From Candidatus Krumholzibacteriia bacterium (GTDB taxonomy: Bacteria > Krumholzibacteriota > Krumholzibacteriia > JAJRXK01), in NCBI GenBank assembly GCA_041484665.1, contig JBGPIA010000009.1:1-64000 (forward strand): a DNA stretch of 64,000 nt, read 5' to 3'. Numbering within the stretch: position 1 is the stretch's first letter; each line of letters begins with the position of its first letter. Made by a program: the position numbers and the translations under genes. The notes under the pieces were generated by a model that was given only the letters and a program-made list of their open reading frames with translations, searched no databases and had not been told where the DNA came from. Shown here piece by piece: positions 1-64,000 of this stretch.

Positions 1-77
1 GCCCCGCCCGCATCTACCGGGGCGACACCATCCTCGTGAAGGATGCGCGGCGCCCGCGGCAAAGCGCGGGCGCCTGA
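1..77 (+). CDS. 3' end of a CDS running in from the left edge, possibly ending in a LysM domain (partial)
   Basis: Frame 3 reads PARIYRGDTILVKDARRPRQSAGA* (TGA 75-77). IYxGxxILV resembles the end of a LysM motif. Confidence 0.45.
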   Translation, partial: PARIYRGDTILVKDARRPRQSAGA

Positions 78-161
78 GCGGTCATGCCCGACCGCGTGTC
101 TCGTCGCCGGACGACAGGCGCCCTCCCCCTTGGCCGGGGGATGCGCGCGGCATCGTCCAGC

Positions 162-2870
162 TCAGCGCTCGGACATCTGCACGGGCGATGCGGCAAGCTG
201 GTCGCGACCGGTCTCGCGGCCGCTTCGCAGATCGATCTCGCCGAACGCAAGCACGCCCGTGGGGCACATCTGGACGCAGGCGCTGCAGCGCACGCATTCC
301 ACATCGGCCATGGGCAGCCCCTTGTTGGCGAAGTTCATCACGTCGATGCCCTGGTGGCAGACCGACGTACAGACGTTGCACGAGATGCACTTCTTCTTGT
401 CTGCCAGGATGCGGAAGCGCGAGAAGCGAGCGTAGACGTGCATCAATGCCGCCAGCGGGCATGCGAAGCGGCACCACATGCGTCCGCTGAAGTGGAAATA
501 GAGGCCCACGCCCAGGATGCCGGCCAGCAGCAGGTCCACCGACCAGACGTAGTTGAGGAAACTGAAAGGGAAGACCAACGCTGCGCCGTTGGCCTGTTTC
601 CCCTCGAACGCGGCGCGGAACGCCTGATTGACCCATCCGTCCCCGGGCGACAACCAGCCGATCGCCCGCAACACCAACAGCACGCAGGCCAGCACGAGGA
701 TCACCTGGCCGAGCATGTTAAGCCGGTTCCAGCGTGGTCCGTGGGGCATCTTCTTGCGGTGCGCGTCACCCAGCGTCTCGGCCAGCGCGCCGCAGGAGCA
801 GATCCATCCGCAGTAGGCTCCCTTGCCCCACTTACGGATGATGAGCGGGATCAGCACCGCGGTCTGCAGCACGCTGATCGCCAGCCATACCCACAGTGGC
901 TTGCCCGTGAACACGTTCCAGAAGAACAGCGGCCAGGCCAGCACGAAGCCCAGCGAGCGCCAATACTCGCGGCCCTGCGGATCCCATTCGCTGATGGGGA
1001 AGAGTTGGTTGGCAAGCCAGCCGCCATATGCGACGCGGCGGAAGGCGGCGCGACCCTCGGACAGATCGAGCACGACTTCGTTCGGCGGAGTCCCCGCAAC
1101 ACCGCCGCCGAGAATGCGGAGGGCGAGCCGATGTGGGCCTCGCGCTTCGATGGAGTAGCCTCGCCACGCGCGCCAGCCTGACGCGGGAACCAACCGGGCG
1201 ACGATGCGCCCGCTCTCGTCGGGATTGATGAGCCTGCTCTCGTCGAATCTCGCATGCGGATGCTCCTGGAGATAGCCGCGCCAGGACTCGACCTCGTCAT
1301 GGCGCAGGGGCTCACTCTCCCACCATTCCCCAAACCCCCCATTGTGTCCCGCCCACGGCAGGATCACATACGGCAGCAAGAACAGCGGCACCACCTGGAT
1401 CGCCATCAGCGTCATCGTTTGCGCGCGCACGTACGGTGTCTTGCGCCGCCGCATGCGCCGAATCCCGAAGATCACCACCACCACGCAGTATGCCAGCGAG
1501 TAGTAGAAGCTTGGCTGGGTCATCGAGATGCCGAGCGTGCCGCCCAGTGTGCTCGGGTCCAGCGGTGGCTGCAGCCCGAACGGGAACCAGTGGCGCTGCT
1601 TGAACCACTCGTAGACCGGGATTCCAGCGCTGGTCTTCCAGTGATAGAGGAACACGCAGAACAGCAGGACGGCGGCCAGGCTCAGTTTGCGACGCGCGCT
1701 CCACTCGCCCTGGATCGGGACGCCGGACCGGCGGAAGAAGTCCAGCGGTGCCTCGCGGCCAATCATCGTGAACACGGCGTCATTGGGCAGCGTCTGTATG
1801 GCGCCCTGCACATCGGCGACGCGCACCTCGCGCTCGCCGACTGCCACGACGCGACTGGACATCATCACACGGACGCTGCCCCGCCCGCGGCGCTCACCGA
1901 CGAAGGGGCCGGCAGCGGTGGTGGGCATCTGCGAAGCGTGCCGTGCCAAGGTCGCGGGCGTCGTCGAGTCGGCGAGTAGAGCCTGCAGCCGCTCGAGGTT
2001 CTCCGGTTTGGGGCGGCTGAACTCCGCCTTGCGATACGACACCGTCACGCGGCCGCCGCACGCGGCGATCGCGATTGCCGTTTCCAGCGCGCTATCACCG
2101 CCGCCCACCACCAGCACGTCCCTGTCACAGAAGTCTTTGGGGTCGTGCAGGCGATTGTAGACCTTCGGCAGGTCCTCCCCCGGCACGCCCAGCCGACGGA
2201 AGTTTCCCGACTGCCCGATGGCCACGATCACGCGCCGGGCGAGCAGCGGTTGGAACTCCGCCACGGCCCCAGTCCCAACGGCGTCGACGGGCGCCAGCAC
2301 GACCTCCAAGAGCTTCCCGTGGCGCCGTACCCGCTCCGCGCGCGCGATGCGCGGTACGATGCCCGCCGCGCGCGCCTGATCACGCAGCTCATCCAGCAAC
2401 CCCTCCTTGACGCTCGAACGCTGCGTGAACTGCAGCTCGCCCGCCGGGGTCATTTCGGTCGGATACGTGAAGATGGGCTTCGCCTTGGGGAAGTTGACGA
2501 TCGTGGAGAACGGCTCGGAGGCCTCGAGCACGACCAGCGAGATCCCCGCCTTGCGCGCCTGCAACGCCGCGGCCATCCCGGCCACGCCGCCGCCGACGAT
2601 CGCCAGGTCGTAGACCGGGCTCGCATCCCGCCCGGATGGCGCCGACGCACGCTCCGCTTGGAACGCGCAATCGGCCAGGATCGTCTGCACGGCGCGCGCG
2701 CCCGTATCCGAAGCGAATTTGAGTAGGGGGACGCCCGTGAGGTCCCCGACCACGAAGAGACCTGGGATGTTGGTGGACCCGTCGAGGCGCACCATCGGCA
2801 GGCGCTCGACTTTGCCCGCGGGCCACCCCGTGTGCAGCCAGCGCGTGTAGCGCCGAACCCAGCCGATCAT
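162..2870 (-). CDS. FAD/NAD(P)-dependent oxidoreductase (TrxB/YpdA-like) fused to a NapH/MauN-type membrane polyferredoxin domain, 902 aa
   Basis: Rossmann motifs IVGGGVAG and VVGGGDSA; TNIPGLFVVGD motif; several TM segments; CGWICSCG and CRFACP motifs; two 4Fe-4S motifs CISCNVCTSVC and CVRCSACVQMCP; GGAGG upstream of the ATG. Confidence 0.85.
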   Translation of the reverse strand: MIGWVRRYTRWLHTGWPAGKVERLPMVRLDGSTNIPGLFVVGDLTGVPLLKFASDTGARAVQTILADCAFQAERASAPSGRDASPVYDLAIVGGGVAGMAAALQARKAGISLVVLEASEPFSTIVNFPKAKPIFTYPTEMTPAGELQFTQRSSVKEGLLDELRDQARAAGIVPRIARAERVRRHGKLLEVVLAPVDAVGTGAVAEFQPLLARRVIVAIGQSGNFRRLGVPGEDLPKVYNRLHDPKDFCDRDVLVVGGGDSALETAIAIAACGGRVTVSYRKAEFSRPKPENLERLQALLADSTTPATLARHASQMPTTAAGPFVGERRGRGSVRVMMSSRVVAVGEREVRVADVQGAIQTLPNDAVFTMIGREAPLDFFRRSGVPIQGEWSARRKLSLAAVLLFCVFLYHWKTSAGIPVYEWFKQRHWFPFGLQPPLDPSTLGGTLGISMTQPSFYYSLAYCVVVVIFGIRRMRRRKTPYVRAQTMTLMAIQVVPLFLLPYVILPWAGHNGGFGEWWESEPLRHDEVESWRGYLQEHPHARFDESRLINPDESGRIVARLVPASGWRAWRGYSIEARGPHRLALRILGGGVAGTPPNEVVLDLSEGRAAFRRVAYGGWLANQLFPISEWDPQGREYWRSLGFVLAWPLFFWNVFTGKPLWVWLAISVLQTAVLIPLIIRKWGKGAYCGWICSCGALAETLGDAHRKKMPHGPRWNRLNMLGQVILVLACVLLVLRAIGWLSPGDGWVNQAFRAAFEGKQANGAALVFPFSFLNYVWSVDLLLAGILGVGLYFHFSGRMWCRFACPLAALMHVYARFSRFRILADKKKCISCNVCTSVCHQGIDVMNFANKGLPMADVECVRCSACVQMCPTGVLAFGEIDLRSGRETGRDQLAASPVQMSER

Positions 2871-2970
2871 GCGCGGGCCTCCGGGACGGACGTGCGCGCG
2901 CCACGGGGTTGAAGCCTGCCAGCACCCCGGCGAGCCGCCTGCGAAGCGTCGCTTGAACGCCCCGAAATGT

Positions 2971-3096
2971 CTATCGGGTTCCCTTGCGCTTGGGGACCTG
3001 TGCGCCCGGGCGCTTACGGGCCAGCGCTGCGGCGATCCACGCCTTCAGGTATTCCTTCTGCAGGAACTGGAAGCCGAGCAGCTTCGCAGCAGCCAT
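2971..3096 (-). CDS. Small basic protein, 41 aa (MAAAKLLGFQFLQKEYLKAWIAAALARKRPGAQVPKRKGTR), absent from the ORF track
   Basis: ATG at 3096, TAG at 2973-2971. Purine-rich RBS GAGGGGGG just upstream; mostly G/C third codon positions; possible -10 TAAACT at 3206-3201. Confidence 0.55.
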   Translation of the reverse strand: MAAAKLLGFQFLQKEYLKAWIAAALARKRPGAQVPKRKGTR

Positions 3097-3372
3097 GACA
3101 GACCCCCCTCATGGTGAGCGAGCGGCGGAGGGAGACGGCGGTCCGGGCCCCAGGGGCGCTGCGTCATGACGCACGGACGCCGTGGTCGGGCGCGTTGGCA
3201 AGTTTATGACAATAGAATCGCGCCCACCGGGAGGGCTGCGCCACGGATCATGCAAAGCTTTGACAATTTGTTGATCTTCGCGCACGAAGCCAGCGAGAGC
3301 GCGCTGAGGGACTCACGACCGGCACGACGCGACACGCCGCAAATCGCGATCCTGTCGGTACGACGCGACCGC

Positions 3373-5775
3373 CTACCGTACGACGACGATCTTGCCGGCG
3401 CGCCGCTCGCCGCCGAACTCCAAGATGCTGCTGTACACGCCCGCCGCGACGGGCCGGCCATGCTCGTCGCGCCCGTTCCACTGGGCGGCGTGCTCGCCGG
3501 CCTGCTGCTCGCCGGTGACGAGAGTGGCGACGCGCCGCCCGCGCGCGTCGTAGATGGACAGGCGCACCGTGCCCGAGCGGCCCAGCGTGTAATGGAAGCT
3601 GGTCTGGAAGCCGAAGGGGTTGGGGGTCGCGGGCGCCAGCCGCGCCCCTGGGCCGGCCGCTCCCACGGCTGGGGGAGCGGCCACTGGCGGACCCTTGAAC
3701 ATCGTGAATCCATCGAAGGTTCCGCCTGCAGCAGGCAGGAAACGGGCCTCCAGTCGGTCGCCGTCCACATCCACCTCCAGCGAGCCCAGCACGTTGAGCG
3801 AGGCAACCATCACGGGGTGGTTCAGCGTGCCACCCCCCATGAAGCTGGCGCTGCCAGCTACCACGTACACCGCCCCGTCGCCGTCGGGATGGCCGGCCAC
3901 GGGCTTCCGGTACGCCCCATCGCCCCCGAGCTGGCCGTTGCCCGGATCCAGCTTCATCCATGGCTTGAGCGAATCCGAGACGTCGTACAGCCCGTGCAGC
4001 AGGCACGAGCGCTCGTAGGCGTGGCTGTGGCCGCACAGCACCAGGTCGACGCCGCCACCCTCGAGGATGGGCAGGGCGTTCTGGCGCATGTCGCGCATGC
4101 GGCCTCCGCTGTCCGTCGAGTCGTCCGAATCGTGCGAGCCCTTGCTGTACGGTGGGTGGTGCCAGTAGGCGATTTTCCATTCCTGCGTGGTGGCAGCCAG
4201 ATCGCTGGCCAGCCACGTCAGCATCGCCCCGCCCGGCGAGCGGTCGGTGCCTTCCGAGTCGAGGCAGAGGAAGTGGATGTTGGAGTAATCGAACGAGTAG
4301 TAGGCGGCGGTGCCCGACGGCAGCCCACCCGCCTCTCCCGCGGTCGGCATCGTGAAGATGTCGTAGTAGTCGTTGCTACCCCCCGCGTAGAGGAACTCGT
4401 GGTTCCCGCGGGTCGGCCACAGGACCGTCGAGCGGAGGACTGTGGGGAACATGTCGAACACCGCGGCCTGGTACTCGGCGTCGGTCCCGTTGAAGTAGGC
4501 GTTGTCACCCAGCATCAGCCAGACGTCGGTGGGCCTCCCCGCGCTCCTGGTGAGGTACGCGTCGCGCACGCGCGCCACGTCGGCGCCGGCACCGCCGCTG
4601 CCGCCGCCAGAGTCCCCAATCGCCCAGATGCGCGTCGGCTGGCGCGTGCCCACCACGGGCGCGGTCGCAAACGTCGTGGTGGCGTCACCTCCGGCCAACG
4701 TCTCGGCCGTCGTGCCCACCGAGTAGTAGTAGCGCGTGCTCGGGGACAGCCCGGTGAGGACGACCTGGTGCTCGGTCGTCAGCGCGGCGTCATCGGCGTA
4801 GAAGCTCAGGATCGCCACGCTGATGCCATAGCGGACGCGGCTGTCGGTGGGCGCGTCGGTGCGCCAGCGCACGATCACGCTGGTCGGAGTGCCGACCTGC
4901 AGGTAGGGGCCCCGCGCAACGATGGTGGTTCCGTGGGCCGGGTGCGCAGGCGCGCCGACAGCGCTGAGGGCCGCCTCGATCAAGCCCAGCTCGGTCGCTT
5001 GCAGCGCGGTCTCTCCCCGCTCGGTCGTGCGCAGCTCGCTCGCGCCCACCTTGGTGACTCCCCCGCTCGAGCCGAGGTCGCTCACCTCGGCGATCGGGCG
5101 GCTCCTCCAGCCCGCGATCGAGGCCGGCCCTGCATTCGCGCTCGTGCCCGCAGGCGCCCCGGCCGTGGTGTCGAGCTCTGCCAGCGCCTTCCGCAGCGCG
5201 ATCGCAGGGCCCAGGCGCTCGATGCCCCGGCGCAGAGTCGCAGCGGCCCGCGCCCGCTCCCCTGTGCCGATCGGCGCCAGCACTTGGGCGAGCTCCAAGT
5301 AGTCCTCCGGCGTGGGGCGCGCGCTCAGCGGCAGGGCACGCTCCAGCTCGGTGGCAGCCTCAGGCCCGCGGCCCAGTGCCAGCAGGGCTCGGCCGTGCCA
5401 CCGCAACCCCGTTGCGTTCGCAGGCGCCCGGTCGAGAAAAACGCGCAGCTCTGCCTCGGCTTCGGGCGCATGGCCCGCTTGCAGCTGCAGCACGCCCCGG
5501 CACAGCGCCACCGCCGCCAGCTGCGGCTCGAGATGCTCGGCCCGCGCGTAGTCGTCCTGCGCCGCCTGCAGCTCGTCGTGCAGCCGGTGCAGCTCACCGC
5601 GCTGCAGGTACAGCGATGCGTCCAACGGGTGCGCGGCGATCTGCCGCGACGTCTCGGCGATCTGCTCGTGCAGCGTTCCGTGGGCAAGCGCCGGCGATGC
5701 CGCCCCCGCGCCCAACGCGGTAGCAGCGATCCACGCGATCAGGACGAGCAGGGGAGGTCGGACCGTCGTTTCCAC
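3373..5775 (-). CDS. Secreted TPR + purple acid phosphatase-type metallophosphoesterase with C-terminal FlgD-Ig/T9SS-like domain, 800 aa
   Basis: Signal peptide (ALA-HG); helical TPR-like repeats; RGPYLQ and PAP N-terminal domain; metal motifs GDSG, GDNAY, GNHE, HHPPY, GHSHAYER; C-terminal PNPFG...IYDARGRRV...WNGRD...GVY. Confidence 0.85.
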   Translation of the reverse strand: METTVRPPLLVLIAWIAATALGAGAASPALAHGTLHEQIAETSRQIAAHPLDASLYLQRGELHRLHDELQAAQDDYARAEHLEPQLAAVALCRGVLQLQAGHAPEAEAELRVFLDRAPANATGLRWHGRALLALGRGPEAATELERALPLSARPTPEDYLELAQVLAPIGTGERARAAATLRRGIERLGPAIALRKALAELDTTAGAPAGTSANAGPASIAGWRSRPIAEVSDLGSSGGVTKVGASELRTTERGETALQATELGLIEAALSAVGAPAHPAHGTTIVARGPYLQVGTPTSVIVRWRTDAPTDSRVRYGISVAILSFYADDAALTTEHQVVLTGLSPSTRYYYSVGTTAETLAGGDATTTFATAPVVGTRQPTRIWAIGDSGGGSGGAGADVARVRDAYLTRSAGRPTDVWLMLGDNAYFNGTDAEYQAAVFDMFPTVLRSTVLWPTRGNHEFLYAGGSNDYYDIFTMPTAGEAGGLPSGTAAYYSFDYSNIHFLCLDSEGTDRSPGGAMLTWLASDLAATTQEWKIAYWHHPPYSKGSHDSDDSTDSGGRMRDMRQNALPILEGGGVDLVLCGHSHAYERSCLLHGLYDVSDSLKPWMKLDPGNGQLGGDGAYRKPVAGHPDGDGAVYVVAGSASFMGGGTLNHPVMVASLNVLGSLEVDVDGDRLEARFLPAAGGTFDGFTMFKGPPVAAPPAVGAAGPGARLAPATPNPFGFQTSFHYTLGRSGTVRLSIYDARGRRVATLVTGEQQAGEHAAQWNGRDEHGRPVAAGVYSSILEFGGERRAGKIVVVR

Positions 5776-5939
5776 GATGTCCTTCTTCTTCCCGGAGCTG
5801 GCTGCGGATCAGGAGGGGAACCCTACCAGCGTAGCGCACTCGCGCGGAGCGGCACAATGGGCGCGCCGCTCGCATCCGCGGCGTGCCACGGACGCCTCAC
5901 GGCGCCCAGATGACCGTGGAACGCAAAGATCCCGGTGGG

Positions 5940-6557
5940 TCAGGGAGCCGATTCCCGCGCCATCTGCTCCAGCGTGATGCGAGGACAGAGATTGCCGCGG
6001 ATGCAGTCGAGCAGGCTGCCGGCTACGGAGCGGACGCGTTGCTCGATGACGGGATCGAGGCTCCGTCCCTGAGCGTCGAACACCTTGTTCACCCCCGGCA
6101 CCGACACCGTTGCGGGCAGCACGATCGCGCCGACGTGCGAGCAAACGCTGCGCAAGTGCTCCAGGGCCTTGACCGCGCCGATCTGGCCGGAGGCCACGCC
6201 CAGCAGCGCCACCGGCTTGGTCGCCAGCGCGCAGGGGAAGCCGAGATTCTCGATCACCAGCTTGATCACGCTGCTGTAGCTGCCGTGGTACTCCGGCGTT
6301 GCCAGCACCACGCCGGTCGCGTCGGCAACGATCTGCCGCAGCGATTGCGCCGCTGCCGCTCGCTGCGGATCGCCGGGCGCCAGTCCGGGCAGCGGCAGCC
6401 GCAGTCCCGCTGGATCGATCACCGTCAGATTGACGCCCTCTTGCTTGCGCACCTCGTCGGCCACCAGCGCGAGCGCCTTCGCCGTAGAGCTCCCGGGGCG
6501 CACGCTCCCCAGGATGGCCACAATGCGGATCGCGGGCGGCTGCGTCGGCATGGTCAT
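5940..6557 (-). CDS. NAD(P)H-dependent FMN reductase (flavodoxin-like fold)
   Basis: GSVRPGSST phosphate loop; TPEYHGSYSSVIK motif; KPVALLG. Start placed at ATG 6557, which follows GGAGG. Confidence 0.9.
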   Translation of the reverse strand: MTMPTQPPAIRIVAILGSVRPGSSTAKALALVADEVRKQEGVNLTVIDPAGLRLPLPGLAPGDPQRAAAAQSLRQIVADATGVVLATPEYHGSYSSVIKLVIENLGFPCALATKPVALLGVASGQIGAVKALEHLRSVCSHVGAIVLPATVSVPGVNKVFDAQGRSLDPVIEQRVRSVAGSLLDCIRGNLCPRITLEQMARESAP

Positions 6558-6728
6558 GCCCAGATCCTCCATTCCAGCCAGCCCCGGCCAGGCGACGGCC
6601 CCCAGGCTGCAGTGTGCCCGCTGCAGTGCCCCGGCCGCGATACGCCGACGGCAGTGCCCCGGCCGCGAGACGCCCGGCGCAGTTCCCATGCCGCGGCGCC
6701 GCGCCCGTCGCGGCGGGCCTGCCGGGGA

Positions 6729-7511
6729 TCAGCTCATCGCGAGTCCCAGCGCACGCAGGGCCGCGCGCAACGCTGCGGCCACAACGATGGCGAGCAGGAC
6801 GCTGGTCAGCGTCCCGATCAGGAAGTACTCCGCGAAGGCCTTCTCCTCCATCTGCTTGTGGCGTGCGAGCGCCTTGGCCGCAAGCACGAAGCCCAAGGCG
6901 GCATACGCTTCCTTGACCAGGAACGGCAGCAGGACCCAGCGCTCGAGCACGCCGATCAGCTCGCCGGCACCGCGCCCCACCTCGCCCGAGGGCTCGTTGC
7001 CGCCGTGTCCCGTCGCCGGCGCGCGGCCTGCCAGCGAGACGACGGCGCGGCAGATACGGGTGGCCGGCTCGAGCAGCAAGAGCCCCGCGACCGTCCACAG
7101 TGTCAGCGCCACCGGTGGACGCGGCATCCCCGCTGCCACGCGGACCCACCGCCACGCGCCGCCACTCAAGAACATCGCTTGCGCGCAGAGACCGACCGCG
7201 GCGAGAGCCAGTCCGAGGGCCGCACGCGCAGGGGCGGCCTGCACGACCAGAGGGCGCCACGTCGCGACCACGCAGGCCGCGCAGAGGACCGCTGCCGCCA
7301 GCTCGAGGGCGGCCACCGGGGCTGCCGCGCTTGCCCGGGTCGCAGGGGCCGCCGCGGCCCCGACGCGCGGCCCGACCCACAGCGCGAGGAGGCCCGCGCC
7401 GAGCACGGCTGCCGCCGCGGCCAGGACCGCCGGCAGAAGGCTGCGCCGGCCGCGGGCGAACGGGAGCGCGAGCAGTGGGGCGATCAGTGACGCGAGCGCC
7501 CAGGCGTTCAT
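6729..7511 (-). CDS. Membrane protein, DUF3307-like
   Basis: Hydrophobic; C-terminal G.LIG.LER...GF.LAAK.LAR...AEY.LIGTL.S pattern; ATGA overlap with the SatD-like gene, a common neighbour of this family. Confidence 0.7.
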   Translation of the reverse strand: MNAWALASLIAPLLALPFARGRRSLLPAVLAAAAAVLGAGLLALWVGPRVGAAAAPATRASAAAPVAALELAAAVLCAACVVATWRPLVVQAAPARAALGLALAAVGLCAQAMFLSGGAWRWVRVAAGMPRPPVALTLWTVAGLLLLEPATRICRAVVSLAGRAPATGHGGNEPSGEVGRGAGELIGVLERWVLLPFLVKEAYAALGFVLAAKALARHKQMEEKAFAEYFLIGTLTSVLLAIVVAAALRAALRALGLAMS

Positions 7512-8182
7512 GCGGCCCCCTTCCAGCGGGACTCGCTCACTGTCTGGAGCAGTCCCCGCTGGAGCGCGGGCTCGACGAGGCCGTACAGATCCCACCCGGC
7601 CGCGTGATGCCGCTGCGTCACCGCTCCCTGCGTCACCCCGAGCCGCTGGGCCGCAGCTTTCCAGCTTCCCAGGCGTTCGTGCAGGTCGATGGCCGCCCGC
7701 TGCGGCTCCGTCCATGTGCGCCGCTGGCGCAGCAGGGCCGACGCCAGCAGGCTCCACAGGTCGTCGTGGTCTGGATTGCCGGCGATCATCCAGCACTCCA
7801 GTCGGCGTGACCGGGCCAGCTCGAGCGCCTTGCGCGCCCGGTGGAAGCAAGGGCCGTCCATCCCAATGGCCTCGGCGCGCAGCTCGGTGCTCAGCTCGCC
7901 GACGCCCAGACCGAAGCGCACGGCGAGCGGGCGACAGGCCCGCGGGACGTCGCGCAGCATCGCGATGGTGGCGTGGGCACCCTGCTCCGACACGTGGAGC
8001 AGGGCCTGGAACTCGTCACCCAACGTGATCAGCGGGCGGGCGGCGATCCCTTCGGCCTCCTGCTCGCCGAGCTCGCGCAGCGCCGCGTGGAGGCTTGTCT
8101 GCACGGAGGCTCGTGCCTGCCCCTCCAGGCGTCGTGAGGCAACCAGGTCCCCGATCAGGGCGATGTGCGGCTCATGGTTCAC
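7508..8182 (-). CDS. SatD family protein with C-terminal HTH
   Basis: IALIGDLVASR, ITLGDEFQ, RFGLGVG and MDGPCFHRAR motifs; C-terminal AAAQRLGVTQGAVTQR HTH. Confidence 0.85.
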   Translation of the reverse strand: MNHEPHIALIGDLVASRRLEGQARASVQTSLHAALRELGEQEAEGIAARPLITLGDEFQALLHVSEQGAHATIAMLRDVPRACRPLAVRFGLGVGELSTELRAEAIGMDGPCFHRARKALELARSRRLECWMIAGNPDHDDLWSLLASALLRQRRTWTEPQRAAIDLHERLGSWKAAAQRLGVTQGAVTQRHHAAGWDLYGLVEPALQRGLLQTVSESRWKGAA

Positions 8183-8410
8183 GGCTCACCAAGGTTTAAG
8201 CTAACGCCTAAAGTTTGTCCAATCTTGGTTCCAGACTGAACTCAGGACTCCCGGAGGGGTTCACCAGAATTCGGCACTGCTACCTGTCCAGCGAGCTCTG
8301 CGCCGGCCACCAGCCGCCGATCACAGGCCGCCGGGCAGCGTTTAATATAGTTTATATACTAAATTCAATAGAATATACTGCAATAGCTAAATCTCATAGC
8401 AGCTCACACA

Positions 8411-9121
8411 TCACGGCAGGTCGAAGATCAAGACCTCGCTCTCGGCACCCGGTTCCCCCAGCCCCCGCAGTCGTAGCCGGGCCTCTGCCTCGACCGCAGC
8501 CCCGTCACCGGGTTCGAGCCGCTCCCCGTTGAGTGCCACCGGCCCGCTCACGGCCTGCAGCCATGCGAAGCGCCCCGGCGCCAGCTCGCAGACGACCTCC
8601 ACATCGCTTCCCAACAGAGACGCGAACACGGAGACGTCCTGCTGCACGCGCACCGAGTTCGCGCGGCCATCCGCAGTGGCCACGGGCAGCAGTACGCCGC
8701 GCTTCTGCGCCGCGCCGAACGTCCGCTGTTCGTAGGCGGGCGTGAGCCCCCGCTGCTGCGGCAGGATCCAGATCTGCAGGAAGTGCGCGCGCTCGGTGCG
8801 CGAGGGGTTGCGTTCGCTGTGCCTCACCCCGGTGCCCGCCGTCATGCGCTGCACGTCGCCTGGCCGGATCACCGAGCCGTCTCCCATGCTGTCCTTGTGC
8901 TCGAGCGCTCCGTCCAGCACGTAGGAGAGGATCTCCATGTCGCTGTGGGGATGCGTGCCAAAGCCCGCGGCCGGCTCGACGCGGTCCTCGTTGATGACCC
9001 GCAGGACGCGGAAGCCAACGAAGCGCGAGTCGTGGTAGTGCCCGAACGAAAACGTGTGCCAGCTGTCCAGCCAGCCGAGGTTGGTGTGACCGCGCTCCCG
9101 CGCGGGACGCCGCGTGATCAT
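8411..9121 (-). CDS. Pirin family protein (YhhW-like bicupin)
   Basis: GWLDSWHTFSFG, LRVINED, GFGTHPHSDMEI, MTAGTGVRHSE and FLQIWI motifs. Start placed at ATG 9121 after AAGGA. Confidence 0.92.
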   Translation of the reverse strand: MITRRPARERGHTNLGWLDSWHTFSFGHYHDSRFVGFRVLRVINEDRVEPAAGFGTHPHSDMEILSYVLDGALEHKDSMGDGSVIRPGDVQRMTAGTGVRHSERNPSRTERAHFLQIWILPQQRGLTPAYEQRTFGAAQKRGVLLPVATADGRANSVRVQQDVSVFASLLGSDVEVVCELAPGRFAWLQAVSGPVALNGERLEPGDGAAVEAEARLRLRGLGEPGAESEVLIFDLP

Positions 9122-9320
9122 CGTGCGTTCCTTCGGTGGTCCGGATGGGCGATCGGGACTGCTGGGGACCGGCTCCACGCCGGGGACTGTCGGGCATCGG
9201 CTCCACGCGCGGCTCCGGCCGGCCGTGCGCGCCGTCGTTGCTCGAGAGATCGCGAACGCGAAAGGAACGGTCAAGCCTGCGTGGCGATCGGGCCGGCGGC
9301 GAGTCCGGTGCACGGGTGGG

Positions 9321-9377
9321 CCGGCCGGCGACGGGGTCGGCCGCGAGCTTGGCAGTCCGGCCGGCGACGGGGTCGGC
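9321..9377. repeat. 21-bp direct repeat, two copies, 36-bp period
   Basis: CCGGCCGGCGACGGGGTCGGC at 9321-9341 and 9357-9377. Confidence 0.8.
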
Positions 9378-9565
9378 GGGCGGTTCAGCCGGCGGATCGC
9401 CGCACGCTCCGCTTGCGGGTCGCCGGGCCTGGCCCAGTCCCACAGTCCCCTCGCCGTGATGCGTGCTTCATCGTACCATACCCTGCGAACGCGGGTCACT
9501 CGGCGCACTCATGGCGCTGTCTCCCTCCCCCGCACTGACACACCCCACCGAGGACGGTAGCGACG

Positions 9566-10291
9566 ATGAGGTTCCTCGATCGCCTCCCCAGGGCGCGGCG
9601 GAAGCATGCGCTGGTCCGGAGGACAGCCGCGTTCACCCGGCTGCAGGCGAAGCTGATGGTCATGATGCTGGTCGTGCCGCTGGCGGCGCCGGCGGGAGCA
9701 CAGATCACCTTCCACTTCGACGACGCGCAGGGACGCAACCAGGTCGAGTTCCAATCCAAGACGCCGCTGGAGACCTTCGAGGGCAAGACCTCCCGCCTGA
9801 CGGGCAGCGTCTCCTTCGATCCCGCCGATGTCAGCACGATGACCGGGCGGCTGGCAGTCGACCTGGCGAGTCTCGACACGGGCATCGGCCTGCGCGACTC
9901 CCACATGCGCGGACAGGTGCTGCACTGCGAGAAGTACCCGGAGGCCGTGCTGGCGATCACGTCGGTGCTGACCAGCGGCTCGCCTGCGCTGCAGAACGGC
10001 CAACCGATGACGGCCAAGGTCCTGGGAGACCTCACCCTGCACGGAGTGACGAAGCCCGTCACGGCCGACGTCGTCGCCACCTGGAGACAGGCATCGTCCG
10101 AGACGGCCAAGCGCGGCCCCGGCGACCTGCTGGACGTGGAGGCGCGCTTTGCCGTCAAGCTCTCGGAGTTCGGGATGCCGCGGCCTCAGATGCTGGTCAT
10201 GAAGGTCAGCGACGAGATCCGCCTGACCATCCGGGCCACGGCGAGCTCCGTGAAGCCCGCGGAGCCCGCGCAGCCGCAGCCGGGCCGCTGA
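9566..10291 (+). CDS. YceI family polyisoprenoid-binding secreted protein
   Basis: VDLASLDTGIGLRDSHMR, EKYP and GDLTLHGVTKPV motifs; signal-like MLVVPLAAPAGA. The true start may be nearer 9656. Confidence 0.88.
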   Translation: MRFLDRLPRARRKHALVRRTAAFTRLQAKLMVMMLVVPLAAPAGAQITFHFDDAQGRNQVEFQSKTPLETFEGKTSRLTGSVSFDPADVSTMTGRLAVDLASLDTGIGLRDSHMRGQVLHCEKYPEAVLAITSVLTSGSPALQNGQPMTAKVLGDLTLHGVTKPVTADVVATWRQASSETAKRGPGDLLDVEARFAVKLSEFGMPRPQMLVMKVSDEIRLTIRATASSVKPAEPAQPQPGR

Positions 10292-10469
10292 CGCAGCCGA
10301 CGGCCCCAGCCTGACCCAGCGCGGCGCGAGCGGCAGACGCAGCAACACACCGGGGCACAGACGCAGCGCAAAGCGACCGCCGGTTGCAGCAGGAGGCGGG
10401 AGTGTCACGCTCCCGCCCGGGCCCGGCGTCCGCGCGCGTCTCGCGCGGACGCGCGGGGCGGCCGGTGCG

Positions 10470-12245
10470 TTACTCGCCCACCACGCGTAGCGTGATCCCC
10501 CAAGCCATCGGGTCGCGGGGGCGCTCCGCGTTCCAGTCGCCGAAGGCGTGGGAGTCGTCGGTGACGTAATGGGCCACGTAGGTTCCGGCGGGCAGCAGGA
10601 TCTCGTCCTGCGCCATGCGGTTCTTGAGGGCACCGCCCGCGGGGCGCGTGTCGTCGTCGGTCATTTCCCATACGGTCTTTCCCGAGCGCTCGTCGACGAT
10701 CCAGCCGTAGTCGGCCATGTCACCGTGGGCGCTCTCGCCCAGAGCGTAGACCGCCACGCGCGTCGGCTTGTCGAGCACGAAACGCTGGCGGCGGTCCTGC
10801 GACGAGCCCACGCGCACCAGCTCCACGAGCACGTCGGCGGACTTCCGCATCTCGCTGGCGTCGATCGGCTTGAGGTCGCCCGGTGCCATCTGCGGGCCGG
10901 GAAGGACCGCCAGACCCCAGGATTCGGGCTGGAACGGCGCGCCCGCGTTCCATTTGCGGTACGAGTGGGAGTCGTCGCTCACGTAGGCCGCCACGTACTC
11001 CCCGGCGGGCAGGTGCACCACGCTCTCGAACATCCGGTTCTTCTCGGCGCCGCCGGCGTGGATGGTGTTCCGCTCGGTCATCTCCCAGATGGTCTTGCCG
11101 GTCCGGGCGTCGGCGATCCAGCCGTAGTCGGCGAACTCCTGACGCCCCAGGCCGAACTCGCCCACCGCGCGCACGTGCAGGTCGCACTCCTTGGCCAGTC
11201 GGAACGCCTGCTCGCGGTACTGGCCGTCACCCACGCGCGTCAGGTCGACGAGCGCCTGCCGCGGCTGGGGGTCGTAGGTATGGAACGCCGTGGCGTCGAA
11301 GCCCGCGCCCGGTAGCAGCATGATGCCCCAGTTCAGGGGATCGGCCGGTGGATTCTGGTTGAACACCGGATAGGAGTGGCTGTCGTCGGTGCCGAAGCAC
11401 GCGAGGTAATCGCCGGCCTCCAGCTGGACTTCATCGTTGCAGAGGCGGTTCTTCGTCGAGCCGCCGGCACGCTTGGTGTTCCACACATCCATCTCCCACA
11501 CGCGCTTGCCGGTGGCGGCGTCCTGGATCCAGCCGTAATCGGCGGGGAGCTTGGCACGGCGGACCTGCTCCAGAACCGCGTAGACACGCACGCTCATGGG
11601 CTTGTCCAGGCGCAACCCCTTCTGGACGAACTTCGAGTCCCCCATGCGATTCGCCACGAAAAGCGCCGCGGGCAGCTCGCCGGTCGGGTCGAAGGTCTGA
11701 AGGTCCTGGGGCCCGAGCTCGGTGGAGGACAGCGTGACCTGGCACCCTTCGAGATGGTCCTCGACGTCATACTCAACGTCGCTGCGACGGCCGTCGCGGT
11801 GCAGCGCGCGCGTCAGGCCCTCGACCCAGTTCCAGTCGTTGCTGCCGTCCCGCCCCTCCCGTCCGGACCACTCGTAGCTGCCCGCATAGTAGTAGAGCTC
11901 GTAGCGTCCCGGGTCCAGGGTCAGCGTCTCCTCCACCCGGCGCTGCAGCCGGTCACCGGACACAGCCTCCGTGCTGCCCTCATCCATCTCCCAGACCGGC
12001 CGGCGTGTCCGGCTGTCGATGATCCAGGCGTACGCGGTGAGATCCCCGTGTCGCAGGGGCTGGATCCCGACGGCCGCCACGGTGACCTTGCCGGCGCGGG
12101 TGAGCTCGAAGCCGGCGGCGTGGACCGTGTCTTTGCGGGGGTGGTCGATCGAGACGAGGGTCGCGGCGGAGCCCAGCGACCCCCCGCCGAACAGAGCGAG
12201 CTGGGTGAGGGCTAGGGTGGCCCTCACGAGGATCCGAGTGCGCAT
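10470..12245 (-). CDS. Secreted protein of four tandem ~125-aa beta-rich repeats, function unknown, 591 aa
   Basis: Signal peptide, then repeats with DYGWI.D..TG..VWEM...AGG..KNR...L.AG.Y...DDSH...P..WG; the first copy is degenerate. Confidence 0.85.
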   Translation of the reverse strand: MRTRILVRATLALTQLALFGGGSLGSAATLVSIDHPRKDTVHAAGFELTRAGKVTVAAVGIQPLRHGDLTAYAWIIDSRTRRPVWEMDEGSTEAVSGDRLQRRVEETLTLDPGRYELYYYAGSYEWSGREGRDGSNDWNWVEGLTRALHRDGRRSDVEYDVEDHLEGCQVTLSSTELGPQDLQTFDPTGELPAALFVANRMGDSKFVQKGLRLDKPMSVRVYAVLEQVRRAKLPADYGWIQDAATGKRVWEMDVWNTKRAGGSTKNRLCNDEVQLEAGDYLACFGTDDSHSYPVFNQNPPADPLNWGIMLLPGAGFDATAFHTYDPQPRQALVDLTRVGDGQYREQAFRLAKECDLHVRAVGEFGLGRQEFADYGWIADARTGKTIWEMTERNTIHAGGAEKNRMFESVVHLPAGEYVAAYVSDDSHSYRKWNAGAPFQPESWGLAVLPGPQMAPGDLKPIDASEMRKSADVLVELVRVGSSQDRRQRFVLDKPTRVAVYALGESAHGDMADYGWIVDERSGKTVWEMTDDDTRPAGGALKNRMAQDEILLPAGTYVAHYVTDDSHAFGDWNAERPRDPMAWGITLRVVGE

Positions 12246-12635
12246 TCCCGATCACCGTCCTGCAGGGGGTAGCGGCGCGGACGGCCGCAGCGGCGCCCGC
12301 GTCCGGACGTGGCCCGGCGATTTCCGGCGGCGTCCGGTGCCTCGTGTAGGGTCTGGAATCATCGTGCCGAGGTTTCGCGGCCAGGGCGTCACCACCGCAC
12401 CCGGCTTCACGCCCACCCTGGCCGCGATTGTCAGCAGCGCGTCTGCACCATTCGACGCGCCGGGCGGCGAAAAGGTTCCGTCCGGCCTGCCGGCCAGGGC
12501 GGCGGTCGCTGCGGCGCTCCAGGTCCAGCCTCCCGCGCCGCGTGGCGGCGCAGGGTGGGCGTGACGGGCGGCGCCTGCACCGGTGGCGTGGGGAACACGG
12601 CGGCGCTTCGCGCGACAATCCAGGGGGCGGGCCAG

Positions 12636-12740
12636 TTGTCCGGGGCTGTCGACCTATGCTACCCTCGCACTGACCGCTTCCTTTACCGACGGAGCCCCAA
12701 CACCTACCGACGGAGCCGCACCACCCGCCACCCGCCACCC
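12636..12740 (+). promoter_or_regulatory. Putative promoter and direct-repeat operator of the cohesin-dockerin operon
   Basis: TTGTCC (12636) -18 bp- TACCCT (12660) with an extended TG; TACCGACGGAGCC at 12684-12696 and 12705-12717; about three CCACCCG units at 12721-12740. Confidence 0.4.
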
Positions 12741-12827
12741 ATCACCGGTCTCGATCCAGAACCGGCGCGTTCGTGAGGCCTTGGGGCGGCTTGGAGCTTT
12801 GCCCCCACCACGCGCCCGAGGAGGCTC

Positions 12828-13823
12828 ATGAGGCGTCGTCAGCTCCACAGCGGACTGCAGCGCGCGCTGGTCGGCTTGTGGATCGCGATCGGGACGGCAG
12901 GGGCGCTCCCGGGGCCGGCGCGCGGCCAGAGCGCGCCGGCCGTGCCGGAGGATCCGGCTGCTTTCCCGCGTGAGCGCATCCTCGAGTCCGAGCAAACAGC
13001 GCGCGCCTGGATGACGGCCGCGGCTGCCGCAGCGCAGGAGCGCGCAGCGCAGCGCCAGCGGACGCAGGCGGCGCAATCCAAGGGCACGGCGGAGGCGCTG
13101 CTCGCACGCGGCGAGCCCTTGAGCGTTCCCGTGCTCGCCGCCTCGGGGGCAGCGCGGGCGGTCATCACGTACACGCGCCCTTCACCTCGGGCAGGCCTGC
13201 AGGCGACCGCGGAGATCCTCGGTAGCGGCGGGCAGGCGGGACGCAGCTTCGCCGTGGTGCCGTTTCGTGATTTCCTCGTGAGCGAGGACGGCTCCTCGCT
13301 CGTCGCGGTCGGCAACGACCTGGGCTTCGTGCTCACCGACGGCGACCTGTCGCTGCGCCTGGTGTTCTACGACGGGTCCGGGCGGGAGGTCGGACGTGAC
13401 GAGGGCACCGATCTCTCCCCGATCCGCTCGCTGGTCCTGCTCGACCGCAATCGCATCCTCGTCGTCGGCATCCCCGGGCGGGTCCTTGCCTACCGGCTCG
13501 CCGACGGCACGCGGACGTGGACGGTGGCAACCCAGCCGGATTGGGTTTCCAACGTCACGCTGCTGCCCGGCGAGCAGCGCATCGCGGTGGTGAGCGCCCG
13601 CGCCAGCGCCGCACGCCTCCTGCTGTTGGACCCCTCCGGTCAGACCATCGCCGTTCGGCCCTACGCCGGCCGCATCGAGGGGTCCGGCCGGATCAGCGCG
13701 TCCGCCGACGGGAGCCTGCTCGCGCTGGAGGACGTGGTGGGCGCCGGTGCGCAGGGTGGCGGGTCCGTGGTCCACCGGATCCTGGACGCGCAGAGCGGGG
13801 AGGTGCTCCGTGAGCTGCGCTGA
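12828..13823 (+). CDS. Secreted hypothetical protein with partial beta-propeller (PQQ/WD-like blades); gene 1 of the operon
   Basis: GAGGAGG RBS; signal peptide ending ARG-Q; blade-like segments VSEDGSSLVAVG, YRLADGTRTW, SADGSLLAL, LDAQSGEVL. Confidence 0.65.
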   Translation: MRRRQLHSGLQRALVGLWIAIGTAGALPGPARGQSAPAVPEDPAAFPRERILESEQTARAWMTAAAAAAQERAAQRQRTQAAQSKGTAEALLARGEPLSVPVLAASGAARAVITYTRPSPRAGLQATAEILGSGGQAGRSFAVVPFRDFLVSEDGSSLVAVGNDLGFVLTDGDLSLRLVFYDGSGREVGRDEGTDLSPIRSLVLLDRNRILVVGIPGRVLAYRLADGTRTWTVATQPDWVSNVTLLPGEQRIAVVSARASAARLLLLDPSGQTIAVRPYAGRIEGSGRISASADGSLLALEDVVGAGAQGGGSVVHRILDAQSGEVLRELR

Positions 13824-15981
13824 CAGCATCCGGTCGTGGCGCTTCTTCGCGGGACCACCGCCCTGGCCGTTGCGGTTCTCGCCAGCCCTCGTGATCCCCT
13901 GGCTGCTGTGCCCGTCGCTCGGGGAGGCCCAGCTGACGTTTCCCGTGCCCTATCCCAACGCCGCCTCTCGCATCGAGGCCGCCAGCTTCATGGAGGACCA
14001 CGGCAGCTGGCACGCCGGGTGCGACCTGCCGCGCACCGCCACGGATTCGACGGTGGTCGGCGCCCGCACCGCCACGGTCGACAACATCATGACGTCGGTC
14101 GGCTTCAACAATCTGTCGATCATCCGCAACGAGAACTCCGCGCGCGTGGGGCCCTGGTCGGTCAAGGTGAACTCGGGCGGCACGCTCCATATGCTGGACA
14201 TCTTGAAGGTGCGGCGCGTCACGCCGGCCAAGCCGGTCATCACCTACACCGTGCTCACGGTAAACGAGTCGCCGGCGAACTCGGGCAATAGCGACGGAAC
14301 GGTGCTGCTCGTGGTGGGCTCGCCTACGGCTGGCGACGCGATCGTGGTGGGAGACGTGCTGGCGGTGGACTACGCATTCTACGGCGGTCAAGTCCAGCAG
14401 ATCGTGGCGCAGGCGGCCGGCCCGCCCGTTGAGTACGACTGGTACGCCCACCTGGAGAAAGTCTACACGTACGTCGCCTGGCGCGGCTATCCCGCCACCG
14501 CCGCCAATCGCATGTACGCCCAGACCAGCCCTGCGCCGCCCGCCGAGCGCGCGGCCCACAGCGTGACGAATGCCGTCGCGTTCGCCAATATCCAACAGGG
14601 CGCCAGCTATGGCACGGAGCCGCTGCACGTGCACTACACCCTCAGCCAGACCCTGAACACCCCGGCCAGCGCCATGAACCCCCTCAGTGGCCGGTTCGGC
14701 GCGATCAACGATCCCCAGAACAACCGCCCGCTGGTGCGTGCCTTCGCCTTGCGGCGCTCGGGGACCAATACGTTGCTCAATGGCAAGCCGCTGTTCGGTG
14801 ACATCGATGTCTTCCTCGAGGCGCGCGACAACATGGGCGCCACCGAGCAGGCGCCCGACGGCGACGCCAACAACATCCGCGAGGCCGGCGTCTACAACGC
14901 GGGCTACTACCTCGATCCGATCATGCACGGCGTTTCGATCCTGGGCACGCAGGCCAAACCGCTGATGATCATCATGTCGTCGACCGGCATCGATACGACG
15001 CCGCCGGGATCGACGGTCGCGGTCGCCCTCGATCCGCAGTTCCGCATCGACATCAACACCAATTATGACGTGTGGGTATCCCACGTGAACGCCAACGCCA
15101 CGCGACTGTGGCGGACCAATGCCTGGGGCTTCGATCCGGCCGGTTTTCCCGATGGAACGAACAAGACGACCACCAACGTCAACATGGACGTCCTGTTCCC
15201 CGATGGCGTCTACAAGGTAGGGGGCCGGGCACGGGACCAGGTCGGCTTCGGGACCGACAAGGACACGCTGGTGACCGTCGACAACTTCCGTCCCTACGTG
15301 CGGAAGGTCACGGTCACCCAGCAAGGCCTGCCGATCTACATCGCGTCGTGGGAGCTCGCCAGCAACAAGCTGGACCTGATCGCGCCCCTGCTCAAGGACC
15401 GCCAGCTCGGGTTCGCGACCGGGAACATCCCGATCGTGTTCAAGGTCATCGTCAGCGAGAGCGTGGCCCTGGACACCACGGTTGCGTTCCTGGGGTCGAC
15501 CGCGTTCACGCCGCCCGGGTCGCCCAAGACCTACCAGATCCGCTTCGACCCGGCGAGCGCTCTGAAGTACGATCCGCAGGGAGGCGGCGCGACGAGCGGA
15601 GCCGATCTGATCGCCATCCAGATCGATTCGCTGGCCACCACATTCAAACACCTGGACACCCTGTGCGGATCAGCGACCATCGCCAGCCCGGCCGGAGTCG
15701 GGCTGCCGACCTACGACGGTGACGCGGTGCTGGTGGTGGACCTGGAGGATCTGTCGCACGACGGCACGGGGCCGGCGGGCGGTGGCGCAGGCAACCGACT
15801 GCTCCAGATGGATTTCACCGATTACGTGGCGGCCGCCAACCAGATCGACCCTTCCACGCTGCTGACGCGCAACTCGGCCACGGGCGCCATGCGCGGGACA
15901 CCCGGTGCCGACAAGGTCCACCGCTTCCGGATCGACACGCAGGCGACCAAGATCCAGATCACGACGGAGCAGGCGCCATGA
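13810..15981 (+). CDS. Secreted M23 (LytM-like) metallopeptidase-domain protein with a large internal insertion and C-terminal beta-sandwich domains; gene 2
   Basis: GTG at 13810 after GGAGG, overlapping gene 1 by 14 bp; signal-like N-terminus; HAGCD (HxxxD), WYAHL, LHVHY (HxH) and MNPL in canonical M23 order. Confidence 0.7.
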   Translation: MSCADSIRSWRFFAGPPPWPLRFSPALVIPWLLCPSLGEAQLTFPVPYPNAASRIEAASFMEDHGSWHAGCDLPRTATDSTVVGARTATVDNIMTSVGFNNLSIIRNENSARVGPWSVKVNSGGTLHMLDILKVRRVTPAKPVITYTVLTVNESPANSGNSDGTVLLVVGSPTAGDAIVVGDVLAVDYAFYGGQVQQIVAQAAGPPVEYDWYAHLEKVYTYVAWRGYPATAANRMYAQTSPAPPAERAAHSVTNAVAFANIQQGASYGTEPLHVHYTLSQTLNTPASAMNPLSGRFGAINDPQNNRPLVRAFALRRSGTNTLLNGKPLFGDIDVFLEARDNMGATEQAPDGDANNIREAGVYNAGYYLDPIMHGVSILGTQAKPLMIIMSSTGIDTTPPGSTVAVALDPQFRIDINTNYDVWVSHVNANATRLWRTNAWGFDPAGFPDGTNKTTTNVNMDVLFPDGVYKVGGRARDQVGFGTDKDTLVTVDNFRPYVRKVTVTQQGLPIYIASWELASNKLDLIAPLLKDRQLGFATGNIPIVFKVIVSESVALDTTVAFLGSTAFTPPGSPKTYQIRFDPASALKYDPQGGGATSGADLIAIQIDSLATTFKHLDTLCGSATIASPAGVGLPTYDGDAVLVVDLEDLSHDGTGPAGGGAGNRLLQMDFTDYVAAANQIDPSTLLTRNSATGAMRGTPGADKVHRFRIDTQATKIQITTEQAP

Positions 15982-17792
15982 GCAGGACGCGAGCGGCTCT
16001 CGTCGCACTGCTGACGTCCGCGCTCGCTGCGGCGTCCCTGCTCTGGCCTGCACAGGCCTTCGCCCAGCTCCTGGGCGACGGCAACGCGGACGGCGCCGTT
16101 GACTTCCACGATGCCGAGCATATCGCCGACTTCGCGTTCGGCTACATCGCGTTCGTGAACAATCCGGCCAATGCCGATGTGAACCGTGACGGGATCGTCG
16201 ACGTGCGAGACGCGCTGGCGATCGGGCAGGCAGGAGTGACGCCGCTGATCCTGTTCACCAATCCGTCATCCAATGACGCGGTGGTCAACGACTCCACGGT
16301 GGTGGTGAAGGGCGTCGTGCTGGTGCACTCGCTCACCAGCATCAGCGCGTTCACCATCAACGGCAGTCCGGTCGCGCTCAACAACGGAGCGTTCGCCCAG
16401 CAGATCCAGCTCGTCGGCGGCCAGAACATCGTCACCGCCAGCGCGACGGAGGCCATCTTCGGGCAGAATAGCCAGCGCCAGCTGCGTATCCACTACCTGA
16501 AAGTGAGCAGCCTGTCCGTTCCGCGCGGCCGCCCGGGCGACACGGTGACGATCAACGGCGCCGGGTTCGACCCGGCGCCAGGCAAGATGTTCGTGTTCTT
16601 CTATCCGAGCAAGCCCGCGACCATCAACAGCCTCACCGCCACCACCATCCAGGTGACGATCCCCAACGACGTCGGCACGTTGAAGCCGGGCGAGGACGGG
16701 ATCACGGTGGTGCGCAAGGCCAAGAACGGCAACCTGGTGCCGACGAAGAAACCGGCCGCCTTCTTCCCGCGGCGCCACGAGCAGATCCAGAACCACGCCA
16801 TCGATCCCGACTCGGTGAAGACGGTGCAGCAATGCACCGCAGCGGGCGGCCAGATGATCAACGGCTTCTGCATCCGGCGCATCGCCATGCGGCCGAACCT
16901 GAACGCGACGGGCGGCTTGCAAGGGCTCGCTACGGTTGCCCCGCCCACCAACGTCACGAGCACGCCGGCCATCGTGCCGGCGCAGGCGGGCAGCAGCCCC
17001 GGGCTGGCCGAGATCGAAATGGACACCGGCTGGTTCTACACCGAGAGCTACTACGCGTCGGATGCGATCGTGCAGGGAACGTTCCCGCTGCTGGCCGGCG
17101 TGCTGGCCGCAGACTTCACCCATACGCCCATTGGTACTGGTTCCTACGACGTCACGACCATCCTCGACGATCGCAATCCTGCGCCGCTGATCTACCTGCA
17201 GAATCCGCCGGACGGACTGCAGACCCAGGCGGCGTCCATCAGCGTCTACGGAAGCGTCAACAACAGCTCGGTCACGATCCAGAATCAGTCGATCCCGTAC
17301 ACGATCACCGTCGGAACGAACATCACGTACTTCCAGGCGAACGTGCCGCTCAAGGTCGGCGCAAACACCATTGTCGTCACGGCCACGGACGCGCTGAACC
17401 GGACCGCGACCGCCACCCGGACCGTGACCCGCATCCCGCTCGTGACGATCAAGTACCGCATCCAGGAGCTCGAGCCCCAGATCACCCCGGGCGGCGCCGA
17501 TCCCGACCCTGCGAAGAAGAACGCCTCGGGGATCAACCTCGCAAGCCTGCTCATCCTGCTCAACGGCAACACGGTTCCGATGAGCTCGCTGGTGTTCAAG
17601 GACAACGAGGCGGGCAGCGTCGCGTTCGATCCGGGCGATCTCAGCGTGAAGCGCTACGACGTGACGGTGGAATTCAAGCCGGGGATCACCGAGCTCAACA
17701 ATGGGCTCAACTCGACGCTGGCATCGTGCCGCGACAATGCCGGCAATCAGATGATGGCGCCGGAGGTGGCGAGCTTCAATGCGAACTACTAG
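15978..17792 (+). CDS. Secreted protein with N-terminal dockerin-like domain plus Ig-like and IPT/TIG domains, 604 aa; gene 3
   Basis: Signal peptide AFA-Q; duplicated Ca-loops GDGNADGAVDFHDA and ADVNRDGIVDVRDA; GRPGDTVTINGAGF (IPT); L..G.N.I.V.A Ig-like modules; ATGA overlap. Confidence 0.8.
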   Translation: MSRTRAALVALLTSALAAASLLWPAQAFAQLLGDGNADGAVDFHDAEHIADFAFGYIAFVNNPANADVNRDGIVDVRDALAIGQAGVTPLILFTNPSSNDAVVNDSTVVVKGVVLVHSLTSISAFTINGSPVALNNGAFAQQIQLVGGQNIVTASATEAIFGQNSQRQLRIHYLKVSSLSVPRGRPGDTVTINGAGFDPAPGKMFVFFYPSKPATINSLTATTIQVTIPNDVGTLKPGEDGITVVRKAKNGNLVPTKKPAAFFPRRHEQIQNHAIDPDSVKTVQQCTAAGGQMINGFCIRRIAMRPNLNATGGLQGLATVAPPTNVTSTPAIVPAQAGSSPGLAEIEMDTGWFYTESYYASDAIVQGTFPLLAGVLAADFTHTPIGTGSYDVTTILDDRNPAPLIYLQNPPDGLQTQAASISVYGSVNNSSVTIQNQSIPYTITVGTNITYFQANVPLKVGANTIVVTATDALNRTATATRTVTRIPLVTIKYRIQELEPQITPGGADPDPAKKNASGINLASLLILLNGNTVPMSSLVFKDNEAGSVAFDPGDLSVKRYDVTVEFKPGITELNNGLNSTLASCRDNAGNQMMAPEVASFNANY

Positions 17793-18696
17793 CAGCCACA
17801 GCGCTGTCCGGTCCGCACTCGCGCTGCTCCTGACGATCAGCGCGGTGCTGGCGACGGCGCTCCCGATCGTGGGTCGCGCGCGCGCGGCGCAGCCGGGCGC
17901 CCTGCCAGCGGCCCACCCGGCCCACAATGACGGGCGCGTTCTGCAGCTCGACGCCGCGGACCGACTGGCGGCCGTGATGGAGGCTGCGACAGCGCCCGGG
18001 CTGGACGCCGTCTCCGTGCTGAGCCAAGCGGCCATGGACGCCGACCCCTGGGTGCAGTCCACGGCGATCGTGGCCTTGGGAGAGCGTAGCGCCAACGCGC
18101 AAGAGCGGCAGGCCGCAGCGCAGGGCTTGCAGTCTCCACTGGGGTCTGCCGATCCGAGGGCGCGCGAGATGGCAGCGGTGGCCGCAGGACGCCTGGGCGC
18201 CGTGGAGCTCGTCGAGTTGCTTCTGCCACTGGCAGCAGACCCCGAGCCGCGCGTGGTGTCGCAGGCGCTGGCGGCGCTGGCGGCGCTGCGGGACGTGCGA
18301 GGGATCCCCGCCGCGACGCAAGCGCTCGCGCTCGCCGACGAGGGCGTGCGCCAGCGCGCTCTGCTCACGCTCGCCACGCTGGGGAGCGGCGCAGCCACCA
18401 GCCCGGCTGCGCAGGGCACCGGCACGGCCTTGCCTTACGATCCCACGGTGCTTGCGCGGGAGCTCGACCGTGCGGTGGGAGCCGTGACCGAGCTGGCGCA
18501 CGACCCTGGCGCTTCCACCGTCGTCCGCCAGCACGCCGTCCTCACCCTGGGCGCGCTCGCCGCGCCCTCCGCGCGCGCGGCACTCGACGCGATCGCGAAC
18601 GGTGCCGACCCGCTGCTGGCGGCCCAGGCCCGGCTGGCCCTGGCGCGTTCGGGCATCCCGCCGCGGATGCCGAACGCTCAGGAGGAACAGCCATGA
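17779..18696 (+). CDS. HEAT-repeat protein with signal peptide or membrane anchor, 305 aa; gene 4
   Basis: Repeats DADPWVQSTAIVALG, SADPRAREMAAVAAG, DPEPRVVSQALAAL and DEGVRQRALLTL; hydrophobic N-terminus ending ARA-A. Confidence 0.8.
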   Translation: MRTTSSHSAVRSALALLLTISAVLATALPIVGRARAAQPGALPAAHPAHNDGRVLQLDAADRLAAVMEAATAPGLDAVSVLSQAAMDADPWVQSTAIVALGERSANAQERQAAAQGLQSPLGSADPRAREMAAVAAGRLGAVELVELLLPLAADPEPRVVSQALAALAALRDVRGIPAATQALALADEGVRQRALLTLATLGSGAATSPAAQGTGTALPYDPTVLARELDRAVGAVTELAHDPGASTVVRQHAVLTLGALAAPSARAALDAIANGADPLLAAQARLALARSGIPPRMPNAQEEQP

Positions 18697-20138
18697 AACG
18701 AGGCTTGGTGTGCCGGGTCGGTGCCACAGTGGCGTGCGCTCTGGCCCTGGCCGTGGCGCCTGCGCGGCGGGTAAACGCGGCGCCCGGCGACGTTGCGCTC
18801 GTGCTGCCCAACTTCGAGCCTGCCAAGGGCACGCCGTTCGATGTCGGGCTGAAGATCGATACTGGGACGACGGCCCTGGGCGGCTACGAATGCGTGCTGC
18901 AGTTCGATCCGGCCGTGCTCCAGTTCCTGTCGGCCACTGCGGCGGGTGCCCCTGGGTTCAGCGATCCGGTGCGGGTCGCCTCGGCCGGCGCAGCCACGGG
19001 ATACCTGCGCCTGGGTGCCTACCAGCGCGTCTCGCGGACGCAGCCCGTGGGCCAGAACACCCTTGCCACGCTGCACTTCAAGGCCATCGGCCTGCCAGGC
19101 TCCAGCTCCGGCCTGGATCTGTCCGTCCTCAAGCTGCTCACCCCCGAGCTGGACGATGTCCCGTCGAATGCCATCGACGCGGCGATCGTGGTCAACCTCC
19201 TCCCCCTGGGAGACGTGAACGGCGATGGCGTCGCCAATCAGGTCTCCGATGCCGTGTTCCTGACGCAGGCGCTGCTCGGCTTCCAGGTGCTGACCGCGCC
19301 GGAGAGTTCCTCCTCCGACATCAACGGCGACGGTGCGCCGCAGACCGTGGCGGATCTGGTTTTCCTGGTGAACGTGCTCCTGGGGTTGCAGACCCCCATC
19401 GCCAAGGCGACCGCGAGTGGGACGCTGCTGCTGGCCTCGCTCGGCGGACCGCAGGCGGAGGGCGATTGGCTGCTGGTGCCGGTACGGCTGCCCAGCGGCG
19501 AGACGCTGGGGGGTGCCCTGCTGCGTCTGGCGCTCGATCCAGGACGCCTGGAGATCGGCACTCCGCGTCTCGGCCCGCGCGCCGCACGCATGCAGGTCAC
19601 CACCGCGCAGAAGGGCGGGGAGCTGATCGTCCTCGTTGCCAGCCCGGAGGGCGCGCGCGTCGCGGCAGGGGACTCGCCGCTGCTCTGGTTGCCGGTGCGT
19701 CCGACTCGGGTCGACGCCCTGGCCGGCGACCTGACGGCCATGCGCTCGTCAGCCGTCACGGCCCTCACCCTGCGGGTTGCCGACGCCGCGGACGCCGCCG
19801 GCGCCCGGCGCGTGGTGGACATCGCCGCCGACGGCGCGGAAATCGCCGCGATGCCCGCGCGCTTCGCACTGCACGACAACGTTCCCAACCCATTCAACCC
19901 CCGCACGGAGTTGCGCTTCGACCTGCCGCAAGCCGGTCGCGCGCGGCTGGCCATCTATGATGTGACGGGGCGCAGGGTGTGCACGCTGCTGGACCGGGAG
20001 CTGCCCGCTGGCGGCTACCGTCTGCCTTGGGACGGGACCGATGGACGCGGCATTGCCGTTGCCAGCGGGGTCTATCACGCGCGACTGGAAATCGCGGGTC
20101 AGGCGCCTGCGACGCGGAAGCTGGTGCTGGTGCGATGA
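18693..20138 (+). CDS. Secreted cohesin + dockerin + cohesin-like + FlgD-Ig protein (adaptor scaffoldin-like), 481 aa; gene 5
   Basis: Cohesin pattern GTPFDV...LGGYECVLQFDPAVL...LATLHFKA; dockerin GDVNGDG...SDINGDG; second cohesin-like VPVRL...LGGALLRLALDP; C-terminal PNPFNP...WDGTD...ASGVY. Confidence 0.8.
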   Translation: MKRGLVCRVGATVACALALAVAPARRVNAAPGDVALVLPNFEPAKGTPFDVGLKIDTGTTALGGYECVLQFDPAVLQFLSATAAGAPGFSDPVRVASAGAATGYLRLGAYQRVSRTQPVGQNTLATLHFKAIGLPGSSSGLDLSVLKLLTPELDDVPSNAIDAAIVVNLLPLGDVNGDGVANQVSDAVFLTQALLGFQVLTAPESSSSDINGDGAPQTVADLVFLVNVLLGLQTPIAKATASGTLLLASLGGPQAEGDWLLVPVRLPSGETLGGALLRLALDPGRLEIGTPRLGPRAARMQVTTAQKGGELIVLVASPEGARVAAGDSPLLWLPVRPTRVDALAGDLTAMRSSAVTALTLRVADAADAAGARRVVDIAADGAEIAAMPARFALHDNVPNPFNPRTELRFDLPQAGRARLAIYDVTGRRVCTLLDRELPAGGYRLPWDGTDGRGIAVASGVYHARLEIAGQAPATRKLVLVR

Positions 20139-20728
20139 GAACACGCATGGCGATCGCGTTCTGCGCAGCGCTCGCGCTGCCGGGTGATGCCGGAGCGGCC
20201 ACGGTCGCGCGACTGGACCTGCCTGCGGCCGTGGCGCAAGCCGACCAGATCGTGCACGGACGGGTGGTCCGGTCGCAGCCGCTGTGGAGCGACGATGGCC
20301 TGCGCATCTACACGGACGCCACGGTCCAGGTCGACGAGACGCTGAAGGGCGGACCCGTCGCGACCGTCACGGTGCGCCTGCTGGGCGGGGAGATCGGGAC
20401 CGTCGGGCAGATCGTCGCCGGCGCCCCGCGCCTGGCGCCGGGCGAGGAAGTCGTGCTGTTGCTGCAGCACATCGAAGGACAGCCGGTTGCGGATCCGCCG
20501 CGCATCGTGGGATTGGCGCAGGGGCTCTACCGGATCGTCCGCCCGCCGCAGTCCGCACAAGCGCTGGCGCTGCGGGACCTTGGGGGACTTACGCTGGTCG
20601 ATCTCGGCAAGCAGGGGGCCTCGGCCGGCGCTGCGTCGCCCGCGGCCCAGGTCGACGCCGCCGACCAGGTTCCCCTCGGCGATTTACTGGCGCGGCTGCG
20701 CACGTTGCTCGCGGGAGGGTCGCGATGA
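20135..20728 (+). CDS. Small secreted beta-rich protein of the type found beside or fused to bacterial matrixins, 197 aa; gene 6
   Basis: ATGA overlaps at both ends; signal peptide AGA-A; pattern ADQIVHGRV...IYT...VDETLKG...GG..G...G.P...GEEVVLLL...GLAQG. Confidence 0.7.
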   Translation: MRTRMAIAFCAALALPGDAGAATVARLDLPAAVAQADQIVHGRVVRSQPLWSDDGLRIYTDATVQVDETLKGGPVATVTVRLLGGEIGTVGQIVAGAPRLAPGEEVVLLLQHIEGQPVADPPRIVGLAQGLYRIVRPPQSAQALALRDLGGLTLVDLGKQGASAGAASPAAQVDAADQVPLGDLLARLRTLLAGGSR

Positions 20729-23700
20729 GCCGCACGCGCGGATCGCGTCCAGCATGGCGTCCGGCTCTACGCCCGGCGCTCTGGCCCGCGGCCGCAGCGG
20801 TCGCGGCTGCCGCCCTGCTGCTCGCCACAGGCGGCCAACCGGCGCGAGCCTTCACGCGCCAGACCTTCCGCAACTCCTTCGGCACTCCGACCCACCTCTA
20901 CTGGCCGCCCGACGCCTTCCCCGTCAAGTACGTGCTCAACAGCGCGGGCACGCCTGACATTCCCGGCACCGGCGAATTCACCGCGCTGCGCAACGGCTTC
21001 CAGCACTGGGACGACGTCACGACCTCCACGGTCAGTTTCCAGGACAACGGCACCAGTGCCTCGGGGGTCTTGGGCAACGACGGGGTCAACCGCATGGTGT
21101 TCGTAACCAACGATCCCGACATGCACGGCACGGCCATCATCGCCCTCACGCTCGACACATATAACGCGATCGACGGGCGCATCCTGGACGCCGACATCAA
21201 GTACAACGAGGACTTCACGTTCGACGCCTCGGGCACTCCGCCGGGCGGGACCATCGATCTCGAGGCCGTCGCGACCCACGAGTCGGGACACCTGTTGGGG
21301 CTGGATCACAGCTTTCTCACCGCTGCGACCATGTATCCGTTCTACGCCTTCCCGCAGCGGACGCTCGATCCGGATGACATCGCCGGCGTCTCGAGCATCT
21401 ATCCGGATCCCACCTTCTACTCCACGACCGGACGGATCCGCGGCAGTGTCCGCACGCTGATCACGGACCGCCCGCTCTACGGGATCAACGCCGTCGCCGT
21501 CTCGGCGCTGGGCCAGGTTGACATCGCCTCGGCGCTCAGCGAGGACACCGGCGAGTTCGTCCTGCCCGGGCTCCTGCCCGGCTCGTACTACGTGCGGATC
21601 CAGCCCGTCAACAAGGCCAACCTCGGGCCGTACTTCCAGGGCGCCTTCGTCGATTTCACGCCCGTCTACTACAACAACGCGGCGGGCATCCCCCAGGCCA
21701 CGGCCGTGAGCGTGCCCGCCGGCGGCGAGGCGGCCAACATCAGTTTCCTTCTCCCGGATCGCGTGCCCCTCGTGCGGTTCGATGGCGTGGCGGAGACGAA
21801 CATCTTCTTCACGAATCCGGCCGGAGCCAACGACTGGTTCGCGGTGCGATTCAACGCGAACCTGCTGCCGGAGAGCTTCCAGTTGGACAGTTTCACGTTC
21901 GTCAACGGCGGGGGCGCCGTGAACGGCTACCGCCTCCTGGTCACCCCTGACACGTCGGGCAAGCCGAACCTGGCCAGCCCCTTCGCCGACGTCACTGGCG
22001 TCAACGCCACCGCCAGCCAGACCAAGAGCGTCGCGTTGGGCGGCATCGCGGTCCAGCAGCGGCAGACCCTTTGGCTGGTCATCAAATATCCGCAGGGGCA
22101 GTTCGCCTCACTGGGCGTGGACACCGACGGCATCGACTCCACGCCTGTGTTCGGGCTGACGGGCGACTCCTTCGCCAGCGGCGACGGGACGAACTGGCAG
22201 ACGCTGACCCTCAGCAGTGCGCTGGTCAACCTGGGCTTCACGCTCACGATCGTTCCCATCACGCCGCCGCCCAAGCCCCAGGTCAGCAGCCTCTCACCCG
22301 CCACGCTCAGCCGCGGGCAGACGGCCACGTTCACCGTTACGGGGCAAAACCTCCTCACTGGGCTCAACGCCTCCGTGAGCGGGACGGGCGTCACGGTGAA
22401 CTCGCTCACATGGCAGAGCAACAGCAGCGTCCAGCTTTCGCTCACCGCCGCCGCAGGTGCGGCCACGGGACCGCGGGATCTCACCCTCAACAGCCCCAAT
22501 GGCACGACCGTTCTGGCCCGCAGCCTGCTCACCGTGCTGCCCGCGATCTCGACCACGGAGATCCTGGCCGTCGAGAATACGCCGGCCCTGGGCGGCACCA
22601 CCGGCGTGCTCGTGGGCGTGCGCTTGACGAATACCTTGCCGATCGGCGGCTTCTCCTTCCGCCTGGCGTTCAACCCAGTGCGCCTGACCCCGGTATTGTC
22701 CACACCGCCGCAGGGCGTGGCGAACCCCACCACGCGCACGGCTGGCTTCGAGCTGCTCGGCGCTACGCAGATCTCGCCCGGCGTGCTGCTGTGCACCGGG
22801 ATCGCGGATCTGGTGGGTGGCAGTGTGAGCAGCGCCTTGCCGGCGGGGACCGGCACCGTCGTGAAGCTGTCGTTCGCGGTCGCGCCGGAGGACTCGCTGC
22901 TCACGTTTCCCATCACGCTGACCGCCGCCAATCTCTCCGACGCGACCGGCGCCACGCTGGTCCTGCCCACGCTGCAGGCGGGCTCGTTGCAGCTGAAAGA
23001 CTGGATCCTGGGCGACCTGAATCTCGACAGCCTGCCGTACACGATCGCCGACGCCCTCACCTCGGTGTCGGCGCTGATGGGCACGCTGACGCTGCAATCG
23101 CGGCAGTTGCTGGCCAGCGACGTCAATGACGACGGTGTGCAAAACAACGTGGCCGACACGGTCTTCCTGGTGAACGTGCTGCTGGGGCTGGAGGTACCGC
23201 TGGGCAAGGGCCTGGGCCCACAGGAGCCGCCGCCGGGCGCCCCGCCGGTCGCAGCGCCGCCCGAGTTGGCCTCGCCGTCTGGCTTTGCGTCGGCGCCCGT
23301 GACGCTGGCCGCGCGCGTGCTGGACGCTGGTACGCTCGCGATCGACGCCGACCTGCCGGTGCAGGTCGGTGGAATCCTGCTGCGGCTGGCGTTGTCGCCG
23401 GGCGCGCACGTGACCGGCGTCGAGGCTCCAGGCGCCCGCGACGGCGGGCTGGCCGGTGAGCTGCCCGTGCGCTGGAGCCAGCAGGGCGCAGCGGCGACCG
23501 TGCTGCTCTTGGGCTTGAGCGGCGAGCGTCTCGGCCCGGGCATGGGCACGCTGGCGAGGGTTCACGTGGAAGGCGGGCAGGCGCGGCTGCTGTCCGCGGA
23601 AGCTGCGAACGGCCAGGGCCGCACGCTGGCGACCACCCTGTCGGACACGCCGGCCTTGCCGCGGGCGGTCGCGCTGTCGAAGCCCGTTCCCAATCCGTTC

Positions 23701-23940
23701 AACCCGTTGACCACGCTTTGGCTCGAGCTGCCGGCGCGCGGCCGCGCCCGCCTGGCGCTGGTCGACGCGCGTGGCCGCCAGGTGGCGGTGCTGGTCGACG
23801 AGGTGCTGCCCGCGGGCCGGCACCGAGTCGAGTGGCGGGGGCAGGACGCCCAGGGCCGCGTGGTGGCGTCGGGCGTCTACTACGCGCTGCTCGATGCGAA
23901 CGGGACGCGCGTGACGCGCAAGCTGGCTCTGGTCCGATGA
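20725..23940 (+). CDS. Secreted matrixin (M10 metzincin) metalloprotease with accessory beta-domains, IPT, cohesin, dockerin and FlgD-Ig, 1071 aa; gene 7
   Basis: ILDADI, HESGHLLGLDH (21277-21309) and Met-turn ATMYP; carboxypeptidase-regulatory-like domain; cohesin LTNTLPIGGFSFRLAFNP; dockerin GDLNLD...SDVNDDG; C-terminal PNPFNP. Confidence 0.9.
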   Translation: MSRTRGSRPAWRPALRPALWPAAAAVAAAALLLATGGQPARAFTRQTFRNSFGTPTHLYWPPDAFPVKYVLNSAGTPDIPGTGEFTALRNGFQHWDDVTTSTVSFQDNGTSASGVLGNDGVNRMVFVTNDPDMHGTAIIALTLDTYNAIDGRILDADIKYNEDFTFDASGTPPGGTIDLEAVATHESGHLLGLDHSFLTAATMYPFYAFPQRTLDPDDIAGVSSIYPDPTFYSTTGRIRGSVRTLITDRPLYGINAVAVSALGQVDIASALSEDTGEFVLPGLLPGSYYVRIQPVNKANLGPYFQGAFVDFTPVYYNNAAGIPQATAVSVPAGGEAANISFLLPDRVPLVRFDGVAETNIFFTNPAGANDWFAVRFNANLLPESFQLDSFTFVNGGGAVNGYRLLVTPDTSGKPNLASPFADVTGVNATASQTKSVALGGIAVQQRQTLWLVIKYPQGQFASLGVDTDGIDSTPVFGLTGDSFASGDGTNWQTLTLSSALVNLGFTLTIVPITPPPKPQVSSLSPATLSRGQTATFTVTGQNLLTGLNASVSGTGVTVNSLTWQSNSSVQLSLTAAAGAATGPRDLTLNSPNGTTVLARSLLTVLPAISTTEILAVENTPALGGTTGVLVGVRLTNTLPIGGFSFRLAFNPVRLTPVLSTPPQGVANPTTRTAGFELLGATQISPGVLLCTGIADLVGGSVSSALPAGTGTVVKLSFAVAPEDSLLTFPITLTAANLSDATGATLVLPTLQAGSLQLKDWILGDLNLDSLPYTIADALTSVSALMGTLTLQSRQLLASDVNDDGVQNNVADTVFLVNVLLGLEVPLGKGLGPQEPPPGAPPVAAPPELASPSGFASAPVTLAARVLDAGTLAIDADLPVQVGGILLRLALSPGAHVTGVEAPGARDGGLAGELPVRWSQQGAAATVLLLGLSGERLGPGMGTLARVHVEGGQARLLSAEAANGQGRTLATTLSDTPALPRAVALSKPVPNPFNPLTTLWLELPARGRARLALVDARGRQVAVLVDEVLPAGRHRVEWRGQDAQGRVVASGVYYALLDANGTRVTRKLALVR

Positions 23941-26900
23941 GGGAAGGGACCGCCGTGCCGCACACCACCGAGCACCGCAACGCGCCCCGGTTGCACGCGC
24001 AGGCGCGACCCGCCGCGGCGCGTGCCGTAGCGCTGGCCGCGCAGCTGGCGTGTGCGGGAACCGTGGTGGCGTTCGGCGCCGATGCGCGCGCCGCCACGCG
24101 CGTTGGCGTGCCCACTGCCGCGCGCATTCCGCAAGTGGCCGCCACGGTTTCGCCCGCGGCCACGCCGCCGTGCACGATCTCAGTCCTGCCGGCGCTCACG
24201 CTCTCCAGGGGGCCGGACGCGCAGGCCAGTACCGCCGCACCCGCCGGCTTGGGTAGCGCTCCTGCGGCGCCGGCCGCTCCGCAGGCACCGCAGACCGTCG
24301 TCACCGACCCCACCGGGGACAACTTCAACCCGGCTGCCGACGTGACGACGATCGTGGCCGACCTGGCGGGGGGCAACATCACCTTCACAGTGTCCTTTGC
24401 CGCGCTCACCGTGCCCAACGTGGTCTGCTCCCTCAACCTCGACACCGACCAGAACGCTGGGACTGGACGCTTCCCGCCGGCCAACGGCGCGGCGTCGCAG
24501 GACGTCGGCGTCGAGTACGAGCTGTACCTGGACATCCAGAACGGGAACGCGCAGCCCCAGCCCATGTGCCTGGTGCTGGACGGCCCTACACGCGCCTTCA
24601 TCAACTGGTTCCCCATGACGATCGCCAGCAACACGGTGACCTTCACCGTGCCCCTGGCCACGTTGGGCAGCGACGACGGCAACATGAACGTGGCACTGGG
24701 GGCCGTCAACGTGACGGCCGGCCTATTCGCCGATCTGGCGCCCGACACCGGCCACGGCACGGTGGTCTCGGGCGGTGATACCACGCGGCCGACGGTGACC
24801 CTCTTCGTGCCCGAGAACGCCGCCACGGGTGTCCCGCGCGACACCGCGGTGAACATCAAGTTCTCCGAGCAGATCGCCGTGGCCTCGGTCAACGGCACCA
24901 CGCTGACGCTCAAGCAGGGCGTCACCCCCATCACCGGCACCGCGAGCCTGCTCTCCGGCAATCTGATCGCGCGATTCACCCCGTCGTCGCCGCTGGCGGC
25001 CAGCACGGTCTACACCGTCACGGCCACCACGGGTATCCAGGACCTGGCGCTCAACGCGCTCAACGGCAACGGCTCCGGCGGCAATTTTACCAGCACCTTC
25101 ACCACCGGCACCGCCAGCGCGCTGCCGCTGGTGGCGGCGGATGCCTACGGCGACGGCACCGGGCCCCACGACCTGGTCGCGCTGCGCATGTCCGAGACCG
25201 TGACCACCTTGACGTTCCGCGTGGATCTCTTCGGCCTCACCGCCAGCGACGCGTCGGCCTCCCTCAACCTCGACACCGACCGCAATCCGACCACGGGCCA
25301 TCGGCCTCCGGTGATCGGGCTGCCGACCCACGACATCGGTGTCGAGTACGAGTTGTGGATGGACATCAAGAACATCAACAACCGGCCGCAGCCGCGGGCA
25401 TTCCTGCTGAATGGGACGACGCGGGCGTTCGTGGGCCCGGAGTACCCCATGACGGTGGGCGCGAACTCCCTGCAGTTCGACGTGCCGGTCGCCGACATCG
25501 GGGAGCAGCAGGACGGCAGCATGGATATGACGCTGTCGATCGGGACGGTCGCGACGCCCACATTCAGCGACCATTTGCCCAATTCTGGCCATGTGAGCTT
25601 CATCACCGCCATCGATCGCGTGCCGCCGGCGGTGCTGTCGGTCGCGCCGCCCGCCGGCACGCAGAACGTCGACGTCAACACCAGCGTGATCGTCACGTTC
25701 GACGGAGCCCTCAATCCGACCACGGTGACGAGCTCCACGTGCACGCTGCGCAATATGAAGACGCTGGCGCTGGTGCCCTGCACGGTGACGCTCTCGGTGG
25801 GCAACACCGTGGTGACGGTGGATCCCACGCCCGCCCTCGCCGACAGCGTGCGCCACGAGCTGCACGTCACGACCGCCGTCAAGGATGTGGCGGGCAACGC
25901 TCTGAATGCGGAGTACGTGAGCGACTTCCGCACGCGGGACATCACCCGGCCAACGATCACCTCCACGCTGCCCTCGTCCGGGCAGACCGGGGTGGCCACC
26001 GGCTCAGTGATCCGGGTGAACTTCTCCGAGGCGGTCGCGGGCGTGGACCGCAACAACTTCAAGCTGCTGGCGGGGACGCTGAAGATCGCCGGCAATTACG
26101 CCCTGACCAACGCCAGCAAGGCCGCCACGCTCACGCCGCTGCTTCCCCTCACCGGCGCGACGACCTACACGGTGCGCGGAGAGACCACCATCCTCGACCT
26201 CAACGGCAACGCGCTCAACGGCAACGGCGCGGGCGGTCCCCTGGTGTACACCTTCACCACCGTGGCCGAGGCCCCCCACGATAGCCTCTACGCCGGCACC
26301 AGGGTCATCGCCCCCTACATTCCCACGGTCACCATCCCGGTGCGCCTGCGCAACACCTTCGACGTTGGCGGAGTATCGTTCCGGCTGGCCTTCGATCCTA
26401 CGCGGCTGACCTTCTCGGCGATCAACCGCACCCCCCGCACCCAGGGCATGGAGTACGTGAGCGCGACCAGCCCGTCGTCTGGCGTGCTGGCGGTCACCGC
26501 GCTGGCGCGCCTCGCTGGGTCGACGGGTACGCTCCTGGCCACCGGCACGGGATCGATCGTGGACGTGGTGTTCAACGTCAACACTGCGCAGCCCGCCGGC
26601 ACCACGTCGCTGACGCTCAGCGCCGCGGCGCTCTCCGAGCAGCGCGGCCTGGCGTCCAGCGTGCCTGCGGTGGTCGCCGGGTCGGTGGTACGCGATGTGA
26701 ACACCGGGGTGCCAGGGACCTTGCTCCCGACCCGGCCGCAGCTGGGTGAGCCGGCTCCCAACCCGTTCAACCCGCGCGTGACCATCCCGGTGCTGCTGCC
26801 GGCGCGGGGAGCAGCTCGTGTCGCGATCTACGACGTGCGCGGGGCGCTGGTGCGCGTGCTCCACAGCGGCGTACTGGAGGCGGGGACCACGGCGCTGTCC

Positions 26901-27008
26901 TGGGACGGCACCGACGGCCAGGGACGCGCCGCGGCCTCGGGTGTCTACATCGTGAAGCTGGAGGCCGCCACGGTGACCGACGTACGCAAGGCGGTGTTGG
27001 TGCGATGA
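23937..27008 (+). CDS. Large secreted multidomain protein: two D..GD beta-sandwich repeats, three Big_5/SbsA-like Ig domains, cohesin, FlgD-Ig; gene 8
   Basis: ATGA overlap; repeats DPTGD...SLNLDTDQNAGTG and DAYGD...SLNLDTDRNPTTG; three P.V...P..G...V......F...D..GNALN...F.T modules; cohesin LRNTFDVGGVSFRLAFDP; PNPFNP tail. Confidence 0.82.
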   Translation: MREGTAVPHTTEHRNAPRLHAQARPAAARAVALAAQLACAGTVVAFGADARAATRVGVPTAARIPQVAATVSPAATPPCTISVLPALTLSRGPDAQASTAAPAGLGSAPAAPAAPQAPQTVVTDPTGDNFNPAADVTTIVADLAGGNITFTVSFAALTVPNVVCSLNLDTDQNAGTGRFPPANGAASQDVGVEYELYLDIQNGNAQPQPMCLVLDGPTRAFINWFPMTIASNTVTFTVPLATLGSDDGNMNVALGAVNVTAGLFADLAPDTGHGTVVSGGDTTRPTVTLFVPENAATGVPRDTAVNIKFSEQIAVASVNGTTLTLKQGVTPITGTASLLSGNLIARFTPSSPLAASTVYTVTATTGIQDLALNALNGNGSGGNFTSTFTTGTASALPLVAADAYGDGTGPHDLVALRMSETVTTLTFRVDLFGLTASDASASLNLDTDRNPTTGHRPPVIGLPTHDIGVEYELWMDIKNINNRPQPRAFLLNGTTRAFVGPEYPMTVGANSLQFDVPVADIGEQQDGSMDMTLSIGTVATPTFSDHLPNSGHVSFITAIDRVPPAVLSVAPPAGTQNVDVNTSVIVTFDGALNPTTVTSSTCTLRNMKTLALVPCTVTLSVGNTVVTVDPTPALADSVRHELHVTTAVKDVAGNALNAEYVSDFRTRDITRPTITSTLPSSGQTGVATGSVIRVNFSEAVAGVDRNNFKLLAGTLKIAGNYALTNASKAATLTPLLPLTGATTYTVRGETTILDLNGNALNGNGAGGPLVYTFTTVAEAPHDSLYAGTRVIAPYIPTVTIPVRLRNTFDVGGVSFRLAFDPTRLTFSAINRTPRTQGMEYVSATSPSSGVLAVTALARLAGSTGTLLATGTGSIVDVVFNVNTAQPAGTTSLTLSAAALSEQRGLASSVPAVVAGSVVRDVNTGVPGTLLPTRPQLGEPAPNPFNPRVTIPVLLPARGAARVAIYDVRGALVRVLHSGVLEAGTTALSWDGTDGQGRAAASGVYIVKLEAATVTDVRKAVLVR

Positions 27009-27634
27009 CTGCGCGCGGCGGGCAGCGGGCGGCTGCGGCAAGGCGGGCGGTCGCACGAGGCAGCCTGGTCTGGCGGGCCCGGGTCCTGGTCTCCACTGTC
27101 CTGGTGCCGGCGGCCCTGACGCTGGCGGCATCTCCGGCGAGCGCCGACCTGATGTCCGTCGGGCAGATCTCCGCCTCCCGCAGCTCGCCCGAAGTCGTCG
27201 TCCCCATTGGACTGGTCAACTCGGGAGACGTTGGCGGCTTCGCGCTGCACCTCGTCTACGATGCAGCGCGCCTGGTGGCGTTGGACCCCCAGCCCGGCAC
27301 GCGGACCGCGTCGTTCGAGCTGTTCGGCGCCAACATCACGCGGCCCGGCGAGATCATCGTCACTGGAATCGCCGATTTCGTCGGTGGGGCAAACGTACCG
27401 CCGCTGGCGCCCGGGGACGGCCCCGTCGTCCTGCTGCGCTTCGCTCCGGCGCCCGGTACGCCCCCAGGGCTCGTCTCGCTGATCCTCGTCGAAGGGTCGC
27501 TCTCCAATCCCAGCGGCTCGCAGCTCACGCAGCCCTTGCTCGAGAACGGCTGGGTGATCCTCACCGGCAACGTGCCCTCTGCGTTGCAGGCCTGGGGAGC
27601 GGTCAAAGCCAACTTTGACGGGGCCTCGCGCTAG
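27005..27634 (+). CDS. Single-cohesin secreted protein with C-terminal WGAVK motif, 209 aa; gene 9
   Basis: Signal peptide ASA-D; VPIGLVNSGDVGGFALHLVYD...GDGPVVLLRF; ends VPSALQAWGAVKANFDGASR. Confidence 0.78.
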   Translation: MTARGGQRAAAARRAVARGSLVWRARVLVSTVLVPAALTLAASPASADLMSVGQISASRSSPEVVVPIGLVNSGDVGGFALHLVYDAARLVALDPQPGTRTASFELFGANITRPGEIIVTGIADFVGGANVPPLAPGDGPVVLLRFAPAPGTPPGLVSLILVEGSLSNPSGSQLTQPLLENGWVILTGNVPSALQAWGAVKANFDGASR

Positions 27635-27714
27635 CTCCGCGGCGTCGGCGGCGCCGGATCGGCCGTCCGATCCCACGAGTGCGCGGGCACCCCTGGGCCT
27701 GCCACACGCCGCCC

Positions 27715-29244
27715 TCAGCGCTCCACACCGCGGGCGCGGTCCGCTGACCCATCCTCCCGCCACGCGTCTCCCGCGGTCCAAGGAAGCCGCAGCAACGGCC
27801 CCAGATGCCGCACGCAAAACGCCGGCGTTCGCGGGCGGCCGGAGAGCTCCGTGCTGTCCTGGAACTCGCGCACCATCAACGTGCGTTCGGTGAGGTCCGG
27901 TGCCTCTGGCCAGGCGTCCAGCTCTGCCTGCGACGGGCTGCGCCCCAGGATCTCGCCGTATAGCCCGACGATGAACGCCCGGAAGCTGCCGCCGTGCTGT
28001 TGCAGCCAGGCGTCGGAGGCGAGCTGGGCGAGCCACTCCTCGCTCACGAGCGGCAGCGCGGGGTCACGGGCGCGGCGTTGGATGAACTCGGTGCTGCGCA
28101 GGAAGTCGTGAGCGATCGCGTCACGGTGACGGCGCTCCTGCTCCGCAACCCAGCCGGCGATCTCGCCCGGGAGGCCCTTGCGCCCCAGCACGCGCTCGTA
28201 CAGCGCCGCGATCCAGCCCGCCCTCGTCGCCCCAGTCTGCTCGTAGAAGGACGGGGCGGTCAGCTCGGCCGTCTGGGCCTCCTGTAGCTTGTAGAGGTCG
28301 ATGCGGTGCTCGTAGAGCACGGCTCCGGGCCCAGTTCGTAGGTGGTGCAGGAATCCGTCCGGCAGGAGCTGGGCGGCCGCAGTGGCGCAGAGCCCCATCG
28401 ACAGGGCGATCGCTGGCAGGCTGGGATGCTCCAGGTAGACGCGAGCCCACAGAAGCATGGCGGCAAAGCAAGCCAGCATGAGGGGCCCGTTGGGCCAATG
28501 TGCCAGGGCGAACAACCCAGCGCCGGCCGTCACCGCGCTGCGCCGCGCGCCCAGGCGCTCCAGCCGCGGCAGTGCGAACGTGCCGAACGCCAGAAGCTGG
28601 GTCAAGGCGAACAGGGGGTAGGTGACAAGTGAGATGAGCAGTGCCCCCGGATGCACCGGTGCGTGCCGCGCCATGCCCACGGTGATCGCCGCCGCCACCA
28701 CCAGCGCAGTGGGGATAGCCACGCCCCTGGCCGCCGCGGCGAACTCCGCTTTGCGTCTCCGCAGAGGGCCCCCCTCGCGCCGGCTCTTCCACACCGGCAT
28801 CAGGAACAAGCACGCCACGGCCACGCCCGCGACGACGTGGGGCAGGTGCACGGCATCGGATGGAAGGAGCGCCCAGAGTGCCGCAAAGAAGGCCGGGAAG
28901 GCCGAAAGCAGCTCCGCAAGGGCGCGCCGGGTCGCAGGGGGGGGGGCTCCTGGCTCCGACGCCGGCAGGCTGCCATCAGCCTGCGAGGAGGGACTGGGAC
29001 CTTCGTGCGCGGTCAAGTTCGCGCCCGCCGTTGCGGTGCGACTGCGCACCGCCGGCCTGGATCCGCCTCGAGTCGCCCACACGGTGAGCGTGGCTGCAGC
29101 CACCGCGCATCCCAAGCACAAGAGGTCCCACGCCCAGGGGGAGAGGGGGATGGGCCCGGCATGGCGCAGCCCGACCTCCCGGTAGCGCAGCCCGGCTACG
29201 GCCAGCAGGGCGCAGGCGCTAGTAACGAGCGGCAGCCAGATCAT
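27715..29244 (-). CDS. CPBP/Abi (CAAX protease-like) membrane domain fused to DUF4214-like repeats
   Basis: Multiple TM helices with FALAHWPN; C-terminal WIAALYERVLGR...FLRSTEF and FIVGLYGEILGR...FQDSTE. Start placed at ATG 29244 (MIWLPL), uncertain. Confidence 0.7.
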   Translation of the reverse strand: MIWLPLVTSACALLAVAGLRYREVGLRHAGPIPLSPWAWDLLCLGCAVAAATLTVWATRGGSRPAVRSRTATAGANLTAHEGPSPSSQADGSLPASEPGAPPPATRRALAELLSAFPAFFAALWALLPSDAVHLPHVVAGVAVACLFLMPVWKSRREGGPLRRRKAEFAAAARGVAIPTALVVAAAITVGMARHAPVHPGALLISLVTYPLFALTQLLAFGTFALPRLERLGARRSAVTAGAGLFALAHWPNGPLMLACFAAMLLWARVYLEHPSLPAIALSMGLCATAAAQLLPDGFLHHLRTGPGAVLYEHRIDLYKLQEAQTAELTAPSFYEQTGATRAGWIAALYERVLGRKGLPGEIAGWVAEQERRHRDAIAHDFLRSTEFIQRRARDPALPLVSEEWLAQLASDAWLQQHGGSFRAFIVGLYGEILGRSPSQAELDAWPEAPDLTERTLMVREFQDSTELSGRPRTPAFCVRHLGPLLRLPWTAGDAWREDGSADRARGVER

Positions 29245-29382
29245 GCCGCCACGCGCAGCCCGGGGGCAGGGGTGCAGGCGGGTCGGCTGACGCCCCCCCT
29301 GCGCCAAGCGGCATTTTCCGGGGCTGCGCGGGGGGTGGGCGTCCCGGGGGCCGAAAAACCCGGAAAAAACCGCTCGAATCGC

Positions 29383-29410
29383 TTGACAGGCCCTTTTTCC
29401 AGTGCAAGAT
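29383..29410 (+). promoter_or_regulatory. Putative sigma70 promoter for the HU gene
   Basis: TTGACA at 29383-29388, CAAGAT 16 bp downstream, A-tracts upstream. Confidence 0.4.
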
Positions 29411-29544
29411 GCTGCTGTGTCGAGTTCATCGAGGCGTTGCAGCTTCTTCTGCGATTGCGTGCCGCCGGGGTTGAACTCTCGACACGCTTGAAAACCTGGC
29501 CCCTCCAAAAGAGGCGGCATTCACCGTAGGAAATGGAGAGCTCA

Positions 29545-29904
29545 ATGGCTAAGAAGACGACCAAGGCGACGGCCCCGAAGCCGAGGAAGATCACTCCCGC
29601 GAACAAGCCGCGCACGAAGGGCGAGTTCCTCTCGATCGTCGCGGACCAGACGGCGCTCAGCCGCAAGCAGGTGGCGGCGGTCTTCAACGCGATGGCCGGC
29701 ATCTTCCAGGCCGACCTGGGCAAGGGTGGACCCGGCCTCGTCACGGTTCCAGGGATGATGAAGGTCACCGTGAAGCGTCTGCCTGCGACCAAGGCGCGCA
29801 AGGGCATCAACCCCTTCACGAAGGAAGAAGTGATTTTCAAGGCGAAGCCGGCGCGCAACGTCGTGAAGATCCGCCCGCTGAAGGCCCTCAAGCAGATGGT
29901 CTGA
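29545..29904 (+). CDS. HU family histone-like DNA-binding protein with Lys-rich N-terminus
   Basis: TKGEFLSIVADQTALSRKQV and ARKGINPFTKEE...KAKPA...VKIRPLKALK; GGAG before ATG 29545. Confidence 0.92.
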   Translation: MAKKTTKATAPKPRKITPANKPRTKGEFLSIVADQTALSRKQVAAVFNAMAGIFQADLGKGGPGLVTVPGMMKVTVKRLPATKARKGINPFTKEEVIFKAKPARNVVKIRPLKALKQMV

Positions 29905-29936
29905 CCGCGGATCGATCCGATCGTACGGTTCTCCGC

Positions 29937-29990
29937 GCGGCGCTCCTCCGGACGCCACCTCGTGGCGCTCCGAAGGAGCGCCGCTTTGTC
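29937..29990 (+). terminator. Stem-loop downstream of HU, between convergent genes
   Basis: GCGGCGCTCCT (29937-29947) pairs with AGGAGCGCCGC (29974-29984); inner CGCCAC/GTGGCG stem; followed by TTTGTC. Confidence 0.6.
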
Positions 29991-30142
29991 TACGTGACAG
30001 GCGCAACGCACGCTCGCGTGCGAGCCATCGCTTGCGCGACAGCGGCGGCGACTGCGCCGGCCGGCACACGGACCCTTGCACGACGCATCGCACCCGCCAT
30101 CGGGCGCCGCCGCAGGCGCGGCCGCGACCGCGCTCTCCGTCA

Positions 30143-31816
30143 TCACGCCGCCTGCAGCTCGTAGCCGGCCGCCTTGAGCGTCTCGGTCTCCTGCAGCAGG
30201 TCGGCGTGCACCAGCGGCGCTTCGCCCAGCCAGCCCACGGGAAATGTCACCGTCAGGCTCGCCTTCCCAGCGGAGAGCTGCGGCAGCGGCAGGGCGCCCG
30301 TCGGGCGGCTGCGCATCAGCAGTACGGCCAGCCGCAGCAGCACCGCCAGGCGCATTGCCTTGCTCTGCCATGCCGGGGCCAGATCGTCGAACAGCTCGCG
30401 CGCAAATCTGCGCCGGTGGGTGCGGATGAGGGCCCCCAGCACTTGCTGCGTTTCCAGCGAGAAGCCCGGCATGTCGGAATGGGCGACCACGTACGCGCCG
30501 TGCTTGTGGTAGCCGCTGTAGGCGATATCCAGCCCCGCCTCGTGCAAGCGTGCGGCCCACGACAGCAGGTTGCGCGCCTCGGGGTCCTCGAGCTTCCAGG
30601 CGGAGGCGACCTGGCGCAGGCAGTAGAGCGCCACACGCTCCAAGCGCGCGGCGTGCTCGTGGTCGACGTGGTAACGCTCGGCGAGCAGCCGAATCGTGCG
30701 ATTCCGCACGTCCTCGTGCCATACCCGCCCGAGCATGTCGTAGAGCAACCCCTCGCGCAGCGCGCCGGTAGAGGCCGTCATGGCCGCGATCTTCAGGCCG
30801 CGGACGACCGCGCTGAGGATCGCCACCCCGCCGGGCAGGACGCCGGCGCGGTCGGGGCGCAGCCCCGGCAATTCCAGGGCCTCGACCCGCCCCACGGTGA
30901 CAAGCTTCTTGCGCAGCTTGCGCAATCCCACCCGCGTGATCGCGGTCTCGCCCCAGGGGCTGCCGCGCAGGATCTCGTCGATGGCCAGGATCGTCCCCGA
31001 AGCCCCGAAACACGCCTCCCAGCCCAGGGAGCGGAACGTGCGCTCGATGGCCAGGAGCTCCAGGCCGGCGGCGATCTGGGCGCGCCGCAGCGCATCGCGG
31101 GTGATCTCTCCCTTGGGGAAGAAGCGTGTCGACCAGCTGATGCAGCCCATGTACAGGCTCGCGCGCTGGACCGGCTCGAAGCCCTCGCCGATGATGCACT
31201 CGGTGCTGCCCCCGCCGATGTCCACGACCAGGCGGCGGCGGTCGTCGGCCGGCGTGCTGTGGGCCACCCCCAGGTAGATCAGACGGGCCTCCTCCTGCCC
31301 GGAGATCACCTCGATCGAGTGCCCCAGCGCCTCCTCGGCGCGCGCGAGGAAGTCGCGACTGCGGCGCGCCAGCCGCAGAGTATTGGTGCCCACGGCCCGC
31401 ACCTGCGCGGACGGGAACTCGCGCAATCGTTGCCCGAAACGCGAGAGGGACGCCAACGCGCGCTCCTGGGACTCGCGGGACAGGCCGCCCTTGCTGTCCA
31501 GCCCCAGCGCAAGCTGGACAGGATCGCGTAGGCGGTCGACGATGCGCACCTCGTGGTCGATCACCCGAGCGATCACCATGTGGAAGCTGTTGCTACCGAG
31601 ATCGACGGCTGCGAAGGAATCGGCGGACGCGCTTGGGCTTGCGGGCACACCGGCGGACGGCGCTCCGGCCTCTTGCAGAGAGTCGGCTCCCGGCTCGACG
31701 CGCTCGGACGATGCCGGCTCGCCGCGCTGGGCCTGCGGGGGGCGCGGCTCCCCCGCAGCGGCCGCGCGCGGCGGACGCTCTGTACCCGTTGTGGCGGCGC
31801 AGGTGCGCGCGCTCAC
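30143..31816 (-). CDS. ppx: Exopolyphosphatase / pppGpp phosphohydrolase (Ppx/GppA)
   Basis: AAVDLGSNSFH, ISGQEEARLIY, DIGGGSTE, GALREG and C-terminal AARLHEAG HD-like domain. The low-complexity N-terminal ~60 aa make the start uncertain. Confidence 0.93.
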   Translation of the reverse strand: MSARTCAATTGTERPPRAAAAGEPRPPQAQRGEPASSERVEPGADSLQEAGAPSAGVPASPSASADSFAAVDLGSNSFHMVIARVIDHEVRIVDRLRDPVQLALGLDSKGGLSRESQERALASLSRFGQRLREFPSAQVRAVGTNTLRLARRSRDFLARAEEALGHSIEVISGQEEARLIYLGVAHSTPADDRRRLVVDIGGGSTECIIGEGFEPVQRASLYMGCISWSTRFFPKGEITRDALRRAQIAAGLELLAIERTFRSLGWEACFGASGTILAIDEILRGSPWGETAITRVGLRKLRKKLVTVGRVEALELPGLRPDRAGVLPGGVAILSAVVRGLKIAAMTASTGALREGLLYDMLGRVWHEDVRNRTIRLLAERYHVDHEHAARLERVALYCLRQVASAWKLEDPEARNLLSWAARLHEAGLDIAYSGYHKHGAYVVAHSDMPGFSLETQQVLGALIRTHRRRFARELFDDLAPAWQSKAMRLAVLLRLAVLLMRSRPTGALPLPQLSAGKASLTVTFPVGWLGEAPLVHADLLQETETLKAAGYELQAA

Positions 31817-31857
31817 GGCTTCCCCTCGGTCACAACTCCTCGCAAGCTGCGGTGCGC

Positions 31858-32667
31858 ATGGCCACCTACGCGATCGGCGACATCCAGGGCTGCTATAGCA
31901 CGCTGCAACGGCTGTTGGAACGCCTACGTTTCGATCCCGCGCGCGACCGACTCTGGCTGGTGGGGGACATGGTCAACCGCGGGCCACGCTCGCTGCACGT
32001 TCTGCGCTTCGCCCTCGCCCACGATGCATCGATCATCGCCGTGCTGGGCAACCACGATCTCCACCTGCTGGCGCTGGGCGCCGGAGCCGGGCGGCCCAAG
32101 CAGCGCGACCGGCTGAGCTCCGTGCTGCGCGCGCCGGATCGCGACGAATTGCTGGCGTGGCTGCGGCGGCGACCGCTCCTGCATCGTGAAGGACGCTGCG
32201 TGCTCGTGCACGCAGGGCTGTGGCCCAGCTGGAGCGTGCCGCACGCACAACGCCTGGCCCACGAGGCGGAGTCGGCGCTGCGCGGACGGCAGTGGGTAGG
32301 AGTGCTGGCCGGCCTCTCCGGCGACGGGCCGGATCGATCCAGTTCGCGTCACCCCCGCGCGCAGCGGGTGCAGGCCACGCTGCGCATCCTCACGCGCCTG
32401 CGCACGCTGCGTCCCCGCGGTGGGATGTGCTCCGACTTCACCGGCCCGCCCGCGCAGGCTCCGCCGGGGTGCCGCCCCTGGTTCGAGCTGCCGGCGCGCC
32501 GCCGCCGCGGCGTCACCGTCGTGTTCGGGCACTGGGCCGCGCTGGGGTTGCTGCGGCGGCCGGGGCTGGTCGGCCTGGACACGGGCTGCGTGTGGGGCGG
32601 AACGCTGACCGCGCTGCGCCTGGACGACGGCACCCTGTTCGCGGAGCCGTTCGCCGACTTTGCCTAG
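31858..32667 (+). CDS. apaH: Symmetrical bis(5'-nucleosyl)-tetraphosphatase
   Basis: MATYAIGDIQGC, GDMVNRGP, LGNHDLHLL, VHAG, FGHWAALG and LDTGCVWGG motifs. Confidence 0.93.
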   Translation: MATYAIGDIQGCYSTLQRLLERLRFDPARDRLWLVGDMVNRGPRSLHVLRFALAHDASIIAVLGNHDLHLLALGAGAGRPKQRDRLSSVLRAPDRDELLAWLRRRPLLHREGRCVLVHAGLWPSWSVPHAQRLAHEAESALRGRQWVGVLAGLSGDGPDRSSSRHPRAQRVQATLRILTRLRTLRPRGGMCSDFTGPPAQAPPGCRPWFELPARRRRGVTVVFGHWAALGLLRRPGLVGLDTGCVWGGTLTALRLDDGTLFAEPFADFA

Positions 32668-32716
32668 AGCGGAAGCGGGGCTCGGTCCGCCGCACCGCGC
32701 CGCGCCGCCGCCGCGA

Positions 32717-33226
32717 TCAGCTCGATCGGCCCCCCATCAGGCGCAGAGCCCGTGGTGCCATGAGCCATACAAGCTGGCCGCTCTGGCCGGGCTCAGAGGG
32801 GAGCTCGATGCAGGCGACGCCGGCCTTCTTCAGGGAGGCGATGGGCGCGGCGCGCGGGGCGACCGCTTGCGTCAGCACCAAGTCGAGATTGGGCGCGTGG
32901 CCGACGCACAAGACGTCGCGCACCGCCCCTTTGCGGAGCTCGGACAAGAGCTCACGCGGGTCGGCCAGCGGGGTGAGCGCCTCGCTGCGGCGGATCCGGT
33001 CGGGGGACACGCCCAAGGCCGCAGCCGCGATCTCCGCCGTCTGCATCGCGCGCAGCAGCGGACTGCTGATGACCAGGCCCACCGCGACCTCCAGGCGGGC
33101 CAGCCCTTGGGCCACCTCGCGTGTCCGCGCGCGACCCTCCTCGGTCAGCGGCCGCTGCTCGTCGGGCGGGCACGACGGATCGTCGTGGTCAACGGCGATA
33201 CCGTGGCGCATCAAGTACAACAGCAT
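32717..33226 (-). CDS. sixA: Phosphohistidine phosphatase SixA
   Basis: LYLMRHGIA, RPLT..G, SSPLLRAMQTAE and VGHAP motifs. Confidence 0.9.
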   Translation of the reverse strand: MLLYLMRHGIAVDHDDPSCPPDEQRPLTEEGRARTREVAQGLARLEVAVGLVISSPLLRAMQTAEIAAAALGVSPDRIRRSEALTPLADPRELLSELRKGAVRDVLCVGHAPNLDLVLTQAVAPRAAPIASLKKAGVACIELPSEPGQSGQLVWLMAPRALRLMGGRSS

Positions 33227-33336
33227 GGGTCAGACCTCCGGCTGCCGCGCGCCGCGTCGTCTTGGCCCCGCGGACGGGACCACTGCCACTCTAGCACGGC
33301 CCGCGCCGGCGCCCTCCGCTCTGCTACGATCGAAGG

Positions 33337-34335
33337 ATGGCGGAGGGCTCCTCATCCTGGCTTCACCTCAACCGCCAGCTCCCCCTGAGGGACGCATGGG
33401 TGTGGTCGCTGGCTGCCAGCGTGGACCGGGCGATCGCCGTGGCGCATGGCCGGGCCGCCGATCCAGCGCCGGGTCGCAGGGCCCACCCGGCAACTCTTCG
33501 CGGCGCTGCCGCCGCGTCCGAGCCGGCGGCCCGCCGCAGCCCCCACCAAGTCGCCCACCCGACCGCCGACCCGGTCCCCGCGCTGCACGAGTTTCGCCGC
33601 TCCTTGCGCAGCGCACGGGCCGTCTTGCGTCTGGCTCGCGGGCTGCTCCTCACAGAGGCCTTCGAATCGCTGGCGACGGCGCTCGGCCAGGCGGTGCGTC
33701 CGACCTCGCCGCAACGGGACCGCGACGTGTTGCCAGGCGTGCTCGCCGCTCTGGGTGCGCCTGCACAGGCCGAAGTGGCCCGGCGCGCCGTGGCGGACCT
33801 GCTGGCTGAGGACGCGCCTGTGGACGCGCAGCGGCTTTGCGCGCTGTTGCGCGAGGGTGCCGCGCAGCTGCTCGATGTGCCACCCCGATTCCTGGCGGCC
33901 CTGCCGGAGCGGGTGGAGTGGATCGACGTCGAGCGCGGGCTGCGCCGCAGCTACCGGCGCACGCAGCGCAGCTGGCGACGCGCGCGGCGCGGCCACGACG
34001 ATGCGCAGCTGCATGCGCTGCGCCGCCGGGTGAAGGAGCTGCGTGACCAGCTGGGACTGCTCGCGATCGATCCCAGCGACCGCATCGGGCGGAGCCAGCG
34101 CCGGCTGGCGTCCCTGGCGCGCGCGCTGGGCGAGGTCACCGACCTGCTCGCCCTGCGCGCGTTCATCGTGACCCGGCGCGAGCGCCTGTCCCCCCCAGCG
34201 GCGGAGACGCTGCTCGCGTACCTCGAGCGGGAGATCACCCGCCGGCGGGCCCGGGCGCTGGCTACAGCCGGCCGGCTGCTGCGCCGTCCGTCCAGGGTGG
34301 CCTCCTCGCGCTGGATCGACGCCATCGTTCCCTGA
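33337..34335 (+). CDS. CHAD domain (polyphosphate-binding) protein
   Basis: LHEFRRSLRSARAVLRL, RDRDV, LHALRRRVKELR and LGEVTDL motifs; Arg-rich and helical; lies next to sixA and ppx. Confidence 0.85.
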   Translation: MAEGSSSWLHLNRQLPLRDAWVWSLAASVDRAIAVAHGRAADPAPGRRAHPATLRGAAAASEPAARRSPHQVAHPTADPVPALHEFRRSLRSARAVLRLARGLLLTEAFESLATALGQAVRPTSPQRDRDVLPGVLAALGAPAQAEVARRAVADLLAEDAPVDAQRLCALLREGAAQLLDVPPRFLAALPERVEWIDVERGLRRSYRRTQRSWRRARRGHDDAQLHALRRRVKELRDQLGLLAIDPSDRIGRSQRRLASLARALGEVTDLLALRAFIVTRRERLSPPAAETLLAYLEREITRRRARALATAGRLLRRPSRVASSRWIDAIVP

Positions 34336-34386
34336 TCGCGCGCTGAACGTCCCGTGTCGCTCCCTGGGCGCGGGCGGCGACCAGCG

Positions 34387-34415
34387 TTGAGCCGCAGCTC
34401 TGCCTTGGGTATGAT
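34387..34415 (+). promoter_or_regulatory. Putative sigma70 promoter of the lysyl-oxidase-domain gene
   Basis: TTGAGC (34387-34392) -17 bp- TATGAT (34410-34415). Confidence 0.5.
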
Positions 34416-34473
34416 GGCGCGACCCGCCCCCCTTTTTCGCAGCCCGTTCTCCTCAACCCAAGGGTCAACGCGC

Positions 34474-36351
34474 ATGTCCCAGCCGAATCCCGCGTTCCAT
34501 CCCCGGCCGATCCCCCGCCTCCACTCGCCACAGGCAGCGCAGCCGCGACGCGGTACGGCGCAGCTGAGTGCCGCGCTGCGCCTGGTCGTGTTGCTCGTGC
34601 TCGTAGTCTTGCCGGCGCTGCTGGTCCCGACGTGCGGGTGGACGGCCGCTGGACCGGCTGCCGGCGCGTCGCCCACCGTGGTCGACCTGCTGCCCGACAT
34701 CATCGTGCGCGACGGCGATCTGTACGATCACGACATCGTGACCAATATCGTCCCGGGGCACACGCACCTGCGGCTCTCCAACGGGACGCCCAACATCGGC
34801 GCCGGGAAGCTCTACCTGTACGGCGTGCTTCCGGCGTATCCCGATGGCACCCAGGACGTGCGCCAGCGCGTCGATCGCTCCGATGGCACGTACTACGACC
34901 GGCCCGCCGGCCGGTTCGTCTACCATCCTGCCCACAACCACATCCACGTGGAAGGTTGGTGCATCTACCGGCTACGGCAGATGCTCCCGGACGGCAGCGT
35001 CGGCCCGGTGGTGGTCGAGGGCGCCAAGACCAGCTTCTGCATCCTCGATCTGAACATCTACGACTCGAGCTTGCCGGACTTCGATTCGTTCGGTGAGTTC
35101 CACGGCTGCAACTCCACGGTGCAGGGGCTCTCGGTCGGATGGGTCGACGTCTACTCCAAGGGGCTCGAGGGGCAGAACCTCGACATCACCGGCGTCCCCG
35201 ACGGCCGGTACTGGCTCGAGTCGCAGGCCGATCCGGACAACCACATCCTGGAGTCCGACGAGACCAACAACGTCACGCGCATCGCCCTGGTGCTGGGACG
35301 GCCCGGCCCGATCAACCCCGATGCCTACGAGCCCAATGGCTCACGCTCCGCCGTCGATGGCCGGCCTGCAGGCGGGCCCAACAGCCCGAATCTGGGTCCG
35401 TGTGGCCCGCTGCGCGTCGTCTCGGGATTGAGCGTCGACCAGTCCGGCGACGATGACTATTTCAAGCTGTTCGCCAACGACGTCGGTGGCGCCGGCGACG
35501 TCGTCCGCATCGAGTTCGAGCACGCCCTCGGCGATCTGGACATGCGACTTCTCAACTCGTCGGGCACGCAGGTCGGCGTCTCGACGGGGGTTACCAACCA
35601 GGAGCAGATCTCGCTGCAGGGTCGGCCCAAGGGCTGGTACTACGTACGCGTTTACGGCTACAACAACGCCACCAACCCGTTCTACACGCTGACGGTCGAT
35701 CCTCCCCAGAACGCCGCTCCGTCGGTGGTGGTGCTCGATCCGCCGGCGGGCAACGTGGACGTGATCCATGGCGTCGAGAACTACACGGCGACCTGGTCTG
35801 CCTCCGATCCGGAGGGGGACCTGACGTGGGTGACGCTCTACGTGAACACGACCGCGGCGCTGGACGGAGGGGAGTTCCTGCTGCCGACGACTCTGTACAC
35901 CAGCTGCAGCCAGGGTTTCGCCGTGATCAACTCGGCGGAGGTGCTTCCGGGCACCTACTGGGTGTACTGCGCGGTGACCGACGGCGGAACGGTCGCGGGA
36001 AGCTGGTCGGCGGGCACCGTGACCTTCCACGAGGCCTCCACCGCCGTCGCGGAGCGCGCGGGGCTGCGGCCGTCGGTCACGCGCCTGCTGGCCGCCGCCC
36101 CCAATCCGTTCAACCCCAGCACCACGCTTGCGCTGGACCTGGCCCAGGCCGTGACCGTCGGCTGGAGGATCTACGACGCGCGCGGGGTGCGCGTGCGCAC
36201 GCTGCTCTGCGGTCCGCTTCCGGCGGGTCGTCACGTGCTGTCGTGGAATGGGACCGACGACGCCGGCCGTGCGCTGGCCAGCGGCGTGTACTACACCCTC
36301 GTGGAGGGCCCGCAGCCCGCCGTGCGCCAGAAACTGCTGCTCTTGAAATGA
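34474..36351 (+). CDS. Secreted lysyl oxidase-domain protein with PPC-like domain and C-terminal FlgD-Ig
   Basis: LLPDI, HPAHNHIH (Cu site), AKTSFC, GLSVGWVDVY, LDITGVPDGRY and ESDETNN motifs; DAYEPN...DDDYF...DLDMRL (PPC); PNPFNP tail. Start placed at ATG 34474, downstream of the promoter. Confidence 0.88.
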   Translation: MSQPNPAFHPRPIPRLHSPQAAQPRRGTAQLSAALRLVVLLVLVVLPALLVPTCGWTAAGPAAGASPTVVDLLPDIIVRDGDLYDHDIVTNIVPGHTHLRLSNGTPNIGAGKLYLYGVLPAYPDGTQDVRQRVDRSDGTYYDRPAGRFVYHPAHNHIHVEGWCIYRLRQMLPDGSVGPVVVEGAKTSFCILDLNIYDSSLPDFDSFGEFHGCNSTVQGLSVGWVDVYSKGLEGQNLDITGVPDGRYWLESQADPDNHILESDETNNVTRIALVLGRPGPINPDAYEPNGSRSAVDGRPAGGPNSPNLGPCGPLRVVSGLSVDQSGDDDYFKLFANDVGGAGDVVRIEFEHALGDLDMRLLNSSGTQVGVSTGVTNQEQISLQGRPKGWYYVRVYGYNNATNPFYTLTVDPPQNAAPSVVVLDPPAGNVDVIHGVENYTATWSASDPEGDLTWVTLYVNTTAALDGGEFLLPTTLYTSCSQGFAVINSAEVLPGTYWVYCAVTDGGTVAGSWSAGTVTFHEASTAVAERAGLRPSVTRLLAAAPNPFNPSTTLALDLAQAVTVGWRIYDARGVRVRTLLCGPLPAGRHVLSWNGTDDAGRALASGVYYTLVEGPQPAVRQKLLLLK

Positions 36352-36560
36352 GCGCGTCGCTGCGCGGCTGAGCGCGTCGCCGCGCGGCACCCAGCGATGC
36401 GGCGCCGCACCGTGCGACGCGACGCCCCCTGCCGGGACGCGAAGCACCGGGCCCGCCGACGCTCGGTGACATCATCATGGATGCCCGGGGATCCTCCAGG
36501 ATCTGGAAGTCGGCAAATCCGTCGGCCGCAGCCGGGCAGATGGCGGCGATGGAAAGCGAA

Positions 36561-36582
36561 CGGCGCCCCGCACGGGGCGCCG
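36561..36582. terminator. Perfect GC-rich hairpin between convergent genes
   Basis: CGGCGCCCC-GCAC-GGGGCGCCG; no U-tract. Confidence 0.35.
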
Positions 36583-36763
36583 ATCTCGTCGAGGAGGGCG
36601 GGATGGACCCGGCTCCAGGGCCACCTTCCCTCGCACAACCACGAAGGCTGTGGGCGTGGCGGAGTGCACTCTCTCGGGACAGCCAGCCCGTTGGGACCGG
36701 AGAGTGATGCTCTAATATCCGCACGCGCGCCCGACCCGGACATAAGCAAAGTACGATCCTGGA

Positions 36764-37411
36764 CTACGCCTTTTCCCTACCAGGCTCCAGGGCGCCACCC
36801 CTGGCTTCGAGCACCATGCGCACCAGTTCTGCTGTGGTCCCCACCTCCAGCTTTCGCATGATATTGCCGCGATGGACGTCGAACGTCTTGCGGCTGATCT
36901 TCAGCTCGCAAGCGATCACCTTGGGCGGCTTGCCGGCGACGATCTGATCGAGCACCTCGTGCTCGCGGCGGGTGAGCAATTCCAGCCGTTGGAGGGCCTG
37001 GGTGCGGCGGGTGTGAGCGCGGCGCAGCGCGATGTCCAGCTCCAGGGCGCGGTGGATGCAGTCGATCAGGTCCTGGCTGCGGAACGGCTTCTCCAAGAAT
37101 GAGACCGCTCCCGCCTGCATGGCCCGGACGGCGGTGGACACGTCTCCGTGGCCGGTGATGAAGATGATTGGCAGACTGCAACTCTGCCCGGCCAGTAGCC
37201 CTTGCAGCTCCAGCCCCGACATCGCTGGCAGACGCAGGTCCAGTACCAGGCATCCCGGCCGCAGCGGATCGAGCGCCTCGAGGAACTCCTGCGCCGACCC
37301 AAACGCCTCGGCCTCGAGCGAGACCGAGTTGGCCAGCACGCTCAGGGACTTCCGCACCCCTGGGTCGTCGTCGACGATGAAGACGGTGGGGGACCGGCTG
37401 CCGGTCTCCAT
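36764..37411 (-). CDS. FixJ/LuxR-type two-component response regulator
   Basis: VFIVDDD, LVLDLRLP.MSG, ITGHGDV and FLEKP motifs; HTH LTRREHEVL...HRGNIMRKL. Confidence 0.92.
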   Translation of the reverse strand: METGSRSPTVFIVDDDPGVRKSLSVLANSVSLEAEAFGSAQEFLEALDPLRPGCLVLDLRLPAMSGLELQGLLAGQSCSLPIIFITGHGDVSTAVRAMQAGAVSFLEKPFRSQDLIDCIHRALELDIALRRAHTRRTQALQRLELLTRREHEVLDQIVAGKPPKVIACELKISRKTFDVHRGNIMRKLEVGTTAELVRMVLEARGGALEPGREKA

Positions 37412-37432
37412 CGCGGCGCTCCTCGCTGCCCG

Positions 37433-39157
37433 TCAGCGACGGATGGGCAAGGTGAACCGGAAGGACGTTCCGCGGTCCGCCACCGGTTCGGCCCACAGGC
37501 GGCCCTCGTGGCTCTCCACGATCGTGCGGCTGATCGCCAGGCCCATCCCCATGCCGTCCGGCTTGGTGGTGAAGAAAGGTTCGAAGAGGTGGCTACGCGC
37601 CTCTTCGGTGAGGCCGCACCCGGCGTCGTCGACCGAGACTTCGATCGCCGTGCCACCATCATCCGGGCTGCGCGTCGAGATCGTCAAGACCCTGTCCTGG
37701 GCGCGGGTCTGGTCCATGGCCTCCAGGCCGTTGCGCACGAGATTGAGGAGCACCTGCTGGATCTGGATCCGGTCCACCAGCGTCGGAGGAAGGTCCGGCG
37801 CGAGCAGCAGCCGCGGGCGCGCCCCGCTCGTTCGAAAGTCGGCCGCGGTAAGGGCCACCACTTCGGAGACGAGCTGGTTGATATCGGCCGTGGAGAACCG
37901 CGTGCGGCTGCGCCGCGCCAGCGAGCGGAGATGGCGGATGATCTGACCCGCGCGCTGCGCCTCGGCCGCGGCCTCGGCCATGGCGCGGGCCGCCTGTGGG
38001 GGCGTGCCCTTGCCCTCGCCGAGCATGCGGCGGGCGGCCTCGACGTAGTTGCTGATGGCGGCCAACGGCTGGTTGAGCTCGTGGGCCAGCCCCGAGGCCA
38101 TCTCGCCCAGCGTGGTGAGCCTCGCGACGTGCATCAGCTCGTCATGCAGGCGGCGGCGTTCCTCCTCGTCCCGCTTGCGCTGGGTCACGTCGCGCGAGAC
38201 GACGATGATCTCCCGCACCTCGTGGCTGCTTGGATCGCGGATGGTCTTGGAGACGCTCTCGAGCCAGGTGTACGCGCCATCCTTGCGGCGGATGCGGTAG
38301 GTGACCGTCTGGGTATCCGGCAGCCTTAGGATGGACTCGTGGCTCTTGCGGATGGCGGCCAGATCGTCCGCATGGAAGAACTCGTATGCGTTGCGTCCGA
38401 CCAGCTCGTGGGGCTCGTAGCCCAGCAGCGCGCGGCAGGCTGGCGAGGCGTAGATGTATTCCCCGGCCAGCGTGTGCTTGGAGATCATGTCGGTGGCGTG
38501 CTCGGCCAGTAGGCGGTAGAGCTCCTCGCTGCGGCGCAGGGAGTGCTCCGCCTGCTCCCGCTCCAGCACCTCCTGCTGCAGGCGGGCGTTGGCCAGCGAC
38601 AGCTCCTCGGTGCGCTCCTCCACGCGCACTTCCAGCTCATCGCGGGCCCGGCGCAGCTCCTCCTCCGCGTGCTTGCGATCCGTGATGTCTTCGGCGAACC
38701 CCAGATAGCGGTCGAAGCCCGGCCCGCCGCGCGCAACGATGAAGCCCCGTCCGCGGATCCAACGCACCGTACCGTCAGGCTTCTCTATGCGGAACTCCAG
38801 CGGCGTCGGTTCGACGGGCAGCCCTTCACGCCGGCGCTTCCAGGTCGCCATCACGTGCTCGCGGTCCCCGGGCAGCATCGCCTCGAACACCGAGCGCGGG
38901 TTCGCGTAGAAGCTCTGCGTGCTGCGCCCCCAAACCGTCTCGTAGGCGGGGCTGATGTAATAGGCCTGGGTCAGATCCGGATCGGACATCCAAAACATGT
39001 AGCTCGTTCCCTCCAGGAGCACGCGGTACTCCTGCTCCAGCGCGCGCAGGGCGGCGAGCTCACGATCCTGCTGCTGCACCGCCCGCTCCAGCTCGTCCAA
39101 CCGGGCGCGCAGCGTCGTCTCGTCCTGCAACGGAGCCGATTTGGGCGTGCGGGCCAT
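37433..39157 (-). CDS. Cytoplasmic two-PAS sensor histidine kinase (FixL-like)
   Basis: Two PAS/PAC domains; H-box LAHELNQPL, N-box NLVRNGLEAM, FEPFFTTK, GMGMGL. ATG 39157 follows AGGAG. Confidence 0.92.
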   Translation of the reverse strand: MARTPKSAPLQDETTLRARLDELERAVQQQDRELAALRALEQEYRVLLEGTSYMFWMSDPDLTQAYYISPAYETVWGRSTQSFYANPRSVFEAMLPGDREHVMATWKRRREGLPVEPTPLEFRIEKPDGTVRWIRGRGFIVARGGPGFDRYLGFAEDITDRKHAEEELRRARDELEVRVEERTEELSLANARLQQEVLEREQAEHSLRRSEELYRLLAEHATDMISKHTLAGEYIYASPACRALLGYEPHELVGRNAYEFFHADDLAAIRKSHESILRLPDTQTVTYRIRRKDGAYTWLESVSKTIRDPSSHEVREIIVVSRDVTQRKRDEEERRRLHDELMHVARLTTLGEMASGLAHELNQPLAAISNYVEAARRMLGEGKGTPPQAARAMAEAAAEAQRAGQIIRHLRSLARRSRTRFSTADINQLVSEVVALTAADFRTSGARPRLLLAPDLPPTLVDRIQIQQVLLNLVRNGLEAMDQTRAQDRVLTISTRSPDDGGTAIEVSVDDAGCGLTEEARSHLFEPFFTTKPDGMGMGLAISRTIVESHEGRLWAEPVADRGTSFRFTLPIRR

Positions 39158-39189
39158 GCTGGGTTCTCCTCCTCGTCCTCGGGATCCGC

Positions 39190-40362
39190 TCAGGAGCGCA
39201 GGATCGCTCTCCAGCGGTCGATGGCCGTCTCCAGACGATCCGGCGGCTCGCCGGTGAAGCAGATGCGCACGTGGTCCTCGTACGCGCTGCCAAAATCCAA
39301 TCCCGGCGCTACGGCAACGCCCGCCTCCAGCCAGCGGGCGATCAACTCCCAGACGGTGCGCCCGCGCAGCTCCTCGCGCAACGGCACGAAGAAGAAGGTA
39401 CCGCCCTCGGGCAGCGGGCAGCGCACGCCCAGCCCGCCCGCCACGCTGTCGCGCAGCCGCTGGTAGCGCTCCCGCACCCGCGGGATCCACTCCGCGCGTG
39501 TGCGCACGGGTGCGACCATCAAGTGCTGCCCCAAGGTCGACGGGCTGTAGAGCTCGTGGATCATGAGCTTGTTGAGAGTCCGGATGGCGGTCTCGTTGCC
39601 CACGACGTAGCCCAGCCGCAGTCCGGCAAACATGTACGTCTTGCTGAAGCTGAAGATCGAGAGCGTCTGCTCGAACAACCCTGGTAGGCTGCCGATGGAA
39701 TGTGTGGGGCGCCCGTCGAACGTCAGCCCGTCGTAGGCCTCATCCGAGATGACCCACAACGCGTGCTGGCGCGCGAAGGCCGCGATCTGCTCCAGGTGGG
39801 CCCGCTCCAGCACCTTGCCGCTGGGGTTGTTGGGGCTGTTGACGTAGAGCGCCACGGTGCGCGGCGTGCGGTGCTGCTCCAGCAGCTCGGCGACGTCCAG
39901 GTGCGGTTGCGCGTAGAGGCGCATGTAGAGCGGAACCTCCGCCACCCGCGCCCCGGCCACCCGCGCCATGCCGAAGAAGAAGGGCCAGGCGGGCGTGCAG
40001 ACGAGGATCTCGTCGTCGGGCTGCAGCAGCCCCATGGCCGCAACGTTCAGGGCATTGGCCGCGCCCGCGGTGAGCAGCACGTGCTTTGGGCCCGCTGGCA
40101 GCCCGTTGTCCTCGCGCACCTTCTCCAGGACCGCCGCGCGCAGCGGAGCGATGCCGAAGGTGTTGCAGTAGCGGTTGAAGTCGGCGTGATCGCCGAGGAA
40201 GTCGGCCGCCAGCGGCAGCGGATACTCTGGCGGCAGATAGGTGTCGCCGATCTGAAGCTTGAGCAGCCCGTCGCCGTGGCGAGCCATCTGGTCGCGGAAG
40301 CGCTCGAACACCGAGCCGCCGATGCAGTCCACGCGCGCGCTGAAGTCGGGGAAGCGGGGCAT
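39190..40362 (-). CDS. PLP-dependent aminotransferase, class I/II
   Basis: NSPNNPSG, ISDEAYD and SFSKTYMFAGLRLGY (PLP lysine) motifs. Confidence 0.92.
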   Translation of the reverse strand: MPRFPDFSARVDCIGGSVFERFRDQMARHGDGLLKLQIGDTYLPPEYPLPLAADFLGDHADFNRYCNTFGIAPLRAAVLEKVREDNGLPAGPKHVLLTAGAANALNVAAMGLLQPDDEILVCTPAWPFFFGMARVAGARVAEVPLYMRLYAQPHLDVAELLEQHRTPRTVALYVNSPNNPSGKVLERAHLEQIAAFARQHALWVISDEAYDGLTFDGRPTHSIGSLPGLFEQTLSIFSFSKTYMFAGLRLGYVVGNETAIRTLNKLMIHELYSPSTLGQHLMVAPVRTRAEWIPRVRERYQRLRDSVAGGLGVRCPLPEGGTFFFVPLREELRGRTVWELIARWLEAGVAVAPGLDFGSAYEDHVRICFTGEPPDRLETAIDRWRAILRS

Positions 40363-40393
40363 GGAGGACCTCGTAGGCTGCGGCTTGGCCGGG

Positions 40394-42670
40394 CTATCTC
40401 CGCAGCAGCAGAGCGCGGCGGGCCGCGCGATCCGTGCCGCTCTCGGCAAGCAGCCAGTAGACGCCGGCCGCCACCGGCCGCCCCTGGTCATCGCGTCCGT
40501 CCCAGACCAGCTCGTGGCGTCCGGCAGCGAGGTCCAGCGGGGCGAGGGCCACGACCACGCGGCCGCGCAGGTCGAGCCAGCGCAGGCGCACGCGGCCGGC
40601 GCGGGCGAGCTCCAGGGTCAGGGCGATGCGCCCTGCGCCGCGCGACGCGGTCGCAGGCGACAGGCTCAACCCCGCCCGGGCCGCTTCGGCGGGCGGCGCC
40701 GGGGGCGCGCCGACCGGCGAGGTCGTGATGAAGAAGTGGCCCGCAGGCGGCGCGCTCTCACGGACCGGGTCGCCGGGCTCGCTCGCCTGGACCTTCCAGT
40801 AGACCTCTTGCCCGGGTTGCAGATCCTGCACCGTGAGGAAGGTGTCCGCGCCCGCTTCCCGCCAGTCCGGCGCCGCGAAGGCCGCAGAGTGGTCGAGGGC
40901 CACCCGGTACGACGTAGGCTCGCCGTCGTAGCTGAATGCGCTGCTCCAGCGCAGGAGGGCCGCAGTGGTGGGCAGCGTGGCGCCCTGCGCCGGAACCATC
41001 AGCGTGAACGGCCCCGACGGATCGTCGAACAGTGCCTCGTACGCGGCGGCAGCGCCCAGCAGGTAGGTGCGCGCCTGGAGGCTCTCCTGGGGAGTGGCAT
41101 AGCCACGCTCCAGCAGCGAGGCCTTCCAGAAGTGATTCATTCCGTCGGCGCCGCGGCGGGCCACGGCGGCCGGTACGGGCCACGGCGCACCCATCTGGAT
41201 CTGGATCGGCGAGGTCACGGCGCGCAGCGTCTCTGCCGGCGCTTCCCACGCCCCCCCGTCGGCCACCAGCTCGAGGAACAGCGCATCGTCGCCGCCCAGC
41301 GGCAGCGCGAAGGTCGTATCGATCGCGCCGCGCCCGGCCGGCCACGCCGCCGACCACCGCAGCCCGCCCACCCCGTGCAGGCGCGCCGCGCGCAGGGGCG
41401 TGCGGCTCGCGGCGCGCAGCAGCACCGTCACGAGGCCCGGCCCTGGCAGGGATGCCGTCTCGCCCAAACCGTGCCCGGCGATCTGCAGCTCGCGCACGAT
41501 CGGGCCGTCGGTGGCAAAGCAGCGTCTCTGGGCCACCGCTTGCTCCCACAGCCCGGGCAGCTCCGGAGAGCCGGCGGGCGGCGCCCCGACGATCCGGGCG
41601 AACGTCCGCGGCCAGCCCGGGGGGCCCGTGCCGTAGCGGTCCAGCGTCATGTCCGATTCGCCCACGGCCGCCCAGCGCGCGCCCACCGCCAGCGCGTCGG
41701 CGTACTCCTGTACAGCCCAGTGCCCCGGGCCGTTGCTCGCGCTGCCGGCGGCGATGCCCTGCAGGCGCGGGCCCATCGCGAGCGCCGCGAGCTCGCGCGC
41801 GTACCCGGAGTCCGGCCAGAAAAACCCGCCGACGAGCGTGTCGGTCGTGTGGGGATGCGCGAGCAACGCGACCGGCGCCTGCGCCGGCGCCAGCACGGCT
41901 TCCAGGCTGGGCCACGCCGGCTGGTCGGCTCCGCAGCACCCAGGCCCGTACGCCGACACGACCAGCTGGGGGAGCCCCAGCAGCACGACGTGACCCCAGT
42001 AGCTGGACCGGTACTCCTCGCCCCAGGCCAGGCTCACGCCCATCGGCTGCGGTGCCACCGGCCCGCCGGGATGCGCCGCATCGTTCGCCAGCAGGAAGAC
42101 CACCTCCAGGCGCTCGGCGCGCGCGGCCCGGGCTGCGTCCTGCGGGGTCCCCGGGGCGTAGCTGGCGGGTGGGTGCTGCAGGTGGACGTGCGGGTCGCCG
42201 GCGATCCAGCCATCGGCGCGCGGATCGATCCAGCGTGCCATGAGCATCGTTACCGCGGTGTTCGCGGCCACGGCCACGGTCGCCGCGACGGGCACGCCGC
42301 AGAGGCCCTGCACGGCGTGCAGCTGGTAGGATCCGGCGGGGACATCGACCAAAAGCGAATCCTCTGCGAGGACGAAGGGCGACAGACCCGCGCCGTGGTA
42401 GGTGCGCAGGAGCGGGTCGGGAGCGTTGAACAGGGGGCCGGCAGGGCCGACGATCTGCACCCGCGCAGCAGCGGGCTCCCCGCTGACCGCATCGCGCAGG
42501 CGCACGGTGAGGCGATGCGCCGCGGCGCTAGGGGGCCACGCTGCCACCGCGAGGGCGAGCATGGCGAGCGGTCGGCCGGTGCTGGTCTGGCGGAAGGAGC
42601 GCACGGACGACCCGGGCGCGCGAGCAGCGGGCCGCCGCTGCCCCCGCGCGGAAATTGGCTGGGTGCACAC
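40394..42670 (-). CDS. Secreted CehA/McbA-type (PHP-like) metallohydrolase with C-terminal FlgD-Ig
   Basis: WIAGDPHVH, GEEY....GH, LAHP, GESD and FATDGP motifs; tail DLRGRVV...WDGRDDQG...GVYW. Start uncertain (42562-42670). Confidence 0.78.
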   Translation of the reverse strand: MCTQPISARGQRRPAARAPGSSVRSFRQTSTGRPLAMLALAVAAWPPSAAAHRLTVRLRDAVSGEPAAARVQIVGPAGPLFNAPDPLLRTYHGAGLSPFVLAEDSLLVDVPAGSYQLHAVQGLCGVPVAATVAVAANTAVTMLMARWIDPRADGWIAGDPHVHLQHPPASYAPGTPQDAARAARAERLEVVFLLANDAAHPGGPVAPQPMGVSLAWGEEYRSSYWGHVVLLGLPQLVVSAYGPGCCGADQPAWPSLEAVLAPAQAPVALLAHPHTTDTLVGGFFWPDSGYARELAALAMGPRLQGIAAGSASNGPGHWAVQEYADALAVGARWAAVGESDMTLDRYGTGPPGWPRTFARIVGAPPAGSPELPGLWEQAVAQRRCFATDGPIVRELQIAGHGLGETASLPGPGLVTVLLRAASRTPLRAARLHGVGGLRWSAAWPAGRGAIDTTFALPLGGDDALFLELVADGGAWEAPAETLRAVTSPIQIQMGAPWPVPAAVARRGADGMNHFWKASLLERGYATPQESLQARTYLLGAAAAYEALFDDPSGPFTLMVPAQGATLPTTAALLRWSSAFSYDGEPTSYRVALDHSAAFAAPDWREAGADTFLTVQDLQPGQEVYWKVQASEPGDPVRESAPPAGHFFITTSPVGAPPAPPAEAARAGLSLSPATASRGAGRIALTLELARAGRVRLRWLDLRGRVVVALAPLDLAAGRHELVWDGRDDQGRPVAAGVYWLLAESGTDRAARRALLLRR

Positions 42671-42977
42671 TGCGGAGCCACGCCCAGTATATCACGCTTC
42701 ATCTCACACTTCCGGAATCGGCATCGCCCGTGGCCGCGGGCCCCGTTGCGGGCCTGGCCCCCCGGGACCCCGTCCGGCTACCGCCGGCGTGGACGGGCCG
42801 CCCGGGTCACCGGAAGGGCCCGCAGTACTCCCCCAGGCGGGCCGGTAAATCGCCATTGAACAACAAGTTGAACACTTCGGCGCTCAAGCTTTCGCCCCCG
42901 CCGGCCGACAACCGCATGGGTCCTGATGGGTCCTACCGGGCCGTAAGGCTTCGGACACCACGCACCCGGCCGCCCGC

Positions 42978-44912
42978 GTGAACATGAAGCTCGCTCCTCG
43001 CCTGCCATTGCGCGGCCGGACCCTGCTGCTGCTGCTGCCGGTCATCGCGGGAGTGCCGCTGGCCGTGGCCGTGCTCGCGGAGCGTCACGTCTTGGCCGAC
43101 GCACACCGGCTGGCGGAGGCCACGCTGCCCGCGCGCCTGGAGGCGCGCCTCTCCCCGCTGGTGGCGCGTCTGGAGGCGATCCGCGGTCAGCTGCGACTTG
43201 CCGCTGCGCTGTCCGGTGACGGCGTGGCGTGGGAGACCGTGGTGGCCGGGGTTCGCGCCAGCTGTCCGGAGATCGAGCTGCTGCGCCGCGTCGATGGAAC
43301 GGCGGCCGCCCAGCCCGCTGGGACCGTGCCGCAACTGGTCGAGCCGTTGCTGGGCGCCCGCCCGCGGTGCCTGGTCGCGACGCTTTCGCCCGCGGCGCTG
43401 GCGGCGCAGGTGACAGCGGGGCCGCTGGCGCCAGTCGAGTCGATCATGACCGTTCTGCAGGGCTGCCGGTTGACGGGAGCGGATGCCGCTTCCGGCTTGC
43501 CGCGCGCGTCGGCCGCGCGTCTGCAGGAGGCCCTCGTCCACGGTGGCGAGCCGGTGCTTGTCCTTTCGACCGGCGCCGAGCCGCTGCTGGCGGCCGTGCA
43601 GCGCCGGCCGGACCTGGGGCTCGCGGCGGCGCTGCTCCTGCCGGATTCGGCGGTGCGTGCCGACCTCGCGGGGCTGGGTCACGCGCTGTGGCTGCGGGCG
43701 GCCGCGAGCGCGCTGCTGGCGCTGTGGATGCTCCTGCGCGTGCGCGCCTGGTTGGTGCGGCCGCTGCGCGAGATCAGCGCCCGCATGCGCGAGGTCGCGC
43801 AGGGCAATCTCGAGCTCAAGCTCGAAGCGGAAGGGCATGACGAGCTGGCGCGCGTGGCCGAGGCATTCAACGCCATGACCGCCAATCTCCACAACGCCCG
43901 GGTGACCATGGAAAGCCAGCGCCTGCGTCTTGCGGAGGCCCTGCGGGACCTGGAGGGGCTCGACCGGATCAAGGACAGCTTCCTGGCCCTGGTGAGCCAC
44001 GAGGTGCGCACGCCGCTGACCTCGATCCTCGCGGGCATCGAGTTCCTCATGGACGGCTCGTACCGCGAGCGCAGCGCCGACGAGCAGGCCCTCATGGAGA
44101 TCGTGCACGAGAGCGGGTCGCGGCTGGCGGGCTTCATGAACGACGCGCTGCTCATGGCGTCGCTGCAGGCCTCAAGGCGTCAGCGCAACGACGACGAGGT
44201 CTCGATCACCGCTCTGGTCGCCGGGCAGCTCGACGAGCTCCACGCACGCCTGGTGGAGCTGGGGCTGGAGGTGACCAACGGCCTGGACGGCCGCGGCGAG
44301 ATCGTGACCTGGGGCGACTGGACGCTGCTGCACGTGGCCGTGGCGAAAATCCTCACCAACGCCGCCCAGCACAACCGCAAGGGCGGCCGCATCGAGATCG
44401 AGGTCGTGGACCGGATCCGTGAGGGGCCCACGCTCTCCTGCGACAGCCTCCAGGCGCAGTGCGGCCGGACGCTCCCGCGAGCCGACATGTGCTGGCGCGC
44501 GCTGCGCGTCGCCAACACCGGACCGGTGATCCCGCCCGACCAGCTGGGGTGGCTCTTCCAGCGCTTCGAGCTTCTGCACGAGATCGACCACCACCATCGC
44601 GGCAGCGGGCTCTCCCTGAGCATCGTGATGGCCGTGCTGCAGCGCCACGAGGGCGCCATCGGGGTGCGCCAGGTGGGCGCCGAGGGGATGGCGTTCTACT
44701 TGATCCTGCCCATGCGCGAGTCGCCCCATGCGCGCGAGCAGAATCAGGCTTTGCCCGTGGGGATCGACAATCTGGTGCGCGCGGCGCTCACTGCCGCGCC
44801 GAGCGGGTCGGGCCGCTCGCAGCGCGTCTCCTTGGGCGAGCTCGCCTTGGCTCCGCTGGTGGCGCCGGCGGCGCCGGCTCCAGTCCGGGAGCAAGTCGCC
44901 GCGCCGCGCTGA
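42978..44912 (+). CDS. Membrane-bound HAMP-domain sensor histidine kinase (no adjacent regulator)
   Basis: Two hydrophobic segments; HAMP RPLREI...DELARVAEAFNAM; H-box SHEVRTPLT; N-box ILTNAAQH; GSGLSL. Confidence 0.88.
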   Translation: MNMKLAPRLPLRGRTLLLLLPVIAGVPLAVAVLAERHVLADAHRLAEATLPARLEARLSPLVARLEAIRGQLRLAAALSGDGVAWETVVAGVRASCPEIELLRRVDGTAAAQPAGTVPQLVEPLLGARPRCLVATLSPAALAAQVTAGPLAPVESIMTVLQGCRLTGADAASGLPRASAARLQEALVHGGEPVLVLSTGAEPLLAAVQRRPDLGLAAALLLPDSAVRADLAGLGHALWLRAAASALLALWMLLRVRAWLVRPLREISARMREVAQGNLELKLEAEGHDELARVAEAFNAMTANLHNARVTMESQRLRLAEALRDLEGLDRIKDSFLALVSHEVRTPLTSILAGIEFLMDGSYRERSADEQALMEIVHESGSRLAGFMNDALLMASLQASRRQRNDDEVSITALVAGQLDELHARLVELGLEVTNGLDGRGEIVTWGDWTLLHVAVAKILTNAAQHNRKGGRIEIEVVDRIREGPTLSCDSLQAQCGRTLPRADMCWRALRVANTGPVIPPDQLGWLFQRFELLHEIDHHHRGSGLSLSIVMAVLQRHEGAIGVRQVGAEGMAFYLILPMRESPHAREQNQALPVGIDNLVRAALTAAPSGSGRSQRVSLGELALAPLVAPAAPAPVREQVAAPR

Positions 44913-44988
44913 CGCCTCGACCGCGCCGCGCGGGCGCCGGCGGACGCAGGGCTGGCCTCTCGTGGCTGGCGGGCTGACGCCTGGCGGG

Positions 44989-46440
44989 CTACTGCAGGAC
45001 GAGGGCGATTCCCACGGACAAGACCCGCTCGCCGCTGACCGTGCGGCTCTGCGTGAGCAGCCCCAGGTCGAGACCCAAGCGCGAGCCGCCCAGGCTGCGC
45101 AGGCCGATTCCGGCGCCGCCCTGCAGCGCATCGCGCTGGTCGAGCTCCAGCCCGCCGCGCAGGGCCACGCCGGCGCGCGTCCATCGCTCGGCGCCCAGGT
45201 GCCAGCCCGTGCCGCCCGGCTCATGGCGCGCGTCCGCGGCGATCAGCCAACCACCCAGCTCCCAGCTCGCGTTCACCAGCCAGCTCGCGGGGATGTCGCT
45301 CGTCACGCGCTGATCCGTCGCCAGCACCTCGTGCGTCGTACGGCGGGCCGCCACGTCGTGCACGTAATGATCGCGCCGCGCCCCGTCGAAGCTCAGGTCG
45401 GCGAGCAGGTCCGCCACCCCCGCGCCGATCTCCAGCGTCCGCCAGCGCACGACCACTCCGGCATCGACCGCCTGCCCGCTGTCCAGATCGAGGCCGGGCG
45501 AGGCGGTGGTGTAGCGCGCGTCGTAGCCCAGGTCCAGCACCGCATCGCCCGACCGCGCGGCGCCCCTCGGCGTGAGGGCCAGCTCGCCCTGCAGCCCGGC
45601 CTGCGCGATGCCGAAGAGCCGCCGGTACGCCACTCCGGCCCACGCCCGCACCCGGTCGCGGTCGGCGTCCCAGTAGCGCTCCATCCAGTCGTTTCCATCG
45701 GTGTTGCCGCTGTCGGTGCCGACGGCCGCCACGAGCCGTGGCACGGGCAACGGCAGCTCGCGCGCGTAGGTGATCCCGCTGCTGAGCCACGCCTGCAGCG
45801 TGCCGTCCAGGCGCAGCCTTGCGGTCGTTGCGGCCGCCACCGGCCCGGGCGCCGCCAGCAGGCTGCGCAGCGCCGGGTCCAGCTCGATGCGCAGCTCGTT
45901 GCGCACGAACGGCTGCAGCAGCGCCAACTGCACCACGCCCTTGCGCGCTCCCAGGTCGAGGGTCAGACCTGCGTCCAGCAGCCGGCCCACGCTGCCGACG
46001 TGGAGGTCCGCGAGGGCGATGGCGTTCTGCAGGTCGGAGAGCACGACCGCGCTCGAGTCCGCACCCAAGCGCACCGGATGGCCCGCGAGCCCGTCGTCGC
46101 CACGGGGGACCGCCAGCGCCCACGGCAGGTTGGCGCACAGGCGCGCGAGCGCGGCCAGGTCGGGATCGGCGCTGTCGGGATCGAGCGTCGGAAAGTCGGC
46201 CGCGGTCTGCACCAGACCCAGCGGCAGGGTGACCACGCGCGCAGCGTGCAGGCTGCGGTCCGGGACGGCGCGGTAGCCCGGGTTGACGCGCGTAACGAAG
46301 CCGGGGCTGCCAGGCAGCGCGACGCCGCCCATGGCCATCCCTCGCGCGTCGAGCAGCTGGGCCCGCGCGGCGCCGCCCGCCGCCACGAGCACGATGCACA
46401 GTGCGGCGCAGCGTCTTTGCCGTCTCTCTTGCAGGCTCAA
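44989..46440 (-). CDS. Putative outer-membrane beta-barrel (FadL/PorV/TraF-like N-terminal motif)
   Basis: TTG start overlapping the cobB stop, GGAGG upstream; signal peptide ARA-Q; DARGMAMGG...NP; amphipathic strands such as WHLGAERW and ALRGG. Confidence 0.6.
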   Translation of the reverse strand: MSLQERRQRRCAALCIVLVAAGGAARAQLLDARGMAMGGVALPGSPGFVTRVNPGYRAVPDRSLHAARVVTLPLGLVQTAADFPTLDPDSADPDLAALARLCANLPWALAVPRGDDGLAGHPVRLGADSSAVVLSDLQNAIALADLHVGSVGRLLDAGLTLDLGARKGVVQLALLQPFVRNELRIELDPALRSLLAAPGPVAAATTARLRLDGTLQAWLSSGITYARELPLPVPRLVAAVGTDSGNTDGNDWMERYWDADRDRVRAWAGVAYRRLFGIAQAGLQGELALTPRGAARSGDAVLDLGYDARYTTASPGLDLDSGQAVDAGVVVRWRTLEIGAGVADLLADLSFDGARRDHYVHDVAARRTTHEVLATDQRVTSDIPASWLVNASWELGGWLIAADARHEPGGTGWHLGAERWTRAGVALRGGLELDQRDALQGGAGIGLRSLGGSRLGLDLGLLTQSRTVSGERVLSVGIALVLQ

Positions 46441-47216
46441 CGCGGCGGCCCTCCGCGGTGGTGGTCGATGGCGTGCACGAGCGCCGGCAGCGTGAGCTGG
46501 CACGGACCCGCCAGCACCCAGTCCGCCAGTCGGCTGGCCGGCGTCGTCTCGGTGTTGAGCTCGACGACCGCGGCGCCAGCCTCGATGGCGACCTGCACCA
46601 GCGACGCCGCGGGCTGCACCACGGCGCTGGTCCCCACGACCAGCAGGACGTCGGCGGCAGCGGTCCATTCCCCCGCGGCACGTACGTGACTGGGGGAGAG
46701 GGGCTCGCCGAACCACACGATCGCCGGGCGCTGCAGCCCTCCGCACCCGCAGTGCGGCAACACGCCGGGGGGTGGCCCCGGCTCAAGGTTGACCGCTTCG
46801 GCGCCGCAGCGCGTGCAGCGCACACGCCAGAGGCTGCCGTGCAGCTCGACGAGATCGGCGTTGTGTGGCAGCCCGTGCCGCTGATGGAGACCGTCGACGT
46901 TCTGGGTTATGATCCCCACGCGCGCGACGCGCCGTGCCAGCTCGAGGAGCGCCAGATGGGCGGAGTTGGGACGCGCCTCGCGCACGAGATCGCGGCGCCA
47001 GCCGTACCATTCCCACACGACCGCGGGCTGGCGCGCGAACGCTTCGGGCGTCGCCAGCTCTTGCACGGGATGGTTCTTCCAGAGCCCGTCGCTGCCGCGA
47101 AAGGTGGGGACGCCGCTGGCGGCGGAGATCCCCGCGCCGGTCAGCACTGCCACCTTGCAGGTGGGGCTCAGCCGCGCCAGCAGCGCAGCGGGGACGTCGT
47201 GAACGGGCTCGTGCAT
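46437..47216 (-). CDS. cobB: NAD-dependent protein deacylase (sirtuin)
   Basis: LTGAGISAASGVPTFRG, ITQNVDGLH, ELHGS, Zn-site cysteines, RPAIVWFGE, VGTSAVVQPAA. Confidence 0.93.
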   Translation of the reverse strand: MHEPVHDVPAALLARLSPTCKVAVLTGAGISAASGVPTFRGSDGLWKNHPVQELATPEAFARQPAVVWEWYGWRRDLVREARPNSAHLALLELARRVARVGIITQNVDGLHQRHGLPHNADLVELHGSLWRVRCTRCGAEAVNLEPGPPPGVLPHCGCGGLQRPAIVWFGEPLSPSHVRAAGEWTAAADVLLVVGTSAVVQPAASLVQVAIEAGAAVVELNTETTPASRLADWVLAGPCQLTLPALVHAIDHHRGGPPR

Positions 47217-48434
47217 CGCAAGGCAACCCTACAGAGATCGCTGCGCGCCGTCCAATACGGCGCGCGAGCGCCGCTGGGCACAGCGCTGACGACGCTGCTG
47301 CTCGCGATCTGCGTTGGCGGAGGCCAGGCGTGCGTGCACAGGGGCGCACCGGGCGGCGCCGTCGCCACGCATGCGGCGCGGCGCGACGCGCACAGCGGCG
47401 CGGCAGCGGGCTCGCGGCCCGCACCGGGCGGCGCAGCGCCGGCTGCGCCCGCCGCTCCCGCCGCCGCGGTCGCGCCGGCCGGGTCCGCTCCACCGGCCGC
47501 GGCGATCATCAGCGTGGCTGCCACCGCAGCCGCTGCCGGCGACTCGTTGGACTTCGCCGGGTCGGGCCCGGGGTTCACCATCCTGGAGCGCGCCATGATC
47601 GACGATGTCGACGAGGCGCTGGTGTCCTACCCCAGCGGAGCGTTGACCGTGCGCGGACGGCTGTTCGTGAATCCTTTCAGCCGCAACGACGTGGAGCCCT
47701 GCGTCCTGTTCAACCACGGCGGCGTCAGCGGCGTCAGTGACGTGGTCCGCCAGAAGTGCCGCTGGCTCGCCAAGCAAGGTTACATCGTCTTCGCGCCCAG
47801 CTATCGCGGCGAGGATGGCAGCGACGGCCACGTGGAGGTCGCGGCCGGCGAGGTCGACGACGTGATCGCCGCGCTGCAGATCCTGAGACACCACCCAGGC
47901 GTGGTGCCGGGGAAGTTCGCGCTGGTTGGCGCGAGCCACGGCGCATTGGTGTCGGTCAAGGCGCTGGTGCGCCCGGAGTGCAGAGCGCTCGTGCGGGGCG
48001 TGGTGGCCGCGTACGGCGTGATGGACATCGACGGGTGGTACCGCTATCTGGTCGACAACGGCTTCGACGTCCATGATTCTCTCAGCGTGCGCGTCTACGG
48101 CGAGGGCCCCAAGGACAAGCCGGAGGCCTTCGCCGCTCGCAACGCGCTGGCACTGATCGGGCAGCTCCCCGACGCCCCGATCCTCCTCGTGCAGGGCGCC
48201 CAGGACCGCACGGTGCCTCAGCAGCAGGCGATCACCATGTTCCAGGCACTGCGCGCCGCAGGCCGGCAGCAGGACCGCTGCCGCGTCTACGATCACGGCG
48301 GGCACGGCTTCCTGTTCTGGGACGACCCCAAGCTCCACTCGCACGAGGAGCTGCGCGACGCCCAATTCGCCTGGGATGACATCCTCGGATTCCTGCAGCA
48401 GACGATCGGCCCTCCCCCCGATTACGGGCCCTAA
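47211..48434 (+). CDS. Exported alpha/beta hydrolase (S9 peptidase/dienelactone hydrolase-like), possibly a lipoprotein
   Basis: NHGG, PSYRG, nucleophile GASHG, QGAQDRTVP, GGHGF; Ala/Pro linker after a hydrophobic segment ending GQAC. Start uncertain (47200-47290). Confidence 0.75.
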   Translation: MHRKATLQRSLRAVQYGARAPLGTALTTLLLAICVGGGQACVHRGAPGGAVATHAARRDAHSGAAAGSRPAPGGAAPAAPAAPAAAVAPAGSAPPAAAIISVAATAAAAGDSLDFAGSGPGFTILERAMIDDVDEALVSYPSGALTVRGRLFVNPFSRNDVEPCVLFNHGGVSGVSDVVRQKCRWLAKQGYIVFAPSYRGEDGSDGHVEVAAGEVDDVIAALQILRHHPGVVPGKFALVGASHGALVSVKALVRPECRALVRGVVAAYGVMDIDGWYRYLVDNGFDVHDSLSVRVYGEGPKDKPEAFAARNALALIGQLPDAPILLVQGAQDRTVPQQQAITMFQALRAAGRQQDRCRVYDHGGHGFLFWDDPKLHSHEELRDAQFAWDDILGFLQQTIGPPPDYGP

Positions 48435-48451
48435 GCGAAGCCGCGCTCACC

Positions 48452-49495
48452 GTGGCCGGCGCCGACGATCCAACACCGGTGCGCCGCTTCGCGGCCGACC
48501 CGCCGCTGGCGCTGCGCGCGCAGTCCGGCCTGGAGCCGATGGCCGACGCGGTGCTCTCGCTGTGGCCACGGCTTGCGCCGCAGGTGGCCGCCGGCGTGGG
48601 TCTGGCGCAGCCGCGCGTGCTGGAGGTCGTGCTGCTGCACGGCGACACCTTCCGCGCATGGGCGAGCGGCCTGGTTCCCGAGTGGGGGATCGGCTTCGCC
48701 AACTGGCCCGACGGCCCCATCGTGCTGGACGCCGCCGGCGCGACCCGGGGGCCGAAGGACCTCGCGGCGATCCTGCGCCACGAGCTCTCCCACGTGTACG
48801 TGGGCCAGCGCGTGGGCGGGGCGCCATTGCCGCGCTGGCTGGTGGAAGGGATCGCGCAGGAGCAAGCCGGCGAAGAGCGCTTCACCGACGCCGTCGCCCT
48901 GGCGCGCGCCGCCGCCCTCGGTCGGCTTCCGCAGCTCGCGGAGCTCGCCGACGGCTTCCCTGCGGGCGGCGGCGCGGCGGAGCTGGCGTACGCCGTGAGC
49001 CTGCGCGCGGTGGAGGAGCTCGACCGCCGCCTGGCGGGCCGAGGTGGTTGGCGCGCGTTGCTCGCCGCCGTCCCGGCCGCGGGGGCCTTCGAGCCGGCCT
49101 TCACGCTCACGACCGGGATGGATGTGGCGAGCTTCGAGCTGCAGCTCGGCGAGCGCCTGCGCGGCCGCTACGGATGGATCGCCCTGATCGGCAGCCTCAG
49201 CAGCGTGTTCACCCTGATGACCGTGCTGTTCCTGGCGGCGACCGCCCGCGCCTACCTGCTGCGGCGGCGCCGGTTGGAGCAGATGGAGCGGGCGGAGCAA
49301 ACAGAGCAGATGGGGCGCGCGGAGCAGACAGAGCAAACGCAGCAGACGGTCGAGACACAGCCGACCGGGCCGACGCAAGCAACACAGCCAACGGAACAGA
49401 TTGAGCCGGCGGAGCCGCCCGAGCAGGACGACCCGCTGGCGCAGCGGCCGTCGTTGGACGAGCGCTCAGGTCGCGGTGGGCCCGCGGGCCCCTAG
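48452..49495 (+). CDS. Peptidase MA-like zinc-motif protein with C-terminal TM helix and Q/E/T-rich tail
   Basis: ILRHELSH and LPRWLVEGIA motifs; LAY..S; TM segment near the C-terminus. Start uncertain. Confidence 0.78.
   Translation: MAGADDPTPVRRFAADPPLALRAQSGLEPMADAVLSLWPRLAPQVAAGVGLAQPRVLEVVLLHGDTFRAWASGLVPEWGIGFANWPDGPIVLDAAGATRGPKDLAAILRHELSHVYVGQRVGGAPLPRWLVEGIAQEQAGEERFTDAVALARAAALGRLPQLAELADGFPAGGGAAELAYAVSLRAVEELDRRLAGRGGWRALLAAVPAAGAFEPAFTLTTGMDVASFELQLGERLRGRYGWIALIGSLSSVFTLMTVLFLAATARAYLLRRRRLEQMERAEQTEQMGRAEQTEQTQQTVETQPTGPTQATQPTEQIEPAEPPEQDDPLAQRPSLDERSGRGGPAGP
49277..49426 (+). repeat. Degenerate 9-bp tandem repeat encoding tripeptides (EQT/QPT-like)
   Basis: EQM ERA EQT EQM GRA EQT EQT QQT VET QPT GPT QAT QPT EQI EPA EPP. 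Confidence 0.7.
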
Positions 49496-50343
49496 CGCGC
49501 TCGCCCCAGCATCACCGCCAGATCGCCGGGGTAGCACTCCGCTCCGCCGGGCGTCTCCAGATAGAAGGGGAGCGCGCGGAAGCGCCGATCGCGCGCCAGG
49601 CGCCGGAACGCCACCGGCCCGATGTGACCGCGTCCGAGCGTCTCGTGGCGGTCGACGCGCGTGCCGAGGCCCACCCGGCTGTCGTTGACGTGGAAGGCCC
49701 ACAGGCGCGCGAGCCCCACCGTGGCATCGAGCTCGGCGAACGCGCGCTCGTAGCCCGCGCGCGTGCGCAGGTCGTGCCCGGCGGCGAACGCGTGCGCGGT
49801 GTCCAGGCACACGCCCAGGCGCGGGTGGTCTCCGCATGCGGCTATGATGTCGCGGAGGTGGGCGAACCGCCAGCCGAGCTGCGTGCCCTGCCCGGCGGTG
49901 CTCTCCAACAGCAGCGACGGGCCGCCGGGCGCGTCGTTCTCCTTGAGCAGGACGCGCAGCGCCCGCGCGATGCGCGCGATGCCCGACGCCTCGCCCGCGC
50001 CCATGTGGGCGCCTGGGTGGAAGATGAGCTGATCGACGCCCAGTGCGCGGCAGCGTTGCAGTTCGGCACGGAACGCCTGCAGGCTGCGGCGCCACAGCTG
50101 CTCGTCGGGGCTGGCGAGGTTGGGCAGGTAGCTGCCGTGGCTGGCGACGCGCAGGATGCCGTGCGCCGCGCGCTCGCGGCGGAAGTCCACGGCCTCCTGC
50201 GCGGTGACAGCACGGTTCTCCCAGCGGTTCTGATTGCGGGTAAAGATCTGGATGGCCAGAAGCCCCGCGGCCGCGCCACGGCCGGGCGCCTGCTGCGCGC
50301 CGCCCTCGACGGAGATGTGGCCTCCCCAGAGCCGGCGCATCAC
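49492..50343 (-). CDS. nfo: Endonuclease IV (AP endonuclease)
   Basis: GGHIS, QIFTRN, HGSYLPNL, FHPG, LESTAGQG, CLDTAHAFAAG, HVNDS, DRH and LETP motifs. Confidence 0.95.
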   Translation of the reverse strand: MMRRLWGGHISVEGGAQQAPGRGAAAGLLAIQIFTRNQNRWENRAVTAQEAVDFRRERAAHGILRVASHGSYLPNLASPDEQLWRRSLQAFRAELQRCRALGVDQLIFHPGAHMGAGEASGIARIARALRVLLKENDAPGGPSLLLESTAGQGTQLGWRFAHLRDIIAACGDHPRLGVCLDTAHAFAAGHDLRTRAGYERAFAELDATVGLARLWAFHVNDSRVGLGTRVDRHETLGRGHIGPVAFRRLARDRRFRALPFYLETPGGAECYPGDLAVMLGRAR

Positions 50344-50993
50344 GCGACTCCCTGGACGAGGCCATCGCTGGGACGCGGTCTGCGTGCGGGTCGCCGCTGC
50401 ATGGTGGGCATCTGCCGCACGCCTGCCTGCGTGAAAACGGGGATCGGCAGGCGCTTCTGTCCGAAGGAGCGGCGCAGCGTCTGGCTGGTGCCGGAGTAGA
50501 ACTGCAGCTCGTCCTGGTCGAGCTCGAAGATGCTAGCCCACAGGGCGATGCACTGGTCGATGAAGCGGGTCAGGATGGGCGCCGGGTTGTCGATGAGCGG
50601 GCAGAGGCCCGTGAATTCGTAGTTGTAGACCATTCCCGCCAGGCGAGACCGGTGGTCCACGTAGGGTTCGAAGGGAAACGTACGGCAGGCGATCGAGCGG
50701 TGCTCGCGCTCGCAGAACGCCGCGCCGCGGCAGACGGCCAACACGTCGCACGCCGAGACCTCGCGGGCCATCGCCCGCTCACGCGCGTCGGTCGGCACGT
50801 AGCGGCGCCACAGACGCGTGCGCTTGCGCAGCCACTCCAGCTCGGCCCGGTAGAGCACCGGTACGACCGTCTGGGCGTGGCAGCAGACCGGCACGCCTCC
50901 ATTGCGCGGTGCGCACAGCACCCCGCAGTCGAAGGCCGTCACCGGCGACGTCAGCAGGGCGTAGAGCTGCGGGATGGCCTGCGGGTCGATCAT
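50340..50993 (-). CDS. Cysteine-cluster protein (YkgJ-like, putative Fe-S or Zn binding)
   Basis: DCG.LC.......CC, C.G...C....RSIACRTFPF and CPL; GTGA overlap with nfo. Confidence 0.65.
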   Translation of the reverse strand: MIDPQAIPQLYALLTSPVTAFDCGVLCAPRNGGVPVCCHAQTVVPVLYRAELEWLRKRTRLWRRYVPTDARERAMAREVSACDVLAVCRGAAFCEREHRSIACRTFPFEPYVDHRSRLAGMVYNYEFTGLCPLIDNPAPILTRFIDQCIALWASIFELDQDELQFYSGTSQTLRRSFGQKRLPIPVFTQAGVRQMPTMQRRPARRPRPSDGLVQGVA

Positions 50994-51159
50994 GACGGAA
51001 GAGTGTAGCGCCGCAGCCCGCGGCGCGCGCGATCGGCGCCTGGACGCGAGAGGGCGGCCGCGGCCGCCCCCTCGCTCGGTCTCGACTCATCCCGGGCCGC
51101 GACGGCGCGGCGCGCCGGCCACCTTTGGCCCGCGCCCGCGCGCCGTGGGCGGCGCAGGG

Positions 51160-51678
51160 CTAGTAGAGGGCCTTGACCGCGCCCCAGCTCGAGGTGTCCG
51201 TGGGGACCTGCAGCGGTACGTAGCCGGCGAAGTCGAGCAGGGTGACGCACCCCTGTGGCCAGCAGGTGTTCTGGATCGTGATCTGGATGCTCTGCAGTCC
51301 GGCGCGAGCGATGAACTCCAGCGCGAACGCGTCCGGGTGGCCGGGCACGCTGGAGATGCCCAGCAGCGTGGCCTGGGCGCTGCTGAAGGTCACCGGCCCA
51401 GCGGGACAGAACGCCGGATAGCCGACGACCTGGCAGACCATGGCCACCGCGATGTCGAACTGCGTGATGTCGCCCACGAACGCATTGATGACCATCGTGC
51501 CGCCGCCATCCACGCACGGCTCCTGGAAACCGTTCATGTTGGCCATGTTTGGAAACTGCGGGAACAGGGTCTGGGTCTCGCCCAGGGTGAGAGGGGCCGA
51601 AGCCCACGCCACCGTGGCGAGGCCTGTGCAGCAGAACAGGGCAGCGACCGTGCAGAGAGTCTTGAAGCAACGGGACAT
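51160..51678 (-). CDS. Small secreted protein with C-terminal SSWGAVKALY motif, 172 aa
   Basis: ATG 51678 after GAGGT; signal peptide AWA-S; ends QVPTDTSSWGAVKALY. Confidence 0.8.
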   Translation of the reverse strand: MSRCFKTLCTVAALFCCTGLATVAWASAPLTLGETQTLFPQFPNMANMNGFQEPCVDGGGTMVINAFVGDITQFDIAVAMVCQVVGYPAFCPAGPVTFSSAQATLLGISSVPGHPDAFALEFIARAGLQSIQITIQNTCWPQGCVTLLDFAGYVPLQVPTDTSSWGAVKALY

Positions 51679-51819
51679 GCGAACCACCTCGTTGATCGAT
51701 TGGAGGTTGGGGCGTGGGGGAGGAGCCTGCACGTGCCCGAGGGCGTCGCCGGCACGTGCCCCCGCGCTGGCTGTTGCGCTCCCCACGCCCAGCGCGCGCG
51801 TGGAGGGAACCCGGTGCGC

Positions 51820-51848
51820 AGTCTACCGGCCCGCAGGCGGGGTGTCAA
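51820..51848 (-). promoter_or_regulatory. Near-consensus sigma70 promoter for the WGAVK-tail gene
   Basis: Minus strand: TTGACA (51848-51843) -17 bp- TAGACT (51825-51820). Confidence 0.7.
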
Positions 51849-51979
51849 ATCCTACCGCAATCGGAAGTCCTGTCACAATTCCAGACGGGGATTTGCCGGA
51901 CGGTCGTGCCCCGGGGCGGGTGCCGCCGCAGCCACCCCGCGCCCACCCACTGCGCCGGCCCGCGTTGCCGCCGCTGCCC

Positions 51980-52399
51980 CTAGAGCTTCCAGAGATTCAG
52001 ACCCACCCGCGGATCGAAGGCGCGCTCCACGGCCGCCGCCCCGGGCAGGATCGCGAGCTCGGCCACCACCGCGACGGTGCCGTGGAACAGATGCCCGCCG
52101 ACGGTGGCGAAGTCCGCGGTGCCCAGGATGACGTGCGCGTGGAGGAACGGCTTGCCGTCCAGCAGCGTGAGATTGGCCTGCAGGGAGAGCAGCTCGTGGA
52201 TGCCGGGGAAGACGCGCCGGAGGTAGCGGCGCTCGTCGAGGACGTAGTAGCCCAGCTCCACGTCCTCGAGCGCCCCGATCCCCAGGACCAGCCCGCTGTG
52301 CAAGCCCTCCGCGGTGGCGACCGAGAGCACGGCGGAGACGAGCTCCTCGCCGCGGTCCAGGCGCAACAACAAGCGGTTGGCGGAGGTCTGCAGGCGCAC
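51980..52399 (-). CDS. PPC/DUF296 domain protein
   Basis: LRLDRGEEL, GIGAL, ELLSLQAN, LHAHVILG and GGHL motifs. Confidence 0.9.
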   Translation of the reverse strand: MRLQTSANRLLLRLDRGEELVSAVLSVATAEGLHSGLVLGIGALEDVELGYYVLDERRYLRRVFPGIHELLSLQANLTLLDGKPFLHAHVILGTADFATVGGHLFHGTVAVVAELAILPGAAAVERAFDPRVGLNLWKL

Positions 52400-52405
52400 G
52401 GTGCG

Positions 52406-52434
52406 AGCATGGCCGCTCCCGCAGGGAGGGTCAA
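52406..52434 (-). promoter_or_regulatory. Promoter giving a probably leaderless DUF296 transcript
   Basis: TTGACC -17 bp- CATGCT, then 6 nt, then the GTG start. Confidence 0.5.
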
Positions 52435-52623
52435 GACACGGCGCGCCGTGCGCGGGCCGCCGTGCTCCATGCGCCTGCCGCTGCGCCCAGCGCGCCTGCG
52501 CCGGGACTTGGCGAACCCGGCGCGATCTGCGACCCTAGCCGCGCGGGGCGTACGTCTTGCGCACGCCGCAGCCCGGCCCGCCCGGCCCACCCGGCCCGTA
52601 CGACCGCCACAGGAGTGCCCGTC

Positions 52624-53637
52624 TTGACCCAGGCCAGCGTGACCGACCATCGCGCCTTCTACGCCGGCCGCCGCGTGCTGGTGACCGGCGGGCTCGGCTT
52701 CCTGGGCAGCGCGCTCGTGCTGGAGCTGGCCGCCCTGCGCGCGCAGGTCACGATCGTCGACAGCCTCATCCCGCTGTTCGGCGGCAACCGCCACAACATC
52801 GAGCCGGTGAAGGACAAGGTCAGCCTCGACATCAGCGACATCCGGGACGCCGACGCCATGAACCAACTCGTCCAGGGCCAGGACGTCCTCTTCCACATCG
52901 GGATGCAGACCAGCCATGTCGACTCGATGACCGATCCGCTGTGGGACATCGATATCAACTGCCGCGGCAACATGATCGTCTACGAGGCGCTGCGCCGACA
53001 CAACCCCGGCTGCTACGTCGTCTACGCCGGCACGCGCGGCCAGTATGGCGTGCTCGAGCGCATTCCCGTCGACGAGACGCACCCGATGCATCCCACCGAC
53101 ATCTACGGGGTCAACAAGGTCGCTGCCGAACTCTACGGCTTCGTCTACCGCCGGGTGTACGGCCTGCGGTTCTGCAGCCTGCGCGTGAACAACTCCTACG
53201 GCCCGCGCCATCAGATGCGCCACGGCAAGTACGGCATCCTCAACTGGTTCATCCGCACGGCCATGGACGGTGGGACGATCCAGCTGTTCGGCGACGGCAG
53301 CCAGCAGCGCGACTACAACTACGTCGATGACGTTACCGACGCCTTCCTGCGTGCGGGCGCGCTCGCGCAGGTCTGCGACGGGGAGGCGTTCAACCTGGGC
53401 AGCGGCCGGCCGCGCAGCCTGCGCGAGGCCACCGAGCTGGTGATCCGCTACGCGGGCAGCGGGCGCTACGAGCTCGCTCCCTGGCCCACCGAGCGCAAAG
53501 CCATCGAGACGGGCGACTACGTGGCAGACTTCTCCCGGTTCACCCGCGCCACGGGCTGGACGCCGCGCGTTGAGATGGAAGAGGGGCTGCAGCGCACCGT
53601 GGCGTTCTACAAGGAGCACCGGCGGCACTACTGGTAG
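52624..53637 (+). CDS. NAD-dependent nucleotide-sugar epimerase/dehydratase (extended SDR)
   Basis: VTGGLGFLGS, YGVNK (YxxxK), NSYGP and GDGSQQRDYNYVDD motifs; TTG start after AGGAG. Confidence 0.9.
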   Translation: MTQASVTDHRAFYAGRRVLVTGGLGFLGSALVLELAALRAQVTIVDSLIPLFGGNRHNIEPVKDKVSLDISDIRDADAMNQLVQGQDVLFHIGMQTSHVDSMTDPLWDIDINCRGNMIVYEALRRHNPGCYVVYAGTRGQYGVLERIPVDETHPMHPTDIYGVNKVAAELYGFVYRRVYGLRFCSLRVNNSYGPRHQMRHGKYGILNWFIRTAMDGGTIQLFGDGSQQRDYNYVDDVTDAFLRAGALAQVCDGEAFNLGSGRPRSLREATELVIRYAGSGRYELAPWPTERKAIETGDYVADFSRFTRATGWTPRVEMEEGLQRTVAFYKEHRRHYW

Positions 53638-53689
53638 GCCTCGCGGCGGGCCGCGCCGCACCGCACCGCCGCGCACGAGCGGGAGGACC

Positions 53690-54340
53690 ATGCGCTTCAT
53701 TCTGGTCGTCGACCGCCGGCATCTCTTCCCGGGCCTCTCGCCCCAGGGGTTGCTGCCGCCCGGGGCCGTGGACGTGGAGGCGGTCGAGCGCCTGGCCTTC
53801 TTCGCCGAGCGCGACTACATGGAGCGCTGCAGCCACTTCAAGCAGCTCATCCCCTACATGGTGCTGATCCACCACGACCAGGTGCTGTGCTATCAGCGCC
53901 ACGCGGCGCACACCGAGTCGCGTCTGGGCGGGCTGTGGACCATCGGCTTCGGCGGCCACATCGAGCCGATCGACCGCGGCGCTCCCGACGTCGCGCAGGC
54001 CGGACTGCTCCAGACCGCCGCCCTGCGCGAGCTCGCCGAGGAGACGGGCTTCTCCGTGCTGCCCAAGGACCTGTGCGTGGCCGGCTTTCTCAACAGCGAG
54101 CGTGAGGAGGTCAGCAGCGTGCACTTCGGAGTGCTGTTCTTGGTCGACCTCTCGCGCGTGAGCCTCACGCGCGAGCAGATCGCTGCTTCGGTCCTGGCGC
54201 AGGCGGAGCCCTTCCATGTGGCATGGCGCGCGCGCACCGAGTTGGCGCGCGCCGACCTAGCGGAGCCAGCCGCCCCCGAGGGCGGCCGCTGGGAGGACTG
54301 GACGAGACTCGCCTTGCCCGCCCTCGCGCGCTCCGCCTAG
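53690..54340 (+). CDS. NUDIX-fold phosphoesterase (COG4112-like)
   Basis: FKQLIPY, ESRL, IGFGGHI, ALRELAEETG and VHFG motifs; GGAGG RBS. Confidence 0.85.
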   Translation: MRFILVVDRRHLFPGLSPQGLLPPGAVDVEAVERLAFFAERDYMERCSHFKQLIPYMVLIHHDQVLCYQRHAAHTESRLGGLWTIGFGGHIEPIDRGAPDVAQAGLLQTAALRELAEETGFSVLPKDLCVAGFLNSEREEVSSVHFGVLFLVDLSRVSLTREQIAASVLAQAEPFHVAWRARTELARADLAEPAAPEGGRWEDWTRLALPALARSA

Positions 54341-54682
54341 CGCGCCACGGCCGCCCAGGCGGACGCATCCATTGCAAGCTGCATGGGCGCGAGCCCGCGC
54401 GCGCGGCGTCCCCAGAGGACGGCAGCGGCAATCTCTGCCGCGTCTGCCGCGCGCCGGGCGCGTCCGGCGGTGCCCCGCCGCTGGCGCCGCCGCCGCGGTG
54501 TGCGCAGGCCGTCTGCGGTGCGACCGGGCGCGCTGCGCCGCAACCAGGGACCGATCCTTGCTTCCCCGTGCGCCATCGAGCCCCCGCAGTCCGGCCCGGC
54601 AGGCCTGAGGAGCCCGGCCAAGCTGGCCAAGCGTCGACGAGCCGCCGCGACGGGCGGGGCCATGTGAATTCCAACCCCGGAG

Positions 54683-56239
54683 ATGGTCCAGATGTTCATG
54701 AACTCGTATCGAAGCGCGCGCCGCGCGCTCGCGCTGCTGGCGCTCGCCGCGGCTGCAGCACTGCCAGGCTGCAGCGGTGACACCAGCCCGGCCAACACCG
54801 ATGGAACTGGCGCCGGGGTCGATCAGACGACGGCCCAACAGGCCTCGACCACGGCCCTGGAGATGGTGAATCAAGTGGTAGGGGAGAGCGGCAACTGGGC
54901 GCAGGGCACTTTCAGCACCCCAGCCATGCGGCTCCCCTTGGGCAAGCAGGCGCCCGCGCAGACGCAGTCGGAAGCCGTTTGGGATCCGCAGCAGAACGCC
55001 TGGCTGTGGCAGGCACAAGTGAGCTATACCGACGCCACCGACAGCGTCAACGTCGCCGCGAGCTACTGGGTGCAATTCAGAGACGGCACGACTCCCCAGC
55101 AGTACCCCGATCCCAACACTGCATTCATGGAGACCCACGTGAGGTGGGACTGGAACGGGCACCTGGAGCGGGACGGCGGCGCTGCCGACCTCACCTACGT
55201 GTACACGACGGCCATGGTCGTGTCCGGCCTGCACACGCCCACGCGTCACTTCGCCGGCACCGGCAACCTCGACGGCCGGGCCGCTGGCCACGACGGCGTG
55301 GGCACGACGTATGAAGTCAACGTCGGCGCGGCCTGGAGCGTGGACCTGGGCGTTCCGGCCGGCGGCGGCTGCCCCACCGGCACGGTCTCGGTCTCGTCGG
55401 GGGCATGGACCCTCGCGGCGACCTACGACGGCAGCAGCACGGCCTCCTGGACGCTGCGCCTCGGCCACCTGGTGCGCGCCACGGGGACCCAGCCACTGGG
55501 CTGCAGCGCGCTCAATTCCACCACTGCCCAGGAGGAGGCTCTCACGGCGCTCGATGCGGTCAACCAGGTGCTCACGTCCATCCCGAGCTGGGCGCAGAGC
55601 GCTCCCGCTGTGGCGGCCAAGCGTTCCGCTGCCGGCGATGCGTGGCTGCGCCTGAGGCCGGCCGCCGAGTGCACGCCTGGCACTCCGCAGCAGTCACCCC
55701 CCGCCTTCAACAGCGGGCAGAGCGCATGGAACTGGTCGTGGACGCGCAGCTGCGCCAACGCCAACAGCTCCTTCAATCTCGGTTACCAGGTCTGGCTGCA
55801 GTACCGCGATGCGGACGGCATCGCACGGCGGACGCCGCAGGGCGCGGACACACTCGAGGTCCACGAGTCGGTGGAGCTCTCGGCGCACCACGAGCAAGAG
55901 GGGCAGATCGACCAGGCGGACTTCACCGCCGAAATGGCGCTGCAGGTCGGGGGGCTGAGCGGCGACAGCTATGCGGTGGACGGCTCCGGGGTCTTGCAGG
56001 GCCGCGCCAGCAGCTCTGGAGGCGAGGTCGTGTTCGACGCGGGTTACGCGATGACGTGGACCATCAATGTCGCCGTGTCCCAGAACGCCCCGTGTCCGCA
56101 GGGCAACGTCGTCATCAACGTGGATGACTACCGGCTGGAGGCGGTCTACGACGGCGCCGGCCACATGGACTGGGCGCTCACGCGGGGCGACAGCGTGGTC
56201 GCCAGCGCGAACGGCGTCACGCTGGCCTGCGGCCTGTAG
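54683..56239 (+). CDS. Lipoprotein made of two homologous beta-rich domains, function unknown
   Basis: Lipobox LPGC; halves begin TTAQQASTTALEMVNQV and TTAQEEALTALDAVNQV and end CPTGTV..ATYDG..LGC and CPQGNV..AVYDG..LAC. Confidence 0.78.
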   Translation: MVQMFMNSYRSARRALALLALAAAAALPGCSGDTSPANTDGTGAGVDQTTAQQASTTALEMVNQVVGESGNWAQGTFSTPAMRLPLGKQAPAQTQSEAVWDPQQNAWLWQAQVSYTDATDSVNVAASYWVQFRDGTTPQQYPDPNTAFMETHVRWDWNGHLERDGGAADLTYVYTTAMVVSGLHTPTRHFAGTGNLDGRAAGHDGVGTTYEVNVGAAWSVDLGVPAGGGCPTGTVSVSSGAWTLAATYDGSSTASWTLRLGHLVRATGTQPLGCSALNSTTAQEEALTALDAVNQVLTSIPSWAQSAPAVAAKRSAAGDAWLRLRPAAECTPGTPQQSPPAFNSGQSAWNWSWTRSCANANSSFNLGYQVWLQYRDADGIARRTPQGADTLEVHESVELSAHHEQEGQIDQADFTAEMALQVGGLSGDSYAVDGSGVLQGRASSSGGEVVFDAGYAMTWTINVAVSQNAPCPQGNVVINVDDYRLEAVYDGAGHMDWALTRGDSVVASANGVTLACGL

Positions 56240-56262
56240 CGCGCCGGCGGGCGCCCGGGGCG

Positions 56263-57423
56263 TCAGGGCTGCCGCGCCTGCGGCGGCCCAAGCTCCTCGA
56301 AGCAACGCGCGAACGCGGGCTGCATCCAGCGGGTGCGGCCCGCGCGCGTCTCGCCATGCGGTGCGCGTGATGCCCCCGCGGGGGTCCCCGCGCCGTACTC
56401 CACCTCGAAGATGGCTGCGGCCGCTTCCGCGAAGCGCTCTACCCAGCGCAGTCCGGCGCCTCCGCCGACGATGAGCGCGGTGGACAGCACGTCGGCGTCC
56501 GTGGCCGATGGAGAGATCACCGCCGCGCCGCGCTGGGCTGTGACCAGCTTCCCGCTGCGCGGGTCCACGATGTGCCCATGGGGCGGTCCGCCGCTCTCGT
56601 CGCGGTAGAGCGCACTGGACGTGGACAGCGACTGATCGCGCAGCGTGACCACGCCCAGCGTCTCGCCGCGCGGGCCGCGCAGTAGCACCCTCCAGCCCGA
56701 CGTGGCGGCGGGCGCGCCGAGTCCGTACAGCGAGCTGCGGCCGAAGTCGATCCACGCGCGATCGATCCCCCGGGCGCGCAGCACGGCGACCATCGCGTCC
56801 ACCGCGGCCCCCTTGCCGTCGCCGCCGGGATCCAGCGCCATGCCTTTGAGCGTGAGCTCAGCTGTGTCCGGCGGCGCGAGGCGCAGGTGCTGCACGCCCA
56901 CGCGCGCGAGCGCGTGCGCCAACGCTTCTGCCGTGGGCGCCTGAGACCGGTGGAGATCCACCAGCGGGCCCACCGTGATGTCGAAGGTGCCGTCGGTGCG
57001 CACGGATGCCTCACGCGCGCGGGTCAGATAGGCGAACAGTTCGGCCGGCACGACGGCCGGCGCGCCGGCCTGCGCGTTCAGGCGGCTGAGCGGGCTCTGC
57101 GGCTGGTAGTTGCTGAGCAGGGCGTCCAGACGCTGGGCCTCCTGCAGCGCGGCCTGCAGGGCGGAGTCGGCGGCGGCCGGACGGGGGGCCTCCACGATGA
57201 CGGTGAGCAGCGTGCCCATCACCCAGCGCGTGTCCTGCGCGGTCGCCGGCGCGCCGGCGGGTGCACGCGCCGCGGTCGCCGCGAGCGCCAACGTGCAAAG
57301 GAGCGCCTGCGTCGCGAGCAAGGTGGCTGGCACAGCGCGTGCCGTGCCAGGTGTGGCACTCGTACGGAGAGCGCCGCAAGCGCCAAACCGGCGACGCTGC
57401 CCCGCCCGTCCGTGACGTCTCAT
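56263..57423 (-). CDS. apbE: FAD:protein FMN transferase
   Basis: VMGT, LSNY...S.LSRLN, GTFDITVGPL, LDPGGDGKG.AVD, SLSTS, HIVDPRSG and ADVLSTA motifs; ATGA overlap with the upstream gene. Confidence 0.9.
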   Translation of the reverse strand: MRRHGRAGQRRRFGACGALRTSATPGTARAVPATLLATQALLCTLALAATAARAPAGAPATAQDTRWVMGTLLTVIVEAPRPAAADSALQAALQEAQRLDALLSNYQPQSPLSRLNAQAGAPAVVPAELFAYLTRAREASVRTDGTFDITVGPLVDLHRSQAPTAEALAHALARVGVQHLRLAPPDTAELTLKGMALDPGGDGKGAAVDAMVAVLRARGIDRAWIDFGRSSLYGLGAPAATSGWRVLLRGPRGETLGVVTLRDQSLSTSSALYRDESGGPPHGHIVDPRSGKLVTAQRGAAVISPSATDADVLSTALIVGGGAGLRWVERFAEAAAAIFEVEYGAGTPAGASRAPHGETRAGRTRWMQPAFARCFEELGPPQARQP

Positions 57424-57956
57424 GGCACCTGGGGCTGGGGGCCCGGGCGCGACTCGGTGTCGGTGTAGCCATTGCGCTGCGGGCGGAGCACCCCCACCAC
57501 CAGCGCTCCGATCAAGAGGGCGAGCGCCAGTTGCAACAGCAGAAACGACGCCACCTTGACCCAGGCGAACGCGGGATGGACGAAGCGCACCGCCCAGCTG
57601 CTCAGCTCGTCGAGCAAGGCACTGCTGAACGCAACCAACACGAGGGTGGACTTCACGCGCCGCGACGTGGGCAGGAACAGCAGCAGGTGCGTCAGGGTCA
57701 TCACCAGCGTGCCCATGGCGAAGAGATGGAAATGGCTCACCTCGGCCAGCGCTCCCAGGGGCCGCGCGGGCTGCCCGAACTCCGCCCGCGGATCGCCACG
57801 GTAGTAGGCCACCACGGTGGCCGGCCGCAGGTCCATCTTCTGGAAGTAGAGGATCCAATTGGTGGCCCAGAACAGTGCTGCGAACACCAGGAACATCATG
57901 AGGATCAGCCGCAGCATGTCGTTGCGGCTCCACTCGCCGGTCACGGTGAAACGCAC
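57420..57956 (-). CDS. Small integral membrane protein (~4 TM) with intramembrane His residues
   Basis: Hydrophobic helices with EVSHFHLFAMG and TLTHLL; lies between the FMN-binding gene and apbE. Confidence 0.75.
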   Translation of the reverse strand: MRFTVTGEWSRNDMLRLILMMFLVFAALFWATNWILYFQKMDLRPATVVAYYRGDPRAEFGQPARPLGALAEVSHFHLFAMGTLVMTLTHLLLFLPTSRRVKSTLVLVAFSSALLDELSSWAVRFVHPAFAWVKVASFLLLQLALALLIGALVVGVLRPQRNGYTDTESRPGPQPQVP

Positions 57957-57959
57957 GGC

Positions 57960-58607
57960 TCAGCTCCCTTCGTGCAGCGTGGGGGCCACCTCGATCTCGA
58001 ACACCGCTCTCACCCGCCGGATCGCGGCCGTCACCGCGCCGGCGGTCAAGGTGCTGCCCGCGATCCCCGCGATGCCGCCGCGCAGGCGCAGGTCTTCGCT
58101 CAAGCCCCTCCCCGCGAATTGCTGCAACCAACGGGGGGGCGGCATGTACTCGGCCGGCTCATGGAAGGCCAGCAGGTGCACGGCGGAGGTGCGGCCGTGC
58201 GCGTCGAGCACGACCAGGATCGTCTCGGGCAGCGTGCGCACGGTGTGCGTCTCGAAGAAGGCGTATCCCTGCGTGGTCCCCTGCTTGACCCCGACGTACA
58301 TCGAGACCAGCCGTGAGGGCAGCGTGCTGCCCGCGCTGGCCTCGATCTTCCGGGCCGCGTCGTCGGACAGGAGAAGATCGTGCACGATCACGGTGTCGGC
58401 GGCGGGAAATGCCAGCCGCAGCGCCGAAGCCCGACTGTGGAAGACCGCCGCGTAGGCCGGGGCGGCCGGCCAGCAGGCCGCACCCAGCGCGGCCAGGACC
58501 GCCGCCCGCGCCAGCACGCGCAGCCGCGCAGGCAGCAACGGCGGCCGCCGCAGAGGCCGCAACGCAGCGCGCGGGTTGAGGCGCCGCAGAGCGCGAACCG
58601 GCCGCAT
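57960..58607 (-). CDS. Exported FMN-binding domain protein (probable flavinylation substrate)
   Basis: Signal peptide AYA-A; FHEP.EY, WLQQFAG and GIAGSTLTA (variant of the [S/T]GA[S/T] motif). Confidence 0.8.
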   Translation of the reverse strand: MRPVRALRRLNPRAALRPLRRPPLLPARLRVLARAAVLAALGAACWPAAPAYAAVFHSRASALRLAFPAADTVIVHDLLLSDDAARKIEASAGSTLPSRLVSMYVGVKQGTTQGYAFFETHTVRTLPETILVVLDAHGRTSAVHLLAFHEPAEYMPPPRWLQQFAGRGLSEDLRLRGGIAGIAGSTLTAGAVTAAIRRVRAVFEIEVAPTLHEGS

Positions 58608-58609
58608 GG

Positions 58610-60001
58610 CTAGAACACGAACCCGGCGCCGACCCGCAGTCGGTCGCTCTCGGGGGCGTGGGCGTCGTTGCTGCGATGGCTGTAATCAGCCTTGAGCACG
58701 ACCACGGGCGTTGGCTTGATCTCAAGGCCGAAGGTCCACAGCCGTGCCGCCAGCGACCGATCGGCGGAGCGTGGGGTCGTGGGATCCCCGGGCAGCGGGA
58801 CGCTGGGCACGCTCGCCTGCAGGTCGTAGGCCTCTACGCGCGCCCATGGCAGCACCGCGACCGGGCCGGGCAGCTTGAGGGCGGGCGCGAGGTCGAAGGC
58901 CGCCTCGAGGTAGGCGCCCCACTGCGTCGCGGGAACGAGCTGGCTCGAGGCGGAAGGCCCAGAGTCGGGGTAAAGCGCGCGCGTGAGATCCGCGGCCGCG
59001 TCGATCCGCGTCCCGGCGACGAGCGCGCGCGCCTCGAAACCGCGGTGGCGCACCTGGGCGTGCGCCTCGTACACGGCGGTCCACGCAGCGAGGCGGCGGC
59101 CGGCAAACTCCTGCCCCTGATCCGCCTGGCCTCCGTAGAACGAGCCGCCCACCTGCAAGCGATCGTGATGGCTGTACTCCAGGGCCAGCACGCCCGCGAC
59201 GTCCTCCCACAGGGCGCGATTGCCCTCCTGGTGTCCTTCCCGGATGCCCTCGCTGGAGAAGTGCCCCGCGTTGAGACCGTTCACCACGCCGGCGCTGTAG
59301 CGCAACCCGTCGATGAGCGTGCCGTGGGCTTGCACGCCCAGCTCGCGCCAGGTGGTGGGGATGAGGGTCCGCTCGACCTGGGGGCGCAACACTCCGTGGT
59401 AGAAGGCGGGCTCGTGCATCGTGTTGAGCAGGCCGATGGGCAGCAGCAGGTTGCCCGCGCGCAGATTGAGGCGGGAATGGAGCAGGAACTCGAGGTAGGA
59501 GAACTCGACGGCCACCTCGCCCGGCTCACCGTCGTAGCCCTCGCCGGTGGTGGCGTGCTCGAACTCGATCTCGGTGTTCATGAGAACGCGGTCGCTGAAC
59601 TTGTAGCCGACGTAGCTGACGAAACGCAGCAGATCGGCCACCCGGACGTCGCCGGTCGCGGCTGTCTGCGTGACGGGCGCCTCGAAGTAGAACTCGCCGT
59701 AGCCACCCAGCGAGAGACCCGCCGATCGCCGGTACACCTTGCTCGCGGCCGGGCCCATGCCGTAGGCGCCGCGCAACTGCTCGTCGGTCTCGGGGAGCGC
59801 CATCTGCTCCCGGAGCCGCCGGACCTCCGCAGTGAGCAGCTCGACGCGCTGCTCCAGGGAGAGCTGGCTGGCGGCGGTCGAGGCGGAAGCTGCAGCGCCG
59901 TCCGCCTGCGCGAGTGCCGATCGTGCGAAGGGCCCCGGGGTGGCCATTACGATGCAGACCGCGAGCCGGTCCATCCGTCGAGTCCATCGGCTGCCGGGCA
60001 T
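58610..60001 (-). CDS. Outer-membrane porin-like protein
   Basis: Signal peptide; N-terminal coiled coil; LGGYGE, EIEFEH, VEFSYL and IPTTWRELG motifs; C-terminal beta-signal GAGFVF. Confidence 0.82.
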   Translation of the reverse strand: MPGSRWTRRMDRLAVCIVMATPGPFARSALAQADGAAASASTAASQLSLEQRVELLTAEVRRLREQMALPETDEQLRGAYGMGPAASKVYRRSAGLSLGGYGEFYFEAPVTQTAATGDVRVADLLRFVSYVGYKFSDRVLMNTEIEFEHATTGEGYDGEPGEVAVEFSYLEFLLHSRLNLRAGNLLLPIGLLNTMHEPAFYHGVLRPQVERTLIPTTWRELGVQAHGTLIDGLRYSAGVVNGLNAGHFSSEGIREGHQEGNRALWEDVAGVLALEYSHHDRLQVGGSFYGGQADQGQEFAGRRLAAWTAVYEAHAQVRHRGFEARALVAGTRIDAAADLTRALYPDSGPSASSQLVPATQWGAYLEAAFDLAPALKLPGPVAVLPWARVEAYDLQASVPSVPLPGDPTTPRSADRSLAARLWTFGLEIKPTPVVVLKADYSHRSNDAHAPESDRLRVGAGFVF

Positions 60002-60092
60002 GGTCTACGTCCTCCTCTCCCGAACGCGTCCGGGAATCTCGAGCCACTGATCGACCCGCAACTGGCTGGTTGGCAGCCAGGTTGGGCTGTGC

Positions 60093-60121
60093 ATGAAATT
60101 GAAAAGGATTCTCAATTTCAT
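60093..60121. promoter_or_regulatory. Fur-box-like palindromic operator
   Basis: ATGAAATTGA-AAAGGATTC-TCAATTTCAT, a perfect 10-bp inverted repeat; the core reads AATTGAGAATCCTTTTCAATT on the minus strand. Confidence 0.75.
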
Positions 60122-60132
60122 TCGTGCCCGAC

Positions 60133-60161
60133 AACGTAGCCCCTCGCCCGGCTCCCGTCAA
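60133..60161 (-). promoter_or_regulatory. Sigma70 promoter of the porin-apbE operon
   Basis: TTGACG (60161-60156) -17 bp- TACGTT (60138-60133); the palindrome lies just downstream of the predicted TSS. Confidence 0.6.
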
Positions 60162-60233
60162 GGCGCCGCAGGAGGCTTTGGCCGGATGGCGTGGCGTGTG
60201 GGTTCCCGGGGGGGTCGGTGACGGTCCGAGGTG

Positions 60234-60737
60234 CTAGTGCGGTGCGCGCATCCAGCGGCCGACCTCCAGAAGGTGGCCGGCGGGATCGCGCAGGTAGGCC
60301 GAGCGCATGCCCCACGGCGTGTCGTGCGGCTCGCGCACGGCGACCGCGCCCAGCTCCACGGCTGCCTCGAAAACGGCCTGGACGTCCTCGACCAGGAACG
60401 ACAGCGACACCCGCTCGTCGTGCGGGTTGGGCACGGCGGCCAGGCCCACCACGTCGATCAGGTTGCGCTCGTCGGTGAGTGTGAGGGTGAGGGCGCCGGC
60501 GCGCAGCTCCACGGTCTCTCCAGTCTCGTACACGCGCTCGAAGCCGAAGGTGCCTTCGTAGAACTCGGACAGCTCCTCGACGTCGGAGCAGTACAGGACG
60601 ACGTAGGCCAGGTGGGGGCTGCGTTGGAGCTCCTCGCGGTCGCTGGAGGGCATGTCGTCCAGCTCGACCTGCTCGGGGTCGAGGCGCTCGTGGTCGTCGG
60701 CGTCGAAATCGCCGTCGAACGGAATCCGTCCGCCCAT
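60234..60737 (-). CDS. VOC/glyoxalase family protein with acidic N-terminal extension
   Basis: YVVLYCSDVEELSEFY..TFGF, FLVEDV and PWGMRSAYLRDPAGHLLEV motifs. Confidence 0.85.
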   Translation of the reverse strand: MGGRIPFDGDFDADDHERLDPEQVELDDMPSSDREELQRSPHLAYVVLYCSDVEELSEFYEGTFGFERVYETGETVELRAGALTLTLTDERNLIDVVGLAAVPNPHDERVSLSFLVEDVQAVFEAAVELGAVAVREPHDTPWGMRSAYLRDPAGHLLEVGRWMRAPH

Positions 60738-60857
60738 TGCGCCGCCCCCGTTCTCGCGCCATTCGCCCGTCGCGCCGGACTCCTGTCGCGTCGCTCGCGT
60801 GTGGTTCTCGTGGCGCGCGTCGTGTCGCTCGCGGTGCTCGCCGCTCTGCGCCCGCCG

Positions 60858-62039
60858 TCAGCCCAGGATCCCGTAGCGATAGCCGCTGCTGATCGCGCGA
60901 CCCGCGCGAAAGCGCAGCGGATCGAACAGCTCGGGCGGGAACGCCCGCGGCTGCCCGTCGACGATCCACTCGGCGACGCCGCGTCCGACCGCCGGCGCCA
61001 GCTTGAAGCCGTGGCCACTGAAGCCCGTGACCAGCAGGGCGCCCTCCGCGCCCGGCAGCGGCCCGATCACCGGGTGCGCGTCGGGGGTCACGGTGTACAG
61101 CGCCCCGCAGCCGCCCCAGATCGTGGCCCGTGCGTACGCGGGGAGGCGGCGCGCCACGCCGGCGCGGCAGCGCTGGACGAACTCGGCGCTCACTCCCTCG
61201 TCGTAGTGGTCCGGGTCGTCGACGTGCTCATCGTCATCATAGCTCAGGGCGCCCACACGGGTGTGACGCGGCCCCTCGCTCTTCCAGTACAACCCAAGGC
61301 GCAGATCGCCGAAGATGGGGGTAGGCCCCCCGAAGCCCGCCGGCGGCTCCAGGAACGTCTGCTGCGGGCGGACCACTCGCAATGGGATGCCGCCACAATG
61401 CCACGCGTCCAGCAGCCGGACCGACCAGGGGCCTGCCGCCAGCACCACGCGCGCCGTGCGGATCACACCGTGGCTGGTGACCACCCCCGTCACGCGTCGA
61501 CCGTCGCGTACCAGGCCGGTGAGCTCTTCACCGAAGCTCGTCTGCACCCCGGCACGCTGCGCCACCGCCACCAGCGCCTCCACGGTCAGGCGCGGGTCCA
61601 CGACGCCCGAGTCCTCCTCGTAACAGCCGATCGCGTCCTCCTCGTAGGTCGCGCGCGGCTCGATCGCAGAGAGCTCGGCCTCCTCCACCATGCGGGTGGG
61701 AACGCCCAGGCGAGTCTGCATGGCCACATTCTGGGCGAGCGCCGCGCGATCGGCCGCGTGCAGCAGGAAGATCATGCCGCGCTGCGTGAACCCGATGGGG
61801 ATACCGTGCACTTGCGCGAAAGAGCGGTAATAGAGCAGCCCCTCGCGCGCCATGCGGACGGTCTCCTGGCGGCTGTAGTGCTGGCGCAAGATTGCGCCGC
61901 TCTTGCCCGTCTCGCCGGCACCGGGGTAGCTGCGCTCGAGCAGCCAGACGCGGCCCGCCTTGCGTTGCGCGAGCTCGACGGCGATCGCGGCACCCATGAT
62001 GCCGCCACCGGCGATGACGATGTCGGCCGTGCGCGCCAT
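60858..62039 (-). CDS. FAD-dependent oxidoreductase, DAO/sarcosine oxidase beta family
   Basis: IAGGGIMG, GETGKSGAILR, VLAAGPWS, TPDAHPVIG and GFSGHGFKLAP motifs. Confidence 0.9.
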   Translation of the reverse strand: MARTADIVIAGGGIMGAAIAVELAQRKAGRVWLLERSYPGAGETGKSGAILRQHYSRQETVRMAREGLLYYRSFAQVHGIPIGFTQRGMIFLLHAADRAALAQNVAMQTRLGVPTRMVEEAELSAIEPRATYEEDAIGCYEEDSGVVDPRLTVEALVAVAQRAGVQTSFGEELTGLVRDGRRVTGVVTSHGVIRTARVVLAAGPWSVRLLDAWHCGGIPLRVVRPQQTFLEPPAGFGGPTPIFGDLRLGLYWKSEGPRHTRVGALSYDDDEHVDDPDHYDEGVSAEFVQRCRAGVARRLPAYARATIWGGCGALYTVTPDAHPVIGPLPGAEGALLVTGFSGHGFKLAPAVGRGVAEWIVDGQPRAFPPELFDPLRFRAGRAISSGYRYGILG

Positions 62040-62080
62040 CGCGGGTCAGGAGCGCCGCGCGGGCGCGACGTGCGCCGCGT

Positions 62081-64000
62081 TCACTGCGAGTCTCCGGGCG
62101 CCGACGCCGGTCGGGACGCTGCTGCGGCCAGGGCAGGTGCCGGACCGCCTGGCGCGGGCGCCTGGCCCAGTGCGGTGCGCAGCGCGCGCTCGAAGCCGGG
62201 GTGCAGCCCCCGGCCGAGCTGCACGCTGCGGCGCGCGTACTCGGCGGCCTCGCGGGCCCGCCCTTCCTGCAGCAGGACCACGGCCATGTTGTTGTAGGGA
62301 TCGGGGTCGGTGGGCTCCAGCGCGATCGCGCGCCGCAGCGCCGTCTCGCTCGCGGCGAGCTTGCCCAGCCAATAGCGAGCCAGCCCGAGGTTCGTCCACG
62401 CCTGCCCGTACGTGGAGTCGGCGTTGACCGCGCGCATGAGCACGTCTTCGGCCCGCTGCATCTGGTCGAGCTGGCCGAGTTGGCAGAGCGTCTCCCCGAA
62501 CATCCCGAGATTGCGCGCCGTGGGCGCCTGCTCCGCCAGCCGCGCGCGCACCTGCGCGGCGGCTGCTAGCTCGCCCCGCGCGGCGAGCCCCATGCCCAGG
62601 ATCTCCTGCAGCTCCTCCGACGTCGGGAAGCGCTGCAGCGCCTGCCGCGCGATGTCGGCCGCCCCGGCAGCGTCGCCCTGCTGCAGCAGGATGCCGGCGA
62701 GATTGGCGGCAACCAGCGGCGAATCCGGCGCGAGGTCCACCGCGCGCCGCGCGAGGTCGCGCGCCTGTGGCCCGCGGCCGGCGCTCTGGTACAGGCCCGC
62801 CAGGTTGGTCGCGGCGCGAAAGCTCCGCGGGTTAGCCCGCAGGCTCGACTCCCACACCGTCGTCTCGTTCGCCCATGCGCCCGACAGCAGCGCTGCCCAG
62901 ACCGCCAGTCCGGCCAGCGCCACCAGAGCGGCCCCGCGCGCCAGTGCCGCGCTCGTGACCCGGCGCAGCCCGCTCGCGGCCAGGCCGCCCAGCGCCAGGC
63001 AGAACCCGCACGAGGGCAGGTACAGGTAGTGCTCGGCGAAGACCTCGGTGATGGGAAGGATCCCCGAGGTCGGAATCCAGCTCAGCAGCAGGAACCACAC
63101 CCCCAGCAGCACAGCCGGCTGGCGGCGGCGGGCGCGCCAGGCAGCCGCGACGAGCGAGAGCGCCAGTGCCGCTCCCACGACCGAGCGCGCGGACCAGCCC
63201 GCTCCGACGGCGATCGTCCCCCACCAGTCCGGCACGCTGCGCCAGGGGAGCGCGAGCTGCGCGAGCGCCACCGCCAGCACGTGCAGCGCGGTGCCCAGAT
63301 TGACGAACACGGCGCCCCATTGCTGCCGGGGTACGGCGGTGCCCGGCCGGATCCACAGTGCGTAGACCACGAAGGCCAATGTCAGCGCCGCCCACAGCGC
63401 CCAGAAGGCTGTGCGTGCACGCAGCGCCGCGCGCCAGGGACGCGCGCTGCCGTCGCGCGCCGCGCACCAGACGTCGGCGAGCAGCAATGCGACGGGGAGC
63501 GTGACCGCGGACTCCTTGCAGAGCGCCGCGAGTGCGCCCACGGCGACGACCGCGGCCGCGCGCCACCACCCGCCCCGCTCGCGGTACGACAGGAAGAGCA
63601 GCACCGCGGCCAGGTAGAACGCCGTCACCAGCAGGTCCTTGCGCGCGCTCACATAGGCGACCGTCCCCACGTGGGCCGGCAGGACGGCGAACACCGCTGC
63701 GGCCGCCAGCGCCGTCGCGCGCGGCAGCCTCAGGCGCAGCGCCACCGCGCACAAGAGCGCGGCGCAGGCCGCGTGCAGCGCCACGTTGGTCGCGTGGAAC
63801 AACCAGGGGGCGCCGCTGCCGAGGTTCCAGTCGACGGCCAGCGACACGAAGCGGATCGGGCGGTAGTTCACCAGCTCGTGGTGCCACAGCGCCAGCGCGC
63901 GCGCGGGCGCGCCCCAGCCGTGCAGCGCGAGATTCTGGACGATGCCCGCGACGTCATCGAAGACGAAACCGTAGGTGAGCGTCCTCAGGAACGGCAGCGT
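62081..64000 (-). CDS. TMTC-like GT-C membrane glycosyltransferase with C-terminal TPRs (5' end beyond the window)
   Basis: Frame stays open to the edge and reads GFVFDD..GIV.N; YRP, FHATNVALH, KESA and EHYLYLPS motifs; TPR repeats. Confidence 0.85.
   Translation of the reverse strand, partial: TLPFLRTLTYGFVFDDVAGIVQNLALHGWGAPARALALWHHELVNYRPIRFVSLAVDWNLGSGAPWLFHATNVALHAACAALLCAVALRLRLPRATALAAAAVFAVLPAHVGTVAYVSARKDLLVTAFYLAAVLLFLSYRERGGWWRAAAVVAVGALAALCKESAVTLPVALLLADVWCAARDGSARPWRAALRARTAFWALWAALTLAFVVYALWIRPGTAVPRQQWGAVFVNLGTALHVLAVALAQLALPWRSVPDWWGTIAVGAGWSARSVVGAALALSLVAAAWRARRRQPAVLLGVWFLLLSWIPTSGILPITEVFAEHYLYLPSCGFCLALGGLAASGLRRVTSAALARGAALVALAGLAVWAALLSGAWANETTVWESSLRANPRSFRAATNLAGLYQSAGRGPQARDLARRAVDLAPDSPLVAANLAGILLQQGDAAGAADIARQALQRFPTSEELQEILGMGLAARGELAAAAQVRARLAEQAPTARNLGMFGETLCQLGQLDQMQRAEDVLMRAVNADSTYGQAWTNLGLARYWLGKLAASETALRRAIALEPTDPDPYNNMAVVLLQEGRAREAAEYARRSVQLGRGLHPGFERALRTALGQAPAPGGPAPALAAAASRPASAPGDSQ

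Follow-up and report, generated by a model that had tools for sequence, protein, structure and literature searches.

Nine overlapping genes of a Krumholzibacteriota bacterium encode a candidate small surface set with cohesin and dockerin modules, two peptidases and a predicted inhibitor-like protein

Results

The nine-gene locus

The locus occupies positions 12828-27634 of the window (the whole 64,000-nucleotide stretch of DNA that was analysed) and consists of nine genes on the + strand, with neighbours overlapping by 4 or 14 bases. The six 4-base ATGA overlaps (15978, 18693, 20135, 20725, 23937 and 27005) and two 14-base overlaps (13810 and 17779) fall exactly where an earlier note on this DNA had placed them and, together with coding-type GC3 values (0.84-0.91 across the nine frames; GC2, 0.46-0.58), show that the operon-like packing is real. 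A hydrophobic 12-residue window (score 1.9-2.6) is present in all nine N-termini, in line with the signal-peptide-like starts described in that note. Two starts are uncertain: gene 2 may begin at a GTG at 13810 or at a TTG at 13870, the latter giving a cleaner signal peptide at the loss of the overlap, and gene 8 has a long N-region with in-frame starts further in. The host is a sediment bacterium. Pieces listed from four further sediment runs also tile the operon DNA, show no difference from it and span seven of the eight gene junctions. The genes and their modules are as follows.

12828..13823, + strand: gene 1 (P0001, 331 aa), exported beta-propeller-like protein
13810..15981, + strand: gene 2 (P0002, 723 aa), divergent M23/LytM-like metallopeptidase (residues ~43-288), then beta-sandwich domains
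15978..17792, + strand: gene 3 (P0003, 604 aa), signal peptide, N-terminal canonical dockerin, then Ig-like domains
16074-16223, + strand: dockerin of gene 3 (Dockerin_1, residues 33-82)
17779..18696, + strand: gene 4 (P0004, 305 aa), exported HEAT-repeat protein (HEAT_2, E 6.6e-14) with a hydrophobic N-terminus
18693..20138, + strand: gene 5 (P0005, 481 aa), cohesin, dockerin, cohesin and type IX secretion (T9SS) C-terminal domain
18798-19202, 19206-19388, 19410-19835 and 19875-20135, + strand: cohesin, dockerin, cohesin and T9SS domain of gene 5, from Pfam and a model
20135..20728, + strand: gene 6 (P0006, 197 aa), member of a family without annotation; small and exported, predicted as an inhibitor-like partner for the gene 7 protease
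20725..23940, + strand: gene 7 (P0007, 1071 aa), propeptide-less M10 metzincin, CarboxypepD_reg, TIG, cohesin-dockerin-cohesin and T9SS tail
~20902-21414, + strand: catalytic part of gene 7, with HExxHxxGxxH at 21277-21309
22552-22995, 23002-23202, 23272-23679 and 23677-23937, + strand: cohesin, dockerin, cohesin and T9SS tail of gene 7
23937..27008, + strand: gene 8 (P0008, 1023 aa), two unnamed ~135-aa domains, three Big_5 Ig-like domains, cohesin and T9SS tail
26325-26687 and 26757-27005, + strand: cohesin and T9SS tail of gene 8
27005..27634, + strand: gene 9 (P0009, 209 aa), signal peptide and a single cohesin (27170-27520), without a T9SS tail

Genes 1, 4 and 6 carry no cohesin or dockerin module by Pfam. 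The gene 1 product gave a weak PQQ_2 match under the Pfam cut-off (22.6 bits), and its atlas leads are WD40/PQQ_2 (0.87-0.90). Gene 3 matches Glucodextran_B (E 2.5e-14) and lacks both a catalytic domain and a T9SS tail. In gene 8, the Big_5 match has an E of 3.6e-50 and the unnamed ~135-aa domain is repeated internally (43% identity, E 2e-37). None of the nine proteins matched a catalytic glycoside hydrolase family in Pfam at E <= 0.01, as the first reading had held.

Cohesin and dockerin modules

Pfam, alignments and a model bear out the cohesins originally read in genes 5, 7, 8 and 9 and the duplicates in 5 and 7, giving six cohesin-like modules across the operon. The gene 8 cohesin scores above the Pfam cut-off (40-44 bits; cut-off, 24.1), while the gene 9 cohesin (21-22 bits) and the first gene 5 cohesin (17-20 bits) lie slightly below it. 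The gene 9 cohesin aligns with the first gene 7 cohesin (35% identity, E 8e-19), which in turn shares 42% identity with that of gene 8; the second gene 5 cohesin aligns with the gene 8 cohesin and tail (37%, E 7e-25), and the second gene 7 cohesin is tied in through an alignment of P0005 to P0007 residues 630-1071 (487 columns, E 1.6e-39). The top matches of a profile built from all six modules are solved cohesins. The model of the second gene 5 cohesin has the cohesin fold (Z 12.7, rmsd 2.8 Å, 125 residues aligned) and superposes on the cellulosomal cohesins 5nrm, 2vn5, 1aoh and 1ohz with Z of 12.2-12.7; that of the first is of low confidence (pLDDT 45-67), which counts against the reading we favour.

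The three dockerins, likewise upheld by Pfam and alignment, differ in strength. That of gene 3 scores 23.3-24.8 bits against the Dockerin_1 cut-off of 22.9 and contains two canonical 12-residue D-x-N-x-D-G calcium loops, as in clostridial cellulosomes. The gene 5 dockerin straddles the cut-off (22.2-23.2 bits), and its calcium-loop residues are invariant across the three full-length orthologues (52-61% identity to gene 5). The gene 7 dockerin reaches only 13.5 bits and its first calcium loop is degenerate, again counting against our reading, yet it is 44% identical to the gene 5 dockerin. Hardly any linker separates the dockerin from its two flanking cohesins in either gene 5 or gene 7, so packing in cis is possible.

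Genes 5, 7 and 8 carry type IX secretion tails

The C-termini of genes 5, 7 and 8 are T9SS C-terminal domains. The modelled gene 5 tail matches the PorU C-terminal domain (Z 10.2, rmsd 2.5 Å, 89 aligned), and the gene 8 tail scores 44 bits with FlgD_ig and 25.8 with TIGR04183 (cut-off 23). The genome encodes SprA (summed 484.5 bits; cut-off 200) and PorU (454.9 bits; cut-off 420); 46 of the 53 PorU profile matches span only the last ~100 model positions and represent tails on other open frames, and two further tail-bearing proteins lie within the window. GldM gave no match in a search whose control was also silent. FlgD_ig, which the earlier note had suggested searching for, is the label of these three tails; they are sorting domains of the T9SS, and SprA and PorU are present in the genome. 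The anchor is therefore of T9SS and not of cellulosome type. The absence of such a tail from proteins 2, 3 and 9 counts against our main reading.

Two peptidases

The M10 matrixin first recognised in gene 7 is borne out by a Peptidase_M10 match of 53 bits in Pfam and the motif HESGHLLGLDH at residue 185, and 17 relatives share the zinc ligands and Met-turn Thr without exception. As judged from these motifs, gene 7 is an intact HExxHxxGxxH/Met-turn metzincin. Its mature N-terminus lies at ~43 and the catalytic domain starts at ~60, leaving no room for a propeptide.

Gene 2 itself has no Pfam match, and profile searches found neither a dockerin nor a T9SS tail. However, hhalign against a group that carries Pfam Peptidase_M23 gave a probability of 100% (E 2.5e-90), and the family keeps H68/D72, H214 and H273/H275 without change. 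The top fold match is LytM (3nyy; Z 9.4, rmsd 3.4 Å, 120 residues aligned), although the P0002 model is of low confidence (mean pLDDT 55.9) and this Z is little over the usual background of 7-8. Gene 2, proposed earlier as an M23-like peptidase, is supported as a divergent M23/LytM-like one by its motifs, by profile-profile alignment and by the fold. Like LytM, lysostaphin, Csd3 and EnpA, it shows the motifs HxxxD, His and HxH, and the fold match covers residues ~43-288; unlike these enzymes, it has a ~140-residue insertion between HxxxD and the following His, no Pfam match, a family-specific domain thereafter and a paired propeller gene. No dockerin occurs on gene 2 or on any protease that lacks cohesins of its own.

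Gene 6 is predicted to bind the gene 7 active site

The gene 6 family occurs in 62 of 208 genomes of the phylum, and none of 28 members has a meaningful Pfam match or belongs to a Pfam inhibitor family. An M10-like gene lies directly downstream of the gene 6 homologue in 6 of 11 short loci and, when 4-kb flanks were included, in 14 of 20 loci; of the rest, three have a protease on the same strand within 3 kb and three have none.

Complex prediction of gene 6 with the gene 7 protease gave ipSAE values of 0.79, 0.82 and 0.82, compared to 0.01 for the best of three controls. The runs have at least 65% of contacts in common, with a partner pLDDT of at least 77. Among solved complexes, 116 of 157 attain the ipSAE mark, as do 2 of 215 mismatched pairs; these counts apply only roughly here because alignments made for this analysis were used. 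Modelled contacts include E186, H189 and H195 of P0007 and the edge strand, and the N-terminus of the gene 6 construct (residues 24-27) also takes part. Gene 6 is thus predicted to lie across the active-site cleft, in the manner of an AprI- or TIMP-type inhibitor, and its family is a candidate new inhibitor-like family. The nearest named atlas clusters are TIMP/NTR (0.89, 0.84 and 0.82), which are leads only because these scores are below 0.9, and the family shows no conserved TIMP-type N-terminal residue, N-terminal Cys or Cys-x-Cys.

Two known systems resemble this arrangement. The serralysin inhibitor AprI/Inh is, according to the published account, a small exported protein encoded beside the M10-clan protease AprA, whose active site it binds, and such periplasmic inhibitors are thought to protect the producer (PMC4070987). 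Gene 6 is likewise small, exported and encoded beside its protease, but has no sequence or Pfam kinship to AprI/Inh; moreover, serralysins exit by T1SS whereas the gene 7 protease would exit by T9SS. As T9SS cargo is believed to fold in the periplasm, an inhibitor would be more clearly useful here. Listeria is described as pairing a metzincin gene with one encoding a TIMP-like lipoprotein (PMC8235301). Genes 6-7 share with that pair, and with animal TIMPs, a metzincin and a TIMP-resembling partner, but differ in phylum, secretion route and the lack of a Cys-x-Cys motif.

The operon is a composite of conserved pairs

In both related loci found (L058 and L059), the gene 1 homologue lies directly upstream of a P0002 homologue. 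Both conserved pairs, 1-2 and 6-7, also exist in places that lack cohesin and dockerin; they make the operon a composite. The synteny search that had been suggested did not recover the whole operon among the relatives searched, as gene 2 matched in 0 of 40 other genomes of the group and genes 3 and 5 each in 0 of 207 other genomes. For genes 2 (75%), 5 (57%) and 6 (57%), orthologues were found with the same longest contig, of 18,218 bases and from one source, which probably carries all three. Gene 9 has zero homologues of 114-366 aa in a set of 5.8 billion proteins.

The genome has four Pfam dockerin matches and about four or five dockerins in all; an operon-specific dockerin profile found no more. 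A second small locus, on contig C44, follows the same logic as the operon, with a dockerin-plus-tail protein and then a 245-aa lone cohesin. Low-copy dockerins are present in 88 of 208 genomes of the phylum. With so few dockerins in the genome, the set is small and self-contained rather than a platform on the scale of a cellulosome.

Discussion

We consider it reasonably likely that the exported proteins of these nine overlapping genes form, through cohesin-dockerin contacts, a small protein- or wall-cutting set on the outer membrane, in which gene 6 is predicted to plug the metzincin before export. Proteins 5, 7 and 8 would fold in the periplasm, leave by T9SS and be retained on the outer membrane. 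The gene 6 product, having a signal peptide and no tail, would remain periplasmic and keep the propeptide-less gene 7 protease silent there, the role proposed for periplasmic serralysin inhibitors. The canonical dockerin of the Ig-rich gene 3 protein may plug into a cohesin of 5, 7 or 8, the cohesin-dockerin-cohesin-tail proteins 5 and 7 could cross-link, and the free gene 9 cohesin may cap, or be held by, a dockerin. The set would act on protein, peptidoglycan or both, either to scavenge or to attack other cells.

The modules might instead serve as cis stalks or spacers between a working domain and the T9SS tail, the operon being co-regulated T9SS cargo with periplasmic helpers. The enclosed dockerins of genes 5 and 7 fit such an arrangement, as do the orphan status of gene 9 and the finding that a cohesin followed by a FlgD_ig tail is common in the protein database (P0043, P0049, P0080, P0087 and P0088 among the matches). 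However, the gene 3 dockerin, at the extreme N-terminus of a protein with no cohesin of its own, and the lone cohesins of gene 9 and C44 are hard to explain without a trans partner. Given also the invariant calcium-loop residues in the gene 5 orthologues, we regard this explanation as rather unlikely.

Less probable still is that the nine products, made in coupled amounts, assemble into a single cellulosome-like proteolytic machine whose scaffold cohesins recruit dockerin enzymes. The operon does use the same two module families as clostridial cellulosomes, and the tight overlaps, number of modules and two peptidases would suit such a machine. But the sole dockerin-bearing enzyme, gene 7, brings cohesins and an anchor of its own, the M23-like protein lacks a dockerin, three genes have no module at all, both conserved pairs exist outside any such context and gene 6 is predicted at an active site rather than as a structural subunit. 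Unlike clostridial cellulosomes, the operon has no glycoside hydrolase or carbohydrate-binding module (CBM) by Pfam, interleaves cohesin and dockerin in one protein, resides in a Gram-negative-type host, is anchored through a T9SS tail in place of SLH or sortase, and belongs to a genome with only four Pfam dockerin matches. The original reading holds for the modules, for both peptidases (M10 and M23-like), for the missing glycoside hydrolases and for the packing, while "cellulosome-like" overstated the scale. That the cell's own peptidoglycan is remodelled in the periplasm by the M23/LytM-like protein together with the propeller protein, beside unrelated surface proteins under a common promoter, is very improbable: many LytM-domain proteins are periplasmic cell-wall factors, EnvC and DipM are among the gene 2 fold matches and gene 2 lacks a tail and a dockerin, but its zinc ligands are all kept, its nearest relatives, long and equipped with VWA, Ig and T9SS tails, are marked as exported cargo, and the tight overlap with neighbouring genes argues for a common task.

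The small anchored set that we favour has a precedent, as T9SS-anchored cohesin-dockerin systems have already been deduced in print for Cloacimonadota (PMC8542988). That report deduces, from MAGs only, that Ca. Stygibacter has an assembly resembling a cellulosome, with one 3,755-aa scaffoldin of tandem cohesins and CBMs, and several dockerin-tailed enzymes, peptidases as well as glycosidases, scattered in the genome. Both systems are deduced from MAGs alone and place a dockerin on a peptidase; compared with what is described there, the operon is a compact nine genes, with three small anchored cohesin proteins, no CBM or glycoside hydrolase and two conserved helper pairs. What is new here, beyond this known type of T9SS-anchored cohesin-dockerin system, is the predicted inhibitor-like gene 6 family.

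Organization and integrity of the operon

The source genome (5.45 Mb in 54 contigs, ~70% GC, 93.65% complete) carries the operon on contig C9, from which the window is taken. Nine + strand open frames follow one another here, overlapping by ATGA at six junctions and by 14 bases at two, and all of these junctions were recovered at exactly the sites listed in the earlier note. The GC3 (0.84–0.91) and GC2 (near 0.5) values of all nine frames correspond to the coding pattern of this genome. Two starts are insecure: gene 2 may begin at GTG 13810 or at TTG 13870, the latter giving a tidier signal peptide and abolishing the overlap, while the N-terminal region of gene 8 is long and includes in-frame starts further in. 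The nine genes are treated as one block because the gene upstream is divergent and the gene downstream convergent.

10470–12245, divergent: upstream neighbour, 591 aa, no Pfam match
12828–27634, + strand: the nine-gene operon
27715–29520, − strand, convergent: downstream neighbour, 601 aa, with an Rce1-like CAAX protease domain and DUF4214 (Pfam)

The operon DNA was traced in sediment metagenomes: 24 runs are listed as containing it, and for 12 of them the share of sampled words reaches at least half. Four runs, none flagged as a possible source, yielded short contigs with zero differences that tile 30 of 30 bins and bridge seven of the eight junctions. Such tiling in four other runs indicates that the layout is not an assembly artefact. 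Horizontal acquisition of the operon was also considered; its GC content (0.66–0.73) is in line with that of the genome and no mobile-element genes were seen in its flanks, observations that speak neither for nor decisively against it. A promoter and terminator scan, which gave one and three sites against 0.9 and 5.2 expected, was uninformative, and an Rfam scan of the window returned no match.

Six cohesins and two kinds of dockerin

The six cohesin modules of the operon, two each in genes 5 (5a, 5b) and 7 (7a, 7b) and one each in genes 8 and 9, differ widely in their match to the Pfam Cohesin profile (PF00963; curated cut-off, 24.1 bits). The gene 8 cohesin scored 40.3–44.5 bits, the gene 9 cohesin (21.2–22.1 bits) and 5a (17.1–20.2 bits) fell under the cut-off, and 7a, 5b and 7b gave no direct Pfam cohesin match even when each module was scanned alone. 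BLAST links these last three with gene 8 or with one another. Module 7a shares 42% identity with the gene 8 cohesin and 35% with gene 9, 5b aligns to the gene 8 cohesin plus tail (37%, E 7e-25), and pairwise alignment places the entire gene 5 product on residues 630–1071 of the gene 7 product (487 columns, 33%, E 1.6e-39). A profile of all six modules, compared with solved structures, retrieved cohesins first (3l8q, E 5.9e-4; 2xdh, E 3.1e-3).

Fold comparison covered a single cohesin module, 5b. Residues 240–381 of P0005, the gene 5 product (pLDDT 80–94), superimposed on cohesin 5nrm_A with Z 12.7 and an rmsd of 2.8 Å over 125 aligned residues, and ~45 cohesin entries were matched at Z of at least 9.6. 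The AlphaFold model of this protein has a mean pLDDT of 69.7, with the second module, dockerin and tail at 74–94 and the first cohesin at 45–67. Given the pairwise ties to the strong modules and the cohesin fold of 5b, the second copies in genes 5 and 7, previously called degenerate, are real cohesins. No similar-length homologue of the gene 9 protein was found among 5.8 billion clusters, and the genome as a whole has five Pfam cohesin matches.

The operon dockerins are of two kinds, that of gene 3 with 12-residue calcium loops versus those of genes 5 and 7 with 13-residue loops. The gene 3 dockerin has two canonical loops (D-x-N-x-D-G...D) and scored 23.3 and 24.8 bits against Dockerin type I (PF00404; cut-off, 22.9 bits). 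The gene 5 dockerin, whose two loops are invariant in three orthologues, is borderline, at 22.2 bits by protein scan and 23.2 by six-frame scan; its modelled helices span residues 184–194, 202–207 and 219–229 (pLDDT 74–91). Of the two loops of the gene 7 dockerin, the second is intact and the first degenerate; the module scanned alone reached 13.5 bits (E 0.088), under the cut-off. A cohesin-dockerin-cohesin-tail cassette is common to genes 5 and 7, and in it the dockerins are tightly packed between the cohesins and may dock in cis.

In the phylum, 88 of 208 genomes have dockerins, mostly one to five each. The source genome has four Pfam dockerin matches, to which an operon-specific dockerin profile added nothing in that genome except, weakly, one protein on contig C44. 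This contig, only 6.5 kb long, carries a second small cohesin-dockerin locus (L060).

C44 4995–6563, − strand: protein open at its 5′ end; dockerin, cohesin-like stretch, T9SS tail
C44 4173–4910, − strand: lone cohesin of 245 aa, coming after the dockerin-plus-tail gene

The C44 mini-locus repeats the logic of the operon, namely a dockerin-plus-tail protein and then a lone cohesin.

Three cohesin proteins carry type IX sorting domains

The proteins of genes 5, 7 and 8 share the ending …NPFNP…LVR, and their tails match the type A sorting domain for secretion by the type IX system (T9SS), a feature that the earlier note overlooked. The gene 8 tail scored 25.8 bits against TIGR04183 (cut-off, 23) and 44 against FlgD_ig (cut-off, 27), and the gene 5 tail 30.4 bits against FlgD_ig (cut-off, 27). 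The gene 7 tail, at 22.4 and 20.8 bits, is under the cut-offs and aligns with the gene 5 tail. Residues 390–481 of P0005 superimpose on the PorU C-terminal domain (Z 10.2, rmsd 2.5 Å, 89 aligned).

The genome also encodes SprA and PorU, which scored over their cut-offs at 484.5 (summed) and 454.9 bits, respectively; 46 of the 53 PorU profile matches are solely T9SS tails on other open frames. GldM (TIGR03517) had no match in the 93.65% complete genome, and the control was likewise silent. The tails, together with SprA and PorU, suggest that cohesin proteins 5, 7 and 8 are most likely T9SS cargo retained on the outer membrane. Genes 1, 2, 3, 4, 6 and 9 encode signal-peptide-like N-termini without a tail. 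The source organism probably belongs to a candidate phylum of FCB type; the nearest tail matches and one protein-atlas cluster bear Krumholzibacteria/-ota labels.

T9SS tails were also observed outside the operon, on two additional proteins elsewhere within the window and at locus L061 on contig C1 of the same genome.

Window 34336–36351, + strand: 671 aa, lysyl-oxidase-like domain, PPC and a T9SS-type FlgD_ig tail
Window 3373–5808, − strand: 811 aa, TPR, purple-acid-phosphatase N domain, calcineurin-like phosphoesterase and FlgD_ig tail
L061 4787–13489, − strand: 2,900 aa, glucose/sorbosone dehydrogenase, PKD, laminin-G, cohesin and T9SS tail
L061 12184–15267, − strand, beside the 2,900-aa protein: 1,027 aa, T9SS tail and weak matches to MtrC-like multihaem cytochromes

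From its domain make-up, the 671-aa protein looks like a bacterial lysyl oxidase that is T9SS cargo.

Peptidases and other domains of the operon proteins

The M10 peptidase reported from the first reading of the operon is indeed present in gene 7, which scored 53.2 bits against Peptidase_M10 (Pfam cut-off, 24) and contains the zinc motif HESGHLLGLDH at residues 185–195 and a Met-turn. The H, E, H and H of the motif and the Met-turn Thr are invariant across 17 aligned relatives. The catalytic domain begins ~20 residues past the predicted signal cleavage site, leaving no space for a propeptide. Pfam also finds TIG, CarboxypepD_reg and a weak FlgD_ig in this protein. Three of the 17 aligned M10-like proteases (at loci L084, L089 and L095) open with an extra segment containing a D-x-(N/D)-G-D-G-C loop, which, by its sequence, resembles a single calcium-binding loop.

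Gene 8 encodes three Big_5 domains (Pfam). It also contains a domain of ~135 residues twice (43% identity, E 2e-37) that has no Pfam match, each copy being followed by a Big_5 Ig-like domain.

24300–24776, + strand: gene 8, first ~135-residue repeat
25140–25616, + strand: gene 8, second ~135-residue repeat

For gene 2, described before as an M23-like peptidase, the assignment is supported by conserved motifs and profile–profile alignment, and tentatively by fold ranking; in direct profile matching P0002, the gene 2 product, did not match Peptidase M23 (PF01551) at E ≤ 5. One of seven close relatives matches this profile (E 0.054), and among distant relatives P0138 and P0140 are over its cut-off and P0142 (25.0 bits) is under it. 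The family is rare, with six representatives at E < 1e-30 among 1.84 billion. Among its relatives, the closest are long and carry VWA_4, Ig and T9SS tails, and more distant ones have a Pfam Peptidase_M23 immediately upstream of the shared region. Residues H68/D72 (HxxxD), H214 and H273/H275 (HxH) are invariant in seven of seven family members, and hhalign of the family with the M23-bearing group (probability 100%, E 2.5e-90) puts H214 and H273/H275 onto the catalytic His and HxH of that group.

The P0002 model is poor (mean pLDDT 55.9), and Foldseek with this model returned only Ig-like noise and no M23 match. In an exhaustive structural alignment to 48,161 chains, the best 17 all cover residues ~30–290 and most are LytM/M23 domains by title. 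Residues ~43–288 align with 3nyy at a Z modestly above background (Z 9.4, rmsd 3.4 Å, 120 aligned), with further matches to Csd3 (Z 9.0), StM23 (8.8), LytM (8.3) and lysostaphin (7.5). By sequence, the family profile retrieved no M23 chain from the PDB. We consider gene 2 to be M23-like with an insertion of ~140 residues, with the qualification that the Z values are modest and derive from a low-confidence model.

Gene 6 is predicted to cover the active site of the gene 7 protease

Gene 6, which encodes a small exported protein, lies directly before the metzincin gene. In Pfam, none of 28 members of its family matched TIMP, NTR or Inh (E ≤ 5) or was otherwise assigned to a family, and the family profile found no solved relative by sequence. 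In a protein atlas gene 6 sits with unnamed Myxococcota, Acidobacteriota and Krumholzibacteriota clusters (0.97–0.98); the nearest named clusters, TIMP/NTR modules at 0.82–0.89, serve as leads only. Our claim is framed as one of likeness in action, that gene 6 works like TIMP/Inh inhibitors and not that it is a member of their family.

We predicted the complex of mature gene 6 (residues 24–197) with residues 43–350 of gene 7, using for each its own alignment. The ipSAE values were 0.79, 0.82 and 0.82, compared to 0.01 for the best of three controls. Of 157 solved complexes, 116 reach the ipSAE mark, as do 2 of 215 mismatched pairs; these rates are rough here since own alignments were used. The runs had at least 65% of contacts in common, with partner pLDDT of at least 77.

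On the protease side (region numbering; add 42 for P0007, the gene 7 product), the confident interface includes the edge strand 99–107, residues 144, 147 and 152–153, which are the E, H and last H of the zinc motif, and residues 163–164. Gene 6 contributes the construct N-terminal residues 24–27 and loops 54–57, 83–97 and 111–116. The modelled geometry is that of an active-site-occluding inhibitor. The model supports binding of gene 6 to the gene 7 catalytic domain, and we infer that gene 6 inhibits the protease.

There are precedents for such a pairing. Serralysins, of the M10 clan, are described as often co-expressed with periplasmic active-site inhibitors thought to protect the producer (PMC4070987), and gene 6 is like these inhibitors in its predicted active-site binding to an M10-type protease. 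A Listeria metzincin is described as paired with a TIMP-like lipoprotein (PMC8235301). The inhibitor-like gene 6–7 pair is the most testable new element of the operon, and the same principle may apply to the gene 1–2 pair, in which a propeller accompanies the M23-like peptidase.

The operon is a mosaic with recurring pairs

Gene 2 had no match in 40 other genomes of the group, and neither gene 3 nor the tail-less part of gene 5 had one in 207. Two metagenome scans and tblastn of the nine proteins on 56 loci revealed no syntenic locus, nearly all matches being to T9SS tails. A closer gene 2 alignment yielded only two related loci from 185,579 species genomes, L058 and L059, the latter in a MAG titled Candidatus Eisenbacteria. 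In both, a gene 1 homologue lies directly upstream of the gene 2 homologue and no other operon member is present; P0006, the gene 6 product, was not found in the two genomes behind these loci. In L059 a different gene precedes the pair.

L059 421–3732, + strand: 1,103 aa, Ser/Thr kinase, STAND-type NTPase and TPR repeats

Across the phylum, 62 of 208 genomes contain the gene 6 family. The next gene downstream of the gene 6 homologue encodes an M10-like protease in 6 of 11 short loci. A further 20 gene 6 loci, picked by rank and given 4-kb flanks, have the protease directly downstream in 14 cases and same-strand within 3 kb in three more; in the remaining three it is absent. The operon is a mosaic, of which pairs 1–2 and 6–7 recur elsewhere. 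As such, it is probably conserved in one close relative, since orthologues of genes 2 (75%), 5 (57%) and 6 (57%) all point to a common source whose longest contig is 18,218 bases.

Discussion

Most of what is understood about cohesin-dockerin pairs comes from Gram-positive cellulosomes; to our knowledge, accounts of their role in Gram-negative, non-cellulolytic bacteria are still mostly inference. The earlier note described the operon as lacking glycoside hydrolases and as cellulosome-like. The nine proteins indeed have no glycoside hydrolase and no carbohydrate-binding module (CBM) in Pfam, and, with four Pfam dockerin matches genome-wide, the second description overstates the scale. A cellulosome comprises many dockerin-bearing carbohydrate-active enzymes on a CBM-bearing multi-cohesin scaffoldin, and these features, which we looked for, are missing here. 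Thus, the operon is no cellulosome and encodes a small-scale set.

A parallel comes from Cloacimonadota MAGs, for which a T9SS-anchored cohesin-bearing scaffold with dockerin-tagged peptidases was inferred (PMC8542988); T9SS anchoring of cohesins has already been proposed there, as here. Our literature search, which covered sources other than subscription journals, found no account of the operon, the cohesin-dockerin-cohesin-tail cassette or the gene 6 family.

In the working that we envisage, proteins 5, 7 and 8 would be exported by the T9SS and kept on the surface, while the gene 6 protein would remain in the periplasm, silencing the propeptide-less protease until export. The gene 3 protein, with an N-terminal dockerin followed by Ig-like domains and no enzyme, would plug into an anchored cohesin. 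Genes 5 and 7, by virtue of their shared cassette, may cross-link, and the gene 9 cohesin could bind the dockerin of gene 5 or 7. A bolder proposal, which we advance tentatively and consider rather unlikely, is that the gene 6 family (62 of 208 genomes) constitutes undescribed periplasmic safety-catch inhibitors of T9SS-exported propeptide-less metzincins and that here such a protease has acquired the cassette and polymerises head to tail with its paralogue on the outer membrane, the Ig-rich dockerin adhesin and lone cohesin acting as chain ends, to give a self-assembling proteolytic surface lattice.

With six cohesins, three dockerins and three T9SS anchors, the operon is a compact test bed whose size permits a full binding matrix. 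The gene 6 family, small and unannotated, precedes M10-like proteases in a large part of the phylum, and the model places it with confidence over the catalytic cleft. If gene 6 is an inhibitor, it would represent a new protein scaffold for metzincin inhibition and would explain how a propeptide-less protease can fold harmlessly in the periplasm before T9SS export.
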